Shown here: in pieces, positions 1 through 60,165 of the stretch
How the letters are laid out: every line of letters begins with the position of its first letter
How positions within the stretch are numbered: position 1 is the first letter of the stretch
Assembly (NCBI GenBank): GCA_016194505.1
Contig: JACQBK010000051.1
Span: forward strand, 1-60,165
Length of the DNA stretch: 60,165 bases
Direction: 5' to 3'
Origin: Ignavibacteriales bacterium
GTDB taxonomy: Bacteria > Bacteroidota > Ignavibacteria > UBA10030
Notes under the pieces: generated by a model
Told to the model about the DNA's origin: nothing
The model's database searches: none
The model's input: only the letters and a program-made list of their open reading frames with translations
Translations under genes and position numbers: made by a program

Positions 1-87
1 GCCGATACGGCTCAGAGCGAGCGAATAGGAATAGGAGCAGTTTTAGATATATAAGTTTGGTTTATGAATAGAATCGAAAACAAAAGC

Positions 88-163
88 TGACCCCCTCTTA
101 GTCTCCCCCTGAAGGGGGAGAAAAAAGTTCCTTCCCCTTTAGGGGAAGGCTAGGATGGGGTCA
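88..163. repeat. Nested GC-rich hairpin module
   Basis: An outer stem TGACCCC (88-94) / GGGGTCA (157-163) encloses two perfect hairpins: CTCCCCCT-GA-AGGGGGAG (103-120) and CCTTCCCC-TTTA-GGGGAAGG (130-149). Read directly from the sequence. Confidence 0.6.
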
Positions 164-182
164 TAAAAATTTGTACTTATAA

Positions 183-217
183 TAAAGCGTCCCGTTGAAA
201 TTCTCAACGGGACGCTT
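183..217 (-). terminator. Rho-independent-type terminator downstream of the 243..3407 gene
   Basis: A perfect 15-bp stem AAAGCGTCCCGTTGA / TCAACGGGACGCTTT with a 5-nt loop lies 26 nt past the stop codon. On the minus strand it is followed by a U-rich stretch (TTTATTAT). Confidence 0.6.
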
Positions 218-242
218 TCGTTGTAAAGAATATTCACAAGCT

Positions 243-3200
243 TTAGAATTCCGGACCCAGCGAGAAATAATAATTCGGTATCGAGAATCCTTCGCCGTTA
301 AAGCTCCACGCAACGTCTATGCGGAGCGGTAACCCGAAGAAAATCAAGCGAGCGCCAAAACCGGTTCCTATCAAAAGGTCCTTATTGACCGTACCGTCCT
401 TCGTTGTTTGGAACGCTTGCCATCCGCCGGTGTTACTCCACGCCGAGCCAAGATCTATGAACGCCGCTCCTAAAATATTCTGGAAGCCGATCGGCAGCGC
501 ACCAAGAATAAAATATTTCACCAAGGGGAATCGTAGCTCAACGTTCGCAACGGCAAAGCGCGTTCCGTTCCTCGCATTGTAATTATATCCTCGCACGGGC
601 AATACCGGCGTCAAAAAGGCGTAGTCCTCGACATTGACAATCGGGATGTTCCCGCCGTCAAATTTACGATTTATCCATCCTTCCGTTCCCCCAATAAAGA
701 AGTTCTGCCGATTTTTTCCGTTGCTAAGCCCGCCTGCCAACCGATACACAAACACATAGTCATGCAGAATCTTATTGTAATTTCGATAATCAAATGTGAA
801 TGTTTGAAAATCGAGAGATTCGTCGCTAAATTTTGCACTGCCATAGAACGTAAAATTAAATCGCGAGCCGTTGTTCGGCGCAAACCATGCGCCCTGCCAA
901 ATCGAATTATCATTCACGTAGCTGAACACCGGAAGAATAAGCGATCGCCGCTGAGAAGGCTCGGCGGGGTTATCAAGATTATCCCGTGAAAGATTGAGCC
1001 AGTTGAGCGAGAAATCCAGCCGGTTAAATTTATCAATCGGATACTGAGCGACAACCCCTATTGTCCATGTTCGGAAGCGATAGAGAAACGCGCTCCCGAA
1101 TGGATCACTGATATACAGGAATCGGGCGCTGTGGGAGCCCTGAAATCCATAATCAATGCGCCCAGGCAAATAAAAATAGGACAAACCATAATCGCTGTTC
1201 TTAAGATCGAGCAAAAGATTGGTTTGGAAAACAATTTGATGATCCCCCAGCATATCGCTGAACGCCATCAGTGTTGTTCCCTGAACCCCATAGAACGTGT
1301 TATAGTTCGCAGTGCCATACACCAAATCCGGCGTGAAGTTGAGCTTGTATTTTTTGGGTACATAGTTCCCTTCCGCATCGCGGTTATTTGCAACATCGAA
1401 GCGAGGTATCGGCGACTGTGTTACGACCGTATCGCGGATGTTTTCAGGAGAGAAGATGTAGCTTTTCAGGTCTACCTTGGCGCTTGTTTGGTAACGCGAA
1501 GCCTCGCCTGCGCTCGTATCGGTAACAACGACGAGATTGTTCCGGACAATAATCGTATCGGACGCTGATTTTGTGGCAAAAACCTCGCGCGGTTTTTCGG
1601 CTCGAGGAAGCTCAAACTTCCGCTTGAAGTATTCGGTCGGTTCCAATGCGGCAACATTCAGTTTTCGCTCGAATGGCGACCGCATCAGGAAGATGTCGAA
1701 TCCTGCTTGATGCAGCGAGGCAAACACCATCTTTGATCCATCGTGAGAAAGAGAAAGCTGATAAATACCGGAAAGAGAGTTCGTGACCGGCCGATCAGCT
1801 CCCGTTGCCAGGTCACGCTCGTACACGTTGTTGATGCCATTGCGATCCGAAATATAGAGAAGCTTCTTGCCGTCCGGCGACACAATGGCGGAAGCTTCGT
1901 TACTGTTAGGGAAATCCGTAATGCGATGAATTGTTTTTGAAGCTATCTCGACGCTGTAGAGATCCAACTGCTTGAATTCCACCTGAGAGATTTTGAAGCC
2001 CGCCGGAAGCTTGCCCGGTGAAAGAAAATCGCGGCGATCCGAAGAGAAATAAATCGTCTTGCCATCGGGCGAAAATGTAGGGTCGGAATCCGAGAAAATA
2101 TCATTGGTAAGATTCGTGAGGGTTTTAGAATCCAAATCATACTCATAAATATCCGATTGCGGCGCTTTCATCCCAACGAAAGCAATCTTATTGCCCACGG
2201 GAGAAAATTCAACTTCGAAGATGCCGTCGAGATCAAGCTCGATCTTTTTCGTATCTCCGGAGTGGGCATCAATCAACATAATCACATCCCGTTCTCCCGC
2301 CTTGACGGCAATGGCAATTTGTTTACCATCGGGCGACCAAGAAATTTTCGGCGTCAGGAGATGCAATTCTTCAAATTCCCTTGTCCGTTGACCTTTCACG
2401 ATTTTCTCTGCGCCCTGTCCATCAATAGCAGACATGATGTAAATATCCATATAATCGTTGCGATCGGATATGAAGGCGACCTTATCGCCTTGCGGAGAAA
2501 TAGCCGGGCTGGTGTTATAGAAATTGCCCTCTTTCGTATGGTCAGTTAGCCGCCGCGCAAAATCTGCCGGCTCTTCGCGCTTAGCGACATCGGGCCAGAA
2601 CAATACTTTTTGTTCTTTCTGCCAGCGTTCGGAAAGTTCTTTAATCGAAAGACCGATAGTGCTCTTGAAGCCCTGTTCAACGCTCCGTGTCCCTTTAATG
2701 CGATTGAAGATTTCACCTATCTTCTGCTCACCGTACTTGTTTGCAATGTAGTACCACACCGACTGGCCTCCGCGATAAGCAAAGTACCCTCCAAGGTATT
2801 CGATGGGGGGCAGGTAGTTTTGAATCGTCGCATCGCGGATAAACATATCGGAATTGGTATCCCAGCCAAGGGCGGCATATTCCGCAAAGCCTTCGTTCAT
2901 CCACAGGGGAAGCTGAACCGGCGCACGGCTCGAAATGAGAGATTGGATGGAGCCTCCGTAAAACATATCATTGATCACGGCGTGAACAAGCTCGTGATGG
3001 ATCACATGGCGGAATAGGCGATAATTTCCCTCAAACGGAACGACGATGCGGTTCTTGAATAATTCCGTTACGCCGCCGATTCCTTCTTCAAGATATTCAT
3101 CAATAACATTCGTCTGCTGCCATTCATTGTGGGAATTGTACACAACGAACGCAATGCGGTTGTTGATTTCATAGCGAACCAATTTGCGGATGGAATCGTA

Positions 3201-3407
3201 CGCGTCTTCAGCCGCATCGGCGGTAAATTCAGCAAGCTCATATCCGTCTTGGGAAAAATAGATATCAAAATGGCTGGTTTGAATGTACTGCCATTCAAAG
3301 TTTTTGTATTGCACTTTGTTCTTGCCGAAAACCGAGTTTTGGCTCCACACGACACCCGTGGCAAGAACGGTAAGCGCTAAACAGGTTAAAAGTTTTCTCA
3401 TGAACAT
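243..3407 (-). CDS. Outer-membrane fusion protein: N-terminal HExxH peptidase-like domain, TolB-like beta-propeller repeats, and a C-terminal Omp85/bacterial-surface-antigen barrel
   Basis: The 1054-aa product has a signal peptide (MRKLLTCLALTVLATGVVWSQ) and an HHELVHAV zinc-peptidase-like motif. It carries repeated SPDGK/SPQGD TolB/WD40-like propeller signatures (ISPQGDKVAF, WSPDGKQIA, FSPDGKTIYF, VSPDGKKLLY, LSHDGSKMVF). The C-terminus is Omp85-like (VELRFPL...FIDLGSAW...GFGARL...RIDVAW) and ends in F. Confidence 0.7.
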   Translation of the reverse strand: MFMRKLLTCLALTVLATGVVWSQNSVFGKNKVQYKNFEWQYIQTSHFDIYFSQDGYELAEFTADAAEDAYDSIRKLVRYEINNRIAFVVYNSHNEWQQTNVIDEYLEEGIGGVTELFKNRIVVPFEGNYRLFRHVIHHELVHAVINDMFYGGSIQSLISSRAPVQLPLWMNEGFAEYAALGWDTNSDMFIRDATIQNYLPPIEYLGGYFAYRGGQSVWYYIANKYGEQKIGEIFNRIKGTRSVEQGFKSTIGLSIKELSERWQKEQKVLFWPDVAKREEPADFARRLTDHTKEGNFYNTSPAISPQGDKVAFISDRNDYMDIYIMSAIDGQGAEKIVKGQRTREFEELHLLTPKISWSPDGKQIAIAVKAGERDVIMLIDAHSGDTKKIELDLDGIFEVEFSPVGNKIAFVGMKAPQSDIYEYDLDSKTLTNLTNDIFSDSDPTFSPDGKTIYFSSDRRDFLSPGKLPAGFKISQVEFKQLDLYSVEIASKTIHRITDFPNSNEASAIVSPDGKKLLYISDRNGINNVYERDLATGADRPVTNSLSGIYQLSLSHDGSKMVFASLHQAGFDIFLMRSPFERKLNVAALEPTEYFKRKFELPRAEKPREVFATKSASDTIIVRNNLVVVTDTSAGEASRYQTSAKVDLKSYIFSPENIRDTVVTQSPIPRFDVANNRDAEGNYVPKKYKLNFTPDLVYGTANYNTFYGVQGTTLMAFSDMLGDHQIVFQTNLLLDLKNSDYGLSYFYLPGRIDYGFQGSHSARFLYISDPFGSAFLYRFRTWTIGVVAQYPIDKFNRLDFSLNWLNLSRDNLDNPAEPSQRRSLILPVFSYVNDNSIWQGAWFAPNNGSRFNFTFYGSAKFSDESLDFQTFTFDYRNYNKILHDYVFVYRLAGGLSNGKNRQNFFIGGTEGWINRKFDGGNIPIVNVEDYAFLTPVLPVRGYNYNARNGTRFAVANVELRFPLVKYFILGALPIGFQNILGAAFIDLGSAWSNTGGWQAFQTTKDGTVNKDLLIGTGFGARLIFFGLPLRIDVAWSFNGEGFSIPNYYFSLGPEF

Positions 3408-3537
3408 CCCCTCTCAATAAATAACGCTTTACAATGAACTGTCAAATTGTAGCCAACAAGGGCTGAAAAATCAATCGGTTAAATCACGCACGCTATCTGT
3501 AATAGAACAAACTCTTTCGCCGTTTGGGTTCCTGCAA

Positions 3538-5730
3538 TTATTTGCGGCGCCTAGCTTTTTTCGCATGGTGGCTTACTTCACCCACCAGGGCAAAATCAAT
3601 CTCGCGTTCTTCAGGGTTGACCCGCACGACCTTCACATGAACGCTGTCGCCAAGGCGGTATTGATTGCCCGTCCGACGACCGATAAAGGCATATTGTTTT
3701 TCATCGTATGTGTAAAAATCGTCTCCCAAATCACGGACATGAATCATTCCCTCGACAAGCAAATCATTGATCTCAATAAAGAGACCAAACCGCATCACGC
3801 CGGAGATAATCCCTTGTAATTCATCGCCAAGGTGGCGTTTCATGTATTCCACCTGCATGACCTTTATTGCGGCGCGCTCCGCTTCCATCGCAACACGTTC
3901 CATTGCAGAGGATTGTTTTGCAATGAAGGGAAGTCGTTGCGTTATCTCTTGCCGTCTCTCGAGTGATAATGATGTATTGTATTCCTTGAGAAGACGATGC
4001 ACGACTAAATCCGGGTACCGGCGGATGGGCGAAGTAAAGTGAGAGTAATAATCAAATCCGAGTCCATAGTGGCCGATATTCTTTTCCGAATAAATCGCTT
4101 TCGCCATCGAGCGCAACGCTACCTCGTTAATGACATTTTCTTCTTCCGTCCCGCGCACTTGATCGAGAAGTTTTTGAAGCTCCTTTGAGCTAACACCCGA
4201 ATCCAAATTAAGCCTGTAACCAAATTTCTCGACAAAGGCTGCCAACTCCCGAATGCGGTCGGGATCGGGCGAATCATGGATGCGATACAGAAACGGCTTT
4301 CGATGCTCTTCTGTTTTTGCCAGCCCGATATGCTTTGCAACGACTTGGTTTGCAAGAAGCATAAATTCTTCAACGAGCCTGTGGCTTTTCAATCTTGTTT
4401 TTTTAATGATCTCTGAAGGCTTTCCCTCCTCATCGAAACGGAATTTTGCTTCCGGGGTTTCGAAATCAATGCTACCCTCTTTCATGCGTTTCTTCGTCAA
4501 TATCGCGCTCAGGTTTTGCATCGCATGCAGTTTCTCGACAATTTCTTTCGAATCGTTCTGCTCACGTGCAGTTGTTCCCTCCGCAAGAATTTCTTCCACC
4601 TCTTCGTATGTAAAGCGGCGCTTGCTGCGGATGATTGTCTCGCGAATGTCATATTCCTTCACCAAGCCTTTTGGCGTTACGGTCATAAAAACAGAATACG
4701 CAAGACGATCTTCGTCCGGGCGCAGGCTGCAGACGATGTTCGAGAGTTTTTCCGGAAGCATGGGGATGACCATGTTCGGGAAATACACGCTGGTGGCACG
4801 CTTCAACGCTTCTTTATCAAGCTCGCTTGCTTCTTTGATATAATACGAGACATCCGCAATATGAACGCCTAAGCGAATGTTGTCATCCTCAAGTTCCTCA
4901 AGCGAAACGGCGTCATCAAAATCTTTTGCGTCTTCGGGGTCAATCGTAAAACACATGTGACCGCGAAAATCGAGGCGACGACGAATCTCCTCTCCAGAGA
5001 TAACAGTCGGAAGAACATCAACCTCTTTCAGCACAACGGGAGGAAATGAGAGAGGAAGCTTGAGCTCTCGCACAACGGAGCGCATCTCCGCTGAAACCTC
5101 GCCCGCCCTTCCCAAAACCTCGACAATTCGTCCTTCGGGATTGAGATGTCCCACCCCCCACGAATCAATCTGAACGACAACTTTCTCCCCTTCTTTTGCT
5201 TTATGTAAGTATTCATCCGCGACGAACACATCGCGCGCAATTCTTCCATCATCGGGGACGACGGTAAACAAATTTTTGCTGCGCCGCAGCGTACCCACCA
5301 CATCCACCCTGCCACGCTCCACTACCCGGATAATTTCCCCTTCTCTTTTTTCGCCCTCGCGCCGCTTCTCTGCTTTTTGAGCAAAGAGTGAAACTTCGAC
5401 TTTATCCCCGTGCACTGCCATACCCCGCGAACGAGGGGCGATGAACACTTCCTCGTCGAGCCCTTCAACCCTTACAAAACCCAATCCTTGCTTCGTCATC
5501 TGAAGGAGCCCAATCACTGTTTGGGGAATCTCCAAATGGCTAAATTTTCCGCCCTTCACTCGCTTCACCTGGCTCGTGTCGGTCAGGTGCTGCAGGGCGT
5601 GCTTCAACACTTCATATTCTTCATTCGTGCGAAGACTTAATCGTCTTGCAAGCTCTTTTGATTTAAACGCTTGATTGGGATAACGGGCAAAAAACGTAAG
5701 CACTTTATTTGAAACACTTTCAATTGTCAT
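3538..5730 (-). CDS. rnr: Ribonuclease R (3'-5' exoribonuclease, RNB family)
   Basis: The 730-aa product has N-terminal winged-helix/cold-shock-like regions and RNB catalytic motifs (FTIDPEDAKDFDDAVS, HYGLGFDYYSHFTSPIRRYPDLVVHR). It also has a C-terminal S1 domain (GIISGVMRFGLFIEI...) and a basic tail. Confidence 0.9.
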   Translation of the reverse strand: MTIESVSNKVLTFFARYPNQAFKSKELARRLSLRTNEEYEVLKHALQHLTDTSQVKRVKGGKFSHLEIPQTVIGLLQMTKQGLGFVRVEGLDEEVFIAPRSRGMAVHGDKVEVSLFAQKAEKRREGEKREGEIIRVVERGRVDVVGTLRRSKNLFTVVPDDGRIARDVFVADEYLHKAKEGEKVVVQIDSWGVGHLNPEGRIVEVLGRAGEVSAEMRSVVRELKLPLSFPPVVLKEVDVLPTVISGEEIRRRLDFRGHMCFTIDPEDAKDFDDAVSLEELEDDNIRLGVHIADVSYYIKEASELDKEALKRATSVYFPNMVIPMLPEKLSNIVCSLRPDEDRLAYSVFMTVTPKGLVKEYDIRETIIRSKRRFTYEEVEEILAEGTTAREQNDSKEIVEKLHAMQNLSAILTKKRMKEGSIDFETPEAKFRFDEEGKPSEIIKKTRLKSHRLVEEFMLLANQVVAKHIGLAKTEEHRKPFLYRIHDSPDPDRIRELAAFVEKFGYRLNLDSGVSSKELQKLLDQVRGTEEENVINEVALRSMAKAIYSEKNIGHYGLGFDYYSHFTSPIRRYPDLVVHRLLKEYNTSLSLERRQEITQRLPFIAKQSSAMERVAMEAERAAIKVMQVEYMKRHLGDELQGIISGVMRFGLFIEINDLLVEGMIHVRDLGDDFYTYDEKQYAFIGRRTGNQYRLGDSVHVKVVRVNPEEREIDFALVGEVSHHAKKARRRK

Positions 5731-5779
5731 AAATACACTTCACTCATTAGGTTAAAAAACTACGGGAAGGTTTAAAGAA

Positions 5780-8700
5780 TCAGAATATAATTCTGTACAA
5801 TAAACGCAGTCCCTTTGACTCGCGCCGTTGTTCCAATGTTTCCACGCCCTCGACACGGCGCTCCAGCTCGAGGACAAGATTACGCCACTTTTCAGAGCCA
5901 AGAAGTCCGCTCATCGGCAGCTGAACGCTGATATTGGCGTTGTTGATATCATTAAAGACTTTTCCTCCAAGGCGGATAACGGCATCTCCCACTTCACCTG
6001 TGAGTCGAACGTCCGCGGATTCTTGAAAGCTGCCTCCATAGTAAATCACATCTACCGATTTGATAACGCCAAATTCTTTCCGCAAAAAATCGGAAAGCGG
6101 ACCGGACAAGACTGAAGATGTAAGCCCCAAGAGCATCGTGTTGCCAAACAACGATGCGCGTTCTTGCTGTGTTAACTCGTCCTTAAATGAACCGGAGACG
6201 AGAAATGACAATGCATCCGCCTCAGGGTCGGCGCGCTGTTTGAGTTCTCTGTTTGTAACGAGATCATAACGAGCAAGTTCGGTTTTGACGGTTGGTTTAT
6301 CTCGTGTTCCGGTAATCAACAGTGTAACAACGACTTTCTGCTCAACAGGTTCATCCGTGTTAGAGCCGTTCAGTGTTCCCGGAGTGACTTTCGATGTGTC
6401 ACCGCTATTGCGCGAACGATACATACCCTCATATTTGGCGGTAACGTTTAATTCCGGATTGAAGGCATCACCTGTAAAATTGAGCTTGCCGGTTGCATCA
6501 AGCTTTTTGAAGATACTATTATAGTACGACCGCTTGCCAAGCTCCACCTCACCGGTAAGCCGTGTCTGGTCTCCCGCTTTTGCAAAAATTGCCCGTCCTT
6601 TGAGATCACCGAACAATTCTTCATTTGTCAGGTTATTGAAGATAAACCGCACTTGTGTTGCACCTTGCGTTTCAAAAATCAGATCATACACGATGTAATC
6701 CAAGAACGATTTTGGCTTTGGCGCAAGCTGTTGCTGCGCCACGCTCGCTTGCTCCGAGGGGCGTTTTGAGCTGAGCGTATCAAGCGACGTTGTGGAAAAC
6801 TCTTCCGAGGTTGAAACCGTTCGGCGTGCATCAGCTAACACTATGCTTGATATTCGATTGGGCGATTGTATGCTATCCAGCGAAGCTTTTGGTCGATCAT
6901 CAACGTAGGAGACCGTAATTTTATTGCTCCGCAATTCCTGCGCTTGGCGAATAGGGGGAAACGTTAAGCTCGCGTACTTGATAAGCAGCGTCCCCGACAT
7001 GAACGACTTCGATGGTTCTCCTTTCCATTGAATGCCATTGGGTCCTGTCGCACCAAAGAGATCTCCGTAAAAACTTTGACCGGGCCGTCGGCTGGATTCT
7101 TTCATCACCAGCAATTGACCGTTGGCAAGCAAATCAAAATCCTTAATTTGCAATCCCGCGAGGGTGAAGGTACCCGAAAAATTCATTTTGCCATCGGGAC
7201 GATCTTGAGGAATATTGCTTACGGTAAGGTTCTCCAACGCAATCTGCCGACCGTGAGGGACAAGCTTTCCATCCACAATATATTGAATGTTCAGGGGACC
7301 GAACAAGAACCGCGCACCCTGCAATGTTAAGGAGCCTTCGTACGACGGGGATTCAATAGTGCCGCCCAATTTAATGTCGCACATGACCGTGCCTGTCATG
7401 TTTGATAATTCAGGGATGAATGGTTCCAAAAATTCCATTTGCAGGGCGCTGGTTTGGACTTTGAGATCCATTTCTCCTTTGAGCTTTTGTTCGGCAGTTT
7501 TTTTCAAAGAAAAATCATACGGCATAGTCCCCGAGATAAGCAAATCCGGTTTTGCGGAAGGCTCTTGCGGACGACTGCGTAATTGCGTAAACGCGTTGAG
7601 CATCATGTCGGAATAGCTCAACGTGGCTTGCACCTGACCGAATACCGTTTCCCGATAACGAACTCCTTCCGCACCCAGCATCAATGAATAGTTGGGATTT
7701 TCAAACGTTCCGCCAAAATGCCCTTCCGCATTGAGAATGCCTCCAAGGATAGGCCGACCATCATCCGGTCTGACGATTTTATAAAAACTCTGCATATTGT
7801 TCAGAAGGAATTTTTTCACCGAAAACCGGAGATCGGAAACCCCTGCCGGATCAAAATATCCCGAGGCATTCAGTTCCTCTGTTTCATGGCGCATGGAAAG
7901 ATTGTCAATGCGAAAACCGTTTTTGCCTAATGTTGCGTGAATCGTCTCGGCGTTTTCAAAGTCATACCCGTTGATGCCGATTTTTAATTGTTCCACATTG
8001 AACACCACAGAGCCGGAATCAGCGCGTGATGTGCCCTTCAACCCTATGGTCGTTACTGAATCTATCAACGCAGAAACTTGATAGGTGCCCGTTGTTCCCT
8101 TCGATTGAACGTCGGCGGCAACATTAAAGAATGGGAGGGAATCTATACTCAATGAATGAGCACGCAATTGGACGGATGTTGCGAGAGATTTGAGAACGGA
8201 GGCTCGCGACAATCCCCCAACCTTGACCTTCAAGCCGGAATCGCGAAGACCGAGTTGAACACTTTCGTCCGTAAAACGGAAGCGTTCAATATCAACATCG
8301 CTTTCAAAACGAATTTCTTCGCGGGTTCCCGTCACTGTTCCTTTTGCACCGAAGCTTCCATCAAGTTTCTCCCCAAGAACAACACCGACGGCATAGCCAT
8401 TCGTAACCTGCAGTGTGAACTGAGCATCAACAGGTTCCTTCAACTCTGCGCTCCTCGATTGGAACTCGGTGTGCGCTACTTTTGATGAAGAAGCGCGAAG
8501 AGAATCCAACGCCACGAACTGATGCCGCACCGCTTCGCCAATGAGTTTTGAACCTTGCGTAATGGCGGCTATAAATGAGGGTGGGGTAAATTTTCCCAAC
8601 ACTTCCAGAGTTGCAATATCAGATGTGAAGCGAAATTGCTGGCGTGATGGATCGGATGTATTCAACGATATTGTCAATCCGCCCTTCTGGAACGATTCCT

Positions 8701-10411
8701 TTCCAAACGACGACCGGGAAAAATTAACGTCAAGGTTTCCCCGCATCGCTTTATAGGTTAATCCCGTGCCTTCGGCATGAAGATCAAACGACAGATCGCT
8801 TGCATATCGTTTCTCTTTCATGAAGTCGGCAACATTGAGAGATGAAGCTTTCCCGTCAATTTGATAGGAGTCCAAATCGTGCGGCTGGAATTTCAACGTG
8901 CCATTGAATTCCAAACGAGAGGAACTTATTGATGCGGAGACTCGCGAGCGGAGCGTTTGCCCGGCGGCATCGAGAGCAATAACCGTTTGCCCAACGGGCA
9001 ACCCGTAAAACTCCGATGAGTCTATTGCTACTTGCACTGTGGATGTGAGCGTGCGGATATTAGTGCCGGAGCCTTTGACCGTTATTGTTGCATTCAATTT
9101 GCTCTCAAGGTTCTCGTCGTCCAGCAGATGCCTTAAATCGAGATGAGCGGTGCGAATAACGCCGTCATAGATCAATTCCTCTTCGCGGGTATCAAATGTT
9201 CCATCCAACTCTACTTTACCGGCTTTGGAATTTGCCGAAAGCTGTGCTTTGAACAACGCAGGCTTTCCTTTAAGCCATAAATCATACTTGACCGCGCCTA
9301 AAGAGGTCAAGTCCAGAATTTTCAGCCCCGGAAGATGCTCAAGGACATCCTGAGGCTCAATCTTATTATTCAGGCACGTAAGATTAAGCTCAAGGTCCTT
9401 GGGCTGATGAAGATTGGTAATTGTCCCCGTGCTTTGAATAACAGAGTGCGCCGTGTGAAGAGCAAAATTCTTTATGTTCAGACTGCCGAATGTCCCTTCA
9501 GCATCCAATTGACATGACACATCGTTCGCAAGAAAATCGACCGATTGCCCGACAAATTGTTCAAACTCGTTGAAATCAAGCTTATCAACTTTCAGACTTA
9601 ACGAGACGGGGGAACGTTCAAGCTGGCTCAGGTCTTTGATCTTTGTAATATTTGTTTTTCCAAGTTTCGCGCTTACCGTAATGAGAGATTTCGGCGTTTC
9701 GATGCGCAATTCGTTTACTTCAGCCTGAACAGGAGTAAGTGAAAACTCGCCACTTAAGCGATGTAATACAACGCCGGGATGGTCTGATTGGAACGAAAGT
9801 GATTTAATCGTCGCCGCAATCTCACGCGCGCGAATGGTTACCGCCGCGTTGATGTTCAATAACCCTAACTGAAGATTTGCATAGTTGAACGTATTCGAAG
9901 CAACAAGTACATCTTCCCGCACTTGTTGCACAAGGGCAAGAGAATCTACAAGCAAGAATCTTGCGTTCTTAACCTCGATCTCTTTTAACTCAATGACCCA
10001 CTGAGAGGGGATGGAATCGGAAGGGGTTGGCTTTATTAAACGATTGACATTCCACGTACTGTCGGAGGAACGTATCAATGCAATATGGGGATTGACTAAC
10101 GTAACGCGGGTAATCGAAACACGTTTGACAAGAAATGCCAAGGGGTCGTACCGCACTTCCATTTTTTCAACGAAAAGAACTTTTTTGCCTGATTCGAGAA
10201 GCTCGATATTATCAATCTGAAAGCTCGAAATGAGGTTGCCTTCAAGCTGGCCTAAACGAAGCTCGCCGTTCAAGCTGGGGGAAACGTTCTCGATAATAAA
10301 CTGTCGGAGAGAAGAGCGAAATGCCTTTGTCTGCGTAAACCCAATAAGGACTACCGCAACAAAAAGAACAATAATGCCTGCATAATATGTAAATCGGAAG
10401 AACTTTCTCAC
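5780..10411 (-). CDS. tamB: TamB/AsmA-like translocation and assembly module protein
   Basis: The 1543-aa product has a single N-terminal membrane anchor (YYAGIIVLFVAVVLIGF) and a very long beta-rich repetitive body. Its C-terminal region is DUF490-like. Size and architecture are typical of TamB. Confidence 0.7.
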   Translation of the reverse strand: MRKFFRFTYYAGIIVLFVAVVLIGFTQTKAFRSSLRQFIIENVSPSLNGELRLGQLEGNLISSFQIDNIELLESGKKVLFVEKMEVRYDPLAFLVKRVSITRVTLVNPHIALIRSSDSTWNVNRLIKPTPSDSIPSQWVIELKEIEVKNARFLLVDSLALVQQVREDVLVASNTFNYANLQLGLLNINAAVTIRAREIAATIKSLSFQSDHPGVVLHRLSGEFSLTPVQAEVNELRIETPKSLITVSAKLGKTNITKIKDLSQLERSPVSLSLKVDKLDFNEFEQFVGQSVDFLANDVSCQLDAEGTFGSLNIKNFALHTAHSVIQSTGTITNLHQPKDLELNLTCLNNKIEPQDVLEHLPGLKILDLTSLGAVKYDLWLKGKPALFKAQLSANSKAGKVELDGTFDTREEELIYDGVIRTAHLDLRHLLDDENLESKLNATITVKGSGTNIRTLTSTVQVAIDSSEFYGLPVGQTVIALDAAGQTLRSRVSASISSSRLEFNGTLKFQPHDLDSYQIDGKASSLNVADFMKEKRYASDLSFDLHAEGTGLTYKAMRGNLDVNFSRSSFGKESFQKGGLTISLNTSDPSRQQFRFTSDIATLEVLGKFTPPSFIAAITQGSKLIGEAVRHQFVALDSLRASSSKVAHTEFQSRSAELKEPVDAQFTLQVTNGYAVGVVLGEKLDGSFGAKGTVTGTREEIRFESDVDIERFRFTDESVQLGLRDSGLKVKVGGLSRASVLKSLATSVQLRAHSLSIDSLPFFNVAADVQSKGTTGTYQVSALIDSVTTIGLKGTSRADSGSVVFNVEQLKIGINGYDFENAETIHATLGKNGFRIDNLSMRHETEELNASGYFDPAGVSDLRFSVKKFLLNNMQSFYKIVRPDDGRPILGGILNAEGHFGGTFENPNYSLMLGAEGVRYRETVFGQVQATLSYSDMMLNAFTQLRSRPQEPSAKPDLLISGTMPYDFSLKKTAEQKLKGEMDLKVQTSALQMEFLEPFIPELSNMTGTVMCDIKLGGTIESPSYEGSLTLQGARFLFGPLNIQYIVDGKLVPHGRQIALENLTVSNIPQDRPDGKMNFSGTFTLAGLQIKDFDLLANGQLLVMKESSRRPGQSFYGDLFGATGPNGIQWKGEPSKSFMSGTLLIKYASLTFPPIRQAQELRSNKITVSYVDDRPKASLDSIQSPNRISSIVLADARRTVSTSEEFSTTSLDTLSSKRPSEQASVAQQQLAPKPKSFLDYIVYDLIFETQGATQVRFIFNNLTNEELFGDLKGRAIFAKAGDQTRLTGEVELGKRSYYNSIFKKLDATGKLNFTGDAFNPELNVTAKYEGMYRSRNSGDTSKVTPGTLNGSNTDEPVEQKVVVTLLITGTRDKPTVKTELARYDLVTNRELKQRADPEADALSFLVSGSFKDELTQQERASLFGNTMLLGLTSSVLSGPLSDFLRKEFGVIKSVDVIYYGGSFQESADVRLTGEVGDAVIRLGGKVFNDINNANISVQLPMSGLLGSEKWRNLVLELERRVEGVETLEQRRESKGLRLLYRIIF

Positions 10412-10439
10412 AGTCTGGGTTCCGTTGGAGGCTTATTGT

Positions 10440-10530
10440 TACCTGCCGAAGGTGAACCTTGTCCGCCTTCCAGCCTGCTGGTCCCGTTTTTCGGGATCCC
10501 GTACAAGCGGGACAGGCATGGTGGCGGAAA
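10440..10530. repeat. REP-like GC-rich hairpin cluster in the tamB / heptose-gene intergenic region
   Basis: It contains GGTCCCGTTTTTCGGGATCCCGTACAAGCGGGACAGGCA (10480-10518), which recurs almost identically at 12444-12481. This unit is nested within a TCCGCC...GGCGGA outer stem related to the repeats at 56557-56589 and 58722-58751. Confidence 0.7.
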
Positions 10531-10584
10531 CTTTCGGAAGGTCTCTCAACATTGATGATGTAGTGAAGAATCCGCAGGGTATCG

Positions 10585-11073
10585 TTACAGACAAGTTGCT
10601 GCGGTTTGAATAATCTTTTTGATAATGTTGCTCGTTGAGCGATTGGGAAGGAATTCGATGGCGTGCACCGATCCGCCTGCAGCTTCGACAATATCCTTTC
10701 CAACAATATCATGCACGGACCAATCCGCTCCTTTGACGAGGATATCGGGCACTATCGCTTGGATCAGTTCATAAGGCGTATCTTCGCTAAACAAGCAAAC
10801 GAAATCAACAACAGCTAATGCCGCGAGCACAGCGGCTCTATCGTCCTGCTCAATAATGGGTCGGGCAGAGCCTTTGAGACGACGGACAGAATTATCGTCG
10901 TTGATGCCGACAACAAGAACATCTCCCAGCGCTTTCGCCTTCGTTAAATAATCAATATGGCCCCGATGAAGAATATCAAAACAGCCATTCGTAAACACAA
11001 CTCGCCTTTTTTCCTTCTTCAACTCCGAACGAATGTTCACCAAGTCAGCGCGAGAAACGACCTTGCCCATCAA
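10585..11073 (-). CDS. hldC: D-glycero-beta-D-manno-heptose-1-phosphate adenylyltransferase (RfaE domain II type cytidylyltransferase)
   Basis: The 162-aa product carries the motif VVFTNGCFDILHRGHIDYL, the HxGH nucleotidyltransferase signature. An ATGA start/stop overlap links it to the upstream kinase gene. Confidence 0.85.
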   Translation of the reverse strand: MMGKVVSRADLVNIRSELKKEKRRVVFTNGCFDILHRGHIDYLTKAKALGDVLVVGINDDNSVRRLKGSARPIIEQDDRAAVLAALAVVDFVCLFSEDTPYELIQAIVPDILVKGADWSVHDIVGKDIVEAAGGSVHAIEFLPNRSTSNIIKKIIQTAATCL

Positions 11074-12023
11074 GTCCCCCGCTCGTGGTTTGCGCTCTCA
11101 AGAACGGCATCGTGCAGGGCTTTCGTATCAATAGGAACAATGCCTACTTCACCACAGACGATGCCACCTGCAAAATTTGCAAGCGACGAAGCCTCGCGCA
11201 CGGACGCACCTGCCGCTAACGCTACTGTCAGAGTGGAAATCACCGTATCCCCGGCGCCAGAGACATCAGCCACGTTGCGAGCCATCGTTGCAACGTGTGT
11301 CGTCCCGCCTGATCGCTCAAAGAGCGACATGCCCTTTTCGCCTAATGTTAAAAGAATATTTTCGGCTTCAAGCCGTTGCACCAATGTACGACCCGCCTGC
11401 TCTATGCTCTGCCGATCGTTGAGACGGCAACTGAGAGCTTCTTCCGTTTCTTTCCTGTTGGGTTTGAAAACCGTTACGTTTTTGTACTCGAAAAAATTAT
11501 TAAACTTCGGATCAACTGTTACAATCTTAGATTTTGACGTTGTAAGATGAATAAGCTCTCCTATCAAGCTCTTGACAATGACGCCGTCAAGAATTTTTTG
11601 TTGAATCGGCTCGCTCACATCGTTCTTGACTTCGCGATCAACGCGCACAACATGCTGATGGTGGGCGATGACGCGTGTTTTTACCGTTGTGGGCCTCGAA
11701 TCATCTACCACAACGCCTTCCGTCGAGAATCCCTGTTCGCTAATAAGCGAGCGGAGCGCCTTGCCTGAGTCATCATTCCCGACGACACCGATCATCAATG
11801 GAATGCCGCCGAGTGAAGCGATGTTGTTTGCAACGTTTGCCGCGCCGCCTAATCTCGTGGATTCCGATTCCACTTCAACAATGGGAACGGGGGCTTCCGG
11901 CGAAATGCGCGCAACGGATCCCCAGAAGTAGCGATCCATCATGAGATCGCCCACAACGGCGATGCGTTTTCCTTTAAAAGCGTCAAAAAGCGACTGGAGT
12001 CGCCCAGAGGAGAAAGTAACCAA
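11070..12023 (-). CDS. hldA: D-glycero-beta-D-manno-heptose-7-phosphate kinase (RfaE domain I, PfkB family)
   Basis: The 317-aa product has PfkB carbohydrate-kinase motifs (GGAANVA; DVSGAGDTVISTL) and is translationally coupled to hldC. The start codon appears non-ATG. Confidence 0.8.
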   Translation of the reverse strand: MVTFSSGRLQSLFDAFKGKRIAVVGDLMMDRYFWGSVARISPEAPVPIVEVESESTRLGGAANVANNIASLGGIPLMIGVVGNDDSGKALRSLISEQGFSTEGVVVDDSRPTTVKTRVIAHHQHVVRVDREVKNDVSEPIQQKILDGVIVKSLIGELIHLTTSKSKIVTVDPKFNNFFEYKNVTVFKPNRKETEEALSCRLNDRQSIEQAGRTLVQRLEAENILLTLGEKGMSLFERSGGTTHVATMARNVADVSGAGDTVISTLTVALAAGASVREASSLANFAGGIVCGEVGIVPIDTKALHDAVLESANHERGT

Positions 12024-12216
12024 AACTGTGCCTAATTTGATTGAGGATTTCTATCAATATAGACAGAAAACGCTCGACAAGCAAGGTAAGTTGAAGAGGC
12101 AAAAGGACATAGACGGATAGAAAACTATGCAATCGGGGGCGGGTTTATTGGGGAAGGCATTCAATAGGACGCCTGCCCGCCCGACGGCAGGCGGGCTAAA
12201 ACAGCGTACGCCATGC

Positions 12217-12253
12217 TCTTTGGCGCAACTTGCCCCGTTTGACGGGGTTCGCC
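12217..12253. repeat. REP-like hairpin repeat (family B)
   Basis: CTTTGGCGCAACTTGCCCCGTTTGACGGGGTTCGCC recurs in inverted orientation at 56585-56619 with 3 mismatches. It contains the hairpin CCCCGT-TTG-ACGGGG. Confidence 0.7.
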
Positions 12254-12384
12254 TCTGGCAGAGAAGAAGCGCGGATAAAAATTTTAAATGTTTCAATCGG
12301 TATTTATCGTGTTTTTTTAGCTTCTTCCGCGTCCCATTTCTTTGATAATCCTGCACCTTCTTCGTATATTAGGACTAGTTCACT

Positions 12385-12530
12385 GCCCGGATGGCGAAAT
12401 TGTCCCGAAGGGACGCCTTCGGCGGCAGACCTACCTGCCGGTAGGTCCCGTTTTTCGGGATCCCGTACAGCGGGACAGGCAATTGCGCTGGCTTCAGGAG
12501 TTCGTACTTCAGCAAGGTCACAGATTTTTA
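12385..12530 (+). pseudogene. Decayed tRNA-Leu copy interrupted by GC-rich hairpin insertions
   Basis: Three blocks match the intact tRNA-Leu 200 bp downstream: 12385-12402 (GCCCGGATGGCGAAATTG), 12424-12430 (GGCAGAC) and 12485-12500 (GCGCTGGCTTCAGGAG). They are separated by a 21-nt insert (hairpin CCGAAGG-GACG-CCTTCGG) and a ~54-nt insert of three hairpins. The 3' part has diverged. Confidence 0.7.
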
Positions 12531-12586
12531 AATACTATGTCGGTCGTGAGACGCAGAGATTAGCATATCGTTATATAAAATATTTT

Positions 12587-12670
12587 GCCCGGATGGCGAA
12601 ACTGGCAGACGCGCTAGCTTCAGGAGCTAGTGGCCGCAAGGTCGTGCAGGTTCAAGTCCTGTTCCGGGCA
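12587..12670 (+). tRNA. tRNA-Leu (anticodon CAG), class II with long variable arm
   Basis: The sequence folds by hand into a cloverleaf. The acceptor stem is GCCCGGA/TCCGGGC with discriminator A, and the D arm is GCG..CGC. The anticodon stem is CTAGC/GCTAG with loop TTCAGGA. The variable arm is TGGCCGCAAGGTCGT and the T arm is GCAGG-TTCAAGT-CCTGT. No CCA is encoded. Confidence 0.9.
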
Positions 12671-12753
12671 CTCATTTGTTGCTGAAAATAATTTGGCACG
12701 CGGACGCGTCTGCCTGCCAAGGGCATGGCTTTGCCATTCGGTGGGTAAACTAT

Positions 12754-12831
12754 CTTCAGGAGCTAGTGGCCGCAAGGTCGTGCAGGTTCAAGTCCTACCT
12801 GTCCCGACGCTTCTTGTCGGGATTCCGGACA
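12754..12831 (+). pseudogene. Partial 3'-half copy of tRNA-Leu carrying a hairpin insertion
   Basis: 12754-12796 is 43/43 identical to 12618-12660 of the intact tRNA (anticodon loop through T loop). A GTCCCGAC-GCTTCTT-GTCGGGAT hairpin follows, then TTCCGGACA, which resembles the tRNA 3' end. No matching 5' half is present. Confidence 0.75.
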
Positions 12832-13056
12832 CTTACCTAGTAAACACTCCAACAGCAACGTACCAGCCCTGACATCGACGCAATCTTTGAGAGACAACGG
12901 ATTGTTTATAGGCAGAGATAGCAAGGGAACTTGCCGTGCCTCTGACTTATAAACATTTAAAAAAACGCCCTGCGAAGGGCGAGACATCTACCCACCTAAA
13001 CAACCGGATCAATGTAATGACCCATTAATTCCCAGCTATGTGAAATTGTTTAAAAA

Positions 13057-13578
13057 ATGAGGTGTCTTATGGAAGAACGGCCTGCCGCGTTTCTCAATAA
13101 CCTGTATGAAGAGAAATTGAAACACAAAGAACATCGCATGAATTATGTGGTGAAAAAATTTCTCTTTACCATCGGTCTTTTTGGCCTCGGTTCTAGCCAG
13201 ATCCCAACTATCAACTTAAGCCCCCTCCTTTATCTCATACCCTTTGTGGCGCTTGCCTGCGATTTATATATATTTGCGGAAGATTTTAAGGTTAAACGAA
13301 TCGGAATGTTTGTACAAAAGCATTGTTTATTTTCCTGTCCTGACGAGAAAAATTGGGAGATACTGGTTAATGAATATCGAGAGCCGTTGGCAGTTTTCGC
13401 ATCGCTCGTTCTTTCTTTAATCGTTCTTTTAGCTTCTGCCTTTGCTGTTCTTAAAACTATTTCTGATCTAAGGGTTTTTATTATCTGGTGTCTATTAAGC
13501 GTCTTGGCAACTGCCTACAGTTTTTATTATGGGTGGGCCACAAAAAAGAAACTAAAGCAACCTTTTCAGATAAACTAA
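13057..13578 (+). CDS. Hypothetical 4-TM membrane protein (orphan, AT-rich)
   Basis: The 173-aa ORF is the only plus-strand protein ORF of any length in the first 58 kb that does not overlap a minus-strand gene. It has four hydrophobic segments and a Cys-containing loop (KHCLFSCPDEKNW). A weak hairpin plus T6 lies at 13594-13619. I recognise no family. Confidence 0.5.
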   Translation: MRCLMEERPAAFLNNLYEEKLKHKEHRMNYVVKKFLFTIGLFGLGSSQIPTINLSPLLYLIPFVALACDLYIFAEDFKVKRIGMFVQKHCLFSCPDEKNWEILVNEYREPLAVFASLVLSLIVLLASAFAVLKTISDLRVFIIWCLLSVLATAYSFYYGWATKKKLKQPFQIN

Positions 13579-13788
13579 AAACGACACTGAGCGGCAAAAA
13601 CTCCGATCTTTGCTTTTTTGATTAAATTAATTGTAACGGATTCTAAGGGAAGAAATGCGTGTCATGAGGGGACGGGAATTGCAAAACAAACTGGCGCTGG
13701 TAAAGTGACACAACGAGGTTTAAATTTTTCCCTCTGTGTTGCTCTGTGTCTTCTCGGTGCGCTCTGTGAAATGCTTTTCAGTGTCTTA

Positions 13789-15990
13789 TTAGTTTTTCAA
13801 AACCCCACTCGTTGAGGGCACAGCTTTCTCCAACGCTTCCAGCACCATGCTGGTCGTAATAAGCTCAGGAAGCACGATCGGCTCGTTGGGCTTGCCGGCT
13901 GGAAAAATTACATACAGCGGCACACCTGAGCGTCCGAACTTGGCGAGGAGTTTTGTAATATCGGGATTGCGGTTCGTCCAATCCGCGCGGATCGTAACAA
14001 TGCCGCCCGATTTAAGCTTATCTATAATTCTCTGATCGCTTAGGACGGTTTTTTCGTTCACCTTGCACGTTAAGCACCACTCCGCTGTAAAATCCACAAA
14101 CACCGTCTTGTTGCTCTTCAGATGCGACTCCAACGATGCTAACGAAAACGGCTGCCACGGTATTTTCGAGTCATCAGCTTGCGACACCTCCGATGAGGGA
14201 CCTACTCCGGCGATAACATTACGCACGTCAAGCATTTTTTCTAAAAACACCCAATATCCCAACACAACCACTGCAAGTGCAACAATCCATGTCGTTATCA
14301 CGCCTCTCCTCGAAGCGGTGAGCGTCGCATAGCGGCCGATAAGCCAGCACGCAACTCCGACCGCAAGCAAAAATGCGCCCGTCCAGATGACCGCTTCCAT
14401 CCCTAATTGCTTGCCGAGCACATACAAGAGCCACAGGAGCGTTGCCATCATCAGAAAGCCCATGAACTGCTTGGCGTTCTCCATCCACGTGCCGGGCTTG
14501 GGCAAAAACTTCATCCATGCGGGCTTTGAGGTGAGTAAGAGATAGGGCAACGCCATACCGAACGCGACGAAGAAAAATATCAACAGAATAATCCACGCAG
14601 GCTGGGAGAATGCGAAGCCCAAGGCTGTCCCAAGAAACGGCGCGGTGCAGGGCGTTGCGAGGATCGTTGCAAAGATGCCTTCGGAGAATGACGAGAGATA
14701 GCCCTTGCCGCGTTGCTGTGCAACTGCCCCACTGATGCTTTCCACTGCGGCGCCCGGCAGACGGATTTCATACACGCCGAACAAACTCAAGCCAAATGCA
14801 AAAACAATCAGGCTCATGAAAATCACAAACATCGGCTCCTGAAACTGAAAGCCCCACCCAACCTGCTGACCCGCCAATTGCAAAACGATAACGAGCAAAG
14901 CTAATACTAAAAATGAGGCTACAATTCCTAACGAGAAAAACCAGCCTAATTTTTTAACCTGTTTCGGATTGTCACCTGCCATGCGGACAATTCCGAAGAT
15001 TTTTAAGGCAATAACGGGAAGAACGCACGGCATGATATTCAATAATAATCCGCCGATAACGGCAAAAATGAGATACAAGAATAACGATTGCTCTCCTCCG
15101 CCTTGTTGCGTTGTTGTAAATGTTTGATCGAGCAATCCGCCCGATGCTTTGCCGCCTGAAACTGCATTGGAAGGCAATTTCGTCTCGTATGCAACAGCTT
15201 GTTGTTTGCCCCCTTCAAACTGATAAACGATCAGTCCGCGGAATGTTAATTCTTTCGCAACCGTTTGGTCTGAGCTTAAAGGAATTTTCAGGCGTGATGA
15301 AGCGAGCGTTGCCTGTGTGCGTCCGATGGTGACATTCTCTAACGATTCGGGATAAAAATCTATCGAAGCAAATTTATTCGATCTGGAAGGCGTAAGATGA
15401 AACTCGACCGCGCCTTTTTCCGTTTTTGTCTCGACAGTAAATCCGGCTGAAGGCGTCCATTGTGGCGGAATGCTTTGACGATACTTTTTAAACAGATCGG
15501 CATGCGATGATGTAGGCGTTTCTTGTTTGACAGGCAAGGTAAGTTCGGCTTTGCCGCTTCCGGGGATACAGCTTGTTTCGCATTCGAGCCAGCTTGCTTC
15601 TACTTTTAAAGTAACGCGCGAGCCAAGTGCAACGTTGGGGGCAACATTGACATTCACCAAGAGCATGTTCTCGTCGCTGTAACTGTAACTGAGAATATCG
15701 CCGCTATCAAGATGTTTTTCCGGCAGGGGCCATTGGATTTCATCAACGGTAACACCATCGGGGAGAGTCCACTTTAATTCGGTGGGGAGACCGGCATCGC
15801 CGCCATTTATCCAATACGTATGCCAGCCTTTATCCATCGTCATGAGCAAACCGACGGTAAAGTGCGAGCCAGGTTGAATGCTTGCAACATTAGCGATTAA
15901 GCGGATTTTCGTGTGCGGCTTGAACTGCGCGTACGATGATGCGTTGGTTACAAACAAGAGAAAAACTAAAGACCACAATTTTATTTTCAT
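13789..15990 (-). CDS. dsbD: Thiol:disulfide interchange protein DsbD (protein-disulfide reductase)
   Basis: The 733-aa product has a signal peptide and an N-terminal periplasmic domain. The central multi-TM domain carries the conserved Cys motifs (MPCVLPVIALK and TPCTAPFLG). The C-terminal domain is thioredoxin-like with WCLTCK (CxxC). Confidence 0.85.
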   Translation of the reverse strand: MKIKLWSLVFLLFVTNASSYAQFKPHTKIRLIANVASIQPGSHFTVGLLMTMDKGWHTYWINGGDAGLPTELKWTLPDGVTVDEIQWPLPEKHLDSGDILSYSYSDENMLLVNVNVAPNVALGSRVTLKVEASWLECETSCIPGSGKAELTLPVKQETPTSSHADLFKKYRQSIPPQWTPSAGFTVETKTEKGAVEFHLTPSRSNKFASIDFYPESLENVTIGRTQATLASSRLKIPLSSDQTVAKELTFRGLIVYQFEGGKQQAVAYETKLPSNAVSGGKASGGLLDQTFTTTQQGGGEQSLFLYLIFAVIGGLLLNIMPCVLPVIALKIFGIVRMAGDNPKQVKKLGWFFSLGIVASFLVLALLVIVLQLAGQQVGWGFQFQEPMFVIFMSLIVFAFGLSLFGVYEIRLPGAAVESISGAVAQQRGKGYLSSFSEGIFATILATPCTAPFLGTALGFAFSQPAWIILLIFFFVAFGMALPYLLLTSKPAWMKFLPKPGTWMENAKQFMGFLMMATLLWLLYVLGKQLGMEAVIWTGAFLLAVGVACWLIGRYATLTASRRGVITTWIVALAVVVLGYWVFLEKMLDVRNVIAGVGPSSEVSQADDSKIPWQPFSLASLESHLKSNKTVFVDFTAEWCLTCKVNEKTVLSDQRIIDKLKSGGIVTIRADWTNRNPDITKLLAKFGRSGVPLYVIFPAGKPNEPIVLPELITTSMVLEALEKAVPSTSGVLKN

Positions 15991-16254
15991 GAGAGAGAGC
16001 CTTCTTAACGCAAGTAGAGCGAAATGTCATTTCGCTCTACACAATTGAACATAAAAACGTCCGATACCAGTTATTAAACAACTTTTTGGTGAAAACAGTT
16101 GCATTACATGTACTTTGATGCTTTGAACATGAGAACGGTTGCAAAAATTTCAGCAGGTAAGTTATTGAAAAGGCTGGTGAATCTCAACAGTCGTTGCATT
16201 TGTTCCGTTGGCGTCCCGATACATCGGGACGCCTTACAACAAAGCCAAAAAACA

Positions 16255-17880
16255 TTACCTCATCAGCAACATCTTTTTTGTTATGCTAAAGCCCGCATAG
16301 AGCATACGGTAAAAGTACGTTCCCGACGCTTTATTGCCGGTCTTCCAAACCGCAAGATGATGACCTGCAGGCATATAAGTATCTACAAGGACATCAACAA
16401 CCCGCCCTGTCACATCAAAAATTTCGATGCGCACGTTTCCGTTTCTGGGAACTGTAAACTCAATCGAGGTGGTTGGATTAAATGGATTAGGATAATTTTG
16501 AGATAACACAAATGCATCCGGAACATGTTCCTTCCCTCTCTCGACACTAACAAGCACCTTACTGTAATCAAACGGCTCATTTACCAAATGCCAGTAATCC
16601 TCAGTTTGACCGTTGTAATCGCGTGGGAGATAAGAAGTTTTCAAAGAAGCACGGGGAAAATTCTCCAACGAAGTTAGGACAGCGCTACCGTCGGCTTTCC
16701 ATTCGTACAGCGGGATGTCCTTTGGATTCAAATACTTTGATAATCCTCGTTCTAATGCCATGTGGAACAACCCGAAATTGCCCGGTTCATGTCCGCCTAA
16801 CCACGCACCTACAATATCAACGTAAAAAGCATGTTTACCGAAGATGAGGATGTTCGTCATATAATCATTGGCAAGGCCATTGTTGGGACCGGCAACGAAG
16901 TGACCGTCGCGACCGTACACTCCTTCTATAATATTGATAAGCGGCTTGGTGACGGAATTATGATCCAGGCAACGTGTTACCCATGTTTCCTGCCAAATGC
17001 CGCCATCATCCCCGGGTCTATCCCAGCGAGGGATGCCTATAGTTTTGTGATGCTCGTAATTCTGACGAATGGTCGCATCGGCATTCGCACCGATATGTTC
17101 GGGGCGCATATCCATATTGGCTTCATTACCTAACACGGTGCAGTGGCGGACGTAATTCGCCGCTATGGTGCCCTGAATATTTTTTGCGCAGAGCGTCATC
17201 CCCATGGCATGGGTCTTGAATTTTCCAACATTGATGAGAACAGAACCGGACGTGTTGACGGGCCAAAGGGAAGGAATTTTTTTGAACCACACGCCGCCGG
17301 GCACATCTACCCACTGAAGATCACTTTCGCTAATCACGCCGACTTTTGCGCTCACATCTTTAAAATCAATGCCCGTTCTCTTTGCCATATCTACATAACC
17401 GCCGTCCGTTAAATCTGAAACGGCATAATTTGCTTCACGGATATAAAACTGATTGCTCGTTGGACCAAGTTCTTTCAAGCTCTCAATCATTCCTTCGACA
17501 AAATTGCAATCGGTTTGAACGCCCATGGTTCCTTCGACCGTATAGCGGGTATCCCATTGGCCACGGAGGGTAAGGTTTGGCTTGATGACAATGTTGCTCG
17601 TGATGGGAAACGCTCCGGCTGCGGTTTCTTTTGAAACAAAGATATTTTTTGTCAGAAGGGCGCCGGCGGATTTGATCGCAGCAGCATTCGTCTTCACATC
17701 CACATTCGTCCGCATGATAAACACAGCATCGGGATTGTTTTCAATGAATGAGTTCAGACCGAAATATGGAGACGAATGGACTTTGTGCCTGCCGAAAATA
17801 CTTGAGGGGTTGATGATGATCGCGGTTCCTGCAAGAGAAGCCGCTTTGAGAAAGGCTCTTCGTGAGACCGGTGATAGCAT
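16255..17880 (-). CDS. DUF362-like protein with a twin-arginine signal and a T9SS C-terminal sorting domain
   Basis: The 541-aa product has a canonical TAT motif, SRRAFLKAASLAG. It has DUF362-like motifs (IKPNL; KFKTHAMGMTLCAKNIQG). The C-terminal ~80 aa match the Por/T9SS CTD pattern (NYPNPFNPTTSIEFTVPRNGNVRIEIFDVTGRVV...GTYFYRM). Confidence 0.7.
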   Translation of the reverse strand: MLSPVSRRAFLKAASLAGTAIIINPSSIFGRHKVHSSPYFGLNSFIENNPDAVFIMRTNVDVKTNAAAIKSAGALLTKNIFVSKETAAGAFPITSNIVIKPNLTLRGQWDTRYTVEGTMGVQTDCNFVEGMIESLKELGPTSNQFYIREANYAVSDLTDGGYVDMAKRTGIDFKDVSAKVGVISESDLQWVDVPGGVWFKKIPSLWPVNTSGSVLINVGKFKTHAMGMTLCAKNIQGTIAANYVRHCTVLGNEANMDMRPEHIGANADATIRQNYEHHKTIGIPRWDRPGDDGGIWQETWVTRCLDHNSVTKPLINIIEGVYGRDGHFVAGPNNGLANDYMTNILIFGKHAFYVDIVGAWLGGHEPGNFGLFHMALERGLSKYLNPKDIPLYEWKADGSAVLTSLENFPRASLKTSYLPRDYNGQTEDYWHLVNEPFDYSKVLVSVERGKEHVPDAFVLSQNYPNPFNPTTSIEFTVPRNGNVRIEIFDVTGRVVDVLVDTYMPAGHHLAVWKTGNKASGTYFYRMLYAGFSITKKMLLMR

Positions 17881-17996
17881 GGCGCGCTCCCTGTAGTGCT
17901 ACATACCTTAGCTTCGTAATTGAGTTGAAAGAACAATCTGCCTAAAGTTCATTTTATTTTATGAAATTGTCAAGTCGAAACAACGCTATGCCCCTT

Positions 17997-19484
17997 TTAG
18001 CTCGATGGACGTTTCATCATTTGCACCATTTGGGCTTGAATAATCTCCCACACCTCGCGCACGTCCGACTCCTGCACGCGCAAGTGGCTTACCACCAACC
18101 GAAGCGTGTATCGTTCTCCAAGCTTTGTGTGGGATAAAAACGCCTTGCCCGTTTGATTAACTGCCCGCATCAGTTTTTCGTTGAACACGCTTAATTCTTC
18201 TTCCGTTTCAATTCCGGCCGGACGAGCGCGGAAGCACACCGTGCTTAACGGCACGGGAGCCAGCCGCTCAAATTCTGAATGCTTGTCAATCCAAGAAGCA
18301 AACAGGCTTGCAAGGCGGATATGCTCTCGGATTCTTACCGCAAGCCCATCCCATCCGAAATAGCGAAACACAAACCATAATTTAAGCGCCCGGAATCTGC
18401 GCCCCAACGGAATGCCATAGTCCATATAATTTTCCACCTCATCATCTCTCGAGGTGCGGAGATATTCCGGCACAAGGCTAAAGGCTTGCTTGAGAATTTT
18501 CGGCTTGCGCGTATAGAGAACGCTTAAATCCACCGGCACGAACATCCACTTGTGGGGGTTTATGACAAAAGAATCCGCGCGGCTGCAGCCATCTATAACA
18601 TGTCGCATCTCAGGCAGGATTGCGGCAGCGCCGCCATGCGCCGCATCAACGTGAAGCCACAGATTTTCCTTTTCACAGATCTCGGCAATCGCCGGCACAG
18701 GATCAATGCTTGTGCATGATGTCGTCCCAACTGTTGCAACGACGCAAACCGGACGAATACCATTACGCCTGTCCTCTGCAATCGCATCCTGCAACGCCGC
18801 GGGCTTCATCCGAAATGATTCATCAACCGGTATTTTCCGAATCCCATCCGTGCCAAAGCCGAGCGCAATGACCGCCTTATCAATCGAAGAATGGACAAAC
18901 TCGGAGGCATAGACTCGAAGCTTGGGCAGGTCTTTTCTGCCAATCATCCCATGCTCACGAATCTTTAAATCGCTTAATTGCTCCCGCGCCGCCGCAAGAG
19001 CATGAAAGGTGCTGACGGAAGCGGTATCGTACATAATTCCCCAAAAAGATTCCGGCAACCCTATCATCTGCCGCAGCCAGCCAAGTGTAACCTGCTCTAA
19101 CTCCGTTGCAGAAGGACTCGTCTGCCATACCATACCATTTGTGCCGAACACGCTGCTGAATATATCTGCAAGAACGCCGGGACCGCTTGCGGACGAGGTA
19201 AAGTAAGCGAAAAACCGCGGGTGGTTCCAATGCGTCATCCCCGGCATAATGATGCGGTCAATATCAGAAAAAATATGTTCCATCGGCTTACCTTGTTGCG
19301 GCGGAGCCTGCGGCAACATGCGGCGGATATCCCCCGGTGCTACATCGGGACAAACCGGATATTCTTCAATGTGGTTTAAATACTCTACTGCCCAATCTAT
19401 CGCTTTATGACCTGCGCTTTGAAATTCTTCCGACGGCATATCGCCAAGAGAAGGATGAACCGGTAAAGAGAATTTCTCTTTCAT
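17997..19484 (-). CDS. PLP-dependent group II decarboxylase (aromatic-L-amino-acid / tyrosine decarboxylase-like)
   Basis: The 495-aa product has the group II decarboxylase layout with the PLP-lysine motif SFVINPHKWMFVPVD. It also has HVDAAHGG and an N-terminal HWNHPRFFAYF signature. Confidence 0.85.
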   Translation of the reverse strand: MKEKFSLPVHPSLGDMPSEEFQSAGHKAIDWAVEYLNHIEEYPVCPDVAPGDIRRMLPQAPPQQGKPMEHIFSDIDRIIMPGMTHWNHPRFFAYFTSSASGPGVLADIFSSVFGTNGMVWQTSPSATELEQVTLGWLRQMIGLPESFWGIMYDTASVSTFHALAAAREQLSDLKIREHGMIGRKDLPKLRVYASEFVHSSIDKAVIALGFGTDGIRKIPVDESFRMKPAALQDAIAEDRRNGIRPVCVVATVGTTSCTSIDPVPAIAEICEKENLWLHVDAAHGGAAAILPEMRHVIDGCSRADSFVINPHKWMFVPVDLSVLYTRKPKILKQAFSLVPEYLRTSRDDEVENYMDYGIPLGRRFRALKLWFVFRYFGWDGLAVRIREHIRLASLFASWIDKHSEFERLAPVPLSTVCFRARPAGIETEEELSVFNEKLMRAVNQTGKAFLSHTKLGERYTLRLVVSHLRVQESDVREVWEIIQAQMVQMMKRPSS

Positions 19485-19528
19485 ATTTTTTAGGCCGATT
19501 GCAGTAAGGTATTAAACAAAAGACACAT

Positions 19529-19732
19529 TCATTGTACCGTCTTTTTCCTATTCACTAAAAGAAATATCAACCCGGCAACCACCATGAAGAGCCCCCACCA
19601 GATATCGGGGTGAAGGTTGGTGAAAATCTTCTGCTGCGCTGGAGGGCTAATCAACGAATACAACCCTGAAATTGTAACAACCGATCCTATGAAAAGAAGG
19701 AGCAGTCCGACAAAATACCAGATGGGTTTCAT
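19529..19732 (-). CDS. Small 2-TM membrane protein
   Basis: The 67-aa ORF has two clear hydrophobic helices and lies 15 nt downstream of the symporter gene on the same strand. Confidence 0.5.
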   Translation of the reverse strand: MKPIWYFVGLLLLFIGSVVTISGLYSLISPPAQQKIFTNLHPDIWWGLFMVVAGLIFLLVNRKKTVQ

Positions 19733-19747
19733 ACATTTACTCTCCTT

Positions 19748-21430
19748 TTACCAGTAATAGATATTGAGAATAATCAAAATAATAATAGAAATGATTGCAT
19801 AAAACCCCGGAGATTTGATAAAAGGAACATGATCGGTTATGTTCTCTTCGGTTAGCCCTTTGACAAGCCCTACAAGCTCTTCTTTCGGCCTCTTGTTGGT
19901 AAACAAGCTTATAACAATCGTAACAACAAAACATATCAGCCATGCCCACCACGCGCGCCAAAAATTGGCTGCCATATCGCTTGCTGTGGAGGAGAGCGTA
20001 AGAGCGACGGGGTCAAACCACTGGAATTTCACTGCAAGAAACAGAAGAAATGAAGAGCCCATTCCGCAAATCAAGCCCCAGAATGCTCCGGCCGGAGTAA
20101 TCCAAACAACGAACATTCCTAAGAGCATCGTGGCAAACAGAGGTGCGTTAACCCACGAGAAGATAGCCTGCATGTAGTCCATAATGCTTGGAAAAGTTTT
20201 TGCCCAATAAGCGGTTCCCACACTGAGAATGATGCCAACAACAGTCGCGACCCTTCCCATCCATAACAAATGCTCGTCGGAGGCGTTTTTGTTGATAAGT
20301 GAGCGATAGATGTCGTACGTCCATACGGTGTTAAATGCACTCACATTGCCCGCTTGTCCAGCCATAAACCCTGCGAGCAATGCAGTGATCCCTAAACCGA
20401 TTAAACCGCTTGGATAATATCGTTGAATAAGAAGAGGGAGTGTTGAGTCGTAATTAACTTGACCACCGTCTTGTAATAAAACAAAACCACTTTTTGGGTC
20501 GTTAGCAAGCGCAAGAGCGACAAGCCCAGACATAATAACGAGGAACGGTACAGCCATCTTGAAAAACGATGCAATAATAGGCGTCATCCGCGCCGAGCGA
20601 AGATCTTTTGCCGAAAACGCACGCTGCACGACAAGAAAATCCGTTGTCCAGTATCCGAACGACAGCACAAACCCAAGACCGAACACAATGCCCGCCCATG
20701 TGATCACCATACCGTTTTGTGTCGGGTCGGCGGAGGTTGACCAGAGCGTGCTGAAGGAGTGCGGAATTCTTGCAAAGACTTCCTTTATGCCTCCTATCTC
20801 GACAATGCCGAGAAAGGAGACAAGAAAAAGTCCAAACCAAATAAGGAAAAACTGTATAATCTCGGTGAAGATTGCAGATAACAACCCGCTCATGGTTACA
20901 TAGACCGCAACCGTTGCAGCCGATATCCACATACTGACATCCCAATTCCAACCGAGAAAGGTGTGTAACACAAGCGCCATTGCATAGAGATTAATGCCGG
21001 AAACCAACAGTGTCATAATGGCGAATGCAATTGCGTTGAGCACACGCGTTCGTTCATCGAAGCGGAGCTTTAAGTAACCAGGAACAGAATGAATACGACT
21101 ACTATAATAAAACGGCATCATATAGATACCGAGGAAAAGCATCGCAGGGATCGCACCGATCCAGTAAAAATGAGCAACATACATTCCGTACTTGAATGTA
21201 TTGCCGGTCATGCCAAGCAATTCAAGCGCGCCAAGGTTGGCTGAAAGAAAAGCAATGCCGGCAACCCACGCACTGTTCTTTCGACCTGCAATAAAAAAAT
21301 CTTCCTGACTCTTCGTGAACCGCTTAAGATAGTATCCCAGTCCCAAGATGAACGCAAAATAAATTATAATAATAAGCCAATCAAAAAAACTTAACCCGAT
21401 TGTCGCCATGAGTGTGCCTTTCTGAAACAT
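19748..21430 (-). CDS. Sodium:solute symporter family transporter (SGLT-like)
   Basis: The 560-aa product has ~13-14 TM segments and SSS-family N-terminal motifs (FIAGRKNSAWVAGIAFLSANLGALELLG). It is adjacent to galK and the alpha-galactosidase gene. Confidence 0.8.
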   Translation of the reverse strand: MFQKGTLMATIGLSFFDWLIIIIYFAFILGLGYYLKRFTKSQEDFFIAGRKNSAWVAGIAFLSANLGALELLGMTGNTFKYGMYVAHFYWIGAIPAMLFLGIYMMPFYYSSRIHSVPGYLKLRFDERTRVLNAIAFAIMTLLVSGINLYAMALVLHTFLGWNWDVSMWISAATVAVYVTMSGLLSAIFTEIIQFFLIWFGLFLVSFLGIVEIGGIKEVFARIPHSFSTLWSTSADPTQNGMVITWAGIVFGLGFVLSFGYWTTDFLVVQRAFSAKDLRSARMTPIIASFFKMAVPFLVIMSGLVALALANDPKSGFVLLQDGGQVNYDSTLPLLIQRYYPSGLIGLGITALLAGFMAGQAGNVSAFNTVWTYDIYRSLINKNASDEHLLWMGRVATVVGIILSVGTAYWAKTFPSIMDYMQAIFSWVNAPLFATMLLGMFVVWITPAGAFWGLICGMGSSFLLFLAVKFQWFDPVALTLSSTASDMAANFWRAWWAWLICFVVTIVISLFTNKRPKEELVGLVKGLTEENITDHVPFIKSPGFYAIISIIILIILNIYYW

Positions 21431-21453
21431 TCAAGAATACTGATAAACTCTAT

Positions 21454-22728
21454 TTATTGCAATTCCACTGTGCCAACTGGACGAATAGTTATTTGGTTAA
21501 CACATCCTTGAACAAATATTGATTCCATAAGTTTTGTGTATTCAATTACTTTTTCATGCGGCAGAAAGGCTTGAATTGTTCCCGCAAACCCGCCGCCATG
21601 CACACGGCAAGCTCCCGCTCCAATTTCGTTTATACATCGCTTGGAAATAGCAAGCGCCGTTGCAATTCCTTGTTCGGTTGTAGCGCTTCCCGCAACAACA
21701 TTTTGCAGCCACCGAAACGATGAATTGCCCGATTCGTTGACGAGCCGGAGAAACGCCGGAAAGTCCTTTGCCCGCAGAACGTTAACTTGTAAATCAACTC
21801 TTTTGTTTTCTTCAATAAAATGCAGGGCGCGCAAGAATGCTCTATCTCCTACGCTGGAACGAAGCCGGGCGGCATCCTTCAAAAGTTCTTGCTCAGAAAT
21901 TTCGCGGCAGAATTCTTTGCCAAAGTACGCCGCAACGGATTTCATGTCGCGGGGGATGGAAGCGTACTCTTCAGTCAGATCGGCATGGCTGCCGCCGGTA
22001 TCTACCACGAGAACGCTATAGCCTTCGCGAGAGAAATCGAATTCCATTCTCTCAACAAGAGGCGACCGTGGATCGTTAAAATCAATCTTCACAATGCCGC
22101 CGACGGCACAGGTGATTTGATCCATCAAGCCGCATGGCTTGCCAAAATAATTATTTTCCGCGTCTTGGCATAGCTGCGCAATGGTGATTGGCTCGATTGT
22201 GTTCTGATTATACAATGAATTCAATATCGTAGCGATAAGCACTTCAACGGAAGCAGACGAACTTAACCCTGAGCCTATCAAGACGTCGCTTGTTACACAC
22301 GCACGAAATCCCCCGACGTGATAACCGAGTTGCTGAAATCGAGATGCAATACCGCGAATGAGCGCCGCGGTTGTGCCTCGCTCGGAATCAACAGCCGAAA
22401 GATTATCCAACTTAACTATAAACGGCTGTGGGTATTGCTCCGAATACATCGTTATCGCATTCTCTGTAGATTGTGCCGCGACTGCAATGGAATCGAGATC
22501 AATGCTTGCGGCAAGCACCTTGCCATGGTTATGGTCTGTATGGTTGCCGCCGATTTCAATTCTGCCCGGCGTGCTAAACAAACGGATGTCTGCTTCCCCA
22601 AATCTCTTGTGAAATTCACTAATAAGTTTTTCCCATCGTTGAGCTTGCTTCACTATGCCATGAGTATCAATCTCATGAAGAGCAAGTTTTTGCGTACGAT
22701 CAGAGAATAATGTCATTGAGATTTCCAT
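21454..22728 (-). CDS. galK: Galactokinase (GHMP kinase family)
   Basis: The 424-aa product has the galactokinase signature GRIEIGGNHTDHNHG and the GHMP ATP motif GSGLSSSASVEV. A C-terminal GGGFAG motif is also present. Confidence 0.85.
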   Translation of the reverse strand: MEISMTLFSDRTQKLALHEIDTHGIVKQAQRWEKLISEFHKRFGEADIRLFSTPGRIEIGGNHTDHNHGKVLAASIDLDSIAVAAQSTENAITMYSEQYPQPFIVKLDNLSAVDSERGTTAALIRGIASRFQQLGYHVGGFRACVTSDVLIGSGLSSSASVEVLIATILNSLYNQNTIEPITIAQLCQDAENNYFGKPCGLMDQITCAVGGIVKIDFNDPRSPLVERMEFDFSREGYSVLVVDTGGSHADLTEEYASIPRDMKSVAAYFGKEFCREISEQELLKDAARLRSSVGDRAFLRALHFIEENKRVDLQVNVLRAKDFPAFLRLVNESGNSSFRWLQNVVAGSATTEQGIATALAISKRCINEIGAGACRVHGGGFAGTIQAFLPHEKVIEYTKLMESIFVQGCVNQITIRPVGTVELQ

Positions 22729-22786
22729 ACTCAGCGTTACGTCACAAGGGATGTTGACACGGCTGGCTATCTTTCGAACTGTCTCA

Positions 22787-24802
22787 TCATTTGAGCGGCG
22801 TTACTTTCAAGAGAACAACTCCATGGTAGGGAACTTCCGACTCGAATTGGCTTTCATAATGTCCTAAGTCCTGCTGCCTCCACAAATCCCTTACTATGAA
22901 CTTGCCGTGAAGCCCAAGCTCCGCAGCCTGAAACGAAACTTTTGCTTTCGTTTCTCCGCCCCATCGAAAATTGCTGACCGGATTGTTCGCGTCTTCCGCA
23001 CCAAAGAAAAGTCCAACCGCTTTGGACCCATCTTCCAAGTCTTTTACCCAAACATCCTTGCCATCATTTCGACTCACGAGGCGTGCTTGTTTCCCCAGCG
23101 GATCTTGGTTCACCTCCAAGACTTCATCATTTGTGAGAAGGCTAAGAGTAAAGTCATCTAAACGGGCGAGGTCACATCCTAATAACAGCGGCGCTGAGTG
23201 CAAACACCAAAGGCTGATATGTGTGTACTGTTCATCAGGCGTAAGCTTTGTCGGGTGTAACTGCGGTCCCCACCCGACAAGACCAACGACAAGCATATCC
23301 GGGTCATTCCAATGACCGGGCCCGCCAAACGGACGCCATCTATCTTGGGAAAACCCAATGCCGCTCATGCTTGCCCACGTATCTATAATGTCACCCGTTG
23401 TGCGCCAGCAATTTGCAAGTCGCGCCCACTCCGCAGCATATTCAAACGGAGCAGAGTTCGAAAGACTGTACACAATATCTCTTCCACTGGAGCGCAACGC
23501 ATCCTTCATTTTCTGCACCGCTTCAACGTTGTTAGGATTCCAGTCATACTTCAGATAATCAATGCCCCAGTGCGCCCATTGCCCAGCATCGTTTTGTTCG
23601 AAGGAATATTTCCCATGCCGCCAAAATTTATTGCTCGCCATCTCTTTTGTCCACCCGCCGTTTGCACTATCACTTGACCCGCCGCAAAACTTCGCATAGG
23701 AGGTAACCCAGGGGGTTGAATAGATGCCAATCTTCAATCCTAAGCTATGCACATAGTCGGAGAGAGCCTTCATATCCGGAAATTTTTCATTCGACAGAAT
23801 AGCGTTGAATGCACCGCCGCGAGCTCCTTGCCATGTATCATCAATGTTGATGTATGTCCAGCCATGATTGACAAGACCTGCCTCAACGAACGCTTTAGCC
23901 GCAGCACGAACTTTTGCATCATCAATGGCCTCAGCCCAGCAATTCCAGCTATTCCAACCCAGCGGGGGCGTAAGACTAATATTTTCACCTACAACAATCC
24001 TCAGTGTGCGCTCTGCCTTTCCGAAAGCATTGCTCGCTCCAAGCACAACGTAGTATTCTCCTTCTTTGTCGAGGGAGCCGTTTATTCTTCCGGTTGATTC
24101 ATCGAGCGCAAGACCTTTTGGTAAATCCTTTGCGGCAAATATCATCGGTCTCTGGCCTGTTGCTGCAATGGTGTAAAGGAATGGATGGCCCGGACGCACA
24201 CCAAAAACCTTTGCTCCATTGATTCGTGGTTTTTCAGAAGCCTTAGGCGTTAAAATATAAGAAGTTACTGCTGAAGGAGTAATTGCCTCAGTCAATGTAG
24301 AAAGAGAGTAAGAAGTGTTGAATGTAATTTTCGCTTCGCACCAATCTGCATGATCATAGCTAATGCCGTCACTGGCATCAGTCACCAACAGGCCCAATAG
24401 TTTCATGCCGCGTATGTCGAGATCAGCCTGCTTTGCAGCATTTCCTTTCTTCATCACGCCGCTTCGCCAGAGAATTTTCTTGTCACCGACGAGGAAGAAT
24501 TCAACGCTTGCGCGTGTGTTGGCTTCATCATCAACGCCGACAAAAGCCGTGAAGCGCTCTCCCTTACCACTCACGTTCAGCAACATTCTACTTATTGCAT
24601 GCGTGCCTACGCCCCGCTCAAACTTCTGACCTGCAATGGAAAGAGGGTTTCCATCCACAGATTTTTTTGCTTGTGGAGTACCCCACCCGATATCCATTGT
24701 AGAAAGGTCAAGCTCATCAAGCCACACTGTTTGCGCGAGTACCTCGGCGGCAGAAGTAACATAAAAAGCTACTATGAAACACAGCCAAATGTTTTTGTTC
24801 AT
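22787..24802 (-). CDS. Alpha-galactosidase (GH27) with an N-terminal NPCBM carbohydrate-binding module
   Basis: The 671-aa product has a signal peptide and an NPCBM-like region (WLDELDLSTMDIGWGTPQAKKSVDGNPLSIAGQKFERGVGTHA). GH27 motifs are present (PPLGWNSWNCW; IDYLKYDW; WNDPDML). Confidence 0.85.
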   Translation of the reverse strand: MNKNIWLCFIVAFYVTSAAEVLAQTVWLDELDLSTMDIGWGTPQAKKSVDGNPLSIAGQKFERGVGTHAISRMLLNVSGKGERFTAFVGVDDEANTRASVEFFLVGDKKILWRSGVMKKGNAAKQADLDIRGMKLLGLLVTDASDGISYDHADWCEAKITFNTSYSLSTLTEAITPSAVTSYILTPKASEKPRINGAKVFGVRPGHPFLYTIAATGQRPMIFAAKDLPKGLALDESTGRINGSLDKEGEYYVVLGASNAFGKAERTLRIVVGENISLTPPLGWNSWNCWAEAIDDAKVRAAAKAFVEAGLVNHGWTYINIDDTWQGARGGAFNAILSNEKFPDMKALSDYVHSLGLKIGIYSTPWVTSYAKFCGGSSDSANGGWTKEMASNKFWRHGKYSFEQNDAGQWAHWGIDYLKYDWNPNNVEAVQKMKDALRSSGRDIVYSLSNSAPFEYAAEWARLANCWRTTGDIIDTWASMSGIGFSQDRWRPFGGPGHWNDPDMLVVGLVGWGPQLHPTKLTPDEQYTHISLWCLHSAPLLLGCDLARLDDFTLSLLTNDEVLEVNQDPLGKQARLVSRNDGKDVWVKDLEDGSKAVGLFFGAEDANNPVSNFRWGGETKAKVSFQAAELGLHGKFIVRDLWRQQDLGHYESQFESEVPYHGVVLLKVTPLK

Positions 24803-24958
24803 ATAAGTAACCGGTTAGAGTTTTTTTACATACATGGTTTTTGCGGAAAAGCGACGGATCGTGTCCGTTCTTAATCCGTAGAAAATAATCAAGCTCAACC
24901 GTATAGTCAAACAGAAAGGTTAAAAAACTTCGATTTTTTTCTCACCAACGTTCTATTG

Positions 24959-25234
24959 TCAATTTAGAGAACTATACTGGAAACCACGAAAATGGTGGTC
25001 AAACCACGAGAGAATTTCTTGTGAAAAACTGCGGTACAGCGCAAGTCTTTCACGAAGAGTGCCGAGGGGCGGATAGAGAATGCTGCCCGACATCATATCA
25101 CGGCCGCAGGGCTCAAACATCAATCCCGTGCGCATCCAATCGTACTCTGCGAGGAAATGTTCACGCCGTTCGCTCATGGTATTTCCCTGCAACACAGGAC
25201 CGCCGCTTTCACTACGCGAACAGGGTTGCCGCAT
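24959..25234 (-). pseudogene. Remnant of a proline racemase / 4-hydroxyproline epimerase family gene (N-terminal ~70 aa only)
   Basis: The translation ...GNTMSERREHFLAEYDWMRTGLMFEPCGRDMMSGSILYPP matches the conserved family pattern G-x-T-M...D-x-x-R...L-M-x-E-P-R-G-H-x-x-M-x-G-x-x-L-x-P-P. The family is ~330 aa. The remaining residues are unrelated and only ~160 bp of non-coding DNA follows. Confidence 0.5.
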
Positions 25235-25297
25235 ATGTGAGCATCTATGCAGGAAAATATATGCCGTGCCATAAGGATACCGTATGAAATTTATTTT

Positions 25298-25993
25298 CTA
25301 CGAAAGCTCCAAAGCGCGCTTGGTGAACCGCTCAAGATAATTGAGTAACTCATCGGACGATGTTCCCGCTTTGCGTATATCTCCAGATGCAATGGCTTTC
25401 ATCAGTTTGGCGTGAAGCGCGGAAGCTTTCAATAAATCACCGCTATGTTTATACGCGAACCAAAAGCGGCGGCAATGGGCATGCATCGGTTTGACCGCGG
25501 TGACTGCATACGGATTGTGCGACGCCAACCAGAGAAGCTCATCAAACTTATGGTCGAGACGCATAAACTCTTTGAGATTTTTTCTTGCGATTTCTTTATC
25601 CATTGCCAAAGCGATGCGTTTAAGCGTTTTCCGCTCATCAGGGGTTGCCCGCTTGGCGGCTTTTTCCGCGATCAAGTGATCCAATACCCGGCGCGCTTCA
25701 AGGAGCGCAACGTAGTCGGCAAGATTGACGTCGCTGACCGCAATCCCTTTTCGGGAAATTACTTTGACCAATTGCTCGCGCTCAAGCCGCAACAATGCCT
25801 CGCGCAAGGGAGTTCTGCCGAAACCTGTTTTGTGGATAAGCTCCCGTTCCGTAACGACACTGCCGGGGTGAAGCTCAAGCGTCAGTATCATTTTCTCAAG
25901 AACGGCGTACGCTTTCTTCGCAAGCGTTTCTTTTAATGGCGCGATGGGCTTGGGTTTATTGTTGCCTGTTTTCATGGAATTGTTAGGGTGCAA
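25298..25993 (-). CDS. GntR-family transcriptional regulator (FadR/FCD subfamily)
   Basis: The 231-aa product has an N-terminal winged HTH (PGSVVTERELIHKTGFGRTPLREALLRLEREQLV). A helical FCD-type C-terminal ligand domain follows. Confidence 0.85.
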   Translation of the reverse strand: MHPNNSMKTGNNKPKPIAPLKETLAKKAYAVLEKMILTLELHPGSVVTERELIHKTGFGRTPLREALLRLEREQLVKVISRKGIAVSDVNLADYVALLEARRVLDHLIAEKAAKRATPDERKTLKRIALAMDKEIARKNLKEFMRLDHKFDELLWLASHNPYAVTAVKPMHAHCRRFWFAYKHSGDLLKASALHAKLMKAIASGDIRKAGTSSDELLNYLERFTKRALELS

Positions 25994-26270
25994 TATAACA
26001 TGTTTTTACCGTTGTGTAAAACTCAATTGCGTAGTGACCTTGCTCGCGGCTGCCATAGCTTGAGCCTTTTCTTCCCCAAAATGGCACGTGGTAATCAACG
26101 CCTGCAGTGGGAAGATTGACCATCACCATCCCTGCCGGCACACGTTCTTTGAAATGGCTTGCGTACTTGAGCGACGTGGTGCAAATGCCGCTGGAAAGCC
26201 CAAACGGCGTATCGTTTGCCGCAGATTCCACCGTCTTATGAGCGTGCGGCACATCCGCCCCCCCGCCCAC
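25983..26270 (-). pseudogene. C-terminal remnant of an aldehyde dehydrogenase (alpha-ketoglutarate-semialdehyde dehydrogenase-like)
   Basis: The 95-aa ORF reads NDTPFGLSSGICTTSL...AGMVMVNLPTAGVDYHVPFWGRKGSSYGSREQG, which corresponds to the last ~90 aa of ALDH enzymes (~480-520 aa). The canonical PFGG is mutated to PFWG. Only 93 bp separate it from the upstream gene, so the catalytic core is absent. Confidence 0.6.
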
Positions 26271-26363
26271 GATATCTGTTATATCCGACGGATTGATAGT
26301 ATCACGTGCGACAGCCGTTTCAATCCATTCCCCGTAATGTAGTTTTTGAACATGGGTTGTTCT

Positions 26364-27284
26364 TTACAAAGTGGGTAGCGAAGGTCTCTTCGCTAACGCC
26401 GTGTTGACAATATCCTCCACATACTCCCGTTCGTGATCCACGAGCGGCAAGCGCGGCAAACGGACATATTCCGTTCCGCACCCCACGATGGATTCCACCA
26501 ACTTAATATTTTGAACAAATTTTACCGATACATCCAAATGGAGGAGCGGAGTAAACCAACGATACAGTTCCAATGCTTCCGTAATCCGACCGGCTTTAAT
26601 AAGCTTGTACAAAGCGACGGTTTCTTTTGGGAACGCGCACACCAATCCGGCAACCCATCCATCGGCGCCGAGGACTAAGCTTTCAAACGCAAGGTCATCA
26701 ACTCCAGTAAAGATTTGATACCGCTCACCAACGAGGTTATGAATGTTGGTGATGCGCCGAACATCATCGGAAGACTCTTTGAGAGCGACAAATTTTGGCT
26801 CGCTGGCAAGCTCCGCAAACATTTCCGGCGTGATATCCACGCGATAAGCAATGGGGTTGTTGTAAAGCATTATAGGCTTATCGGTTGCGTTCGCAACGAT
26901 ACGTAGATGCTGCATCGTTTCGCGTTTATCGGCAGCATACTGCATTGCCGGCAACACCATAAATCCGTTGATGCCGTTCTTCGCGGCTTCTTCAGCGAAT
27001 TTGCAAGCGCCGTGCGTGCTGGTTTCAGCAACGCCTGCAAGGACGGGAACGCGTCCGTTGCTGACCGCCACCGCAATTCTGATGACTTCTTGCTTTTCCT
27101 CCGGCTTCAACACCCCGTTCTCTCCAAGCGAGCCGAGCACGACCAACCCATCAACACCACAAGCGATCTGCCAGGAACAATGCTTTTCCATCGCGGGAAT
27201 ATCCAGCGACGAATCAGGTTTCATTTTTGTGGTCAGAGCGGGGAAAACACCAGCCCAACGAGGGTATTTGTGATTATTCACCAT
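26364..27284 (-). CDS. DapA/dihydrodipicolinate synthase-family lyase (candidate pyrroline-4-hydroxy-2-carboxylate deaminase)
   Basis: The 306-aa product has class I aldolase DapA-family motifs (GLVVLGSLGENGVL; the Schiff-base lysine context FVALKESSDD). Its neighbours are relics of hydroxyproline-pathway genes. Confidence 0.75.
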   Translation of the reverse strand: MVNNHKYPRWAGVFPALTTKMKPDSSLDIPAMEKHCSWQIACGVDGLVVLGSLGENGVLKPEEKQEVIRIAVAVSNGRVPVLAGVAETSTHGACKFAEEAAKNGINGFMVLPAMQYAADKRETMQHLRIVANATDKPIMLYNNPIAYRVDITPEMFAELASEPKFVALKESSDDVRRITNIHNLVGERYQIFTGVDDLAFESLVLGADGWVAGLVCAFPKETVALYKLIKAGRITEALELYRWFTPLLHLDVSVKFVQNIKLVESIVGCGTEYVRLPRLPLVDHEREYVEDIVNTALAKRPSLPTL

Positions 27285-27316
27285 AATGGATAGTATGAAA
27301 ATCGGTTAGGGGTTAG

Positions 27317-27337
27317 TGATATATCAATTATATATCA
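27317..27337. promoter_or_regulatory. Candidate operator palindrome upstream of the DapA-family gene
   Basis: The inverted repeat TGATATAT-caatt-ATATATCA lies 33-53 bp upstream of the start codon at 27284. It is a plausible binding site for the GntR-family regulator encoded in the same cluster. Confidence 0.3.
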
Positions 27338-27393
27338 GATATGTACAAATTTAAACTTTAAAATACAACCTGGCAAACTTTCCGTAGTGTTTG

Positions 27394-28275
27394 TTATTTG
27401 TTTCTGCCGTCAGTGCGTGCATCAAAAAAAAGGAGCTGGCCGCGTGTGTAATCGACCGTCAGGATCAGATGCTTCAGTATATCCGAGCCAACTGCCAGCA
27501 GAATGGGTGGATTGAGCGAGGGGTCTATGCCGGCTTTGGGATTGACCCTGGCGGAGGGCACGGTAAAGACAAAAGGCCCGATGGAGAGAGAGTCGATTCG
27601 TACTCCGTTGCCCGACATTGGAAGATGGAGTTCCTGAACCAGTGTCGGGTCTATGTTACATCTGCTCGCACCGGTGTCAAATTCAATGAGGACCGGATGC
27701 CCGTTCACACGGCCGGTTGAAAGAATCAGACGCGGATGTCTGGAGGAACGCGTCAGTGGTAGCACTGCGAAACCCGGTGGCACATCCTGATGGGCAGACT
27801 GCGTAATGGCCAGAATTTCCGCCCGGTAGTCCAGCGTGAAACGGCTCCCCGGCAACATATCGGGTCCAACCAGACCTAACAGTGTGGCATCGGAGAATTC
27901 AAAAATCATCTGGTCGACAAGGGTGCGACCCAACACTTGAACAACTGGCGCCCGCACCTTGCGGTAGCTGCCGATGACTCTACCATCGGAGTCAAAACTA
28001 TTCCAGCGCCCCAATTCCGGTAGCTGAAGTTGGTCTAGCAATGAGGTAACCAAAGTAAGACCGACCATGTTGCCGGTGTCGAAGGGTAACCAGTAAGTGG
28101 AGTCCCCGATGCTAACCTGAAGAAAGGGGTACCCGAAGTCACCGCGGCGTATCGGGAACACTTCATCCGAACGATAGCCAAGCTGTGCTACCCAAACTGG
28201 CTGCTGTGCTTCTGCTTCAGCAGCCGCCAGTAAGGTCGTTAAGACAATTACCGGTAATACCCATGAATGTTTCAC
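27394..28275 (-). CDS. Secreted retropepsin-like (clan AA) aspartic protease with two DTG motifs
   Basis: The 293-aa product starts at GTG and has a signal peptide (VLPVIVLTTLLAAAEAEAQ). It has two Asp-Thr-Gly active-site motifs (LPFDTGNMVGL and IEFDTGASRCNI), consistent with a pseudo-dimeric single-chain aspartyl protease. Confidence 0.65.
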   Translation of the reverse strand: MKHSWVLPVIVLTTLLAAAEAEAQQPVWVAQLGYRSDEVFPIRRGDFGYPFLQVSIGDSTYWLPFDTGNMVGLTLVTSLLDQLQLPELGRWNSFDSDGRVIGSYRKVRAPVVQVLGRTLVDQMIFEFSDATLLGLVGPDMLPGSRFTLDYRAEILAITQSAHQDVPPGFAVLPLTRSSRHPRLILSTGRVNGHPVLIEFDTGASRCNIDPTLVQELHLPMSGNGVRIDSLSIGPFVFTVPSARVNPKAGIDPSLNPPILLAVGSDILKHLILTVDYTRGQLLFFDARTDGRNK

Positions 28276-28957
28276 GTGGACTCTTTTGAGAAATGGATAA
28301 TGCGAAGCCAGCTTAGGATTTTTATGATGGGATATGTTGGGTCAATTTCAAAAAAACGAGCGGCAAAATTTATGTTGCTTGGACGCTTATGGTGATTGTT
28401 CTGGAAAAGCTCCCCTAATGTAAGAAAATCGAATGGAGGCCGCACCAATTGACAATGCCGCCATGGATGGGTCCCATAATAAAATGCAACGGCAATAGCA
28501 AAAACATCCATGGAGAGGTTGCAAAGAGCACATAAAATACGATGTAAAGACCAACCCAGATAAACCGCATTGTCCACGAGTCGGCAAAACGGTCAAACCC
28601 AGGCCATTCGGGAATATTTTTATCAAACCCTTTTTCAGGCTCCACTCTTCGCAAGAGCAAATCCAAATAATAATCCTTCGCGCGCCACATCATTTTGAAC
28701 ATGCTTTTAAAATAGTGCGGCGAGTGGGGGTCTTTTTCCGTATCGCTATAGGCGTGGTGCATACGGTGCATAATGGCGTAGGCGCGGGGATTCAGAAACG
28801 ACGAGCCTTGCGTAACGTACGTAAAAAGATAGAATGCGCGCTCCCAAAACTTTGACATCGAAAACATCCGGTGCGCGGCATACCGATGTAAAAAGAACGT
28901 TTGGCTAAATAATGATGAAAACCAATGACCGAAAAAAAATAATATAACCGCCATCAC
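28272..28957 (-). pseudogene. Acyl-CoA (delta-9-type) fatty acid desaturase disrupted by a deletion and frameshift
   Basis: Two ORFs in different frames carry the histidine boxes. ORF 28415..28957 has HRYAAH and [17 protein letters not shown] and ends ...[11 protein letters not shown] 28272..28577 has ...[18 protein letters not shown]. The expected HK-GY...D-S-N segment between NWCG and FDFL is missing and the frame shifts at about 28425-28440. Confidence 0.6.
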
Positions 28958-29086
28958 AAACTCTCTTTATGGAAACTCATGTGCTAAGCCCATGGATGCC
29001 TTTCCACATCCCCATGGTGCAAAAAACGAGTTAAAAGATACAAACATGAAACGTTGAAAGCAACGGGATACATTCTACTCCCATCA

Positions 29087-30454
29087 TCAAGCAAGGATAA
29101 CGCTGAACGTAGAGCCTTTCCCGACTTCGCTTTTCATCTCCAACTGATACCCCATCATATCGCATAACAAGCGGGAAATAGCAAGCCCAAGTCCCGCACC
29201 GCCATATTGGCGTGAAGTGAGATTATCCGCTTGTTGAAATGCCTCAAAAATTGCTTTATGCCTGTCTTCTGGAATGCCGATGCCCGTATCAATCACATCT
29301 ATACGCACCGGACGATGCGCAGCCGGTTCAACTGTTACGCGAACAACCACTTCTCCTTGTTCCGTAAATTTCAATGCGTTGTTTAAAAGATTGATAAGCA
29401 CTTGTTTGAGTTTATTCTCATCGGCTTCTATGAAATCAATCGTTGGAGGGAGATCGACGTGAAGTTGAACGCCCGGATTGGCTGACGTATCTTGTAGAAG
29501 AAAGGCAGCATCGTTAACAATCTTATCAAGTGAAACCTTATTCAAATGAAGTTGGGGGCGCGCCGCTTCAAGCCTCGTAAAGTCAAGAATATCGCCAATC
29601 AAAACAAGCAGCAGCTTGCCATTGGCGACAATACGTTCAAGAAACGAAATATCATCTTGCTCCAATGCATGCATTTTGCGTTTTAACAACACATTGGCAA
29701 ACCCAATAATGGAGTTCAACGGTGTTCGAAGTTCATGGCTCATGTTAGCAAGAAACAGGCTCTTTGCGCGGTTTGCCTCTTCAGCTTTTTTTCGTGCATC
29801 CTGCAATTGTTTTGTGAGCCGTTGAATCTTCACTGCTCTGTTCCGCAGTGCGCCTTGCGAGCTAAGAGAGATGTACATGCCAGCCGCGTACACAATTAAC
29901 ACTTTGAGAATTTCGATAGACCAACCGAGGTGGCGTTGTTCAACGTATCCCATGTAAAGCAACAGGAGGCCGTAAAACAACACGGAACAGTGCGTAAGGA
30001 ACAGAAGGCGTCCGAAGCTTGTATGTGTTTGATCAACAACATGCATGATAACAATAAAAAATACCCAGCTTTTTTCTCCGCCGGAAAAATAAACACCCAA
30101 CACGAAAAAAATAATATCTACGACGATAAAGAAAAGGCCTAAGTCCAAACGCTCCATTCTCGTGTAGAAGAACCACAGGAGTATCCACGAAATAAATGAG
30201 TATCCGATGAATATTGAGATAATCGTGAAGACGCTTGACCATGAAAAGTAATCGAGGAAAAAATAATTGTGAGCAATAATGCCGGCGGTAACGAGCGAAA
30301 AGCCAATGAGGCGGGTGATAGGAATTTGCACAACGTTGATATGACGCAAAAAAGCGCTCGACGTTGGAAATCCTTGCATCTCTGTGCCCAGTTCGGATAA
30401 TACTTGTTGTATATTCAATGTTTTACCATGGGATAAGAAGAACAGCGGCTCCAT
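29087..30454 (-). CDS. Membrane sensor histidine kinase
   Basis: The 455-aa product has ~6 N-terminal TM helices. It has a HisKA H-box ([15 protein letters not shown]) and HATPase_c N/G boxes ([12 protein letters not shown]; DTGIGI; GGAGLGLAI). Confidence 0.9.
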
Positions 30455-30510
30455 CCACGAACAAAACTACAACAATGGCACTACGACCATGAAGGAAACA
30501 ATACAACCTT

Positions 30511-31254
30511 TTATTTCTCAGTCTTTCTTGACGTGGTCTCGAAATTATCGAGAAGCATTGAGAACATGGGCTCTATTTCATCGAGCTCGCTGTCAATAAA
30601 GTAAGAAATGCCATCACCAAAGGAATGAAGAATAACAACGGCATTCACGTTGGCGTCTTTTTTGGAAGCATTAACCAACCGTTGGGACATACCCTTGTTG
30701 ACAAGGTTGACGGATTTGTAAATCTCCTGTAACTTTTTGAGCGTCCAATCCGGCTCTTTTCCTTTTCTCAGAAGGAGAAATTGAGCCGTAAGATATGCTG
30801 ATACAGAGCGAAAAAAAGTCTCTATGGAAGTTGCAAACGGAAGATGAAACCGGGTCATCGGGCGCAGCTTATCCATCACCGGGCAATTGCTGGTCACCAT
30901 GTAAACTCCGATAATAGAACTTAGTCCTTTTTGCAGCGTGGTTTTCTTCTGATAGATTCGTTGAGCGGTTTCAACCGTAACGACGGTGGACTCAAATGAA
31001 ACGTCATTGCGGAACGTCTCTACCAATTTCGAGAGATTGACTGCAACGGGACAATACTCAACGCCATCTGCAAGGGGGCAGTTTTCGCATTGAAAGTATT
31101 TTAGTTTAGTCCATTCGGGCTTCGGCTGGTCTTTGTCCTGAATGAGCTCAAGCGATTGAGCATCCAAGAGTATTTCAAACTCTGTTGTCGTGCCATTTTC
31201 AAACTGGAACTTGTAGAGATAGCGAAGAACTTCCGTGTGCTTATCGTTAGCCAT
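30511..31254 (-). CDS. Uncharacterised soluble protein with a CxxCP...YCP motif, embedded in the two-component operon
   Basis: The 247-aa ORF has coding-like composition and short gaps to its neighbours on the same strand. It carries the Cys motif FQCENCPLADGVEYCPV plus a later conserved-looking NCPV. I recognise no family. Confidence 0.55.
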   Translation of the reverse strand: MANDKHTEVLRYLYKFQFENGTTTEFEILLDAQSLELIQDKDQPKPEWTKLKYFQCENCPLADGVEYCPVAVNLSKLVETFRNDVSFESTVVTVETAQRIYQKKTTLQKGLSSIIGVYMVTSNCPVMDKLRPMTRFHLPFATSIETFFRSVSAYLTAQFLLLRKGKEPDWTLKKLQEIYKSVNLVNKGMSQRLVNASKKDANVNAVVILHSFGDGISYFIDSELDEIEPMFSMLLDNFETTSRKTEK

Positions 31255-31330
31255 AAGAGCGTTTGGATTATCCTAGGCATTCGTGTAGAATACCGCGCCA
31301 TGATGCTGATGTATAAAATAATGAGTTGAA

Positions 31331-32002
31331 TTATGTAGCTGTCCGCAGTGCCTGCAAGCGTTTCGTAATTTCTTCCGCATTGATTTGGCCGCTTTCAATT
31401 TTGCCTTTTTCAAATTCGCGGAGCGAAAAATCTATAAGTGCTTGGATCGTTGAAGCCATTTTCGAATTTTTTTCTATCGCTTCCTCAATCAACTTTTGAC
31501 GTTCTTTCGATTGAGAGGCTGAATGCAATTTTGCCGCTCGGCCAAGTTGGCCTTGGATCGCCTTGAGCGGTTCTAGTAAATCGTGCAGAAACAGGGAGGA
31601 ATATTGCTCTTGCACTTCATACAACGCTTTTTCGGAAGAGCGGGAACGTAAGAGCGATTTGAGGCGGGTTACGAGTTCGGTCGTGTCAACAGGCTTTACA
31701 AGATAATCCCGCGCCCCCATTTTAAGACACTCGATGGCGGTGCTAAAATCCGCAAAGCCCGTGAGCATAATCACCTCTGTATGAGGATACTCCTGGCGGA
31801 TGAGCGTTAACGCTTCGATGCCGCTCATGCGAGGCATATTAATATCCAGCAGTGTAATATCGGCCGGTTGGGATTTTAATTTCTCCAGCGCCTCTTCGCC
31901 ATCGCCTGCAACATCCACCTCAAAGCCTGCAGACGCGAGCTTGAATTTCAAAGACATGCGGAGACTTTCCTCATCATCTACCACTAAAATTTTATCGTTC
32001 AT
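31331..32002 (-). CDS. Response regulator receiver fused to a DHp (HisKA-like) helical domain with no ATPase domain
   Basis: The 223-aa product has a canonical REC domain (ILVVDDEES...TLLDINMPRMSG...VIMLTG...KP). A C-terminal H-box-like FLHDLLEPLKAIQGQL follows within a helical region. No N/G1/G2 boxes are present. Confidence 0.8.
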   Translation of the reverse strand: MNDKILVVDDEESLRMSLKFKLASAGFEVDVAGDGEEALEKLKSQPADITLLDINMPRMSGIEALTLIRQEYPHTEVIMLTGFADFSTAIECLKMGARDYLVKPVDTTELVTRLKSLLRSRSSEKALYEVQEQYSSLFLHDLLEPLKAIQGQLGRAAKLHSASQSKERQKLIEEAIEKNSKMASTIQALIDFSLREFEKGKIESGQINAEEITKRLQALRTAT

Positions 32003-32029
32003 GCTATCCTCGTTAAAAAAGATTAATAG

Positions 32030-33139
32030 TTATCCTTGAGCAACCGGCAAAGTAAAGCTGAACGTTGTTTCTTTGCCCGGGTCACTTTGTACAGCGACGG
32101 TTCCTCCTTGCGCTTCAACGATCAATTTACAAATCACAAGACCCAGCCCCGTCCCTTTTTGTTTTACCGTTTTCGCGGACGATGCCTGTTTATACCTCGA
32201 GAACAGAGTTGGGATTTCATCGGGCATGATGCCCACACCGTTATCAGTAATGCGTACACGCACAAATTTTCCGTCTTTGTTTTCCGGATCCATTTCGGCT
32301 TTGATGCAGATGGCGCCGCCACTCTTCGTGAACTTTTGGGCGTTACTTAAAAAATTCATCACAACTTGTTCCGTCTTTCCCGGATCAACATGGACATCGG
32401 GCAACCCCGGCGCGTACTGTGTTGTTACCGTGATATTTTTTTGCTTCAACTGCAATCCCATTTGTATGAGAATGGGTTCAATAAAGCGGGAAACAGGAAC
32501 ATTCGACTTCTCGATGGTAATATTGCCCCTTTCGTACTTCGAGAGATCGAGGAAGTCGCTGATCAATTCGAGAAGTTTTTCCGCAGAGCCATGCGCTGAT
32601 TGGAGTAACTCCACATGGTCATCGGAAAGAGGAGACCCCGGCGGCGCATCTAAAACCAACTCCACCACGCTTTTAATGCCAATGAGCGGACTGCGCAAAT
32701 CGTGAACAAGCATCGCCATAAAATCTGCTTTCGTTCGCTCAAGCTCTGCCTCTGCTTTTTTGATACGGATGAGCATTTTGGTGCGCACCAGCAGTTCTTC
32801 GGTATCAATAGGCTTCGTCAAGTATTGGTCGGCGCCTAACGCCAAGCCCTTTGCGATGCTTTCAACATCTTTCTTTTGCGCCGTCAGGAAAATTACCGGA
32901 ATTTTCGCCGTGATGGGGTTCGCCCGCAAACGCTTCAGCGTTTCAAAGCCATCCATCTCCGGCATTTGAATATCGAGCAAAATGAGCTCCGGGGTTTTTT
33001 CTTGCGCGATTTCAAGGCACTGCTTGCCGCTTGTTGCTCTCAGCAAGTGGATCGGCTTTCTTTTTAACGCAAACTCCAAAAGATCTAGGTTGTCTTCAGT
33101 ATCATCAACGACAAGTATTGTTGGTTCCTCGTTAAACAT
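32030..33139 (-). CDS. Receiver-histidine kinase hybrid (REC-HisKA-HATPase_c)
   Basis: The 369-aa product has an N-terminal REC domain (ILVVDDTEDN...LLDIQMPEMDGF...IFLTAQ...KP). It has the H-box MLVHDLRSPLIGI and ATPase boxes (FLSNAQKFT; DNGVGI; GTGLGLVI). Confidence 0.9.
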   Translation of the reverse strand: MFNEEPTILVVDDTEDNLDLLEFALKRKPIHLLRATSGKQCLEIAQEKTPELILLDIQMPEMDGFETLKRLRANPITAKIPVIFLTAQKKDVESIAKGLALGADQYLTKPIDTEELLVRTKMLIRIKKAEAELERTKADFMAMLVHDLRSPLIGIKSVVELVLDAPPGSPLSDDHVELLQSAHGSAEKLLELISDFLDLSKYERGNITIEKSNVPVSRFIEPILIQMGLQLKQKNITVTTQYAPGLPDVHVDPGKTEQVVMNFLSNAQKFTKSGGAICIKAEMDPENKDGKFVRVRITDNGVGIMPDEIPTLFSRYKQASSAKTVKQKGTGLGLVICKLIVEAQGGTVAVQSDPGKETTFSFTLPVAQG

Positions 33140-33156
33140 CGTTACCTCACTTCAAA

Positions 33157-36057
33157 TTAATGTGTTGCGTTCAATATGCGTTTGATTGTGTTGGTCATTT
33201 CTGCCGTCGAGAACGAATCTTTCTTAAAATAATCGGCAATATGCGCATTCAACTGTCGTTGCTCATCTTCGGATAATTCTTTGCCGGAGAGAATGACCAC
33301 CGGAATTTTTTTCCACTGTTCCTTCTGTTGAAGCTCGCGAACGACTTGAAACCCATCCATCCCCGGCATGATTAAATCCAGGAGAATGAGTGAGGGCAAA
33401 GACTCATCTAAAATTTTAAGCGCTTCCTTGCCGCCTGTTGCGATCCGCACGTTGAAGCCATCCCTCTTAAGCAAATCTTTGAAGGCGAGAGCAAAATCTT
33501 CATGGTCGTCAACGAGCAGAATAAACTGATCATTCGATTGATAATAACGCTTGACGAGGGAAAGAAGGCGTTTCGGCTCGGTGGGTTTCGTCATCACATC
33601 CACAGCGCCGAGAGACATGGCAAGAGGCTTATTTTCCACGATGGAATGGATAATGACGGGAATATCCATCGTATCCGGATTTTGTTTCAACTCCCGAAGA
33701 ACCTGCCAACCATCCTTTCGGGGCATCATAATATCGAGTGTGATGAGCGCGGGTTTTATTTTCGCTGCGGCTTCTACTCCTTCTTCACCCGATAGCGCGC
33801 CAGTGACCGAGTAGCCTTCGGGCACCAAATATTTTCTCAATATTTCGATAACATCAGGGTCATCATCAATACATAAGATTTGGACACCTTGAGGTTTATC
33901 CCCTTGTTTTTGTAATGTTTCCTTAATTGCCGCCATTGATGGCGCGGTTCTGGGCGGCGGCGGAATAGTTTGAGGCTTCAGGTCAGTCTTTCCACCGGCG
34001 GCTTGTTGCTGTTGTTGCGGCAACGTCGGAGGAATTGTCAATATGAATGTAGAACCGTGACCATATTCGCTATCCACGGTCAGGTCGCCGCCTAACATGC
34101 GTGCAAGCTTGCGTGAAATAGGGAGACCTAAACCCGTGCCTTTATATTTGCGCGTGTTGCTGCTATCCACTTGCTTGAATTCTTCAAAGACCAGATCAAA
34201 ATTCTTTTTCTCGATACCTATGCCGGAATCTTTAATGGCAAATGAAACCATATCCCCCTGTTGCTGAACGTTAACGAGAATTTCACCTTTCTCGGTAAAC
34301 TTGGAGGCGTTGCTTAACAGGTTGACAAGAATTTGGCGGACTTTGACAATATCCGTGGTGAGCGTTGGCAGATTTTGTTGAATATCCTGAACCAACGATA
34401 ACTTCTTTTGTTGAATCAGCGGCTCAACGATGAGCATGCAGTTGGAAACGACAGAAGGAATATCTTCACTTTCGACACTCAGCGTCATTCTGCCCGATTC
34501 CAGCTTGGAAAGATCAAGAATATCGTTGATAAGTTGCAGGAGATGTTTTCCATTTTTAAGGACTTTCTCAAGCGCCATCCGTTGATCGGCTGTGAGCGGA
34601 TCGCCGTTTGGACCCAATAAAACCGAGCTAAATCCGATAATGGAATTAAGCGGCGTTCGCAACTCGTGAGACATGCTGGAAAGAAAATCCGACTTGACCC
34701 GATAGGCTTTTTCCAACTCGGAATTCTTAGAGTTCAATTCTTCATTGCGTTTAGCAATCTCAAGCGAGAGCTTGCGTGTTGCGTCATCGTTCATCGCGTT
34801 GGTGATGGCAACGCTTAACTGCGGAACGGAGTTGTTGACGATTTCCTTCTCTAAATCGCCAAATTTTTTCATCGAGCCGAGCACAAGTACCCCAAGAATG
34901 CGCTCCTGAAACATAATCGGCACTGCCATAATATATTGCGGCAGCAACTCGATCAAACCGGTGTCAACGGAAAAACCGGTCGAGGCGGGGATGTCATCAA
35001 TTTCTAAAATCTTTCCCTGTGCGGCGCATTGGCCAGGGATGCCTTCTCCAATCGCGAACGATTTAATCGTTTCGCCTTTGCTCTTCAACGCATAGCCGCT
35101 TACAAGCTCCAACATATTGCTTTCGCGATTGACAATATAGAGCGCGCCAACCGAGGCTTGCGTGTGCGAGCACAGAAGGCGAAGGCTTTTCTTTTCAACG
35201 TCCTCGATGTGCTCAAGCGAATTTAGCGTTGTCACAAGCTCGGAGTATGCTTGGAGACGCGTATAGTTGTTCCCCAGCATGGCTGACATTTTGTTGAAAT
35301 CACCTGCGAGGTCACCCAGTTCATCCGATCTGTTGAGGGTGATGGGTTCAAATTTCCCCAACATAATATTCTGCGTTCCATTTTTGAGAAGGCGAATAGG
35401 CTTTGTGATAGAACGGGTGAGCACAAATCCTAATGCCAAGGCAAAGATGGCAAGAAGGATATTGACAAGGCCGATAAATTTTCCCAAGTCACTGCTGAGG
35501 CTTGTTGCTAATTCGATACTTCTTGGTTGAGAGGCGATTTTATGTGAATAAAGATCGCGTATAATTTTTCGCGCGTTTGGGATATATTGTATTTGAGCTT
35601 CTATTTCGGCAAGAGTACGTAGTTGTGTTTGAAATGCCTTGGGGTCCTTTTGAAGATTTTTATTGTCACCCAGCAAAATCAGCGAATCACCAACATTTTG
35701 CATCCAACCGAAATAGAGTTCCCGGATTTGCTTTATATCTTGAATTGCAGAACTATCGGCATAATCTTTCTTCAATGTGTTCAGCGCATCATCAAATTCT
35801 TTCCAACCTGTTTCGTAGGTCGCTTTTGCCAATGCCGATGCGGTAAAGGCATATTCGTTTGCCGCCGCCGGAACATCGTTAATGTAACGACGGACTTTTT
35901 CTATATCGCCAAGCGTTGTGATATCCGCCGAGGCGATGCTAAAATTCTGCTCGATCTGCGAGAGAATCCTCAGCGTGAGGAATGTCATCGTCGTAAGGAT
36001 GACAAGCAGCAAGGCGAAGTTCGCGAGCACTCTCCAATATAATTTTGATTTCAACAT
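33157..36057 (-). CDS. Hybrid sensor histidine kinase (2 TM periplasmic sensor-HAMP-GAF-HisKA-HATPase_c-REC-REC)
   Basis: The 966-aa product has two TM segments flanking a ~160-aa extracytoplasmic region, then a HAMP domain (TKPIRLLKNG...ELGDLAGDFNKM) and a GAF-like region. The H-box is [15 protein letters not shown] and the ATPase boxes include GTGLGLPI. A P/Q-rich linker precedes two canonical REC domains. Confidence 0.9.
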   Translation of the reverse strand: MLKSKLYWRVLANFALLLVILTTMTFLTLRILSQIEQNFSIASADITTLGDIEKVRRYINDVPAAANEYAFTASALAKATYETGWKEFDDALNTLKKDYADSSAIQDIKQIRELYFGWMQNVGDSLILLGDNKNLQKDPKAFQTQLRTLAEIEAQIQYIPNARKIIRDLYSHKIASQPRSIELATSLSSDLGKFIGLVNILLAIFALALGFVLTRSITKPIRLLKNGTQNIMLGKFEPITLNRSDELGDLAGDFNKMSAMLGNNYTRLQAYSELVTTLNSLEHIEDVEKKSLRLLCSHTQASVGALYIVNRESNMLELVSGYALKSKGETIKSFAIGEGIPGQCAAQGKILEIDDIPASTGFSVDTGLIELLPQYIMAVPIMFQERILGVLVLGSMKKFGDLEKEIVNNSVPQLSVAITNAMNDDATRKLSLEIAKRNEELNSKNSELEKAYRVKSDFLSSMSHELRTPLNSIIGFSSVLLGPNGDPLTADQRMALEKVLKNGKHLLQLINDILDLSKLESGRMTLSVESEDIPSVVSNCMLIVEPLIQQKKLSLVQDIQQNLPTLTTDIVKVRQILVNLLSNASKFTEKGEILVNVQQQGDMVSFAIKDSGIGIEKKNFDLVFEEFKQVDSSNTRKYKGTGLGLPISRKLARMLGGDLTVDSEYGHGSTFILTIPPTLPQQQQQAAGGKTDLKPQTIPPPPRTAPSMAAIKETLQKQGDKPQGVQILCIDDDPDVIEILRKYLVPEGYSVTGALSGEEGVEAAAKIKPALITLDIMMPRKDGWQVLRELKQNPDTMDIPVIIHSIVENKPLAMSLGAVDVMTKPTEPKRLLSLVKRYYQSNDQFILLVDDHEDFALAFKDLLKRDGFNVRIATGGKEALKILDESLPSLILLDLIMPGMDGFQVVRELQQKEQWKKIPVVILSGKELSEDEQRQLNAHIADYFKKDSFSTAEMTNTIKRILNATH

Positions 36058-36123
36058 AGATCGTCTGTGGCTACGTAGTGAGAAAATTGGGACAACTTAT
36101 CGTTGCGCAATGTTTTGGTGCGT

Positions 36124-36498
36124 TCACGAGTTCAAATATTTTTGTATGAGATTGAGCAGTTCCTCGGGGTCCATCGGCTTCGAGTAGTGCTCGGCACAGC
36201 CGATTTCTTTCGTGCGCGCTTTGTCTTCGGGTTTCGCCTGCGCCGTAAACGCGATGATGGGAATATGCTTCGTCCTCTCATCTGCCTTTAAAAGGGGAAC
36301 AGCCTGCCAGCCATCCATCACGGGCATCTGCATGTCCATCAAAATTAAAACCGGCGTTTTGCTGAACGCTTTTTCAAGGGCTTCCTGACCGTTCTCTGCA
36401 ATCTCCAGCTTTACATCTAAGCGGCTGCGGGAAATCACAAAGCTTACCAAATCACGGCTGTCCTCGTCATCTTCGACAAGTAATAGTGTCTTGCTCAT
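36124..36498 (-). CDS. Single-domain CheY-like response regulator
   Basis: The 124-aa product has canonical REC residues (LLVEDDEDS; LILMDMQMPVMDG; IIAFTAQA; YSKP). Confidence 0.9.
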   Translation of the reverse strand: MSKTLLLVEDDEDSRDLVSFVISRSRLDVKLEIAENGQEALEKAFSKTPVLILMDMQMPVMDGWQAVPLLKADERTKHIPIIAFTAQAKPEDKARTKEIGCAEHYSKPMDPEELLNLIQKYLNS

Positions 36499-36562
36499 GC
36501 TACGCTCCTTAATTTAGCGACAAGTGTCCACGGAATGAGTTGCCACGCGTCACAGTTCCTTG

Positions 36563-38557
36563 CTAACCCAGCGAAGAGATATATTCCCTAAAATGCGCCA
36601 GCTTTTCGTTCATTAAATTCATGAGTTCTTCGTATTCTATAGGCCGTTTGATGCACCCTTCGTTCGGTTTTAATTCCGATGAATTCAATTCCGTAATTTC
36701 ATCAATTTCACTAATGAGAATAAAGGGAACAAAGTTGAACTTCGAGTTTGCCCTAAGAACATGGAGAAACCGAACGCCGCTCAGGCCGCCTTCCGGAAAC
36801 TGCATATCACACAAAATAACGTTCGGGTTGATTTTTTCTATTTTCTCAAGAGCGTTTTCCGGCGTTGCGGCTGGAACAACGGCATACCCGGATGCCTTAA
36901 GCCTCGCGGAAATATCCTCTTTCGTGCCGATCGTTTTAGAGATTAAGAGGATCGTGCCTTTATACTGATCAGCGACAAGATCGAGCAAAAATTTGGATTC
37001 ATTTTCCAGATATTCGGTAACGCTCACCTGATACACCTTACGCAGCCACTCCAACGTTGAGGAGGAGTTCCTCAGCAGTTTACGCTTTGCAATGACTTCT
37101 TTAACGGCACGGCTGTACATATCCAGCTTTACTTCGCGAATAATGGATTGCTCCACTTCCGGAGGGATGGTAAGGGATATTGCAAGCTCGTGGAGCGACT
37201 CGGCGGCTTTTTCTACCGGCGAACCGTTCACCCACGCCGCTTCCAAGCTGGAACGAAGCTGTTGGACGGCTTTCTGAAGATTGTGCTTGGATATTTCTTC
37301 CCGTGCCCTTTTCTCCTGCTCGAGCGCCCTCGTCAGTTCTTCTATTTGAAGGCGCATCTCGTCTACGTTTTTGCGCTCTTCGGAGCTTTGTTCCGTCACC
37401 CCGCTGTGTGCAACAGGAAGCGTTGTTTCCTTTTTAGCCGCTTCCTGTGGAAGAGATGCTTGAGTTTGTTTTTGCGTGGCAACAGTTTGGGCTTCTAACC
37501 CTTTTCTTCGTTTTTCTTCAACGGCAATTTTCGCTTCTAATTCTTTTCGTCGTCGTTCTTCAGCAGCAGCGCGCCCTTCTATTTCCCGCATGCGTCGCTC
37601 TTCCTCGAGCCGCATCTCTTCATCACGCCGTCTGCGATCATCAGCGGCGATACGTTCTTCCAACTCTTTCCTGCGTCGTTCTTCTGTGGCGATGCGGACT
37701 TCCAGCTCTTTCCGCCGCTGTTCTTCCGCAAGGGCACGCGCTTCCAATTCTTTTCGTTGCCGCTCTTCCACCTCACGGGTTTCCGCATCTTTTCTCTTGC
37801 GTTCCTCGGTGGCAATGCGTTCTTCCAGCTCCTTGCGCTTTTGTTCCTCAGCGGCGATACGCAATTCCAGCTCACGGCGCAATCGTTCTTCCACGACGGC
37901 TCGCGCCTCCAAATCTCTCCTGCGCTGTTCTTCAATCATTCGTAATTCGGCTTCTTTGCGCCTCAATTCGCCTGCCGAAATCAGGTCGTCCAATTCTTTT
38001 CTTCTATGCTCTTCAGCATAGGTGCGCGCCAGCACCTCCTTCCGGATTTGCTCTTCGATGGTAAGCTTCGCAGTGGCAAACCGTTCGGCATCTCTTTTCT
38101 TCAACTCTTCCATTACTTGGAGCTCTAATTCTTTCTTTCGCTGTTCCTCATAGATATCAGGCACTTTTTTTGTCTCAAGTTGAGAGACCGGCACCTTCGG
38201 AGGCACGTTAGGAACAAACGGTTTCACTTCCGGCGCCGGAGTCGGGGGCGAAGGTGCTGCTTGTTTAAGCGGCTCTTTTACGACCGACGGTTGCGGCTTT
38301 GGGATTACGGGCGGCTTCGCCGCAGCCTCTTTCTTTCGTTGCTCCTCGAAGTATCCTATCCGATCCTGAAACGCATAAATGTACGGATTGGATGGGTCCA
38401 GTTTCTTTGCTTTCTCTAATTGCTTTCGCGCTAAATCGAACTGTGATTCTTTGAGTAACTTATCAGCCTCCAAAAGAAATTGTCTCGCGGCATCTTTATC
38501 CGTAGCTGAATTTGCGTTCTCTGCTTCTAGAGTCTTATTTGCGGGTTTGGCTTGCAA
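36563..38557 (-). CDS. TPR-like / proline-rich / long E-R-K coiled-coil protein with a C-terminal degenerate receiver domain
   Basis: The 664-aa product has an N-terminal TPR-like helix pair and a P-rich linker (aa ~80-125). About 220 aa of periodic EE(Q/R)RRKELE(A/E)RIA repeats follow. The C-terminal REC-like fold is (ILLISKT...VILCDMQFPEGG...PFILISE...IKRP), where the usual acidic DD pair is replaced by SK. Confidence 0.75.
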   Translation of the reverse strand: MQAKPANKTLEAENANSATDKDAARQFLLEADKLLKESQFDLARKQLEKAKKLDPSNPYIYAFQDRIGYFEEQRKKEAAAKPPVIPKPQPSVVKEPLKQAAPSPPTPAPEVKPFVPNVPPKVPVSQLETKKVPDIYEEQRKKELELQVMEELKKRDAERFATAKLTIEEQIRKEVLARTYAEEHRRKELDDLISAGELRRKEAELRMIEEQRRRDLEARAVVEERLRRELELRIAAEEQKRKELEERIATEERKRKDAETREVEERQRKELEARALAEEQRRKELEVRIATEERRRKELEERIAADDRRRRDEEMRLEEERRMREIEGRAAAEERRRKELEAKIAVEEKRRKGLEAQTVATQKQTQASLPQEAAKKETTLPVAHSGVTEQSSEERKNVDEMRLQIEELTRALEQEKRAREEISKHNLQKAVQQLRSSLEAAWVNGSPVEKAAESLHELAISLTIPPEVEQSIIREVKLDMYSRAVKEVIAKRKLLRNSSSTLEWLRKVYQVSVTEYLENESKFLLDLVADQYKGTILLISKTIGTKEDISARLKASGYAVVPAATPENALEKIEKINPNVILCDMQFPEGGLSGVRFLHVLRANSKFNFVPFILISEIDEITELNSSELKPNEGCIKRPIEYEELMNLMNEKLAHFREYISSLG
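37490..38152 (-). repeat. In-frame ~48-nt periodic repeat region encoding the E/R/K coiled coil
   Basis: The peptide shows about 13 tandem ~16-aa units, such as RRKELEERIATEE, RRKELEVRIATEE and RRKELEAKIAVEE. The DNA shows matching recurring strings (cttccagctc, gcgttcttc). Confidence 0.75.
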
Positions 38558-38967
38558 GGAATTCGAGATACTATGAAATTTGGATGTTAATTATGGTGAC
38601 GGAAGAATTCTTTCTGTTCGCACACAACAGTTGTAGAATTTCTGACCACTCACACATTTCGCCCCTTATTGTTACTCCCATCATACAAAGGTTCACAAAA
38701 ATTGTCTCAAAGAAAAATTATGAGAAACTACGGAAAACAACAGATTAAGCGGGAGGATAAGACTTTGGTGCAGGACAGCAAGCGTTTTATGATTGCAGTC
38801 ACTTACAACTCCAAAGCTGCCCCTCCATCCACTTGTTTTTTTGTATTTTCCTGCTGAATATTCGTCCATACCGATTATTCATTGTTGCCTTGTCCCCAAG
38901 TTTCATCTTCACCGATTGATTGTTGTGTGTCCCTTCCGTCAAAATGAACGGTTGCAATAAAAAAACT

Positions 38968-39540
38968 TCAATATGTTTTAAGCCTGCTGTATGTTACCGC
39001 TTGAAAATAACGGGGATCATCAGCAGGAACATTTTTTCTTACCAAGTACAGTGAATGACCGACATAAACGTCAATTCTTTTAAAATATGTTCTTGAGGTC
39101 GTTTTGATATCAAGATTCGTCCCCGTTACGTAATACACTTCGGCTGATACTTTAAAACCGGATATTGTTTTCGTATCGACCGTTCGTTGATAGCCGTTGT
39201 AATCATCCACATCAGTGTAATACATTTTGGATTTGAACGCGTTCGTGGATGACGAATCGGGCCAAGGAACGATGTTGCTCTTTTCGGTGCCATCAGGTCC
39301 CATGGTTGTTGAAAACGCTGATGTGCTTTGCGTTACTCCTGGTGTAGTGGTGGCATTCTCGTCAAATTTTTTGCTTGTTGCTTCCACTAAGAGATCTTGT
39401 GCAATGCCAACGGCAAGATCGTACGCTTCGGCTTCGTATCCCGATTGAGCGCTTTCCACAAGCATCCGATTTACATTGATCGCAGATGCGATAAGAAGCG
39501 CCAAGAACGCGGCAGTAATCATTGTCTGCCCCATGCTCAT
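38968..39540 (-). CDS. PilX/GspK-like minor pseudopilin-like protein
   Basis: The 190-aa product starts MSMGQTMITAAFLALLIASAI (a hydrophobic pilin-like N-terminal helix with at most a 4-aa leader ending in G). A PilX_N/GspK-like segment GYEAEAYDLAVGIAQ follows. An in-frame TAA three codons upstream excludes a longer leader. It is the last gene of the PilB/PilC operon. Confidence 0.45.
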   Translation of the reverse strand: MSMGQTMITAAFLALLIASAINVNRMLVESAQSGYEAEAYDLAVGIAQDLLVEATSKKFDENATTTPGVTQSTSAFSTTMGPDGTEKSNIVPWPDSSSTNAFKSKMYYTDVDDYNGYQRTVDTKTISGFKVSAEVYYVTGTNLDIKTTSRTYFKRIDVYVGHSLYLVRKNVPADDPRYFQAVTYSRLKTY

Positions 39541-39587
39541 GGTGCATTACCTTTTGTTCATGGAAAGAACGATATGCCCAGTGCCTA

Positions 39588-40391
39588 TCAGGGCTTTCGC
39601 GGATTTTGTGGAGCAACCACTTGTTGCTGCATGGTTTTCAGATTGCCGCTGAGCGTTTCTTGAAGCCGGGCGGCATAATTCGCATCAGTGAAATTTCCAT
39701 GAAGCACATTCGCCATGTTGAGCATGGATTTTACAGCCGACGAGATAACAGCGTACTCTTGCTTCATCTCCGCAAAGGCTTTTCCCAACCGTTGCTGACC
39801 TTCCGGCGTTACAAACGGTTTCAATTCCGTTTCATGTTCTTGAATATTCAGCGAGACCATTGAAAGCGAATTATTGACGATCTGGACGATGGAAGCAAGC
39901 GTGCTGTGGAATGTTTCAATGGCGATGAGGCTCTTTTCACGCTCACGCTCAATCATCTCGCGTCGTTCTTTTTCTTTTCTAAACAAATAGCGTTCGATGA
40001 CACCCGCAATAAGAACGGAGATATGGTCAATCTCGACATGCTCTTTCCGCACATAATCGTATGCGCCAAGTTTCATTGCCTCAACAGCAATACTTTCAGA
40101 CCCTGCCGACGTGAGCATAACGACGGGCGTATCAATTTTTTGTTCATGCATCCATTGCAGGACGTTCAATCCGGAGATGCCGCCCATTTTGTAATCGAGA
40201 ATTATGACGTCGTACCGGTGAAGTTGGAGCGCAGTCAGCGCCGCCTCGCCTGAATCACAGTCGTCAACCTTAAAATTCCCCGCCGAGGAAAGGACTTGTG
40301 TGATGGCCATGCGAAACGAATCGTCGTCATCAACAACAAGAATGAAGCGTTGGTCTTTATCCCAAGTAGATGCGTTCATAGCACTCTCCAA
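39588..40391 (-). CDS. Response regulator with a C-terminal helical domain of unknown function
   Basis: The 267-aa product has a canonical REC domain (ILVVDDDDS; IILDYKMGGISG; VVMLTSAGS; YVRK) followed by a ~130-aa helical region. It is a paralogue of the 52055..52738 protein. Confidence 0.85.
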   Translation of the reverse strand: MESAMNASTWDKDQRFILVVDDDDSFRMAITQVLSSAGNFKVDDCDSGEAALTALQLHRYDVIILDYKMGGISGLNVLQWMHEQKIDTPVVMLTSAGSESIAVEAMKLGAYDYVRKEHVEIDHISVLIAGVIERYLFRKEKERREMIEREREKSLIAIETFHSTLASIVQIVNNSLSMVSLNIQEHETELKPFVTPEGQQRLGKAFAEMKQEYAVISSAVKSMLNMANVLHGNFTDANYAARLQETLSGNLKTMQQQVVAPQNPRKP

Positions 40392-40415
40392 TCAAAATAT
40401 GAGCGTTTGTTATAA

Positions 40416-42218
40416 TTAATCGTCTTCAACGGTAACACTTGCGACCTCTTCAAGCGTTGTGATGCCGTTCTTCAGCAAATCAAGAGCGGACATGCGAAGT
40501 GTGTGCATGCCTTCCTTTGAGGCTTGTTCTCTCAATACTTCTTCGTCTATTGATTCTCCAGCTTTCAGCACCAATTGCCGAATTGCCTTCGTAAAATAGA
40601 GCGCTTCGTGAATTGCCCTGCGCCCCTTGTACCCTTTCAGGCAGTTAGAGCAGCCGACAGCCCGATAGATTTTGTGTTTCGCAATTTCTTCTTCTTTCAT
40701 GCCAAGCTTCAACAGTGCTTCTCTATCTGGGTCCTCCACCACCGCTTTGCAGCGGTCGCAAAGCTTACGCATGAGCCGTTGCGAAAGCACAATGTTAATG
40801 CTATAGGCAAGCAAAAATGGCTCCACGCCCATTTTATATAAGCGGGCAATAGCACTGACAGCGTCGTTGGTGTGGAGCGTTGCCAGTGTCAAGTGGCCCG
40901 TATTGGCTAATTTGACGGCGATTTCCGCAGTTTGCCGGTCACGAATCTCACCCACCATAACGATATCAGGGTCATGGCGAAGAATAGCCCTCAGCGCACC
41001 CTCAAAATCCAGTTTCGGATTAAGCTTTACTTGCCGCGCACCCTCGATAAAATACTCTACCGGGTCTTCGACCGTAATCACATTGAGGGACGGATCCATA
41101 ACCGTCCGTAATGCCGAAAAGAGCGTTGTGCTTTTGCCGCTTCCCGTAGGACCCGTAACAATGATCATACCATACGGTTTTGTGATCGCCTTGCGAAAAA
41201 CATTTTCCGAAAACCGGTCGAAACCCATATCCTCTAATCGCGTGCTGAAGAGGGGTTCTTGCAGAACGCGAATAACAATGGATTCGTACTTACTCTTAAG
41301 CTCTTTGCCGATTGTTGGGATAATCGAGACGCGAAAGCGGACGGTTTTTTTATCAATATTGAACTGCGCAAACCCATCCTGCGCCATGTTGCGCTCGAAG
41401 CGATCCAAATTCATGGCGCGGTCTTTCACAACTGCCGCAACTGCTTCGGCGCGGGTTTCCATGTTCGTATACCACAGGGTTAATTTTCCATCAATGCGGA
41501 AATGGAACTCTGTCTTTCTCTCACCTCGCGGAACAACGTGAATATCGCTTGCGCCCATCCGCACAGCATCTATAAAGACACTTTCGACAAGGCTGACCAA
41601 TCCACTACGGTTGATTTCCTCTTCAAGAACCTGCTCATACATATCAGCATCTTCTTCAGGAATATCCTCTGCCATGCCTTCGCGCGCTTCTGATTCAAGG
41701 CTCGCATATCCTGACCTGCTGATATTCACGCGTTGCCAAAGTTCCTGCCATTGTGCAAGGCGGACATAACATATCTCGAACTTTTGGAACGAGAACGAGC
41801 GACCGATGATATAGACTTCCCGCTTTGTCGGGTCGGGAGTTATCACCAACAATCTGCCGGGGCGTTCGAGGTCTTCAGCGTATGGAAGAACGCGGTTGTC
41901 CATCGCCAGAGTTTTTACGTTGGCGGGAAGATTATTCATCTCTCGCCGAATGAACGCCAAGTTTTCGTCGTCCATGGATTCCGGAGAAATTTCAAGCTTC
42001 CGGAAGGCGTAGTAATTGGCAATCTCTCCGTACACCTTATCATGGTCAACATGGAAATCTTCCACCAGCACCTGCGGCAAGCGGCGGCGCTTATCGTGGC
42101 CTTCCTGACTTAACTTATCCAGCGCTCTGAGAAGTTGTTCGGCAGAAATGATCTCTTTCTCGACGAGGAGATCGCCCAAGTCTTTTTTGATGCCGCGTAT
42201 GTTTGCAATTTCAGCCAT
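40416..42218 (-). CDS. Type II/IV secretion-system ATPase (GspE/PilB family extension ATPase)
   Basis: The 600-aa product has an N-terminal T2SSE_N-like domain (LGDLLVEKEIISAEQLLRAL) and Walker A GPTGSGKSTT. It has Asp/His boxes and Walker B (DPDIVMVGEIRD). The tetracysteine zinc motif is CDRCK...CSNCLKGYKGR. Confidence 0.9.
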   Translation of the reverse strand: MAEIANIRGIKKDLGDLLVEKEIISAEQLLRALDKLSQEGHDKRRRLPQVLVEDFHVDHDKVYGEIANYYAFRKLEISPESMDDENLAFIRREMNNLPANVKTLAMDNRVLPYAEDLERPGRLLVITPDPTKREVYIIGRSFSFQKFEICYVRLAQWQELWQRVNISRSGYASLESEAREGMAEDIPEEDADMYEQVLEEEINRSGLVSLVESVFIDAVRMGASDIHVVPRGERKTEFHFRIDGKLTLWYTNMETRAEAVAAVVKDRAMNLDRFERNMAQDGFAQFNIDKKTVRFRVSIIPTIGKELKSKYESIVIRVLQEPLFSTRLEDMGFDRFSENVFRKAITKPYGMIIVTGPTGSGKSTTLFSALRTVMDPSLNVITVEDPVEYFIEGARQVKLNPKLDFEGALRAILRHDPDIVMVGEIRDRQTAEIAVKLANTGHLTLATLHTNDAVSAIARLYKMGVEPFLLAYSINIVLSQRLMRKLCDRCKAVVEDPDREALLKLGMKEEEIAKHKIYRAVGCSNCLKGYKGRRAIHEALYFTKAIRQLVLKAGESIDEEVLREQASKEGMHTLRMSALDLLKNGITTLEEVASVTVEDD

Positions 42219-43613
42219 TTAGTCCTTATTCAACCAGATAATAGAATCCGGCTCCGCTTGGATCTGTTTGTCGCGCTTGGGCTCGATTTTAATAGTCGCC
42301 GTTTCGGAAGAAAGCAACGTGAGGAACACCATCGAACCCATGATAATCATCGAAACACCAACTTCGATAACGTTCACGAGATTTTTCATCGCGTACTTAT
42401 TTTCCATCTCATAGAATTCCGCTAACTGGATTGACGTTACTTTGACGCTGCCTGTTTCTGCCGCTGTGCGAAAACGGGAAATGACCACATCGGGAAAGAA
42501 CGTTGTCATTTCCATGGCTTTGGCAAACTCGGTGCCGTATTTGAGCATGGTAGGAATGGCAATATTCTTGATTTGCTTTTCGAGGTAGTGGTTACGGCTC
42601 GATTCGGCTGCGTGCTGGATGGCGTCAATATTTTCGCCGGAGGTGTACATAATGCCAAGGACACGGCAGAACATCTCTGTGCTCGTGTTTTTTAAAATCC
42701 GACCGATATACGGAACACGTATGATAAAGCGGTCAAACATCATCCGTCCATTCGTAGTCATCAAATAGCCGTAGAAGGCCCCCATCATCATACCGATACC
42801 GATGGTAATAGCAAGGAGGTTGTCCTTAATGAGCTGACTGATTTCCAGTGTGGTTTTTGTCAACGGGGGAATATCACTCGCCATCGGACCTAACAACTCA
42901 ACCATCCTAGGCAATAAATATAAGACATAAAACGCCAAAGCGCCAATTAATGCGAGGGAGGTTACCGCAGGCAAAATCATTGAGCTAATTAAACCTTTTT
43001 TAAAGTCGGCTTGGCGCTCGACAAATCTGGCAACGCTTTCAAAAATGGACTTCATATCTCCACTTTTGGATGCGATACCCAGCATTAAGGCTGTATCATA
43101 GCCAAACACCTTGCTTTGGCGCAAAAAAGCCTCGCGCGAATCCACGCCGTCTTTTAAGTCTTTGATGATAGCTTTGAGCGCGCCTTTCAGGTATTTATCC
43201 CGCGCATTTCCCATCATGATATGGAGAATATCGTTGTACGGAAGTTTTTGCTCAAGGAGCTTTGCGCTGGTGCCGATAAAGGCAACAATCTCATCGCTTG
43301 ATGCGGAGAATTGAACATCGTAAAATCGCCGCACACTGCGAACTTCGAATCCGAGTTTTTTGAGAGCGGAAGTGACTTCTTCACGCGAATACGCGCTTTG
43401 CACGCCATCAATAACGCTTTGACCTCTGCTGACGCGGTAACTGTAGCTCTTTTTTCGCTTCACCGATTGGATCGTCCATCCGTTAGTTTTCGCAAGAGCA
43501 TTCGCCCGCTCACGCGCCGCAAAGATGGATGTCGCGGTGATGAAACGCTGTAACGGACGACCGGCTTGGTCGGTGCCTTGTATTCGATATTCAGAGGCTT
43601 TTGGTTGGGGCAT
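42219..43613 (-). CDS. GspF/PilC-family inner-membrane platform protein
   Basis: It has two T2SSF-like repeats, each ending in TM helices, and N-terminal PilC-like cytoplasmic repeats (YRIQGTDQAGRPL...). The stop codon abuts the ATPase start (42219/42218). I place the start at the internal ATG (MPQPKAS...); the ORF track extends to 43652. Confidence 0.8.
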   Translation of the reverse strand: MPQPKASEYRIQGTDQAGRPLQRFITATSIFAARERANALAKTNGWTIQSVKRKKSYSYRVSRGQSVIDGVQSAYSREEVTSALKKLGFEVRSVRRFYDVQFSASSDEIVAFIGTSAKLLEQKLPYNDILHIMMGNARDKYLKGALKAIIKDLKDGVDSREAFLRQSKVFGYDTALMLGIASKSGDMKSIFESVARFVERQADFKKGLISSMILPAVTSLALIGALAFYVLYLLPRMVELLGPMASDIPPLTKTTLEISQLIKDNLLAITIGIGMMMGAFYGYLMTTNGRMMFDRFIIRVPYIGRILKNTSTEMFCRVLGIMYTSGENIDAIQHAAESSRNHYLEKQIKNIAIPTMLKYGTEFAKAMEMTTFFPDVVISRFRTAAETGSVKVTSIQLAEFYEMENKYAMKNLVNVIEVGVSMIIMGSMVFLTLLSSETATIKIEPKRDKQIQAEPDSIIWLNKD

Positions 43614-43769
43614 ACACTGTACAGTACAATAAAAAAATACAAAAAGCAGCACAGAAATTACCTCTGCTGCATTTGAATTATTATCCGTTATCTCCGGTAG
43701 TTCCTAAAGCGCTAAACCAAAGTCTTTACATAAGATAGCTGAACATTAATGAAGTGCGTACATGCTACT

Positions 43770-43991
43770 TCATTGCACCGCATTAGCGGGAACAGTGCGG
43801 TACGTTGCCCCACAGTGATGGCAATACTTTCCCTGCGGGTGAAGGATCGATTTGCCGCATTGGTGGCAGGATTCGATCAATTTGGTGCCGCAGAGAATGC
43901 AAAAAAATTGCTCTTCTGCAACGTGTGAAAAATTTCCGCATTTTGGACAAAGGCGATAGCGATTGTTATTGTTTTCTGAGACGTTTGTCAT
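43770..43991 (-). CDS. Double zinc-ribbon protein (paralogue 1)
   Basis: The 73-aa product has eight Cys in four CxxC pairs: CPKC...CILC...CHQC...CHHC. It shares the pattern YR-x-C-x-x-C-x-N-x-S...EEQ-x-FC-I-x-CGT-x-L-x-E-x-C-x-QC-x-K-x-I-x-H...C-x-x-CGA-x-Y with the 44185..44514 protein. Confidence 0.65.
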   Translation of the reverse strand: MTNVSENNNNRYRLCPKCGNFSHVAEEQFFCILCGTKLIESCHQCGKSILHPQGKYCHHCGATYRTVPANAVQ

Positions 43992-44184
43992 ACCGGCTCC
44001 GTGTGCGCTCGCTTATAGATGTTTCTTCTGACCAACATTGAGTAGAGTGGAACTTTCTATTATTCCTTTCTTCAGCCGCAGGCACAGTGGCGCCGCACAA
44101 TTTATCGTTGACGGCTTCATAGTGTTCACCGAGCGTATGAAGACAGGGAAACAATAGTGATGTATGTGAAGGGATAAAAAAACA

Positions 44185-44514
44185 TTACGGTCTACGGCGT
44201 GTAAGAAAGTCATTAGTAGGAAATTTCACCTCTAAGCGACGCGTTTGTTCCTTAGCCCAGCTTTCTACGCCAATGGCACCGCTCTTTCGCACCCCTTCTC
44301 CCTCGCTAAGCCTATGAACATCATCATATCGAGCGCCACAGTTATAACAGAACCTGCCGTTAGAATGAATTATAGGTTTTGAACATTGGGGACATTCCTC
44401 TGCAAGCCTTGTCCCGCACCAGATGCAAAAACGCTGTTCTTCCTTTGCAAGGGAGACATTATTGCAATTCGAACAAATTCTGTAGCTATGTGTCACTCGC
44501 GAATGTGAGATCAT
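44185..44514 (-). CDS. Double zinc-ribbon protein (paralogue 2) with a basic C-terminal tail
   Basis: The 109-aa product has CSNC...CIWC...CPQC...CYNC and is colinear with the 73-aa paralogue. A ~45-aa charged extension follows. Confidence 0.65.
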   Translation of the reverse strand: MISHSRVTHSYRICSNCNNVSLAKEEQRFCIWCGTRLAEECPQCSKPIIHSNGRFCYNCGARYDDVHRLSEGEGVRKSGAIGVESWAKEQTRRLEVKFPTNDFLTRRRP

Positions 44515-44526
44515 GACCTCAATTTC

Positions 44527-44955
44527 TTAGCTGGGATAGACATAGATTCTATCAATGCCCCATCTGCCACGGTTAAGACCATTCGAAGGGTTCGGATTTG
44601 CCTTGATTGAAACTTTAGCCTTCATTTTTGTTGTAACACCGTTGTACTTTGCCACTACAGTAACGGTTGCCTTATCAACGTCGCTATTGGGATCAATATT
44701 GTAAGTCACTGTATCGCCAAGAACAACTTTCGTATAGATATAGGTTTTCGATTGAAGTGTTCTGATATACGGATTGCATGCAAGCTCATCCAGCGCTATC
44801 TGCACACCCGTTTTGGCAATTTCTTCCGCTTGAATTTGATTCGCGCGGTCAACCGACGCCTGAAAGCTCGTATTTTCGGCGCTCTTAATCCCCAACGTAT
44901 ATGTCCCGATGATGATGGACAACAGACAAAACAGAATAACCTTAATGCTTCCCAT
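44527..44955 (-). CDS. PilX-like minor pilin-like protein
   Basis: The 142-aa product has a hydrophobic N-terminus (MGSIKVILFCLLSIIIGTYTL) followed by a PilX_N-like helix (ANQIQAEEIAKTGVQIALDE). An AAGGGGA Shine-Dalgarno-like sequence lies upstream. It is 14 nt from the preceding gene. Confidence 0.45.
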   Translation of the reverse strand: MGSIKVILFCLLSIIIGTYTLGIKSAENTSFQASVDRANQIQAEEIAKTGVQIALDELACNPYIRTLQSKTYIYTKVVLGDTVTYNIDPNSDVDKATVTVVAKYNGVTTKMKAKVSIKANPNPSNGLNRGRWGIDRIYVYPS

Positions 44956-44969
44956 GTGATTTCCCCTTA

Positions 44970-45554
44970 TTACAAATTTACAGGATACACTCTAAACTCT
45001 TTTGTCGCAGTAGAATTGGACAATGTGGTTGATGTTACTGTGCCGGCGGCTGTTGCGCCAATTCTCGCATTCAGTTCGATCCTCATTGCTTTTATTGAAC
45101 TCAATGTGGTTGTATAATTTCCGTTTGCGTCAAAATACTGAAAGGAAAAACTCCGAAGATTTTTTGCAATGGAAAATTCCGTCCCGCCGTTAATGACTCG
45201 CCTTATTTTCCATGTTGTGTCAACGACTGCTTGTGCCCCATTGTACCAAACAGTATCTATCGTGTAGATTCCATAGTAACGAATAACATCAGATCCCCCT
45301 TTGTTATCAAGGTCGGCACGAAATTGTACTGATCTCGCTTTGGCTGAATCAAGTGCCGGCGAACTTACGTTATATCCGGCTTGTTTTATATCTTGATACA
45401 TAATGTTGGCGGATATTTCGAGATTTGCCCTTGTGTTTGCGGCGGCTGTTTTATCGTAAAGAGCTGAATTAAGCGTAACAGTCATGCTTAAAATGATCAA
45501 AATAATTGCGCTCCGAATTAAGGTTGACCCGATTAAATCTAAGAGAAACGTCAT
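44970..45554 (-). CDS. GspJ/PilW-like pseudopilin-like protein lacking a leader peptide
   Basis: The 194-aa product starts M-TFLLDLIGSTLIRSAIILIILS, which resembles a mature type IV pilin N-terminus with Asp at +5. An in-frame TAA at 45561-45563 lies two codons upstream of the ATG. It is the first gene downstream of a sigma-54 promoter. Confidence 0.45.
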   Translation of the reverse strand: MTFLLDLIGSTLIRSAIILIILSMTVTLNSALYDKTAAANTRANLEISANIMYQDIKQAGYNVSSPALDSAKARSVQFRADLDNKGGSDVIRYYGIYTIDTVWYNGAQAVVDTTWKIRRVINGGTEFSIAKNLRSFSFQYFDANGNYTTTLSSIKAMRIELNARIGATAAGTVTSTTLSNSTATKEFRVYPVNL

Positions 45555-45614
45555 GAACTCTTACCAAATATGTATCACAGAATGAAGACAAGATTTTGAG
45601 ATATACTAATACCT

Positions 45615-45630
45615 TGCAAAAACGATGCCA
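45615..45630 (-). promoter_or_regulatory. Sigma-54 (-24/-12) promoter
   Basis: The minus strand reads TTGGCATCGTTTTTGCA, that is TGGCAT-N5-TTGCA with the canonical 12-nt GG-to-GC spacing. It lies ~60 nt upstream of the 45554 start. An NtrC-type activator is encoded immediately upstream. Confidence 0.8.
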
Positions 45631-45709
45631 ACCTTATGTAGTTTGTAAAATCCTCAGTTTAAATGGAAAAATGATATTTTAGTTTGTATTCCCAATTTTA
45701 GCCACAAAA

Positions 45710-45760
45710 ATTCTGAGCTAATCAGAATTTATATCATTTTGATTCTGAATGATTCAGAAT
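45710..45760. promoter_or_regulatory. Two palindromic candidate enhancer (UAS) sites for the NtrC-family activator
   Basis: ATTCTGA-gctaa-TCAGAAT lies at 45710-45728 and ATTCTGAAT-g-ATTCAGAAT at 45742-45760. Their centres are 32 bp apart, ~97 and ~129 bp upstream of the -24/-12 element. Confidence 0.6.
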
Positions 45761-45904
45761 ATCAGACTACCAAGATTTATAATGGTATTAGGCTTAAAAA
45801 CTGTATAAAACAAATTCTGCGAGGAGAGTCAGCTAAATGTATAAAAAAGAGACATGGAGAGGATTTGGCTGGGAAAAACGCTTAATTTTAGAGGGTATAA
45901 ATAT

Positions 45905-47299
45905 TTAAGAAGAATTTTTCTTTTGGAGTTTGATGCCTAAACGTGAGCATTTATCGTAGAGGGTTTTTTCAGGAATACCCAAAAGTTTTGCACTTTCCTT
46001 GATGTTCCAATTTGTTTGCTCAAGGTAGCGATAAATTACAAGCCGGGCGGCGGAATCTCTTGCATTTTTTTCGACCTCAGGGAGTGATAACCCGGAAGAT
46101 ACCACAGATTCCCCCCCGCCGATCTCTTTGGGAAGATGTTCTAATGTAATAACGCCTCCTGCCGACAGCAACAGCGCGCGTTGAATGACGTTTTCCAACT
46201 CACGAACATTGCCGGGCCAGTGATATTGAAGCATGCAATCTAACGCCACGGGGTCAACGGTGATTTCCGACTTATTCAGGTCTTTACCGAAGCGTTTAAG
46301 GATGTGTTCCACCAACAACGGAATATCTTCTTTATGTTCACGCAACGGGGGAAGCACGATAGGATAGACATTCAGGCGGTAGAACAAATCTTGCCGGAAC
46401 TCGCCCTGCTCCGTCATCGCCGTGAGGTCCCGATTGGTTGCCGCGATCACCCGGACATTCACGGGAATGGGGCTTGCGCCTCCAACACGGTCAATTTCCC
46501 TTTCCTGCAACACTCTCAACAATTTTACCTGAAGATGAATATCGAGTTCCGCAATTTCATCGAGGAATATTGTTCCGCCATCGGCAAGCTCGAACTTGCC
46601 AGGTTTAGTTTGTGTCGCTCCGGTAAATGAGCCTTTTTGGTGACCGAATAATTCGCTTTCGATCAATTCTTTCACAAGCGAGGCACAATTGACAGCGACG
46701 AAGACACGCTGGCTTCGTTTGCTTGCCGCATGAATTTCCCTTGCAACAAGCTCTTTGCCTGTTCCGGATTCTCCCGTAATGAGCACCGTTACATCTGTCA
46801 TCGAAACGCGCTGGATGGATTCAAACACGCGCTCTATAGAGGGTGTTGCTCCAACGATTCTTCCGGAAACGCGCTGGACTTCCTCGCGCAGAAGCTCGTA
46901 ATCGCGTTTTAATTCGCGCTGGGCGAGAGCTTTTTCCACCAGCGTTTTTAGTTCTTCAATTTTGGGAGATTTGGGAATGTAATGATACGCTCCCAGCCTC
47001 ATAGACTCGACCGCGCTTTCGACGGATGCATGTGATGTCAACATGATGACGGGAAAATCCGGCATCTCATCTTTTACCTGTTTAAGGACGTTTAAGCCGC
47101 TCTGACCGTCGCCTAACATGAGATCAAGCAACATGACATCTACCTTTTTGTGGCTCAAAATCTCAAATGCCTCCTTATCCGTCATGGCAGTCAAAACGGT
47201 AAAGAAATTTTTCATCAAAGACTCAAAGTCTTCGAGAAAAATTTTGCTGTCATCAAGGACAAGGAGTGTGCGCAGCTGATCCATAGGACGGTTAGACAA
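45905..47299 (-). CDS. Sigma-54-dependent response regulator (NtrC/PilR family: REC-AAA+-Fis HTH)
   Basis: The 464-aa product has a REC domain (LLVLDDSK...MLLDLMLGDGQSG...VIMLTSH). The AAA+ domain has Walker A GESGTGKE, the GAFTGA-type loop GSFTGA, and Walker B (IFLDEI). A C-terminal HTH follows (NIKESAKLLGIPEKTLYDK). Confidence 0.9.
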   Translation of the reverse strand: MSNRPMDQLRTLLVLDDSKIFLEDFESLMKNFFTVLTAMTDKEAFEILSHKKVDVMLLDLMLGDGQSGLNVLKQVKDEMPDFPVIMLTSHASVESAVESMRLGAYHYIPKSPKIEELKTLVEKALAQRELKRDYELLREEVQRVSGRIVGATPSIERVFESIQRVSMTDVTVLITGESGTGKELVAREIHAASKRSQRVFVAVNCASLVKELIESELFGHQKGSFTGATQTKPGKFELADGGTIFLDEIAELDIHLQVKLLRVLQEREIDRVGGASPIPVNVRVIAATNRDLTAMTEQGEFRQDLFYRLNVYPIVLPPLREHKEDIPLLVEHILKRFGKDLNKSEITVDPVALDCMLQYHWPGNVRELENVIQRALLLSAGGVITLEHLPKEIGGGESVVSSGLSLPEVEKNARDSAARLVIYRYLEQTNWNIKESAKLLGIPEKTLYDKCSRLGIKLQKKNSS

Positions 47300-47364
47300 T
47301 TATTGTCGTTAATAAAAACCAGAGACAATGCAAATGTACGAACGAATTATGTTTTATCAAACTG

Positions 47365-49431
47365 TCAAGGCTTTACAACTTGCAATCGCAACAAAAAGGT
47401 GGTTCCACTATTTTCTACGCTTTCTTTAATACTGATATCGCCGTCATATTTTCTCAGCATAGCGGGCAGTTTTGAAAGCTCCGTCTCCTGGGTATTGTTC
47501 TCTGAAGGCGTGAAGATTGTTCCCCACAGTTGAGGTTCGAGGTAGAGTTTGCTATCCCGCATTTCCAACTCCCAGCGACCACCGACGACCCTCCCCGCAA
47601 ACACAAGCTCCGTTTCTTCGTTTCCGTGCATTTGACCGAGTACATAATGAAGAAGCGTCGCAATTACTTGGGAGAACTCAATTTCCGAAGCAACCACGAC
47701 CGGCTCTGCCTGCGTTAACTGTTCTGCGACTATGAACTTAACGTTTGCGGTGGTCTTGCGCTGCCGATCAAGAATTTCTTGAAGAAGATGATTCGGCTTG
47801 CACCGAAACTCGCTAAACACATATTCCCTCATGACTCGAAATGTATAGAGCAGTTGGTCAACATGCTTTGGAATCGTCTTTTCGAAATTCCGAATATCTT
47901 CAGACTCAATTTTTGGGTTGAGACTTAACGGACGCACAATGGTAGCCAACTCTTGCACGTGAAATTTTAATGCTTGAACGGTCTCGGAGTCGAACGAAAG
48001 CAGTTGAAATTGCTGCGCAATATCCATCAGCCGCGGATGAACTTTCTCCAGAAATTCTATGAGCGAGGCGCGAAACCTGTCGTATTGATACGGTGCGGTT
48101 GTTTCGTTGAGGTTTCGACCGAAAAGAGCGACGCGGTTAATATTCATGTGCCCCCATCCACCATGCGCGAACGGCTGTAACTCTACCAGGAGCTTCTCTT
48201 TTGTTTGCTGGTCAAGGCTTTTTTCTGATGTTCCTTGTGGCAATATATGCGAGCCTGACATTGTTCCGGTTTCCTCTTGTTGATGTTCATCTTCAGAGTA
48301 ACAGTACTGATGGACGTTCGGCGCGATGATCACGCTGAACATTGAGCCTTTTCCCGCTTCGCTCGTCACTTCAAGGCGATAGCCGAGCACATCGCAGAGC
48401 GTCCGGGATATCGCCAATCCCAAACCCGTCCCTCCGTAGCGCCGCGTGGTCGTGCTATCACCTTGTTTGAATGGTTCAAAAATAATTTGTTGCTGTTCGC
48501 GGGGAATACCGACACCGGTATCCATAACATCAACGCGAACAGGTATAGAGGTTAGAGCATCAACCGCTACGCGAATTTTTATTGTCCCGCGCTCGGTAAA
48601 TTTAACTGCGTTGCCAAGAAGATTGACGAGAATTTGCTTAAACTTTTGCCGATCCGTTTGGACGGACTCTACGCGCGTTGGCAACTCAACATGTACAGTA
48701 ATGTCTTTGCCGAGTAATTTTACGCCGAACTGGGCAACCGTGTCGTAAATCAGCACGCTCAGCGATGTTGGCGCGAGATTAACTTCTGCTTGACCTGCCT
48801 CAATTTTGGAGAGGTCGAGGATGTCGTTAATAAGGCTCAGCAAATCTTTACCATTGGCAAGAATTCGCTCAAGATACAATACATCCTGCTCTTGTAAATT
48901 CTTGGCTTTATTTTTTAGCAAAACGTTTGTGAACCCGATAACGGAGTTCAACGGTGTCCGCAGCTCATGGCTCATGGTAGCAAGAAATTCGCTTTTCGCC
49001 TGATTCGCTTCCTCCGCTTTCATTTTGGCAATTTCCAACTGCCCCGATTTTTTCTGTAATTGGTGAAGAAGTGCGTTCAGCATTTCGTTCACTTCCGAAA
49101 GCCTGTTCTTCTTCTCAAGAGTTTCCTCGACATGTCGCTTCGTTCTTCGCTCAAGGTTTTGACGGTGCCGAAGAAAATGTCTTACACCAAAAAAATACAA
49201 CGCCGTACCGACAAGCAATAAGAGCAGTATGCAAAGAACATAAAATATTCTTGTTTGATAAAACAAGGGGGCAAGCCATACGCTCACCACAATGCAAAGG
49301 TTATTCCACAATCCGGAGTTGTTTGCTGGCGTGTTCCAGACCGTCCGCGCTGCGATTGTTTGAACCGCAAGCACTTCAACAAACAGAAAAATCCTTACCG
49401 CCCACGCTCGTATACTTACGTTGGCATGCAT
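47365..49431 (-). CDS. Membrane histidine kinase with a long C-terminal extension ending in a second, degenerate ATPase-like module
   Basis: The 688-aa product has N-terminal TM segments and a coiled coil. The H-box is [15 protein letters not shown], and N/G boxes are present ([12 protein letters not shown]; DTGVGI; GGTGLGLAI). A further ~315 aa end in a region laid out like a kinase CA domain ([11 protein letters not shown]...WELEMRD...GTTFLLRL) without clear G boxes. Confidence 0.85.
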
Positions 49432-49439
49432 TGTTATAC

Positions 49440-49814
49440 TTATGGTGAGTTGTTTATCCAGCGGGCGATTGTTGCAAGAAACGCATCCTCATCAACAATG
49501 GGCTTAGCGACATAGTCATTGAAGCCCACACCGAGGTAACGCTCGCGGTCGCCGGACATCGCGTGCGCCGTCAAAGCTATAACCGGCAGTTTTTTAAGCC
49601 GCTCATCATTCCTGATGTGCGACAAGAGCTCGACTCCATCCATACCGGGAAGAGAAATATCAAGAAGAATAAGCTCCGGGACTTTCCTCTTCAACCCTTG
49701 TAACGCTTCGAACCCCGTAACATATTCGGTTAACTCATACAGTTCGCTTACAATCGCTCGAACAAGAAGACGGTTATCTTTATTGTCTTCGATAAGAACA
49801 ATGGATTTCATCAT
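49440..49814 (-). CDS. Single-domain response regulator
   Basis: The REC motifs are [10 protein letters not shown]; [13 protein letters not shown]; VIALTAHA; YVAKP. I place the start at MMKSIV (49814). The ORF track's longer form (to 49979) adds a non-REC, poorly coding-like leader. Confidence 0.85.
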
Positions 49815-50162
49815 TACTCCTTCCGACATGCCTTCTGATGTACAATTGCCGCAACCCCTCTCCGGAAATTGACCAGGCACCGGATAGAACGCCGAAAAGC
49901 CCAGTTTGGTTGGAGAATCCACTCGAAGAATGGTGATAACCAATTTCACCTCAATACTTCTAAAAAAAGCAATATACAACCTCTCCTCCTTACATATTGA
50001 TAAGTATAACAGGATTAGGCTGAAAGTGCAATACGTTATTCGATACGGTAAGAGCTTATTTTGGGCGGGTTAAGGGGCGGGTGTACTTATCTCGCTCTGA
50101 AAAAGCCGTAGACAGAGTACTTCATTCACAAAGACATTGAGGAAACAACGATTCGTCTTTTT

Positions 50163-51725
50163 TCAAATGTATAGTTTTATGGAGGGCCAAATATCCTTGA
50201 GCGGAGTTTTCAAGCCCCGGCAAAGAAAAATTGGGCGGTTGTTCTCATACGGCATAGCATATTCATTATAGGTGGAACCAACTTGCGTTACTTCATTATA
50301 GACCTTTTTGTGATCTTCGGGATTGCCCCCGATAATAATAAGGATCTCGCCTGCGTACCCTCTCGTCCCCCACAAAAAATAGCTGTTGTGCCCGCTTATC
50401 GCTTTGGGCAAGTTATATTTTTTGCCAAAGAAGTCTATCGCCCCGGCTTCGCCATAATTTTGGGCGTATATGGCGCATTTGGATTGTTCTTCAGGTGAAA
50501 GCTTGCTATACACTTCTGCAACGGCAGCAGTCATTTCCTCCCAACCATGCATATCGGCATACATCTGAGGCAGTTTTCCGATCCTGTTTCGTTCTTCCTG
50601 CGGAGGTTTAATTCCTAATGCATTCGAATATCGAATAAACCCTTCAACGGGTAGCGCCGGCAAAGCAAAAGGCGCGGTAATCGCTCCACCAACGATCAGA
50701 AACCCAACCATGGTCGGCTTGAGCCATTTCCAATTTGTTCGCGCAATTATATCCTGCACAAACAACGCTCCAGTTGCGAACAACATTGGGTAAACAGGGG
50801 TGAGATAATATGCTTTGGACCGTTGAACGACGAGAAATACGAAAATGGCAACATACATCCAGCCGACGATACGATATTGTTTTCCTTTTGAGTAAAAAAA
50901 ACAATAATACAATCCCGCGAACCACAAAAGAAAACTAATTGGACTCATCATGAGAATCTGCGCAAGAGTAAACTCTATTGGTGACATCGAAGCGTTTTTG
51001 AGCTGTGTGGCGTTCATCATAAACTCAATCGTGGGAAGGTCATGCTGGACTTGCCAAATGATATTTGGAAGAAAAATTAAAAACGCAACGACACCGCCCA
51101 TCCAGAGCCATTTATCACGGAAATATTTTCTGTGGGGTGTAAGCATCAACCCGACGACAAGCCCGAATCCGAGAAATAACATGCTTAATTTATTTTGCAA
51201 ACCGAGACCGGCAATAACACCGAAGAGCAGCCAGAGTTTGGAATTTCCCGATTTCACAATGAGAAGAATAACGTATATACCTGCGGTCCAGAGCAAGAGA
51301 TCAAAGCAATTCATCGAATAGAAATTCGTTACCGTAAGATAGACGGGCGCAACCATCACTGCAACTGCCGCGAGGATTTGTGCGAATCGGTTCCCGCCGA
51401 GCATACGAACCATCAGCCCCATTAAAAGCACTGTGCCGGCTCCCGCAAATACCGGGAGTAATCGAAGTGCAAAGACGGAGGAATCGCCAACGACCACTCG
51501 ACTTATCGCGAGAAGCAGAATCGAAAGCGGGGGGTGATCTATATAACCCCAATCAAGGTGGTCACTACACGCAATATAATATAGCTCATCTCGAAAGTAT
51601 CCATATCCGCTGCCTGTGAGAAAATGAATTAGCAATGTCGCGAGTGCAAGATAAGAAATTACGGCGACATCATTTAAGAATGGACTGCGGGGTTTCTCTA
51701 ATGAAGGAGATGAAGAGTGTTCCAT
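50163..51725 (-). CDS. GT39/GT83-type (ArnT/PMT-like) membrane glycosyltransferase
   Basis: The 520-aa product has ~11-12 TM helices and the N-terminal loop motif YFRDELYYIACSDHLDWGYIDHPPL, typical of the dolichyl/undecaprenyl-phosphate-sugar transferase family. The C-terminal domain is soluble. Confidence 0.75.
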   Translation of the reverse strand: MEHSSSPSLEKPRSPFLNDVAVISYLALATLLIHFLTGSGYGYFRDELYYIACSDHLDWGYIDHPPLSILLLAISRVVVGDSSVFALRLLPVFAGAGTVLLMGLMVRMLGGNRFAQILAAVAVMVAPVYLTVTNFYSMNCFDLLLWTAGIYVILLIVKSGNSKLWLLFGVIAGLGLQNKLSMLFLGFGLVVGLMLTPHRKYFRDKWLWMGGVVAFLIFLPNIIWQVQHDLPTIEFMMNATQLKNASMSPIEFTLAQILMMSPISFLLWFAGLYYCFFYSKGKQYRIVGWMYVAIFVFLVVQRSKAYYLTPVYPMLFATGALFVQDIIARTNWKWLKPTMVGFLIVGGAITAPFALPALPVEGFIRYSNALGIKPPQEERNRIGKLPQMYADMHGWEEMTAAVAEVYSKLSPEEQSKCAIYAQNYGEAGAIDFFGKKYNLPKAISGHNSYFLWGTRGYAGEILIIIGGNPEDHKKVYNEVTQVGSTYNEYAMPYENNRPIFLCRGLKTPLKDIWPSIKLYI

Positions 51726-52054
51726 AAAACTCCTACTTTTTCAAGGGATGGGTTGAGAGCGATGTTGTTTGGGAAGTTATAGCAGGTGCTCCTTTATGTA
51801 TGCTTCATTGTCATAAAAAATCATACGGAGGTGTCGGCAAGATGTTTCCAACAACGATGGTAAAGATTGAAAAAGGAATGCACTCGTTGGGGTGAAATTT
51901 CAGCCTTTTGGACAGACTAAACATAAACCGGAAAGGTTACTACCTTGCGAAGGATGATTTCAATAGGAGTGCGTATCGAAAAATCTACAGAATTAAAGCA
52001 GGCAAGTTTTCAAGATTAAGATGAAAAACTATTATATCAAGTATTACCCATAAG

Positions 52055-52738
52055 TTATTGAGAATCTTTACGAAACTCGTTCTGTTGGTGGAGTGTAACC
52101 TGATTGGTGAGAAAAGCAAGCGTTTCTTTAATGGAATGCACGTCTTGTTCAGCATCAGCGATGGCTTTTTCAGCTACCCGTCTTTCCGAGGTGTCTTTTG
52201 AAGAAGATTGTTTGTGAAGAGAATTGAGTTGTTCGGCAAGCGTCGAGAGCGATTTGTTCACGCGAATGACGGTTGTTTGGACAACATCATTCAACGTGTT
52301 GATGATTTTGGTGTGTTGGTTTTGTTGCTTTCTCAAATGATATCGTTCCAACGCATTATGAATCAATACGGGAACATAATCAAATGAAATGTGCCCTTTG
52401 TTCGCGTAGTCGTACGCACCGAGTTTCATGGCTTCAACGGCGACTTCTTCACAACCGTACCCCGTGATCATAATAACGGGGGTATCTATGGTTCGCTCGT
52501 TAAGCCATTTCAATACATCGAGACCGCTTCTATCGGCAAGCTTGTAGTCGAGAAGAATAATATCAAACCTGCTACTCTCAAGCTCTGCGTACGCCTGCTC
52601 CGCGGAGACGATAATTTTTGTGGTGTATCCGTAATGTTTGTTGACGTAAAGAGCGATTGGCTTGGAAAAATTTGGATCGTCGTCAATAAAAAGAATTTTG
52701 AGATCGCGTATAAAATTTATAGCATAACTTGAATTCAT
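52055..52738 (-). CDS. Response regulator with a C-terminal helical domain (paralogue of 39588..40391)
   Basis: The 227-aa product has the REC motifs ILFIDDDPN; IILLDYKLADRSG; VIMITGYG; AMKLGAYDYANK. It is colinear with the 39588..40391 protein (shared DTPV-M-T...VEAMKLGAYDY). Confidence 0.85.
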   Translation of the reverse strand: MNSSYAINFIRDLKILFIDDDPNFSKPIALYVNKHYGYTTKIIVSAEQAYAELESSRFDIILLDYKLADRSGLDVLKWLNERTIDTPVIMITGYGCEEVAVEAMKLGAYDYANKGHISFDYVPVLIHNALERYHLRKQQNQHTKIINTLNDVVQTTVIRVNKSLSTLAEQLNSLHKQSSSKDTSERRVAEKAIADAEQDVHSIKETLAFLTNQVTLHQQNEFRKDSQ

Positions 52739-52980
52739 GCAATGCTCTCTTTCCGTGGGGCGTTAAAAAATCCTTTCATTAAAATATAAAATTTTTATCG
52801 GGAATCAATATCTTTTGCGTAGCTGGATTTTAACTTTTTGCGACTTCCAATAGTCGCTCCCTATTACCATAGGGAAATATTACATAACAAATGGATTTAT
52901 ACAATGGTAGGAAAGGCTTTACACACTTTTTTTGTCCTCCATCACAGAGAGCGCTCATTCTCATTTTGATAAAGCGGGTG

Positions 52981-53092
52981 TGGACGCTGTAGGGTTCTCC
53001 GCCAAAGGCGGATGCGCCTCCGGCGCAGAACCTACGACCTTCCCGTCTCACGTTGTGAGACGGGACGCTCTGACCAAGAAATACTAAGCGGT
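52981..53092 (-). pseudogene. tRNA-Val-derived element with hairpin expansions (non-canonical tRNA-like)
   Basis: 52981-52997 is identical to 53127-53143 of tRNA-Val, and 53028-53040 is identical to 53144-53156. The T loop carries a 30-nt insert of two hairpins (TCCGCC-AAA-GGCGGA, TGCGCC-TCC-GGCGCA). The anticodon arm is replaced by an 11-bp hairpin (TCCCGTCTCAC-GTT-GTGAGACGGGA). The D-arm side is recognisable but diverged. Confidence 0.7.
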
Positions 53093-53126
53093 GTTTGAAA
53101 TAAGTACGGATGAGGCTAGCTTCTTG

Positions 53127-53201
53127 TGGACGCTGTAGGGTTCGAACCTACGACCTCCGCCTTGTAAGGGCGGCGCTCTGAACCAGCTGAGCTAAGCGTC
53201 C
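53127..53201 (-). tRNA. tRNA-Val (anticodon TAC)
   Basis: The reverse complement is GGACGCTTAGCTCAGCTGGTTCAGAGCGCCGCCCTTACAAGGCGGAGGTCGTAGGTTCGAACCCTACAGCGTCCA. It folds into a canonical 75-nt cloverleaf with anticodon loop CTTACAA. Confidence 0.9.
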
Positions 53202-53229
53202 TTGTTGTATAAATATATCAATTTTACGC

Positions 53230-54399
53230 TCAAACTTCAACTATTCCCTTCATCGCTTCAATGCCCGATTCAAGCATTTCGCGTTTTACCAGCAGGCTCA
53301 TGACAATACAAACGGAGTTTTGCAGGTCAAACAAATGTCCGGGGTGGACAAGAATATTCCGCTCCCGCAAGAACTTTAATGCCCACTCTTCATCAGTGCG
53401 GGTATTAGGCAGTTGAAGAATGGCATTCCAACCTCCTTCACAATGAAGCAAGCTCATCGTCGAACCAGAACGAAGTGTACTGACGAGCCATTGATAATTG
53501 CCTCGAACTCTCTCGAGTATTTGCTGTGTAAGGAAGGATGAATCTTTCAACAACAACGGCAGCGCCTGTTGAACAGGCGTTGTTACGGAAAGGTACGTAT
53601 CAGCTATAATTTCAAGCCGCTTGAGCGCTTCTTCCCGCTCTGCCTCAGGACCGCTGACAGCAATCCATGCTAATTTCATTTGAGGGAGTCCAGCCAGCTT
53701 GGAGAGGCCATTCAAAGTAAACGTCAAGACTGTTTCGTCGCTTGCAAAACTTGACGCTCTTCGCTTGTCTTGCTCAAAGCCAAAAGAACCGAAGACCTCA
53801 TCCACAATGAGCGGAAGGTTGCGTTGCCGCGCCAATTCTTCAATGTGCGATCGCTCATGGTGTTTGATAAACGAGCCTGTCGGATTGTTCGGATGAACAA
53901 GAATTATTGCGCGGGTTTCTTTTGTGATGCTCTTTTCAAGCCGCTCGAAATCAATGTGCCACTCGTCATCATACATCAACGAATAATACTGCGGAACAAC
54001 ATCGTTGAGCTGGCAAAGATAATCCAACAGCGGATAGCTTGGTTTGGGAATAAAAATAGAATCCCCTGCGTTACACAGAAGCCGAAACAAAAAGGAATAT
54101 CCTTCGCTTGTGCTTGCGGTAAGGAAAAAATGTTCCACGCTCACAGTAACGCCTTGTTGAAAATACCAATCGGCAATCGCGGTACGTGCGAGCAGAAGTC
54201 CTTTAGGATTGGGCTCATACAACAACGACCGCCGCGTGGCAAGCGCATCAAGCATGCCTTGAGTATTGTACTGAAAACCACAGCGGGTTGGGTTCGATTC
54301 GGTAAGGTCTATAATGTCTTCGCCGCGCTGCTGTTTCTCGTGCAGGAGCGTTGCAAGCGTTGTAGGGCGGGTATTCCAGTTTGTGCGGTCAGAAAACAT
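53230..54399 (-). CDS. Class I/II PLP-dependent aminotransferase
   Basis: The 389-aa product has the aminotransferase fold-type I pattern (ILVHPNNPTG; the PLP-lysine context LNGLSKLAGLPQMKLAW). Substrate is not assignable from sequence alone. Confidence 0.75.
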   Translation of the reverse strand: MFSDRTNWNTRPTTLATLLHEKQQRGEDIIDLTESNPTRCGFQYNTQGMLDALATRRSLLYEPNPKGLLLARTAIADWYFQQGVTVSVEHFFLTASTSEGYSFLFRLLCNAGDSIFIPKPSYPLLDYLCQLNDVVPQYYSLMYDDEWHIDFERLEKSITKETRAIILVHPNNPTGSFIKHHERSHIEELARQRNLPLIVDEVFGSFGFEQDKRRASSFASDETVLTFTLNGLSKLAGLPQMKLAWIAVSGPEAEREEALKRLEIIADTYLSVTTPVQQALPLLLKDSSFLTQQILERVRGNYQWLVSTLRSGSTMSLLHCEGGWNAILQLPNTRTDEEWALKFLRERNILVHPGHLFDLQNSVCIVMSLLVKREMLESGIEAMKGIVEV

Positions 54400-54412
54400 T
54401 TCTCAGTAGCCA

Positions 54413-54630
54413 GGAGTCAGAATCCGGTAGTCAGTAGATAGTAGATAGAATTCAGAAGAAGAAACATCGCAATGAGTGAAGTTAATTGGTGGGTGAAGAT
54501 TTGCTTTTATGCTGGCTATGCCGCTTTACGGCATCTCCCGCTTTTTGGATTCCGTTCATTGAGCGGGATTCCAAAGAACGGAACCGTACAGCGGGACTGG
54601 CTTCTGGATTCTGGATTCTGGATTCTGACT
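54413..54630. repeat. MITE-like intergenic element with terminal inverted repeats and an internal REP-like module
   Basis: AGTCAGAATCC (54415-54425) and its reverse complement GGATTCTGACT (54620-54630) bracket most of the 238-bp intergenic region. Inside are (TGGATTC)x3 at 54605-54625 and a diverged copy of the CCGTACAGCGGGAC hairpin repeat at 54533-54600. Confidence 0.4.
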
Positions 54631-54637
54631 ACTGCTT

Positions 54638-56482
54638 TTACGCCTCTTCCATCACTGCTTTTTTCTTCGACTTTCTGTTGCGCTCGTTATGCTCGAGATA
54701 TTTTTTACGGAGACGGATGGATTGCGGAGTCACCTCAACATACTCGTCATCGCCGATCCATTCGATTGCCTGCTCGAGCGTCAAAATATGCGGTGGTTCC
54801 AGGCGAACGGCTTCGTCCGAACCGGAGGCGCGCATGTTCGTAAGCTGCTTCGTTTTGCACACATTGACAACCATGTCATGTTCGCGGGCATTTTCTCCGA
54901 CGATCATACCGGCATATACCCGTGTTCCCGGCTCAATGAAAAACGTAGAGCGTTCCGAGAGCTTCCACATTCCATAGGCAACAGCCATGCCTTCTTCCAA
55001 CACAATCAACGCTCCTTTGGTGCGGTGCGCAAGCTCTCCTTTAAACGGTTCATAGCCATGAAAATTGTGATGGAGAATGCCGGTTCCCTTGGTTTGCGTC
55101 ATAAATTCCGAGCGGAAGCCGATAAGCCCGCGCGCGGGTACAATGAACTCCAGCCGCGTATTCCCTTGCACCTGCACCATGTTTTTCATCTCGCCCTTGC
55201 GCTGACCAAGGTTTTCGATGGTAACACCGACAAATTCATCCGGAACATCAATGATAACATGTTCCATCGGCTCGCAATGAACATCATCAATCCGTTTATA
55301 GATTACTTCGGGCCGCGAAACTTGAAATTCATATCCCTCGCGCCGCATCGTCTCAATGAGAATTGCCAAATGAAGCTCACCGCGTCCGCTTACTTTGAAA
55401 ACATCGGGTGAGTCGGTTAGCTCAACGCGCAGCGCTACATTGGAGCGTAATTCTTTTGCTAATCGCTCGCCCAAATTGCGCGTGGTAACGTACTTCCCTT
55501 CCTGCCCTGCAAACGGAGAATTGTTGACGATGAAATTCATCGAAAGCGTCGGCTCTTCAATAGAGACGAACGGAAGGGGCGTCGGATCGGCGGCATCGGC
55601 AATTGTTTCGCCGATCTCCACATCCTCCATGCCTGCGAGAGCGATGATATCGCCGGCGCTTGCCTCTGTTACTTCCATGCGCTTTAAGCCTTCGAACGTA
55701 TAAATTTTCGTTACTTTTGCATCTTCCACTTTGCCGTCGCGGTGAACGATTTTCATGGGAGAGCCGAGTTTGATTGTGCCACGGGAAATTCTCCCGATGC
55801 CGAGTCGCCCTAAATAATCGTTGTAATCAATCGTTGTTACCAGCATTTGGAACGGCAAATCCTTTTCACCGGGCGGCGGCGGAACCTTATTGATGATAGC
55901 ATCGAATAACGGTTGAAGGTTTTCGCCTTGGTCCTCCAGCTCGGTCTTGGCAATTCCTTGTTTTGCAATGCAATAGATGGTCGGAAAATCAAGCTGCTGG
56001 TCATTGGCGCCAAGCGAAAGGAATAGCTCAAACACTTCATCGAGCACTTCGTGGGGGCGAGCGTCTTTCCTATCAATCTTGTTGATGACGACAATGGGCT
56101 GGAGATTCAACTCAAGCGATTTTTTGAGGACAAATTTTGTGCCCGGCAACGGTCCCTCGGCGGCATCTACCAACAGCAATACACCATCAACCATTTTGAG
56201 GGTGCGTTCGACTTCGCCCGCAAAATCCGCGTGACCCGGCGTATCAACAATGTTGATTTTAATGGTTGTCGAGCCGTTTTTGTAAAATACTGCGGTGTTT
56301 TTGGCAAGGATGGTAATGCCCCGTTCACGCTCAAGGTCATTGGAGTCCATCACGCGCGTAACCATTTCTTGATTAGCGCGGAACGTTCCCGTCTGGCGGA
56401 GCATGTAATCTACCAACGTGGTCTTTCCATGGTCAACGTGGGCAATAATGGCAATATTTCGAATATCGTCTCTACGCTTCAT
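54638..56482 (-). CDS. typA: Translational GTPase TypA/BipA
   Basis: The 614-aa product starts [25 protein letters not shown] (G1), followed by DTPGHADF (G3) and NKID (G4). The EF-G-like domain order and C-terminus are BipA-specific. Confidence 0.95.
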
Positions 56483-56556
56483 ATACTACTTTCCAGCTTT
56501 CCTGCTTGTTTCCTATCTTTTTATCCGCGTTCATCGGCGAGTATCTGTGAGTATCT

Positions 56557-56619
56557 CCGCCACCATGCCTGCGGCAGGCAGGAAGGCGGACCCCGTTGAA
56601 CGGGGCAAGTTGCGCCAAA
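56557..56619. repeat. REP-like mosaic (family C plus inverted family B units)
   Basis: CCGCCACCATGCCTGCGGCAGGCAGGAAGGCGG (56557-56589) contains the 15-nt palindrome TGCCTGCGGCAGGCA and is related to 58722-58751. 56585-56619 is the inverted copy of 12217-12253. Confidence 0.7.
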
Positions 56620-56733
56620 CACGTGGCACACGCGCCTACAGAATAAAAATGCCTCGTCCCGCTTAGTGCAGTTGAGGCATTACAAAGATACGAAAATTTC
56701 AGCAGAAAACAAAGAGTGTTTAAATAATAACCA

Positions 56734-57744
56734 TCACCCCAGCGGTAAATGAGTTGAATGTACCGTGTCAAGCATGTAATCGTATGTGAAGGTCAGCGTA
56801 GAACTTTCCACCATGTATCCCACATACGGCGTAAGATTGAGGAATCCCCATCCTAAGCGCTTGCTTGCATTGACACCGAACGCGGTTGTTTTCGCTTCAA
56901 AGACACTTCCTGTTTCGAGTTTTTGCGTAAAAAAGCTTGCCGAAATATCAATCGGCAGTTCGCCGCCAAACCATACTGCCGGATTGTGCTGAAGACCGAA
57001 GCCAAAATATTTTACTTTCCCCATCTCACTGCTGATTTCAACTTCCGGAAGATAACGAAGTGTTACCTGCGTGCCGAATATTGTCCCGATACTAAGTTGC
57101 GGTGTTGCAAGCGGGACCATGTTTTTCCCCAAAATCTTTTTATCACCAAGAAGTCCGGTAACGGGAAGGGTGACGTTGGTTGACGGAACGTTGATCGTTT
57201 GAGGTCCCCCGGGCGTATTGACTGTAAACTGCCCGCCCTGAAATTTGATTTTCATGCTATCTCGCTCATCCCCGATAACGGTCGGACCCGAAATGTCGAC
57301 AGAAAAATCTTTTCCGCGTATCTGGTTGATAAGATCGCGGCGCACCTGCTCCTTTTGCGCAGGGGGAAGACTATTATAATTGGGATCGTTTACGCTGGAG
57401 ATTAAATAATTCGCCTGAGAAGAATCGAACTGAAAAATGCCCGATGAGCTGAACCGTTTGTTCTCATCGTTAAAGAGCGTTCCCATGGCAACAACACCAA
57501 ACTCCAAATCAAAACCGAAGACGGAGGCGCTCGGTGCGCGGTGAAACCAGCCGCCGTTGAGATCCGATCCAAAGCCGGAAACAATCGGCCCAACGTATTT
57601 TTTTGCAGCATCGCTTGAAAGAATCTGCAAAATTTGTTGAAGATCTTTGTCTTGCCCGGAAGTTTGCTGGTTCTGTTGATTTTGCCGCGCATAGACTGCG
57701 CTCGCCAGGAAGAAAAATAAGAGCAACGATGAAAAATGTTTCAT
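56734..57744 (-). CDS. Secreted / outer-membrane hypothetical protein
   Basis: The 336-aa product has a signal peptide (LLLFFFLASAVYA) followed by a Q/N-rich linker. Its G/S/T/F-rich alternating composition is consistent with a beta-barrel or beta-rich envelope protein. I cannot assign a family confidently. Confidence 0.5.
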   Translation of the reverse strand: MKHFSSLLLFFFLASAVYARQNQQNQQTSGQDKDLQQILQILSSDAAKKYVGPIVSGFGSDLNGGWFHRAPSASVFGFDLEFGVVAMGTLFNDENKRFSSSGIFQFDSSQANYLISSVNDPNYNSLPPAQKEQVRRDLINQIRGKDFSVDISGPTVIGDERDSMKIKFQGGQFTVNTPGGPQTINVPSTNVTLPVTGLLGDKKILGKNMVPLATPQLSIGTIFGTQVTLRYLPEVEISSEMGKVKYFGFGLQHNPAVWFGGELPIDISASFFTQKLETGSVFEAKTTAFGVNASKRLGWGFLNLTPYVGYMVESSTLTFTYDYMLDTVHSTHLPLG

Positions 57745-57834
57745 AGGGTCCCTTTATAGTTGTGAGGCAAGGTTGTGCAATTTGTTCGGGACAATATACA
57801 CAATATCAAACCAGTGGCAAGTATTGTGCGTCAC

Positions 57835-58506
57835 AGCCATCCGATAGACCCCGTTATCGGGATAAATCAGACAGCTATCTCAACACAAAACCTCTGCGGG
57901 GTTTTGTTGTTACAAGGCGTTGACTTTAATCAACGCCCGAAATGTTGATATGAACACAATTTATCTTATAACGAGGAAATTTCGAGTTCTTCCTTCAAAT
58001 CCTTTGCTTTGTGATGTTCTTTTTGATTGGCAATATATTGACACACTGTCTTAACGGCCTTTGGACTGACGGAAATAATCCCATAGCCATCTTGCCAGTA
58101 CAAAACACGAGTCTTATCGTTTTTCAACGTAACGTGATTAACAAAATGAGATGAGGAATCTTTAAGATGTTTCACAATATCCGCCGGAGCAATTGAGGGA
58201 TGAGATTCAATTAAAATGTGAATATGGTCTTCAGTACCATTGACTGCGAGAATTTCGATCTCAAGTTCTTTGGCTTTAGAAAATAACACTTTATGAAGGG
58301 CGGTCTCTATTTCATTATCAATCATTGGTATACGATTTTTTGTCGTCCAAATATAATGATAAAATAACTCACTATGGGTTCTTTGGCGGTGTTTTGTAAC
58401 CATACTTTGTTATTGTCTTGTAGCCATCCGATAAATCGGATGGCTGTCTCAGCACGAAACCCCTGCGGGGTTTTGTTGTTGCAAGGCGTTAACTTCAGTC
58501 AACGCC
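57835..58506 (-). mobile_element. IS200-like (IS200/IS605 family, tnpA-only) element or RAYT with flanking hairpin modules
   Basis: This ~670-bp unit is a single Y1 HUH transposase gene flanked by ~85-100-bp direct-repeat modules (57835-57937 and 58422-58506). Each module contains the hairpins CAAAACC-n-GGTTTTG and GGCGTT-AC...GT-AACGCC. The size and same-strand subterminal hairpins fit IS200. Confidence 0.65.
57966..58403 (-). CDS. tnpA: Y1 HUH single-strand DNA transposase (IS200-like TnpA / REP-associated tyrosine transposase)
   Basis: The 145-aa product has the HUH motif in EDHIHILIE and the catalytic Tyr helix motif VCQYIANQKEHH (Y-x-x-x-Q). The N-terminal YHYIWTTKNR is typical of the Y1_Tnp family. 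Confidence 0.8.
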   Translation of the reverse strand: MVTKHRQRTHSELFYHYIWTTKNRIPMIDNEIETALHKVLFSKAKELEIEILAVNGTEDHIHILIESHPSIAPADIVKHLKDSSSHFVNHVTLKNDKTRVLYWQDGYGIISVSPKAVKTVCQYIANQKEHHKAKDLKEELEISSL

Positions 58507-58579
58507 TTTGTTCACCGTCAATAGTAAATGAATCCTATCATAATTGCAACTCCACGCATTTTTGATTATTATGTGTACG

Positions 58580-58614
58580 CAATTCCCCGGCATCTTAAAG
58601 ATGCCGGGGAATTG
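58580..58614. repeat. Perfect 15-bp-stem hairpin upstream of tnpA
   Basis: CAATTCCCCGGCATC-TTAAA-GATGCCGGGGAATTG. No U-tract follows on either strand. It may be an IS200-type read-through-blocking hairpin or another REP unit. Confidence 0.6.
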
Positions 58615-58721
58615 GTTGGCACCCTGATTGTCGCGAAAAACTCGTGATGGTCGGGGTGAGGTGTTTTTTCTCCGCACAGACCTTTTGCGCAATTTTGCGT
58701 TTTTTGTTCCGCTTTTTGAAT

Positions 58722-58794
58722 CCCGCCATGCCTGCGGCAGGCTCTTGGGCGGAATCCTTGGAAGCGGGACATCCCGCTGTTTTATAGCGGGACG
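58722..58794. repeat. REP-like mosaic upstream of mfd
   Basis: CCCGCCATGCCTGCGGCAGGCTCTTGGGCGG (a family C unit) is followed by the GCGGGACATCCCGC and GCGGGAC hairpin pieces. It is related to 56557-56589 and 10505-10530. Confidence 0.65.
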
Positions 58795-58815
58795 AATTGA
58801 AAAGCGTTTGACGAT

Positions 58816-60165
58816 ATGATTGAAACGATAAAAAAGAAGATTTTTGAATCAGCGCCATTTGTTCGATTAGCGGACAATGCCGCTGGTTTGAAGATTGGAG
58901 ATAAAGCCCAGGTTCGCGGCTTGAGCGGCTCCTTGATGGCATTTGCGGCTTCGCTCCTGTATGAAGAAGGCAAACGTCAGGTCGTGCTTGTCGTGCCGGA
59001 AAGCGACCGCGCAGAAAAACTCCGTGACGATTGTTCCCTCCTCGTAGGAGAACAGAATGTTCGTTTATGTACACGCGGGGCGGACACGCGGGCTACATTG
59101 CTTGACATGACAAGCCCCATCGCACAAGTGGAAACCTTGCGTTCGCTTTCGCGGTCAGAAAATATTTTGGTGATTACTTCCGCGGAGGGATTGGTTCAGC
59201 GGGTGCTTGCGCCAAGCACTTTTCAGCAACGGAGCTTTGAAATCAGCGTTGGCATGGAGCAATCATTCGAAGGCTTGTTGAAAAAACTTGCCGAACTCGG
59301 ATTCGAGCGAAAAGATTTTGTTGAAGAGTACGGGGACTTTGCAGTGCGGGGCGGCATTTTGGATATCTATCCTTTTGTCGGCAACCATCCCGTGCGGATG
59401 GAATTTTGGGGCGATTCGGTGGAATCTATACGAGAGTTCGATGTTCTTTCTCAACGCTCGATACGAGAATTGCAAACTGCCAATATCGTTGCCAGCCTCA
59501 CCAATGATTGCTCAGATTTCGCAGATTCAGCGCAGATTGCAGATGGCGCAGATTTAAAGGCATCTCTGTTCGATTACCTTAAGGAGGACGCGTTGCTGTT
59601 CTTTGACGAGCCAGCGTTGATACAAAAAGAAATTGATGAGTTATTCCATGAGGGCGCACAAAATATTTTCGAGTGGTCCGCATTGGAACAATTGTCAAAT
59701 AAGTTTCCACGCATCATTCATTCGACATTTGAGAGTAACCATTCACCACTCATTAATTTTCTCAGCGCACCTCAGCCGCCTATCAATGGCAGTATTAAAG
59801 TGTTGGTGCGGCATCTTAAAGAACTTGCAAAACAAGACTACAAGCTCTATCTCGCCTGCGACACAAAAGAAGAAGGAAGTCGGCTCAAAGAATTGGTCGA
59901 GGAAGAACTAACGGGCCCAGAACCTGAGCAATCCATTGCGCAAAACGATGATGATGGTCCTTCGAACGACCTCTCAACCGATGTGCTCACCGAAAACAAT
60001 CTTGAAACCCCCATCATTCAAACCTCGCAACTGCCAACCGATTATCAATTCGTGTTTGAGGCGATTCATTCGGGATTCATTTATCAGCCGGCGAAGATTG
60101 CCCTTTTCACGGAGCATGAAATTTTCGGGCGATTGAAACGCCGCGGCTCCGGGCGGAAAACAAGA
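58816..60165 (+). CDS. mfd: Transcription-repair coupling factor Mfd, N-terminal part (runs off the window end)
   Basis: The frame is open from the ATG at 58816 to the window edge (450 codons, translated by hand; not in the ORF track because it is incomplete). It has the UvrB-homology-module motifs GDFAVRGGILDIYPF...PVRMEFWGDSVESIREFDVLSQRS, and later LFTEHEIFGR. Confidence 0.85.
   Translation, partial: MIETIKKKIFESAPFVRLADNAAGLKIGDKAQVRGLSGSLMAFAASLLYEEGKRQVVLVVPESDRAEKLRDDCSLLVGEQNVRLCTRGADTRATLLDMTSPIAQVETLRSLSRSENILVITSAEGLVQRVLAPSTFQQRSFEISVGMEQSFEGLLKKLAELGFERKDFVEEYGDFAVRGGILDIYPFVGNHPVRMEFWGDSVESIREFDVLSQRSIRELQTANIVASLTNDCSDFADSAQIADGADLKASLFDYLKEDALLFFDEPALIQKEIDELFHEGAQNIFEWSALEQLSNKFPRIIHSTFESNHSPLINFLSAPQPPINGSIKVLVRHLKELAKQDYKLYLACDTKEEGSRLKELVEEELTGPEPEQSIAQNDDDGPSNDLSTDVLTENNLETPIIQTSQLPTDYQFVFEAIHSGFIYQPAKIALFTEHEIFGRLKRRGSGRKTR

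Follow-up and report, generated by a model that had tools for sequence, protein, structure and literature searches.

The 21-kb minus-strand block at 29087-49979 in an uncultured Ignavibacteriales bacterium (Ignavibacteria) from groundwater is best explained, with a probability of roughly 0.55, as three modules and one extra kinase: a sigma-54 switch, a type IV filament operon and a signalling cassette that would act on the filament. Signalling genes lie on either side of the PilC/PilB filament operon in this block, which forms part of the 60,165-nucleotide stretch of DNA analysed here (the window). The cassette is conserved, specific to Ignavibacteria and previously undescribed; it often, but not always, accompanies this unusual filament operon. 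The module boundaries and the recurrent linkage described below were observed in a synteny comparison of approximately 100 related loci.

All open reading frames named in a first-pass annotation of this DNA are present in position on the minus strand, and its counts of four ATPase-containing histidine kinases and nine receiver domains were reproduced with Pfam. HisKA and HATPase_c occur together in four genes (29087-30454, 32030-33139, 33157-36057 and 47365-49431), and Response_reg domains in the genes starting at 31331, 32030, 33157 (two stretches), 36124, 36563, 39588, 45905 and 49440, the copy at 36563 falling just short of the cut-off (30.1 versus 30.2 bits). The reported absence of CheA, CheW and MCP genes likewise holds for all reading frames of the window, none of which matched an HPt domain in Pfam either. 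A separate DHp-only gene, which had also been listed, does not exist; the sole DHp that lacks an ATPase domain makes up the C-terminal half of the 31331 gene, which the receiver count already includes. A tenth receiver gene (52055-52738), paralogous to the gene at 39588 (REC267), lies outside the block and is the only two-component gene in the remaining 39 kb of the window. As a result, and because the arrangement recurs across many related genomes, the signalling genes are clustered beyond chance. The block is indeed co-directional, as had been claimed, but this does not distinguish it: all large reading frames from 13789 to 59074 are on the minus strand, so that 45 kb of unrelated genes share its direction.

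The cassette (Module 3, 38557-30511) comprises six minus-strand genes in the order CC664-REC124-HyHK966-RECHK369-RECDHp223-DUF6901. The same genes in the same order are found in full-length loci (e.g. L001, L014, L016-L018, L021, L085, L087, L164-L168 and L170); contig ends truncate further copies, and DUF6901 is missing from L169. The first gene, CC664 (36563-38557), encodes a weak TPR region, a Pro-rich linker, an E/R/K-rich coiled coil that varies in length among homologues, a conserved helical domain and a C-terminal receiver. In agreement with the pseudo-receiver recognised in the first pass, the acidic D,D pair of this receiver is replaced by S,K, and its 'D57' position is D or E. The C-terminal ~270 residues show 54-80% identity in 35 aligned homologues of a small family (166 hits), and the REC fold of the AF2 model (pLDDT 80) matches receivers, FrzS among them. 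REC124 (36124-36498) is a CheY-like single-domain response regulator (Response_reg, 77 bits in Pfam) with D57, T87 and K109 in place and orthologues of 63-86% identity in every cassette copy.

The kinases of the cassette are strongly conserved at their catalytic positions. HyHK966 (33157-36057) is a hybrid kinase with a TM segment, an extracytoplasmic domain of ~160 residues (weak CHASE3), a second TM segment, HAMP, GAF, HisKA, HATPase and two REC domains; H464 and the acidic-pocket and phospho-acceptor aspartates checked (D731, D732, D851, D894) are invariant in 24/24 sequences. RECHK369 (32030-33139) is a receiver-gated cytoplasmic kinase of REC-HisKA-HATPase architecture (Pfam), in which D12, D56, K109 and H146 are invariant in 27/27 sequences. 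RECDHp223 (31331-32002) combines a receiver (Response_reg, 115 bits) with a vestigial DHp-like region derived from a degenerate kinase (HisKA, 19 bits, E = 0.0014). Its receiver is predicted to be active, with D53, T81 and K103 present in all 24 sequences and D9 and D10 in 23 of them; His140 is retained in just five of 17 orthologues. Judging by the orthologues in L164-L168 and L170, which are 362-364 residues long and carry HATPase_c, the ATPase domain appears to have been lost in the subclade of the window. The last gene (30511-31254) had been described as a Cys-motif unknown. The gene is real, but it belongs to a catalogued family, DUF6901 (PF21842, 278 bits), in which C56, C59, C68, C124, H137 and H210 are invariant in a 60-sequence alignment and form a candidate metal or redox site. 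Its AF2 model (pLDDT 77.5, pTM 0.75) has no fold match in the PDB (best E = 0.06, TM at most 0.21), where no sequence match was found either.

No receiver of the cassette has a DNA-binding or enzymatic output, so its output is probably protein-protein. Its most likely role would be post-translational control of the filament motor. We propose that HyHK966 senses an extracytoplasmic or GAF-bound cue and feeds RECHK369 and several output-less receivers, and that REC124 and the CC664 pseudo-receiver scaffold may act on the PilB/PilC motor or affect its localisation.

This role is suggested by genomic linkage. Among 22 informative loci whose PilB orthologue is at least 61% identical, the search from the PilB side placed the cassette beside PilC-PilB in 19, which upholds the earlier proposal of a tie between signalling and filament genes. 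Five arrangements were observed: co-directional downstream with REC267 (type A), co-directional downstream without REC267 (L024), co-directional upstream (L017, L018, L031), divergent (L023, L166) and convergent (L168, found from the cassette side). Linkage is not universal, and the two-component and filament genes do part company in some relatives. At least three locus groups have the cassette unlinked to PilC-PilB (L085, L164, L165, L169, L170): it is flanked by genes for a SpoU methylase and an amino-acid permease in L164, L165 and L170, and is followed by cytochrome bd oxidase genes in L169. Conversely, three loci (L003, L171, L172) carry the filament core with a PAS kinase and a LuxR-type regulator instead of the cassette.

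These solo copies in unrelated contexts are what would be expected if the cassette were a signalling unit of general use, such as a sensor of redox state, metals or the envelope that works via DUF6901 and GAF, being unrelated to the filament and adjoining it through shared neighbourhood ancestry. The cytochrome bd genes beside the L169 cassette, itself without DUF6901, fit such a unit, and the cassette proteins lack any domain with a known affinity for type IV pilus parts. We nevertheless consider this explanation unlikely, if still deserving of attention. Adjacency survives five rearrangements, inversions included, which simple neighbourhood inheritance does not predict. Melioribacteraceae, among them the cultured Stygiobacter electus, have a PilC-PilB-secretin operon with genes after it for a HAMP hybrid kinase and for a 221-residue REC-DHp-like protein, the latter with 31% identity to RECDHp223 over its full length; this distantly related pair follows PilC-PilB in ~20 loci of the family. 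Furthermore, CheY-like receivers and coiled-coil pseudo-receivers are of the kinds that regulate motility machines elsewhere in bacteria, and the cassette outputs resemble these regulators (PMC9811614).

Whether or not it acts on the filament, the cassette is probably transcribed separately from the filament operon. A 410-bp gap (38558-38967) forms the boundary between the two, and its position is occupied by an insertion sequence (DDE_3 and HTH) in L002. Solo copies in L085, L164, L165, L169 and L170 mean that the cassette must carry its own promoter. Searches of the gap itself returned no Rfam family and no repeat, and none of its 8-mers is conserved.

The filament operon (Module 2, 45554-38968) has the order pil194-pil142-DZR109-DZR73-PilC-PilB-REC267-pil190, all on the minus strand. 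pil194 (44970-45554) encodes a leaderless PilW/GspJ-like minor pilin with the N-terminus MTFLLDLIGS and an N-terminal TM helix, in which Asp6 aligns with the pilin Glu5. In an alignment of 18 orthologues with the window sequence (19 in all), M1 and D6 never vary, and nearly all of 313 representative homologues begin at residue 1. More distant homologues (P0471, P0492, P0494) have canonical G/FTLLE-type prepilin leaders; on this sequence evidence, pil194 is homologous to canonical prepilins. The N-terminal features of two further proteins suggest that they are also pilins. pil142 (44527-44955) starts with MGSxK and a hydrophobic helix (TM at residues 4-22), conserved in 14 orthologues; it matched no family in Pfam or NCBIfam and may be PilX-like. 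pil190 (38968-39540) has a short leader (MSMG/QTMIT...) and an MxLGQTM motif, of which M1, G4, Q5 and M7 are kept in at least 90% of 21 aligned sequences; its gene comes after PilB or REC267 whatever the arrangement type. Two double zinc-ribbon proteins are encoded between pil142 and PilC: DZR109 (44185-44514; Pfam DZR, 40.7 bits; 38-47% identity in type-A loci) and DZR73 (43770-43991; 37.5 bits), which the first-pass annotation had missed. DZR73 is highly conserved in type-A loci (59-84% identity), missing from the other locus types (B to E), and the first gene past the sigma-54 promoter in several relatives.

The platform protein and the extension ATPase are divergent, each falling under every NCBIfam equivalog cut-off. 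The PilC-like protein (42219-43652; T2SSF in two stretches, 85.7 bits in Pfam) has an N-terminal extension, three TM segments and a real start probably at M14; it scores 139 bits for GspF and 126 bits for PilC, both far below the cut-off. The PilB-like ATPase (40416-42218; T2SSE, 348 bits in Pfam), with a CxxC...CxxC tetracysteine motif, scores 447 bits for PilB (TIGR02538) against a cut-off of 676 and 394 bits, also insufficient, for GspE. Its homologues of 66-92% identity occur in Ignavibacteriales and Bacteroidota MAGs. REC267 (39588-40391; Response_reg, 96 bits in Pfam) directly follows PilB in every type-A locus and co-occurs with NtrC. It is a phosphorylatable receiver joined to a helical C-terminal domain of ~130 residues with two invariant histidines (FHxTL, LHGNF); D22, T94, K116 and H162 are invariant in 19 aligned sequences, and D21 and D66 are present in 18. 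A profile of the C-terminal domain returned only coiled-coil noise from the PDB.

The first-pass annotation likened the block to Frz/Pil-Chp-type control of surface motility, a role that is not supported for this divergent system. Instead of a motility pilus, PilB and PilC might build a T2SS-like secretion or DNA-uptake pseudopilus of minor-pilin-like subunits, with the regulators controlling secretion or competence. The cluster encodes only small PilW-, PilX- and PilV-like pilins, and the window contains no major pilin, PilT or PilD; the best family match of PilC is GspF, PilB matches GspE and PilB almost equally, and the Melioribacteraceae version has its own secretin. Still, the best match of the ATPase is T4aP PilB over its full length, and there is no secretin or GspC/L/M in the window, so that we regard a pseudopilus as improbable. 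It would change the output of the system, not the proposed architecture, and is compatible with the three-module explanation.

Under that explanation, filament expression would be set by Module 1 (49979-45905, minus strand), a PilS/PilR-like sigma-54 circuit of the ordinary type. Its first gene, REC179 (49440-49979; true start probably near M51-M57), encodes a single-domain receiver (Response_reg, 81 bits in Pfam) with D57, T87 and K109 all in place; in L004, L006, L009-L011, L014 and L028 the kinase gene is preceded by an orthologue of 56-74% identity. HK688 (47365-49431; HisKA 74 bits, HATPase_c 96 bits in Pfam) is a membrane histidine kinase whose H-box lies at H155; it has two TM segments and is extended at the C-terminus by ~300 residues without assigned function. 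Orthologues retain the kinase core (32-55% identity) and vary from 311 to 1404 residues, the one in L001 carrying Reg_prop/Y_Y_Y sensor domains. HK688 is the candidate partner of NtrC464 (45905-47299), a PilR-like enhancer-binding regulator of REC-AAA+-HTH_8 architecture (Sigma54_activat 242, Response_reg 70 and HTH_8 28 bits in Pfam) that contains the GSFTGA loop and is represented in every type-A locus by an orthologue of 56-77% identity.

The region between NtrC464 and pil194 contains a conserved enhancer-promoter architecture. Two perfect TTCTGA-N5-TCAGAA palindromes (45743-45759 and 45711-45727) stand 32 bp apart in this 350-bp interval; the window, where chance alone predicts 0.2 matches, has no others, and the palindromes are conserved downstream of NtrC orthologues. 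A sigma-54-type -24/-12 promoter (TGGCATCGTTTTTGC, 45616-45630, minus strand; one mismatch to TGGCAC-N5-TTGC) is located 81 bp downstream of the nearer palindrome, with the start codon of pil194 another 62 bp on. A palindrome followed after 85-101 bp by TGGYAY-N5-TTGH was found in 18 of the 21 loci in which NtrC464 has an orthologue, and in none of 4200 shuffled controls. The palindromes are thus candidate enhancers (UAS), to which phosphorylated NtrC464 would bind to activate the promoter and drive Module 2.

The first-pass annotation instead read the whole 21 kb as one unit, a co-transcribed His-Asp-His-Asp phosphorelay dedicated to the filament; despite the dense two-component content, single strand, short gaps and full type-A order in the window and 14 related loci, this is very improbable and largely refuted by synteny, since the modules separate elsewhere (types B to E, stand-alone cassettes), the 350-bp and 410-bp gaps hold a sigma-54 promoter and, in L002, an insertion sequence, respectively, HK455 is not conserved alongside the rest, and co-directionality extends far beyond the block. 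A classical multi-step phosphorelay is also unsupported because there is no HPt domain and the DHp histidine is not conserved; no HPt route from the hybrid kinase receivers to other receivers was identified in the reading frames of the window.

HK455 (29087-30454, minus strand), a kinase with ~5 TM segments (HisKA and HATPase_c in Pfam), is a lineage-specific add-on outside the conserved cassette. It follows DUF6901 only in the window and L001, and is absent in L085-L087, L164-L166, L168 and L170. Among paralogues, its kinase core comes closest to HK688 (54.5% identity to the core of that kinase), consistent with a recent HK688 paralogue having been added at the end of the block.

The first-pass annotation had proposed that a single co-directional signalling super-cluster, wired as a multi-step phosphorelay, surrounds the filament genes on the minus strand at 29087-49979. 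Its census was borne out. All of the named ORFs are present, and Pfam found HisKA with HATPase_c in four genes (starting at 29087, 32030, 33157 and 47365) and Response_reg nine times (in those at 31331, 32030, 33157, twice, 36124, 36563, 39588, 45905 and 49440). These two-component genes enclose the T2SSF/PilC gene (42219-43652) and the T2SSE/PilB gene (40416-42218). Alignment with CheY shows that the phospho-acceptor Asp, the Thr/Ser and the Lys are kept in all receivers except that of 36563, in which S and K replace the acidic pair and Response_reg scores 30.1 bits against a cut-off of 30.2. A stand-alone DHp-only gene does not exist, a second zinc-ribbon gene (43770-43991) had been overlooked, and a tenth receiver gene lies at 52055-52738.

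The unity of the block did not hold up. The minus-strand run spans 13.8 to 59 kb, well past the block, so co-directionality is uninformative on whether it is one unit. Comparative genomics of related loci shows the block to be composite, made up of a regulatory triad at its upstream end, a filament operon, a cassette that is autonomous and a kinase paralogue of recent origin. The exotic super-cluster is thereby dissected into less exotic parts with testable hypotheses. The paralogue, HK455 (29087-30454), has a core 54.5% identical to that of the triad kinase HK688 (47365-49431). It follows the DUF6901 gene only in the window and in the related locus L001, and is missing in L085-L087, L164-L166, L168 and L170. 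The best PilB homologues, at 92% identity, come from Ignavibacteriales MAGs, and one of the window's proteins has a T9SS sorting domain. Scanned for Rfam families and repeats, the intergenic gaps gave no match. The window sequence was found only in groundwater DNA metagenome runs, and in no RNA runs.

The comparison drew on 80 PilB-anchored loci from species-representative genomes, on contigs that encode selected homologues of PilB and CC664, and on loci from a metagenome scan anchored on the hybrid kinase. The last returned mainly paralogues, with only L084-L087, L090 and L115 orthologous. Every ORF of these loci was matched against the window proteins. Six genes recur in a fixed order adjoining PilC-PilB: CC664 (coiled-coil protein, 36563-38557), REC124 (single-domain receiver, 36124-36498), HyHK966 (hybrid kinase, 33157-36057), RECHK369 (32030-33139), RECDHp223 (31331-32002) and DUF6901 (30511-31254). 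Adjacency was judged for loci with enough flank and a PilB orthologue of 61% identity or more, and the linkage is not universal.

The cassette takes five arrangements relative to PilC-PilB. In type A, the order is NtrC, pilins and zinc ribbons (DZR), PilC, PilB, REC267, one or more pilins, and then the cassette; this is found in the window, L001, L002, L004, L005, L008, L010-L012, L014, L016, L021, L026, L027 and L087. The cassette lies directly upstream of PilC-PilB in L017, L018 and L031 and downstream in L024, in each case without NtrC or REC267. It is divergent from PilC-PilB in L023 and L166, and convergent in L168. Elsewhere it stands alone, flanked by SpoU methylase and amino-acid permease genes in L164, L165 and L170, amid metabolic genes in L085, and, with five of its six genes, beside cytochrome bd genes in L169. 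Conversely, in L003, L171 and L172, a PAS/HisKA_3 kinase and a LuxR-type regulator come before PilC-PilB and its three pilins, and there is no cassette within 10 kb. The divergence of these unlinked cassettes and cassette-free filament loci (hybrid kinase 60%, PilB 68%) is compatible with both being drawn from the same clade.

The gap between the filament genes and the cassette (38558-38967) is occupied by an IS at exactly the matching place in L002. This IS (L002 13676-14721) comprises a DDE_3 transposase gene and an HTH_29/HTH_32 gene, with the pilin gene on one side and the orthologue of CC664 on the other. That locus also has its hybrid kinase in two pieces, ORFs of 337 and 455 aa, through either decay or long-read indel errors. 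A promoter-motif search found no 8-mer shared upstream of CC664 orthologues, and the Bacteroidetes-type motif TTTG-N19-TAnnTTTG is absent from the 410-bp gap.

A deeper form of the linkage is seen in the Melioribacteraceae. In about 20 loci of this family, with PilB at 48-50% identity, homologues of the hybrid kinase and of the REC-DHp protein, both weak, stand after PilC-PilB. The association of both proteins with the filament family is thus old within the class, which strengthens the functional reading of a link between cassette and filament. In the cultured Stygiobacter electus, for example, two small ORFs precede PilC and PilB; a second ATPase, two unknown genes and a secretin come next, and then a HAMP hybrid kinase and a REC-DHp-like protein of 221 aa, 31% identical to RECDHp223 over its full length. 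The locus of strain 09-Me (L063) thus resembles the window in having PilC-PilB, then a HAMP hybrid kinase and a REC-DHp-like protein of about 220 aa on the same strand. It differs in that its PilB is just 49% identical, in its second ATPase and secretin, and in lacking CC664, REC124, RECHK369, DUF6901, NtrC and REC267. Cultured Stygiobacter and Melioribacter are relatives in which a simpler version of the link between filament and hybrid kinase is testable.

Within the cassette, HyHK966 has two TM segments flanking a domain of about 160 aa (sub-threshold CHASE3); HAMP, GAF and the kinase core come next, and two receivers after them. In RECHK369, the kinase is gated by a receiver. The catalytic His and Asp do not vary in either protein across 24 to 27 orthologues. 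RECDHp223 has a perfect receiver, and its ‘H-box’ His140 is kept in 5 of 17 orthologues. Since the remoter orthologues are about 360 aa long and carry HATPase_c, it is a REC-kinase that has degenerated, losing its ATPase domain in the window's subclade, rather than a conserved His-phosphotransfer protein. CC664 consists of a weak TPR element, a Pro-rich linker and an E/R/K coiled coil of varying length (414-806 aa overall), ending in some 270 strongly conserved residues that form a helical domain and then a pseudo-receiver with D or E at the ‘D57’ position and a variable Lys. Its AF2 model (pLDDT 80) matches receivers generally, FrzS included. The family is small, with 166 matches, and all those with a named source are from Ignavibacteriales or Bacteroidota MAGs. 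In DUF6901, residues C56, C59, C68, C124, H137 and H210 are invariant across 60 sequences. Its confident AF2 model (pTM 0.75) has no structural counterpart in the PDB, which also holds no sequence match, and the protein may represent a new metal-binding fold. We found no paper on DUF6901, nor on pilus regulation in Ignavibacteria.

The proposed classical multi-step phosphorelay stands in its hybrid-kinase part, given the receivers of HyHK966 (two) and RECHK369, and falls at the phosphotransfer step. Pfam detected no HPt domain in the block, and no HPt or Spo0B/ChpT-like protein with a conserved His was found. Two candidates for such a site were rejected: RECDHp223, for the poor retention of His140, and CC664, the His of which is not conserved and is Arg in L023 and L024. 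As the cassette receivers also have no DNA-binding or enzymatic output, we consider a branched network of kinases with outputs of the protein-protein kind more likely than a classical phosphorelay. One candidate for a non-canonical phosphotransfer site remains: REC267 (39588-40391), the receiver tightly tied to PilB in type A loci, which has two invariant His residues in a C-terminal helical domain. This domain (residues 130-250) carries the motifs A(I/V)ExFHxTL and ANxLHGNF, invariant in the aligned orthologues. It matches no Pfam family, and a PDB profile search returned coiled-coil noise only.

REC267 has a paralogue, REC227 (52055-52738), which is 40% identical over 164 aa and lacks the invariant His. 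It lies just outside the block, set apart by a PMT_2 glycosyltransferase gene (50163-51725), and both genes are missing from the otherwise syntenic L004. A similar 250-aa receiver is encoded divergently upstream of the stand-alone cassette of L085.

The upstream triad comprises the receiver REC179 (49440-49979), HK688 and the regulator NtrC464 (45905-47299). HK688 has two predicted TM segments and a sensor that differs between orthologues. NtrC464 has the architecture of the NtrC family: REC, a sigma-54 AAA+ domain with a GSFTGA variant of the GAFTGA loop, and HTH_8. In the 350-bp region between NtrC464 and pil194 (44970-45554), a -24/-12 element, TGGCATCGTTTTTGC (45616-45630, coding strand), stands 62 bp ahead of the pil194 start codon. 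The same region holds two perfect palindromes TTCTGA-N5-TCAGAA, 32 bp apart, where 0.2 would be expected in the whole window. This layout is widely shared: one or two copies of TTCYGR-N5-YCRGAA, then TGGYAY-N5-TTGH 85-101 bp on, follow the NtrC orthologue in 18 of 21 loci and in none of 4200 shuffled controls. The -12 element is frequently TTGA. An upstream enhancer and a -24/-12 promoter are thus predicted before the pilus genes, in the layout characteristic of sigma-54 promoters driven by a bacterial enhancer-binding protein. NtrC, DZR73 and REC267 co-occur, and do so in type A only. The TTTG-N19-TAnnTTTG motif has just four sites in the window, one of them at 47331-47361 (minus strand) in the 65-bp gap before NtrC464; two others also lie ahead of genes (27346, 56683).

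The operon behind this promoter encodes a divergent filament machine. PilB is a full-length extension-type ATPase with a tetracysteine motif, and PilC is a platform protein with three TM segments, both of them components of T4aP machinery; both score under the NCBIfam equivalog cut-offs, so the filament system is divergent. No major pilin, PilT, PilD or secretin is encoded in the window, and Pfam found no Peptidase_A24 there. PilT, PilMNOP and the PilQ secretin are absent among the Pfam-scanned ORFs (all but three of the ORFs of at least 150 aa outside larger ORFs) and could be elsewhere in the genome. Residues 14-57 of PilB match the MshE-type c-di-GMP-binding motif (MshEN) at a sub-threshold 27 bits against 38. 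Because the key Arg and Gly positions of the motif are replaced (DLGDLLVEKE...), c-di-GMP binding by this N-terminus is doubtful. In L029/L041, L030/L046 and L032/L043, a genome carries two PilB paralogues, 52-57% and about 49-50% identical to that of the window, which means that the class has at least two filament systems side by side.

Three small proteins with an N-terminal hydrophobic helix are conserved alongside PilB/PilC. Their N-termini read MxxG|QTMIT (pil190, 38968-39540), MxxxLDxxGS (pil194) and MGSxK (pil142, 44527-44955), and none matches a family in Pfam, NCBIfam or PDB profiles. An exhaustive phmmer search, the sole search tying pil194 to canonical prepilins, returned 313 representative homologues, almost all beginning at residue 1. 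A few distant ones have canonical prepilin leaders, for example KKRG|FTLLELLIV, and pil194 itself is leaderless, with Asp6 aligned with pilin Glu5. These distant relatives indicate that pil194 is probably a PilW/GspJ-type minor pilin that has lost its leader. The leaderless sequences (P0361-P0510 among them) open directly with MxxxLD(I/L)xGS. After Met removal, an invariant Asp would fall at +5, as does pilin Glu5, which suggests maturation independent of prepilin peptidase.

PilS-PilR is among the closest of the described systems. It controls type IV pilin transcription through sigma-54 in Pseudomonas, Myxococcus and Xanthomonas (PilRX) (PMC7170775, PMC6211767). The window likewise has an NtrC-family regulator beside a kinase, with an enhancer and a -24/-12 promoter before pilin genes, and its upstream module would follow PilS-PilR logic in regulator and promoter, though not in sensor or target. 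HK688 has two TM segments and a variable sensor instead of the six-TM pilin-sensing domain of PilS; HK455, with about five, is 15 kb away and not conserved. The target is an operon of minor-pilin-like, zinc-ribbon (DZR109, 44185-44514; DZR73, 43770-43991), PilC, PilB and receiver genes rather than a major pilin gene, and the first gene after the promoter is pil194 in the window or DZR73 in relatives. In addition, an extra single-domain receiver, REC179, precedes the kinase.

A second comparison concerns FrzS and SgmX of Myxococcus xanthus, where a polar beacon made of a pseudo-receiver and a coiled coil brings in a TPR activator of T4P (PMC9811614, PMC7668184, PMC11580455). CC664 resembles them in joining a receiver fold that lacks the residues of phospho-chemistry to a long coiled coil and a TPR-like element, and in being encoded beside PilB/PilC. 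The order is reversed, however: the FrzS pseudo-receiver is N-terminal and its coiled coil C-terminal. Sequence likeness is limited to the REC fold (E = 0.4), MglA/MglB are absent, and TPR was detected only as a weak signal. The receiver fold aligns with FrzS structures 2i6f, 2gkg and 2nt3 at a TM of about 0.8, the same as with many other receivers. The similarity is generic to REC domains, with neither specific homology nor shared architecture, and the likeness would be a functional analogy only.

The multi-component NmpRSTU system, through which T4P-dependent motility is modulated in M. xanthus (PMC6211767, PMC11841059), offers a further parallel. It combines several kinases and receivers with an NtrC-like regulator and touches T4P-dependent behaviour, but it is not encoded with pil genes and governs an oxygen-utilisation regulon. 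Chemosensory control of twitching is exerted by Pil-Chp in Pseudomonas and by Frz in Myxococcus. The CheY-like receivers REC124 and REC179 are encoded near T4P motor genes, and control, as in those systems, is likely to be post-translational. Membership of the Che/Frz/Chp pathway fails outright: as the first-pass annotation had noted for CheA, CheW and MCP, Pfam found no domain of CheA (Hpt, P2 to P5), CheW or MCP in any ORF of 29087-49979, CheB and CheR are lacking too, and the input comes from classical HisKA kinases. The layout of the cassette is like that of no described system.

Almost all that is understood about type IV filaments and how they are regulated comes from Proteobacteria, Myxococcus, cyanobacteria and Firmicutes, and Ignavibacteria are an abundant, mostly uncultured lineage. 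The locus gives a view of how they wire such filaments. It holds no new principle of signalling: two-component control of a type IV filament is a known kind, and the undescribed parts are the cassette and the leaderless pilins. We give a probability of roughly one in four to a joint reading in which the six-gene cassette (coiled-coil pseudo-receiver scaffold, CheY-like REC, CHASE3-like/GAF hybrid kinase, REC-kinase, REC-pseudokinase and Cys/His-rich DUF6901) is an undescribed, chemotaxis-independent control system whose direct target is a type IV filament machine of a new class; this machine, of Ignavibacteria and the wider FCB group, would polymerise leaderless pilins independently of prepilin peptidase. 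CC664 would then be FrzS/SgmX-like, DUF6901 would provide sensory input of a new kind, and the missing phosphotransfer site would be the invariant REC267 His beside PilB. The cis-elements of the familiar sigma-54 switch are now predictable. The conserved set of kinases, output-less receivers, pseudo-receiver scaffold and DUF6901 repeatedly re-associates with motor genes, the DUF6901 and CC664 families receive their first genomic context, and a family of leaderless PilW-like pilins is identified.

Elsewhere in the window, the only Rfam matches are two tRNA genes (12587-12670, plus strand; 53127-53201, minus strand). A fatty-acid desaturase homologue at 28272-28957 is short (180 aa, profile positions 6-181 of 253) and is overlapped by an ORF at 28272-28577, which may reflect a frameshift or a pseudogene.

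Follow-up and report, generated by a model that had tools for sequence, protein, structure and literature searches.

The systems closest to the gene cluster described here are type IV filament machines of several kinds. In type IVa pilus (T4aP) systems a minor-pilin priming module, such as FimU-PilVWX of Pseudomonas or the minor pilin/PilY1 clusters of Myxococcus xanthus, is found together with the assembly ATPase PilB and the platform protein PilC, and PilS/PilR control pilA, which is the first gene in the operons under their control. The type II secretion system (T2SS) has the trio GspI-GspJ-GspK (XcpV-W-X) and no retraction ATPase. The Com (ComG) competence pseudopilus of monoderms is made with an ATPase, a platform protein and a handful of pilin-like proteins and does without alignment complex, secretin and retraction ATPase; Com pilins carry class III signals and need the ComC peptidase, and a major pilin, ComGC, is present. 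Within the FCB group, the ‘T2SS’ of Bacteroidetes encoded by Cytophaga hutchinsonii CHU_3191-3201 is a divergent type IV filament system that clusters with T4aP and not with T2SS (PMC6668835), and its genes include a Peptidase_A24 gene, a GspG-like major pseudopilin and a secretin (PMC5553014). Nearer still, pilB, pilC, pilT and pilQ have been noted in Melioribacter roseus (PMC3534657), and its complete genome was reported to yield neither pilA nor pilD.

We analysed a 60-kb stretch of DNA (60,165 nucleotides, referred to below as the window) from an Ignavibacteriales bacterium, in which an operon of eight same-strand genes resembling a type IV filament locus had been predicted from the sequence alone. 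All eight open reading frames are present, running from 45554 to 38968:

44970..45554, minus strand: g1, leaderless PilW/GspJ-type pilin-like protein, 194 aa
44527..44955, minus strand: g2, short membrane-anchored PilX/ComGG-like protein, 142 aa
44185..44514, minus strand: DZR109, cytoplasmic double zinc-ribbon protein
43770..43991, minus strand: DZR73, cytoplasmic double zinc-ribbon protein
42219..43613 (longest open reading frame from 43652), minus strand: PilC, PilC/GspF-type inner-membrane platform, 464 aa from the ATG at 43613
40416..42218, minus strand: PilB, PilB-type assembly ATPase, 600 aa
39588..40379 (open reading frame limit 40391), minus strand: REC, receiver-domain protein, 263 aa from the ATG at 40379
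38968..39540, minus strand: g8, pilin-like protein, probably PilV/GspI-like, 190 aa

The start codons given for PilC and REC are the most likely ones, that of PilC by comparison with relatives. The stop of PilC abuts the start of PilB at 42219/42218 and the short spacings are 12–47 nt, both as predicted, and the two longer gaps measure 193 nt and about 117–156 nt. The strand and spacing of the genes are those of the single transcription unit originally proposed, but a terminator-like hairpin lies between DZR73 and PilC:

43631..43670, minus strand: terminator-like hairpin found by RNA folding, stem-loop at 43646–43670 and T tract at 43631–43645

In two orthologous loci (L001 and L002) the sequence of the stem is changed while the pairing and the T tract are kept. 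Because of this hairpin the operon may comprise two units, or one attenuated unit in which the hairpin would separate the pilin-like and zinc-ribbon genes from the motor genes. The eight genes are a genuine type IV filament-type module that is conserved in Ignavibacteriales-type genomes. As had been claimed, no textbook T4aP, T4bP, Tad, Com or T2SS locus is as small, and none has the same composition; the gene set of Com is also minimal.

The identification of the ATPase, with its Walker A and tetracysteine motifs, and of the platform protein holds up. PilB is the single T2SSE protein in the window (Pfam T2SSE, 348 bits), scores 447 bits against the NCBIfam model type_IV_pilB as against 394 bits for GspE, and carries a Walker A motif at residues 356–363, an Asp box at 380–388, a Walker B motif at 416–427, a His box at 440–449, and the tetracysteine motif as CxxC pairs at 487–490 and 523–526. 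The solved structures closest to it, matching over the full length, are PilB of M. xanthus and of Geobacter and PilF of Thermus, followed by GspE, and among the known systems its nearest counterpart is the PilB of T4aP. PilC, a platform protein of the type also used in T4aP, has three hydrophobic segments and matches Pfam T2SSF in two stretches (86 bits); the NCBIfam GspF and PilC models match near its full length with 139 and 126 bits respectively, both below the equivalog cut-offs.

None of the three small proteins g1, g2 and g8 matches a Pfam or NCBIfam family, N_methyl included. For g1, however, structure and homology agree with the GspJ/PilW-like assignment it had been given. Its AlphaFold2 model (pLDDT 91.6) has a helix at residues 2–57 plus a beta sheet, and the top six Foldseek matches in the PDB are all XcpW/GspJ (E 4.5e-4 to 3.7e-3, probability 1.0). 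The profile of the g1 family, which is matched by 373 representatives, nearly all of the 150 listed aligning from residue 1, gives full-length matches to two canonical pilins of PilW type with an N_methyl motif, P0107 (E 7e-10) and P0153 (E 8e-8). A PDB sequence-profile match with the Thermus pilin TTHA1219 places Asp6 of g1 opposite the pilin Glu5. This aspartate is present in 108 of 138 g1 relatives, and in 35 of the 36 homologues with the motif the start codon lies exactly five codons 5′ of it. As the reading frame is closed by a stop just two codons before the g1 ATG, there is no room for a leader, and once the initiator methionine is removed the N-terminus would be TFLLD, in which Asp is the fifth residue. 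As judged from the gene, these comparisons show g1 to be made without a leader peptide and with Asp in place of the pilin Glu5. Neither of the other two pilin-like proteins shares the acidic residue that serves in subunit packing. In about 13% of g1 relatives the Met is followed by Asn, a residue that does not normally allow processing by methionine aminopeptidase.

The second protein, g2, has an N-terminal hydrophobic segment and is tied by jackhmmer to proteins of 338–480 aa encoded 3′ of a g1-like gene in fuller loci (described below), of which, from its sequence, it is a truncated relative. It is by this route that the PilX-like label first given to g2 stands, as PilX/ComGG-like: in a scan of 20 family members, DUF4900 was matched by three long ones (best E 3.2e-8) and ComGG, weakly, by two, which is a further likeness to Com. 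A PilX/GspK-like label had likewise been given to g8. Its AlphaFold2 model (pLDDT 92.5; helix 4–55 plus an alpha/beta domain) upholds the pilin-like part of that label, but the best Foldseek match is XcpV/GspI, albeit weak (E 0.14, probability 0.8), and a homologue in locus L045 matches PilV weakly (E 0.01), so that g8 is probably more PilV/GspI-like than PilX/GspK-like. No credible Pfam family was found among 118 scanned members of the g8 family, and every one of its 306 proteins that has a source name is called ‘hypothetical protein’. The two modelled proteins, g1 and g8, are both pilin-like, with one long N-terminal helix and a globular domain. What supports the assignments of g8 and g2 is weak similarity in structure or sequence, together with gene order, the g8-, g1- and g2-like genes of the fuller loci standing in the order PilV-PilW-X (GspI-J-K).

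Could the three be ordinary membrane-anchored proteins unrelated to filaments, with PilB and PilC doing some other job and the co-location incidental? The lack of significant sequence matches of g2 and g8 to known pilins would allow this. However, g1 shares homology with N_methyl pilins and has a GspJ-like structure, and genes for g8, g1 and g2 are kept, in that order, next to PilB/PilC in dozens of genomes, so we consider this explanation very unlikely indeed.

The window is as distinctive for what it does not hold. In a six-frame scan no real open reading frame showed a canonical class III signal, in agreement with the original prediction; the two strict matches are both in antisense frames. 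A Pfam scan of every open reading frame of at least 230 aa likewise agreed that PilD, PilQ/GspD, PilMNOP and PilT are missing from the window. There is also no N_methyl protein in it that could be a major pilin and no PilT/PilU retraction ATPase, a PilT-family gene being found in sister loci only. A GspO-like peptidase was found neither in the window nor in 1.3 Mb around 82 related PilB genes (up to 10 kb each), whereas a secretin was found 52 times in the same 1.3 Mb. In contrast to T4aP, the operon has no major pilin, PilY1, PilMNOPQ or PilT, no class III leader or N_methyl motif in any subunit and no prepilin peptidase found near it, its g2 is shortened to 142 aa, and its gene order is interrupted by genes for two zinc-ribbon proteins and a receiver protein. 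Unlike the Cytophaga cluster, which it resembles in being a divergent FCB-group system, it is without Peptidase_A24, a GspG-like pseudopilin and a secretin. A prepilin peptidase, major pilin, secretin, PilMNO or PilT could lie elsewhere in the genome. The window also encodes a protein with a type IX secretion system (T9SS) sorting domain. From this protein and the secretins in sister loci the host, which belongs to the FCB group, is taken to be diderm, unlike the hosts of Com.

A conceivable use for such a set would be a T2SS-like pseudopilus, in which the GspI/J/K-like trio would be pushed by the ATPase to export folded proteins. The want of a PilT in the operon fits this, as do the best matches of g1 (GspJ) and g8 (GspI, though weak), and the slightly higher score of PilC against the GspF than the PilC model. 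The trio also shares with GspI-GspJ-GspK the I-J-K gene order and a last member, here g2, that lacks the acidic residue. We nevertheless regard a secretion pseudopilus as improbable. The ATPase is nearer to T4aP PilB than to GspE, the PilT of the sister system is a bona fide one (326 bits, cut-off 319), and no candidate secreted substrates are encoded nearby. Of the T2SS components, GspG, GspH, GspC, GspL, GspM, GspD and GspO are absent from the operon; phmmer searches with E. coli GspO, GspC, GspL and GspM gave no significant match in the window, and phmmer searches with E. coli Gsp proteins together with Pfam scans found no GspD, GspC/L/M or GspG there. The sequence similarity of E. coli GspI, GspJ and GspK to g8, g1 and g2 is not significant, nor is that of the g2 profile to E. 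coli GspK.

Comparison with related loci, drawn from the best 80 of 274 PilB matches, provides further insight. Within these matches the module occurs in about 26 Ignavibacteriales-type genomes, beside a conserved phosphorelay cassette. A second type of locus, the fuller locus (L032–L082), is found in many Ignavibacteria and Melioribacter genomes and contains two to four tandem genes for small pilin-like proteins beginning MGQQQLLL, the g8/g1/g2-like trio, a PilT-family ATPase, a PilM-like protein, a 294-aa protein and a secretin. The tandem MGQQQLLL proteins are the probable major pilins of this locus; a hidden Markov model built on their family has no match in the window (best E 2.3). The fuller locus belongs to the same phylum, shares the pilin-like families of the operon, including a g1-like protein with the same leaderless Asp motif, and is likewise without a canonical pilin signal, having no N_methyl pilins and no prepilin peptidase found near it. 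It differs from the operon in its MGQQQLLL genes, PilT-family ATPase, PilM-like protein, 294-aa protein and secretin, in having no zinc-ribbon pair and, in the loci examined, in having no activator gene directly 5′ of the pilin-like genes. Of the suggestion that the operon is an undescribed filament or secretion variant, the unusual composition and missing class III signal stand, but the operon is not isolated, its PilB clade being sister to that of the fuller locus. It may therefore complement a fuller set elsewhere in its genome, much as in the case named beforehand as refuting the suggestion, although the fuller set is not itself a canonical one.

In a simple neighbour-joining tree without support values, PilB proteins of the window type (clade A) are apart from those of the fuller loci (clade B) as sister clades, and the window PilB is 48–50% identical to its fuller-locus counterparts. 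Three metagenome-assembled genomes contain both a clade-A module, here a related four-gene set (g8, g1, a long g2 and PilB), and the clade-B fuller locus. The separate clades, together with this coexistence, point to an old duplication, and on balance we favour the view that the operon is a reduced paralogue, under regulation of its own, of the Ignavibacteria-type, non-canonical type IVa-like pilus machine. It is also possible, though we think it doubtful, that the operon belongs to the only type IVa-like pilus of its genome, with pilB, pilC and minor pilins here and the major pilin, PilT, PilMNO and secretin elsewhere, as in Pseudomonas. T4aP genes are commonly split over several loci (PMC6668835), an intermediate locus (L022) has an MGQQQ pilin-like gene beside PilC, and no second PilB locus was seen in the roughly 26 genomes, although among only the best 80 of 274 matches this absence weighs little. 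The PilB clades, and the sister branch that coexists with a fuller locus, argue against a single dispersed pilus.

Separate regulation of the proposed paralogue is suggested by the region upstream of g1:

47365..49431, minus strand: membrane histidine kinase, 688 aa, with two N-terminal hydrophobic segments (Pfam HisKA and HATPase_c)
45905..47299, minus strand: NtrC/PilR-type sigma-54 enhancer-binding response regulator (Pfam REC, Sigma54_activat with 242 bits, AAA lid and HTH_8)
45743..45759, no strand assigned: palindrome TTCTGAATGATTCAGAA, candidate activator binding site, distal upstream activator site
45711..45727, no strand assigned: palindrome TTCTGAGCTAATCAGAA, candidate activator binding site, proximal upstream activator site, 32 bp from the distal one
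45615..45630, minus strand: sigma-54 type -24/-12 promoter TGGCATCGTTTTTGCA (TGGCAT-N5-TTGCA), starting 76 nt upstream of the g1 ATG

As far as sequence can tell, the operon is shown to be headed by a sigma-54 promoter with two palindromes upstream of it and to lie next to genes for an NtrC-type activator and a histidine kinase, an arrangement like that of PilS/PilR over pilA. The promoter is the sole strict -24/-12 match on either strand of the whole window. The same element is found at 76–77 nt in L001 and L002, and other orthologous loci have TGG[CT]A[CT]-N5-TTG[CA] at a similar place, the -12 element being TTGA rather than TTGC in many of them. The palindromes lie 81–129 nt upstream of the -24 element (the proximal one at about 80–100 nt); TTCTGA-N5-TCAGAA occurs twice in the 60 kb where 0.01 occurrences are expected, and similar TTCNGR-N5-YCNGAA palindromes are present upstream in orthologous loci. 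In about 18 orthologous loci the activator gene immediately precedes the module, and in many a kinase gene lies 5′ of the activator gene, the kinase being the presumed sensor for the activator.

The position of g1, first behind a sigma-54 promoter as pilA is in PilS/PilR-controlled operons, raises the question of whether it is itself the major subunit of a self-sufficient minimal filament, forming with g2 and g8 a short periplasmic or surface fibre without secretin, alignment complex or retraction. Its acidic packing residue, alone among the three, and the hairpin after the fourth gene, which suggests higher expression of g1 to DZR73, are in keeping with this. We think it unlikely, notwithstanding these features, as GspJ/PilW-type proteins are not known as major subunits, a surface fibre in a diderm cell needs an outer-membrane channel, and the tandem small MGQQQLLL proteins of the fuller loci are better suited to be the major subunit.

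For a reduced paralogue we propose that the kinase would phosphorylate the activator, which would bind the palindromes and switch on the operon, the hairpin leaving the pilin-like and zinc-ribbon genes expressed above the motor genes. PilB and PilC would then draw the three pilin-like proteins out of the inner membrane and build from them either a priming or tip complex or a short pseudopilus. A long filament and passage through the outer membrane would need MGQQQLLL-type subunits and a secretin encoded elsewhere. For g1, loss of the initiator Met, which methionine aminopeptidase would bring about in most family members, would stand in for prepilin-peptidase processing. Motor genes together with three leaderless pilin-like proteins suggest a pilus-type machine that needs no prepilin peptidase, which would follow if the start codon takes the place of Gly(-1) of the class III signal. 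In its most general form, which we put forward tentatively, this idea would have Ignavibacteria and some FCB neighbours using genetically ‘pre-processed’ pilins, the operon being a sigma-54-switched minimal motor with three such pilins, without secretin, alignment complex or retraction ATPase, and with the zinc ribbons and receiver as new motor accessories. If so, type IV filaments would be built without a prepilin peptidase in Ignavibacteria and some neighbouring FCB lineages. The N-terminus of g8 (MSMGQTMIT) has a conserved Gly-Gln, and as a conserved Gly is found near the N-terminus of g8, g2 and the MGQQQLLL proteins alike, an unknown peptidase cleaving these proteins after Gly is conceivable.

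The accessory genes have counterparts in the orthologous loci. The two double zinc-ribbon proteins (Pfam DZR, E 2.7e-10 for DZR109 and 2.6e-9 for DZR73) are indeed paralogues, with 54% identity over 56 residues (E 2e-22), and their synteny was examined across related genomes: DZR109 is present in 16 orthologous loci, all of clade A, and DZR73, where carried, sits just 5′ of PilC. DZR73 is kept in five loci (L005, L006, L008, L012 and L014) that have no g1 and g2 in the operon. The receiver domain of REC, also predicted at the outset, is recognised by Pfam Response_reg (96 bits); PDB matches cover the receiver and linker only, a C-terminal region of about 140 aa lying beyond them, and in most orthologous loci the gene is directly 3′ of PilB. 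Going by gene position only, REC and the zinc-ribbon proteins may tune or scaffold the motor under the neighbouring phosphorelay, the genes of which were assigned with Pfam:

30511..38557, minus strand: signalling cassette of six genes

These encode a coiled-coil protein of 664 aa that has a receiver at its C-terminus, a single receiver, a 966-aa hybrid kinase, a 369-aa REC-kinase, a 223-aa receiver protein and a DUF6901 protein. Orthologues of the cassette lie beside the module in the same order in at least 12 genomes, and in three loci (L016, L017 and L030) the cassette is directly 5′ of PilC.

The eight ORFs that the original prediction had grouped as a minimal type IV filament-like operon between 38968 and 45554 are present, in the order and with the spacing described. 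They are as follows.

44970-45554, minus strand: g1, small pilin-like protein of 194 aa, without a family match
44527-44955, minus strand: g2, small pilin-like protein of 142 aa, without a family match
44185-44514, minus strand: DZR109, double zinc-ribbon protein
43770-43991, minus strand: DZR73, double zinc-ribbon protein
42219-43652 (longest ORF), minus strand: PilC, T2SSF match
40416-42218, minus strand: PilB, T2SSE match, 348 bits
39588-40391, minus strand: REC, receiver-domain protein
38968-39540, minus strand: g8, small pilin-like protein of 190 aa, without a family match

Comparison with relatives places the start of PilC at the ATG at 43613 and that of REC at the ATG at 40379. Paralogy of the two zinc-ribbon proteins is confirmed (54% identity, E 2e-22), and the motifs attributed to PilB could all be located, namely Walker A, the Asp box, Walker B, the His box and two CxxC pairs. 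The proteins closest to this PilB are the T4aP PilB of Myxococcus and Geobacter and Thermus PilF, with GspE following only after those. A c-di-GMP-binding MshEN motif was considered in PilB and rejected, as it scores 27 bits against a cut-off of 38 and its key Arg and Gly are replaced. The absences noted previously hold as well: a scan of all six reading frames detects no canonical class III signal in the real ORFs of the window, and Pfam finds no PilD, secretin, PilM, PilN, PilO, PilP or PilT among window ORFs of at least 230 aa. Searches of the window with E. coli GspO, GspC, GspL and GspM as queries likewise gave no match.

We conclude that g1, g2 and g8 are pilin-like and that g1 is a leaderless pilin of the PilW/GspJ type. 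A profile built from g1 and four close relatives matches 373 of 1.84 billion cluster representatives at E <= 0.001; among the 150 matches listed, nearly all are 170–200 aa long with an alignment that starts at the first residue. The family N-terminus is strongly conserved as M-[GSATN]-x-[ILVFM]-[LI]-D-[IL]-[ILV]-G-S, and Asp occupies position 6 in 108 of the 138 sequences. The profile also matches two canonical pilins, P0107 and P0153 (E 7e-10 and 8e-8 respectively), which carry a class III signal (AG|FSIVEML and SG|FTLIELL) together with a Pfam N_methyl match, and which have body motifs and a C-terminal (P)xNL ending in common with g1. With the acidic residue and these motifs aligned, we read the initiator Met of g1 as occupying the Gly(-1) position of P0107 and P0153, and the Asp as equivalent to their Glu5. 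The same Asp-on-Glu alignment is seen with the Thermus pilin TTHA1219, a weak but sensible match and the only one that the g1 profile finds among PDB sequences.

A leader on g1 is impossible in the window because a stop codon lies two codons 5' of the ATG, and the start codon is situated exactly five codons before the Asp codon in 35 of 36 motif-bearing homologues from independent genomes (34 ATG, 1 GTG). Profile comparisons of g1, g8 and g2 with E. coli GspJ, GspI and GspK respectively were not significant, which we attribute to the templates being single sequences; we turned to structure search instead. In the AlphaFold model of g1 (pLDDT 91.6), residues 2–57 form a helix, with a beta sheet after it, and XcpW/GspJ accounts for all of the six best PDB matches (E 4.5e-4 to 3.7e-3, probability 1.0). 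Position 14 (about 45513-45515 in the window) is Arg or Lys in 66 of 138 family sequences; it lies within the hydrophobic helix, eight residues after the conserved Asp6, and the charged residue could serve as a charge partner within or between subunits.

In the g8 model (pLDDT 92.5) a helix spans residues 4–55 and is accompanied by an alpha/beta domain; the best PDB match is XcpV/GspI, albeit a weak one (E 0.14, probability 0.8); one g8 relative weakly matches the PilV model (E 0.01). The g8 family comprises 306 proteins with a conserved M-x-x-G-Q start, and those of its members that are named in their source are all called 'hypothetical protein'; a Pfam scan of 118 members gave no credible family. 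The g2 protein, which begins MG(S/N/R/K), is truncated in comparison with its relatives of 338–480 aa; three of these match DUF4900 and two have a weak ComGG match. With the g8 and g2 families as queries, sequence-profile searches of the PDB returned chance-level matches only.

To our knowledge, every textbook type IV filament system (pili, type II secretion, Com, Tad and archaella) uses a dedicated peptidase to cleave a leader off each subunit; the leader signal is also the means by which filament subunits are recognised in genomes. A GspO-like peptidase was found neither in the window nor in 1.3 Mb around 82 loci, a search that returned 52 secretin matches. The start of the g1 family at the first residue of the mature pilin implies either a peptidase-independent assembly route or an unrecognised processing step. 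Leaderless pilins would explain why motif-based tools overlook such subunits, as well as the pilA and pilD absence reported in Melioribacter. Our literature search on leaderless or methionine aminopeptidase-processed pilins and on Ignavibacteria pili found only the M. roseus genome note, which reports pilT, pilQ, pilB and pilC and no pilA or pilD (PMC3534657), and found no description of an operon of the window type.

The operon is preceded by a sigma-54 type element, TGGCATCGTTTTTGCA, which begins 76 nt 5' of the g1 start and is the sole strict match in 60 kb. Two TTCTGA-N5-TCAGAA palindromes lie 81–129 nt further upstream; the window has no other copies, and 0.01 would be expected. Next upstream come genes for a sigma-54 activator of the NtrC type, a membrane-bound histidine kinase and a receiver protein. 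Both the promoter and its distance are the same in the two closest relatives, and other orthologous loci have TGG[CT]A[CT]-N5-TTG[CA] with similar palindromes. Among orthologous loci the strict sigma-54 pattern is found 5' of the first operon gene only in L001, L002 and L027; in most of the others the -12 element, judged by eye, is TTGA. The segment at 44001-46000, which includes g1, g2 and the promoter region, has a GC content of 40.4%, compared with about 47% in the rest of the window.

Within the operon, a hairpin followed by a T tract, resembling an intrinsic terminator, is situated between DZR73 and PilC (43631-43670, minus strand), and in L001 and L002 the stem sequence is altered while pairing is kept. 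From this arrangement we infer stronger transcription of the pilin and zinc-ribbon genes than of the motor genes. Three other orthologous loci have GC-rich hairpin-forming insertions of 150–360 nt between DZR73 and PilC (L010:8286-8570, L011:4825-5188 and L025:5028-5179), which look like REP or miniature elements.

A genome scan with one genome per species, in which loci were classed by gene content, gives about 26 loci of the window type among the best 80 of 274 matches, with PilB 61–77% identical and with Ignavibacteriales-type or 'Bacteroidota' MAGs as hosts. The closest of these have the full order activator, g1, g2, DZR, DZR, PilC, PilB, REC, g8, and others have the order PilC, PilB, g8, g1, g2. 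One locus without g1, g2 and g8 in the operon (L014) has g8-like and g1-like genes on the opposite strand (L014:1-1241, minus strand), just 5' of the activator gene. The remaining loci of these best 80 are of a fuller type, found in Melioribacter, Ignavibacteria and some other FCB MAGs, with PilB about 48–50% identical. They encode PilC, PilB, g8-like, g1-like and long g2-like genes together with a PilT-family ATPase (326 bits, exceeding the cut-off), a PilM-like protein, a 294-aa protein and a secretin. Preceding PilC in these loci are two to four tandem genes for proteins of 125–129 aa that start MGQQQLLLI(I/V)LGVIIVGIA, an N-terminus that is nearly invariant (75 ORFs in 39 loci, e.g. L045:6714-8390). 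These proteins have no Pfam or NCBIfam match, and none of the pilin-like proteins of the fuller loci has an N_methyl match. The tandem proteins are probably the major subunits and would have a 'leader' of one residue or no leader. Since Melioribacter and Ignavibacterium strains are in culture, the idea of leaderless pilins is directly testable for the fuller system.

In a neighbour-joining tree of PilB rooted with PilT paralogues, the PilB proteins of the fuller loci (clade B) are set apart from clade A, which includes the window-type operon and a four-gene module of g8-like, g1-like and long g2-like genes and a PilB paralogue of 648–674 aa, without PilC. This module (L028:7313-11725, L029:7440-11746 and L031 around 9710) is surrounded by unrelated genes, and in three MAGs it is found together with a clade-B locus (L040, L045 and L042). 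Because the clades are separate and both are present in these three MAGs, the sequences support an old duplication behind clades A and B. On this view the window type would have arisen as a reduced paralogue, retaining a PilC of its own and acquiring the zinc-ribbon pair together with the activator.

The components with their homologies, the absence of a leader from g1, the promoter elements and the conservation of the gene neighbourhood are established. Beyond these, we propose that the kinase would activate the sigma-54 activator and so turn the operon on, and that PilB and PilC would assemble g8, g1 and g2 into a priming complex like PilV-W-X or GspI-J-K, or into a short pseudopilus. In this model the initiator Met of g1 would be removed, so that the new N-terminus would line up with that of a mature pilin. 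Methionine aminopeptidase needs a small second residue, a requirement that about three quarters of g1 relatives satisfy. The receiver protein, the zinc-ribbon proteins and the neighbouring phosphorelay may modulate the motor. As the operon has no major-subunit candidate, secretin or retraction ATPase, a long surface filament would need parts encoded elsewhere. The reduced operon, with its sigma-54 control and its receiver and zinc-ribbon proteins, is a small and tractable gene set that could be used to define the minimum requirements of filament priming.

The three pilin-like proteins are similar to the minor-pilin tip complexes known from T4aP and T2SS, but the locus lacks what defines either system, having no PilT, PilMNOPQ or major pilin on the one hand, and no GspD, C, L, M or G on the other, nor does it have a canonical class III signal. 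The locus is also unlike the Bacteroidetes 'T2SS' of Cytophaga, in which an A24 peptidase, GspG and a secretin are present (PMC5553014; PMC6668835). We rejected the reading as a plain minor-pilin cluster, as the locus has its own PilB and PilC. The window operon is a member of the type IV filament superfamily, and what is new in it is the leaderless, non-canonical pilins, the reduced gene set, the new accessory proteins and the sigma-54 control. The proposal of an undescribed filament variant is supported in part: the operon is real, conserved and non-canonical within that superfamily, but it may depend on a fuller system encoded elsewhere, and related genomes of the phylum do have a fuller and equally non-canonical one.

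In at least 12 genomes a conserved cassette is found 3' or 5' of the module, consisting of a coiled-coil receiver protein, a single receiver, a hybrid kinase, a REC-kinase, a receiver protein and a DUF6901 protein. Signalling genes are unusually dense at 29087-36498 and 49440-52738 (minus strand) of the window, with five histidine kinases and at least nine receiver domains in the approximately 20 kb around the operon. Orthologues of the DUF6901 protein (30511-31254) lie directly 5' of PilC in L016, L017 and L030. A 664-aa protein (36563-38557, minus strand), whose place immediately 3' of g8 is kept in many orthologous loci, has long Glu/Arg/Lys-rich coiled-coil repeats (EERRRKELE-like units) and a weak C-terminal receiver domain, and is reminiscent of the coiled-coil receiver proteins of motility regulation. 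Elsewhere in the window there is an IS200/IS605-type Y1 transposase gene (57966-58403, minus strand; Y1_Tnp, E 1.7e-28), and a DUF362 protein (16255-17880, minus strand) has a C-terminal T9SS sorting domain (Por_Secre_tail), which fits an FCB-group host having type IX secretion.
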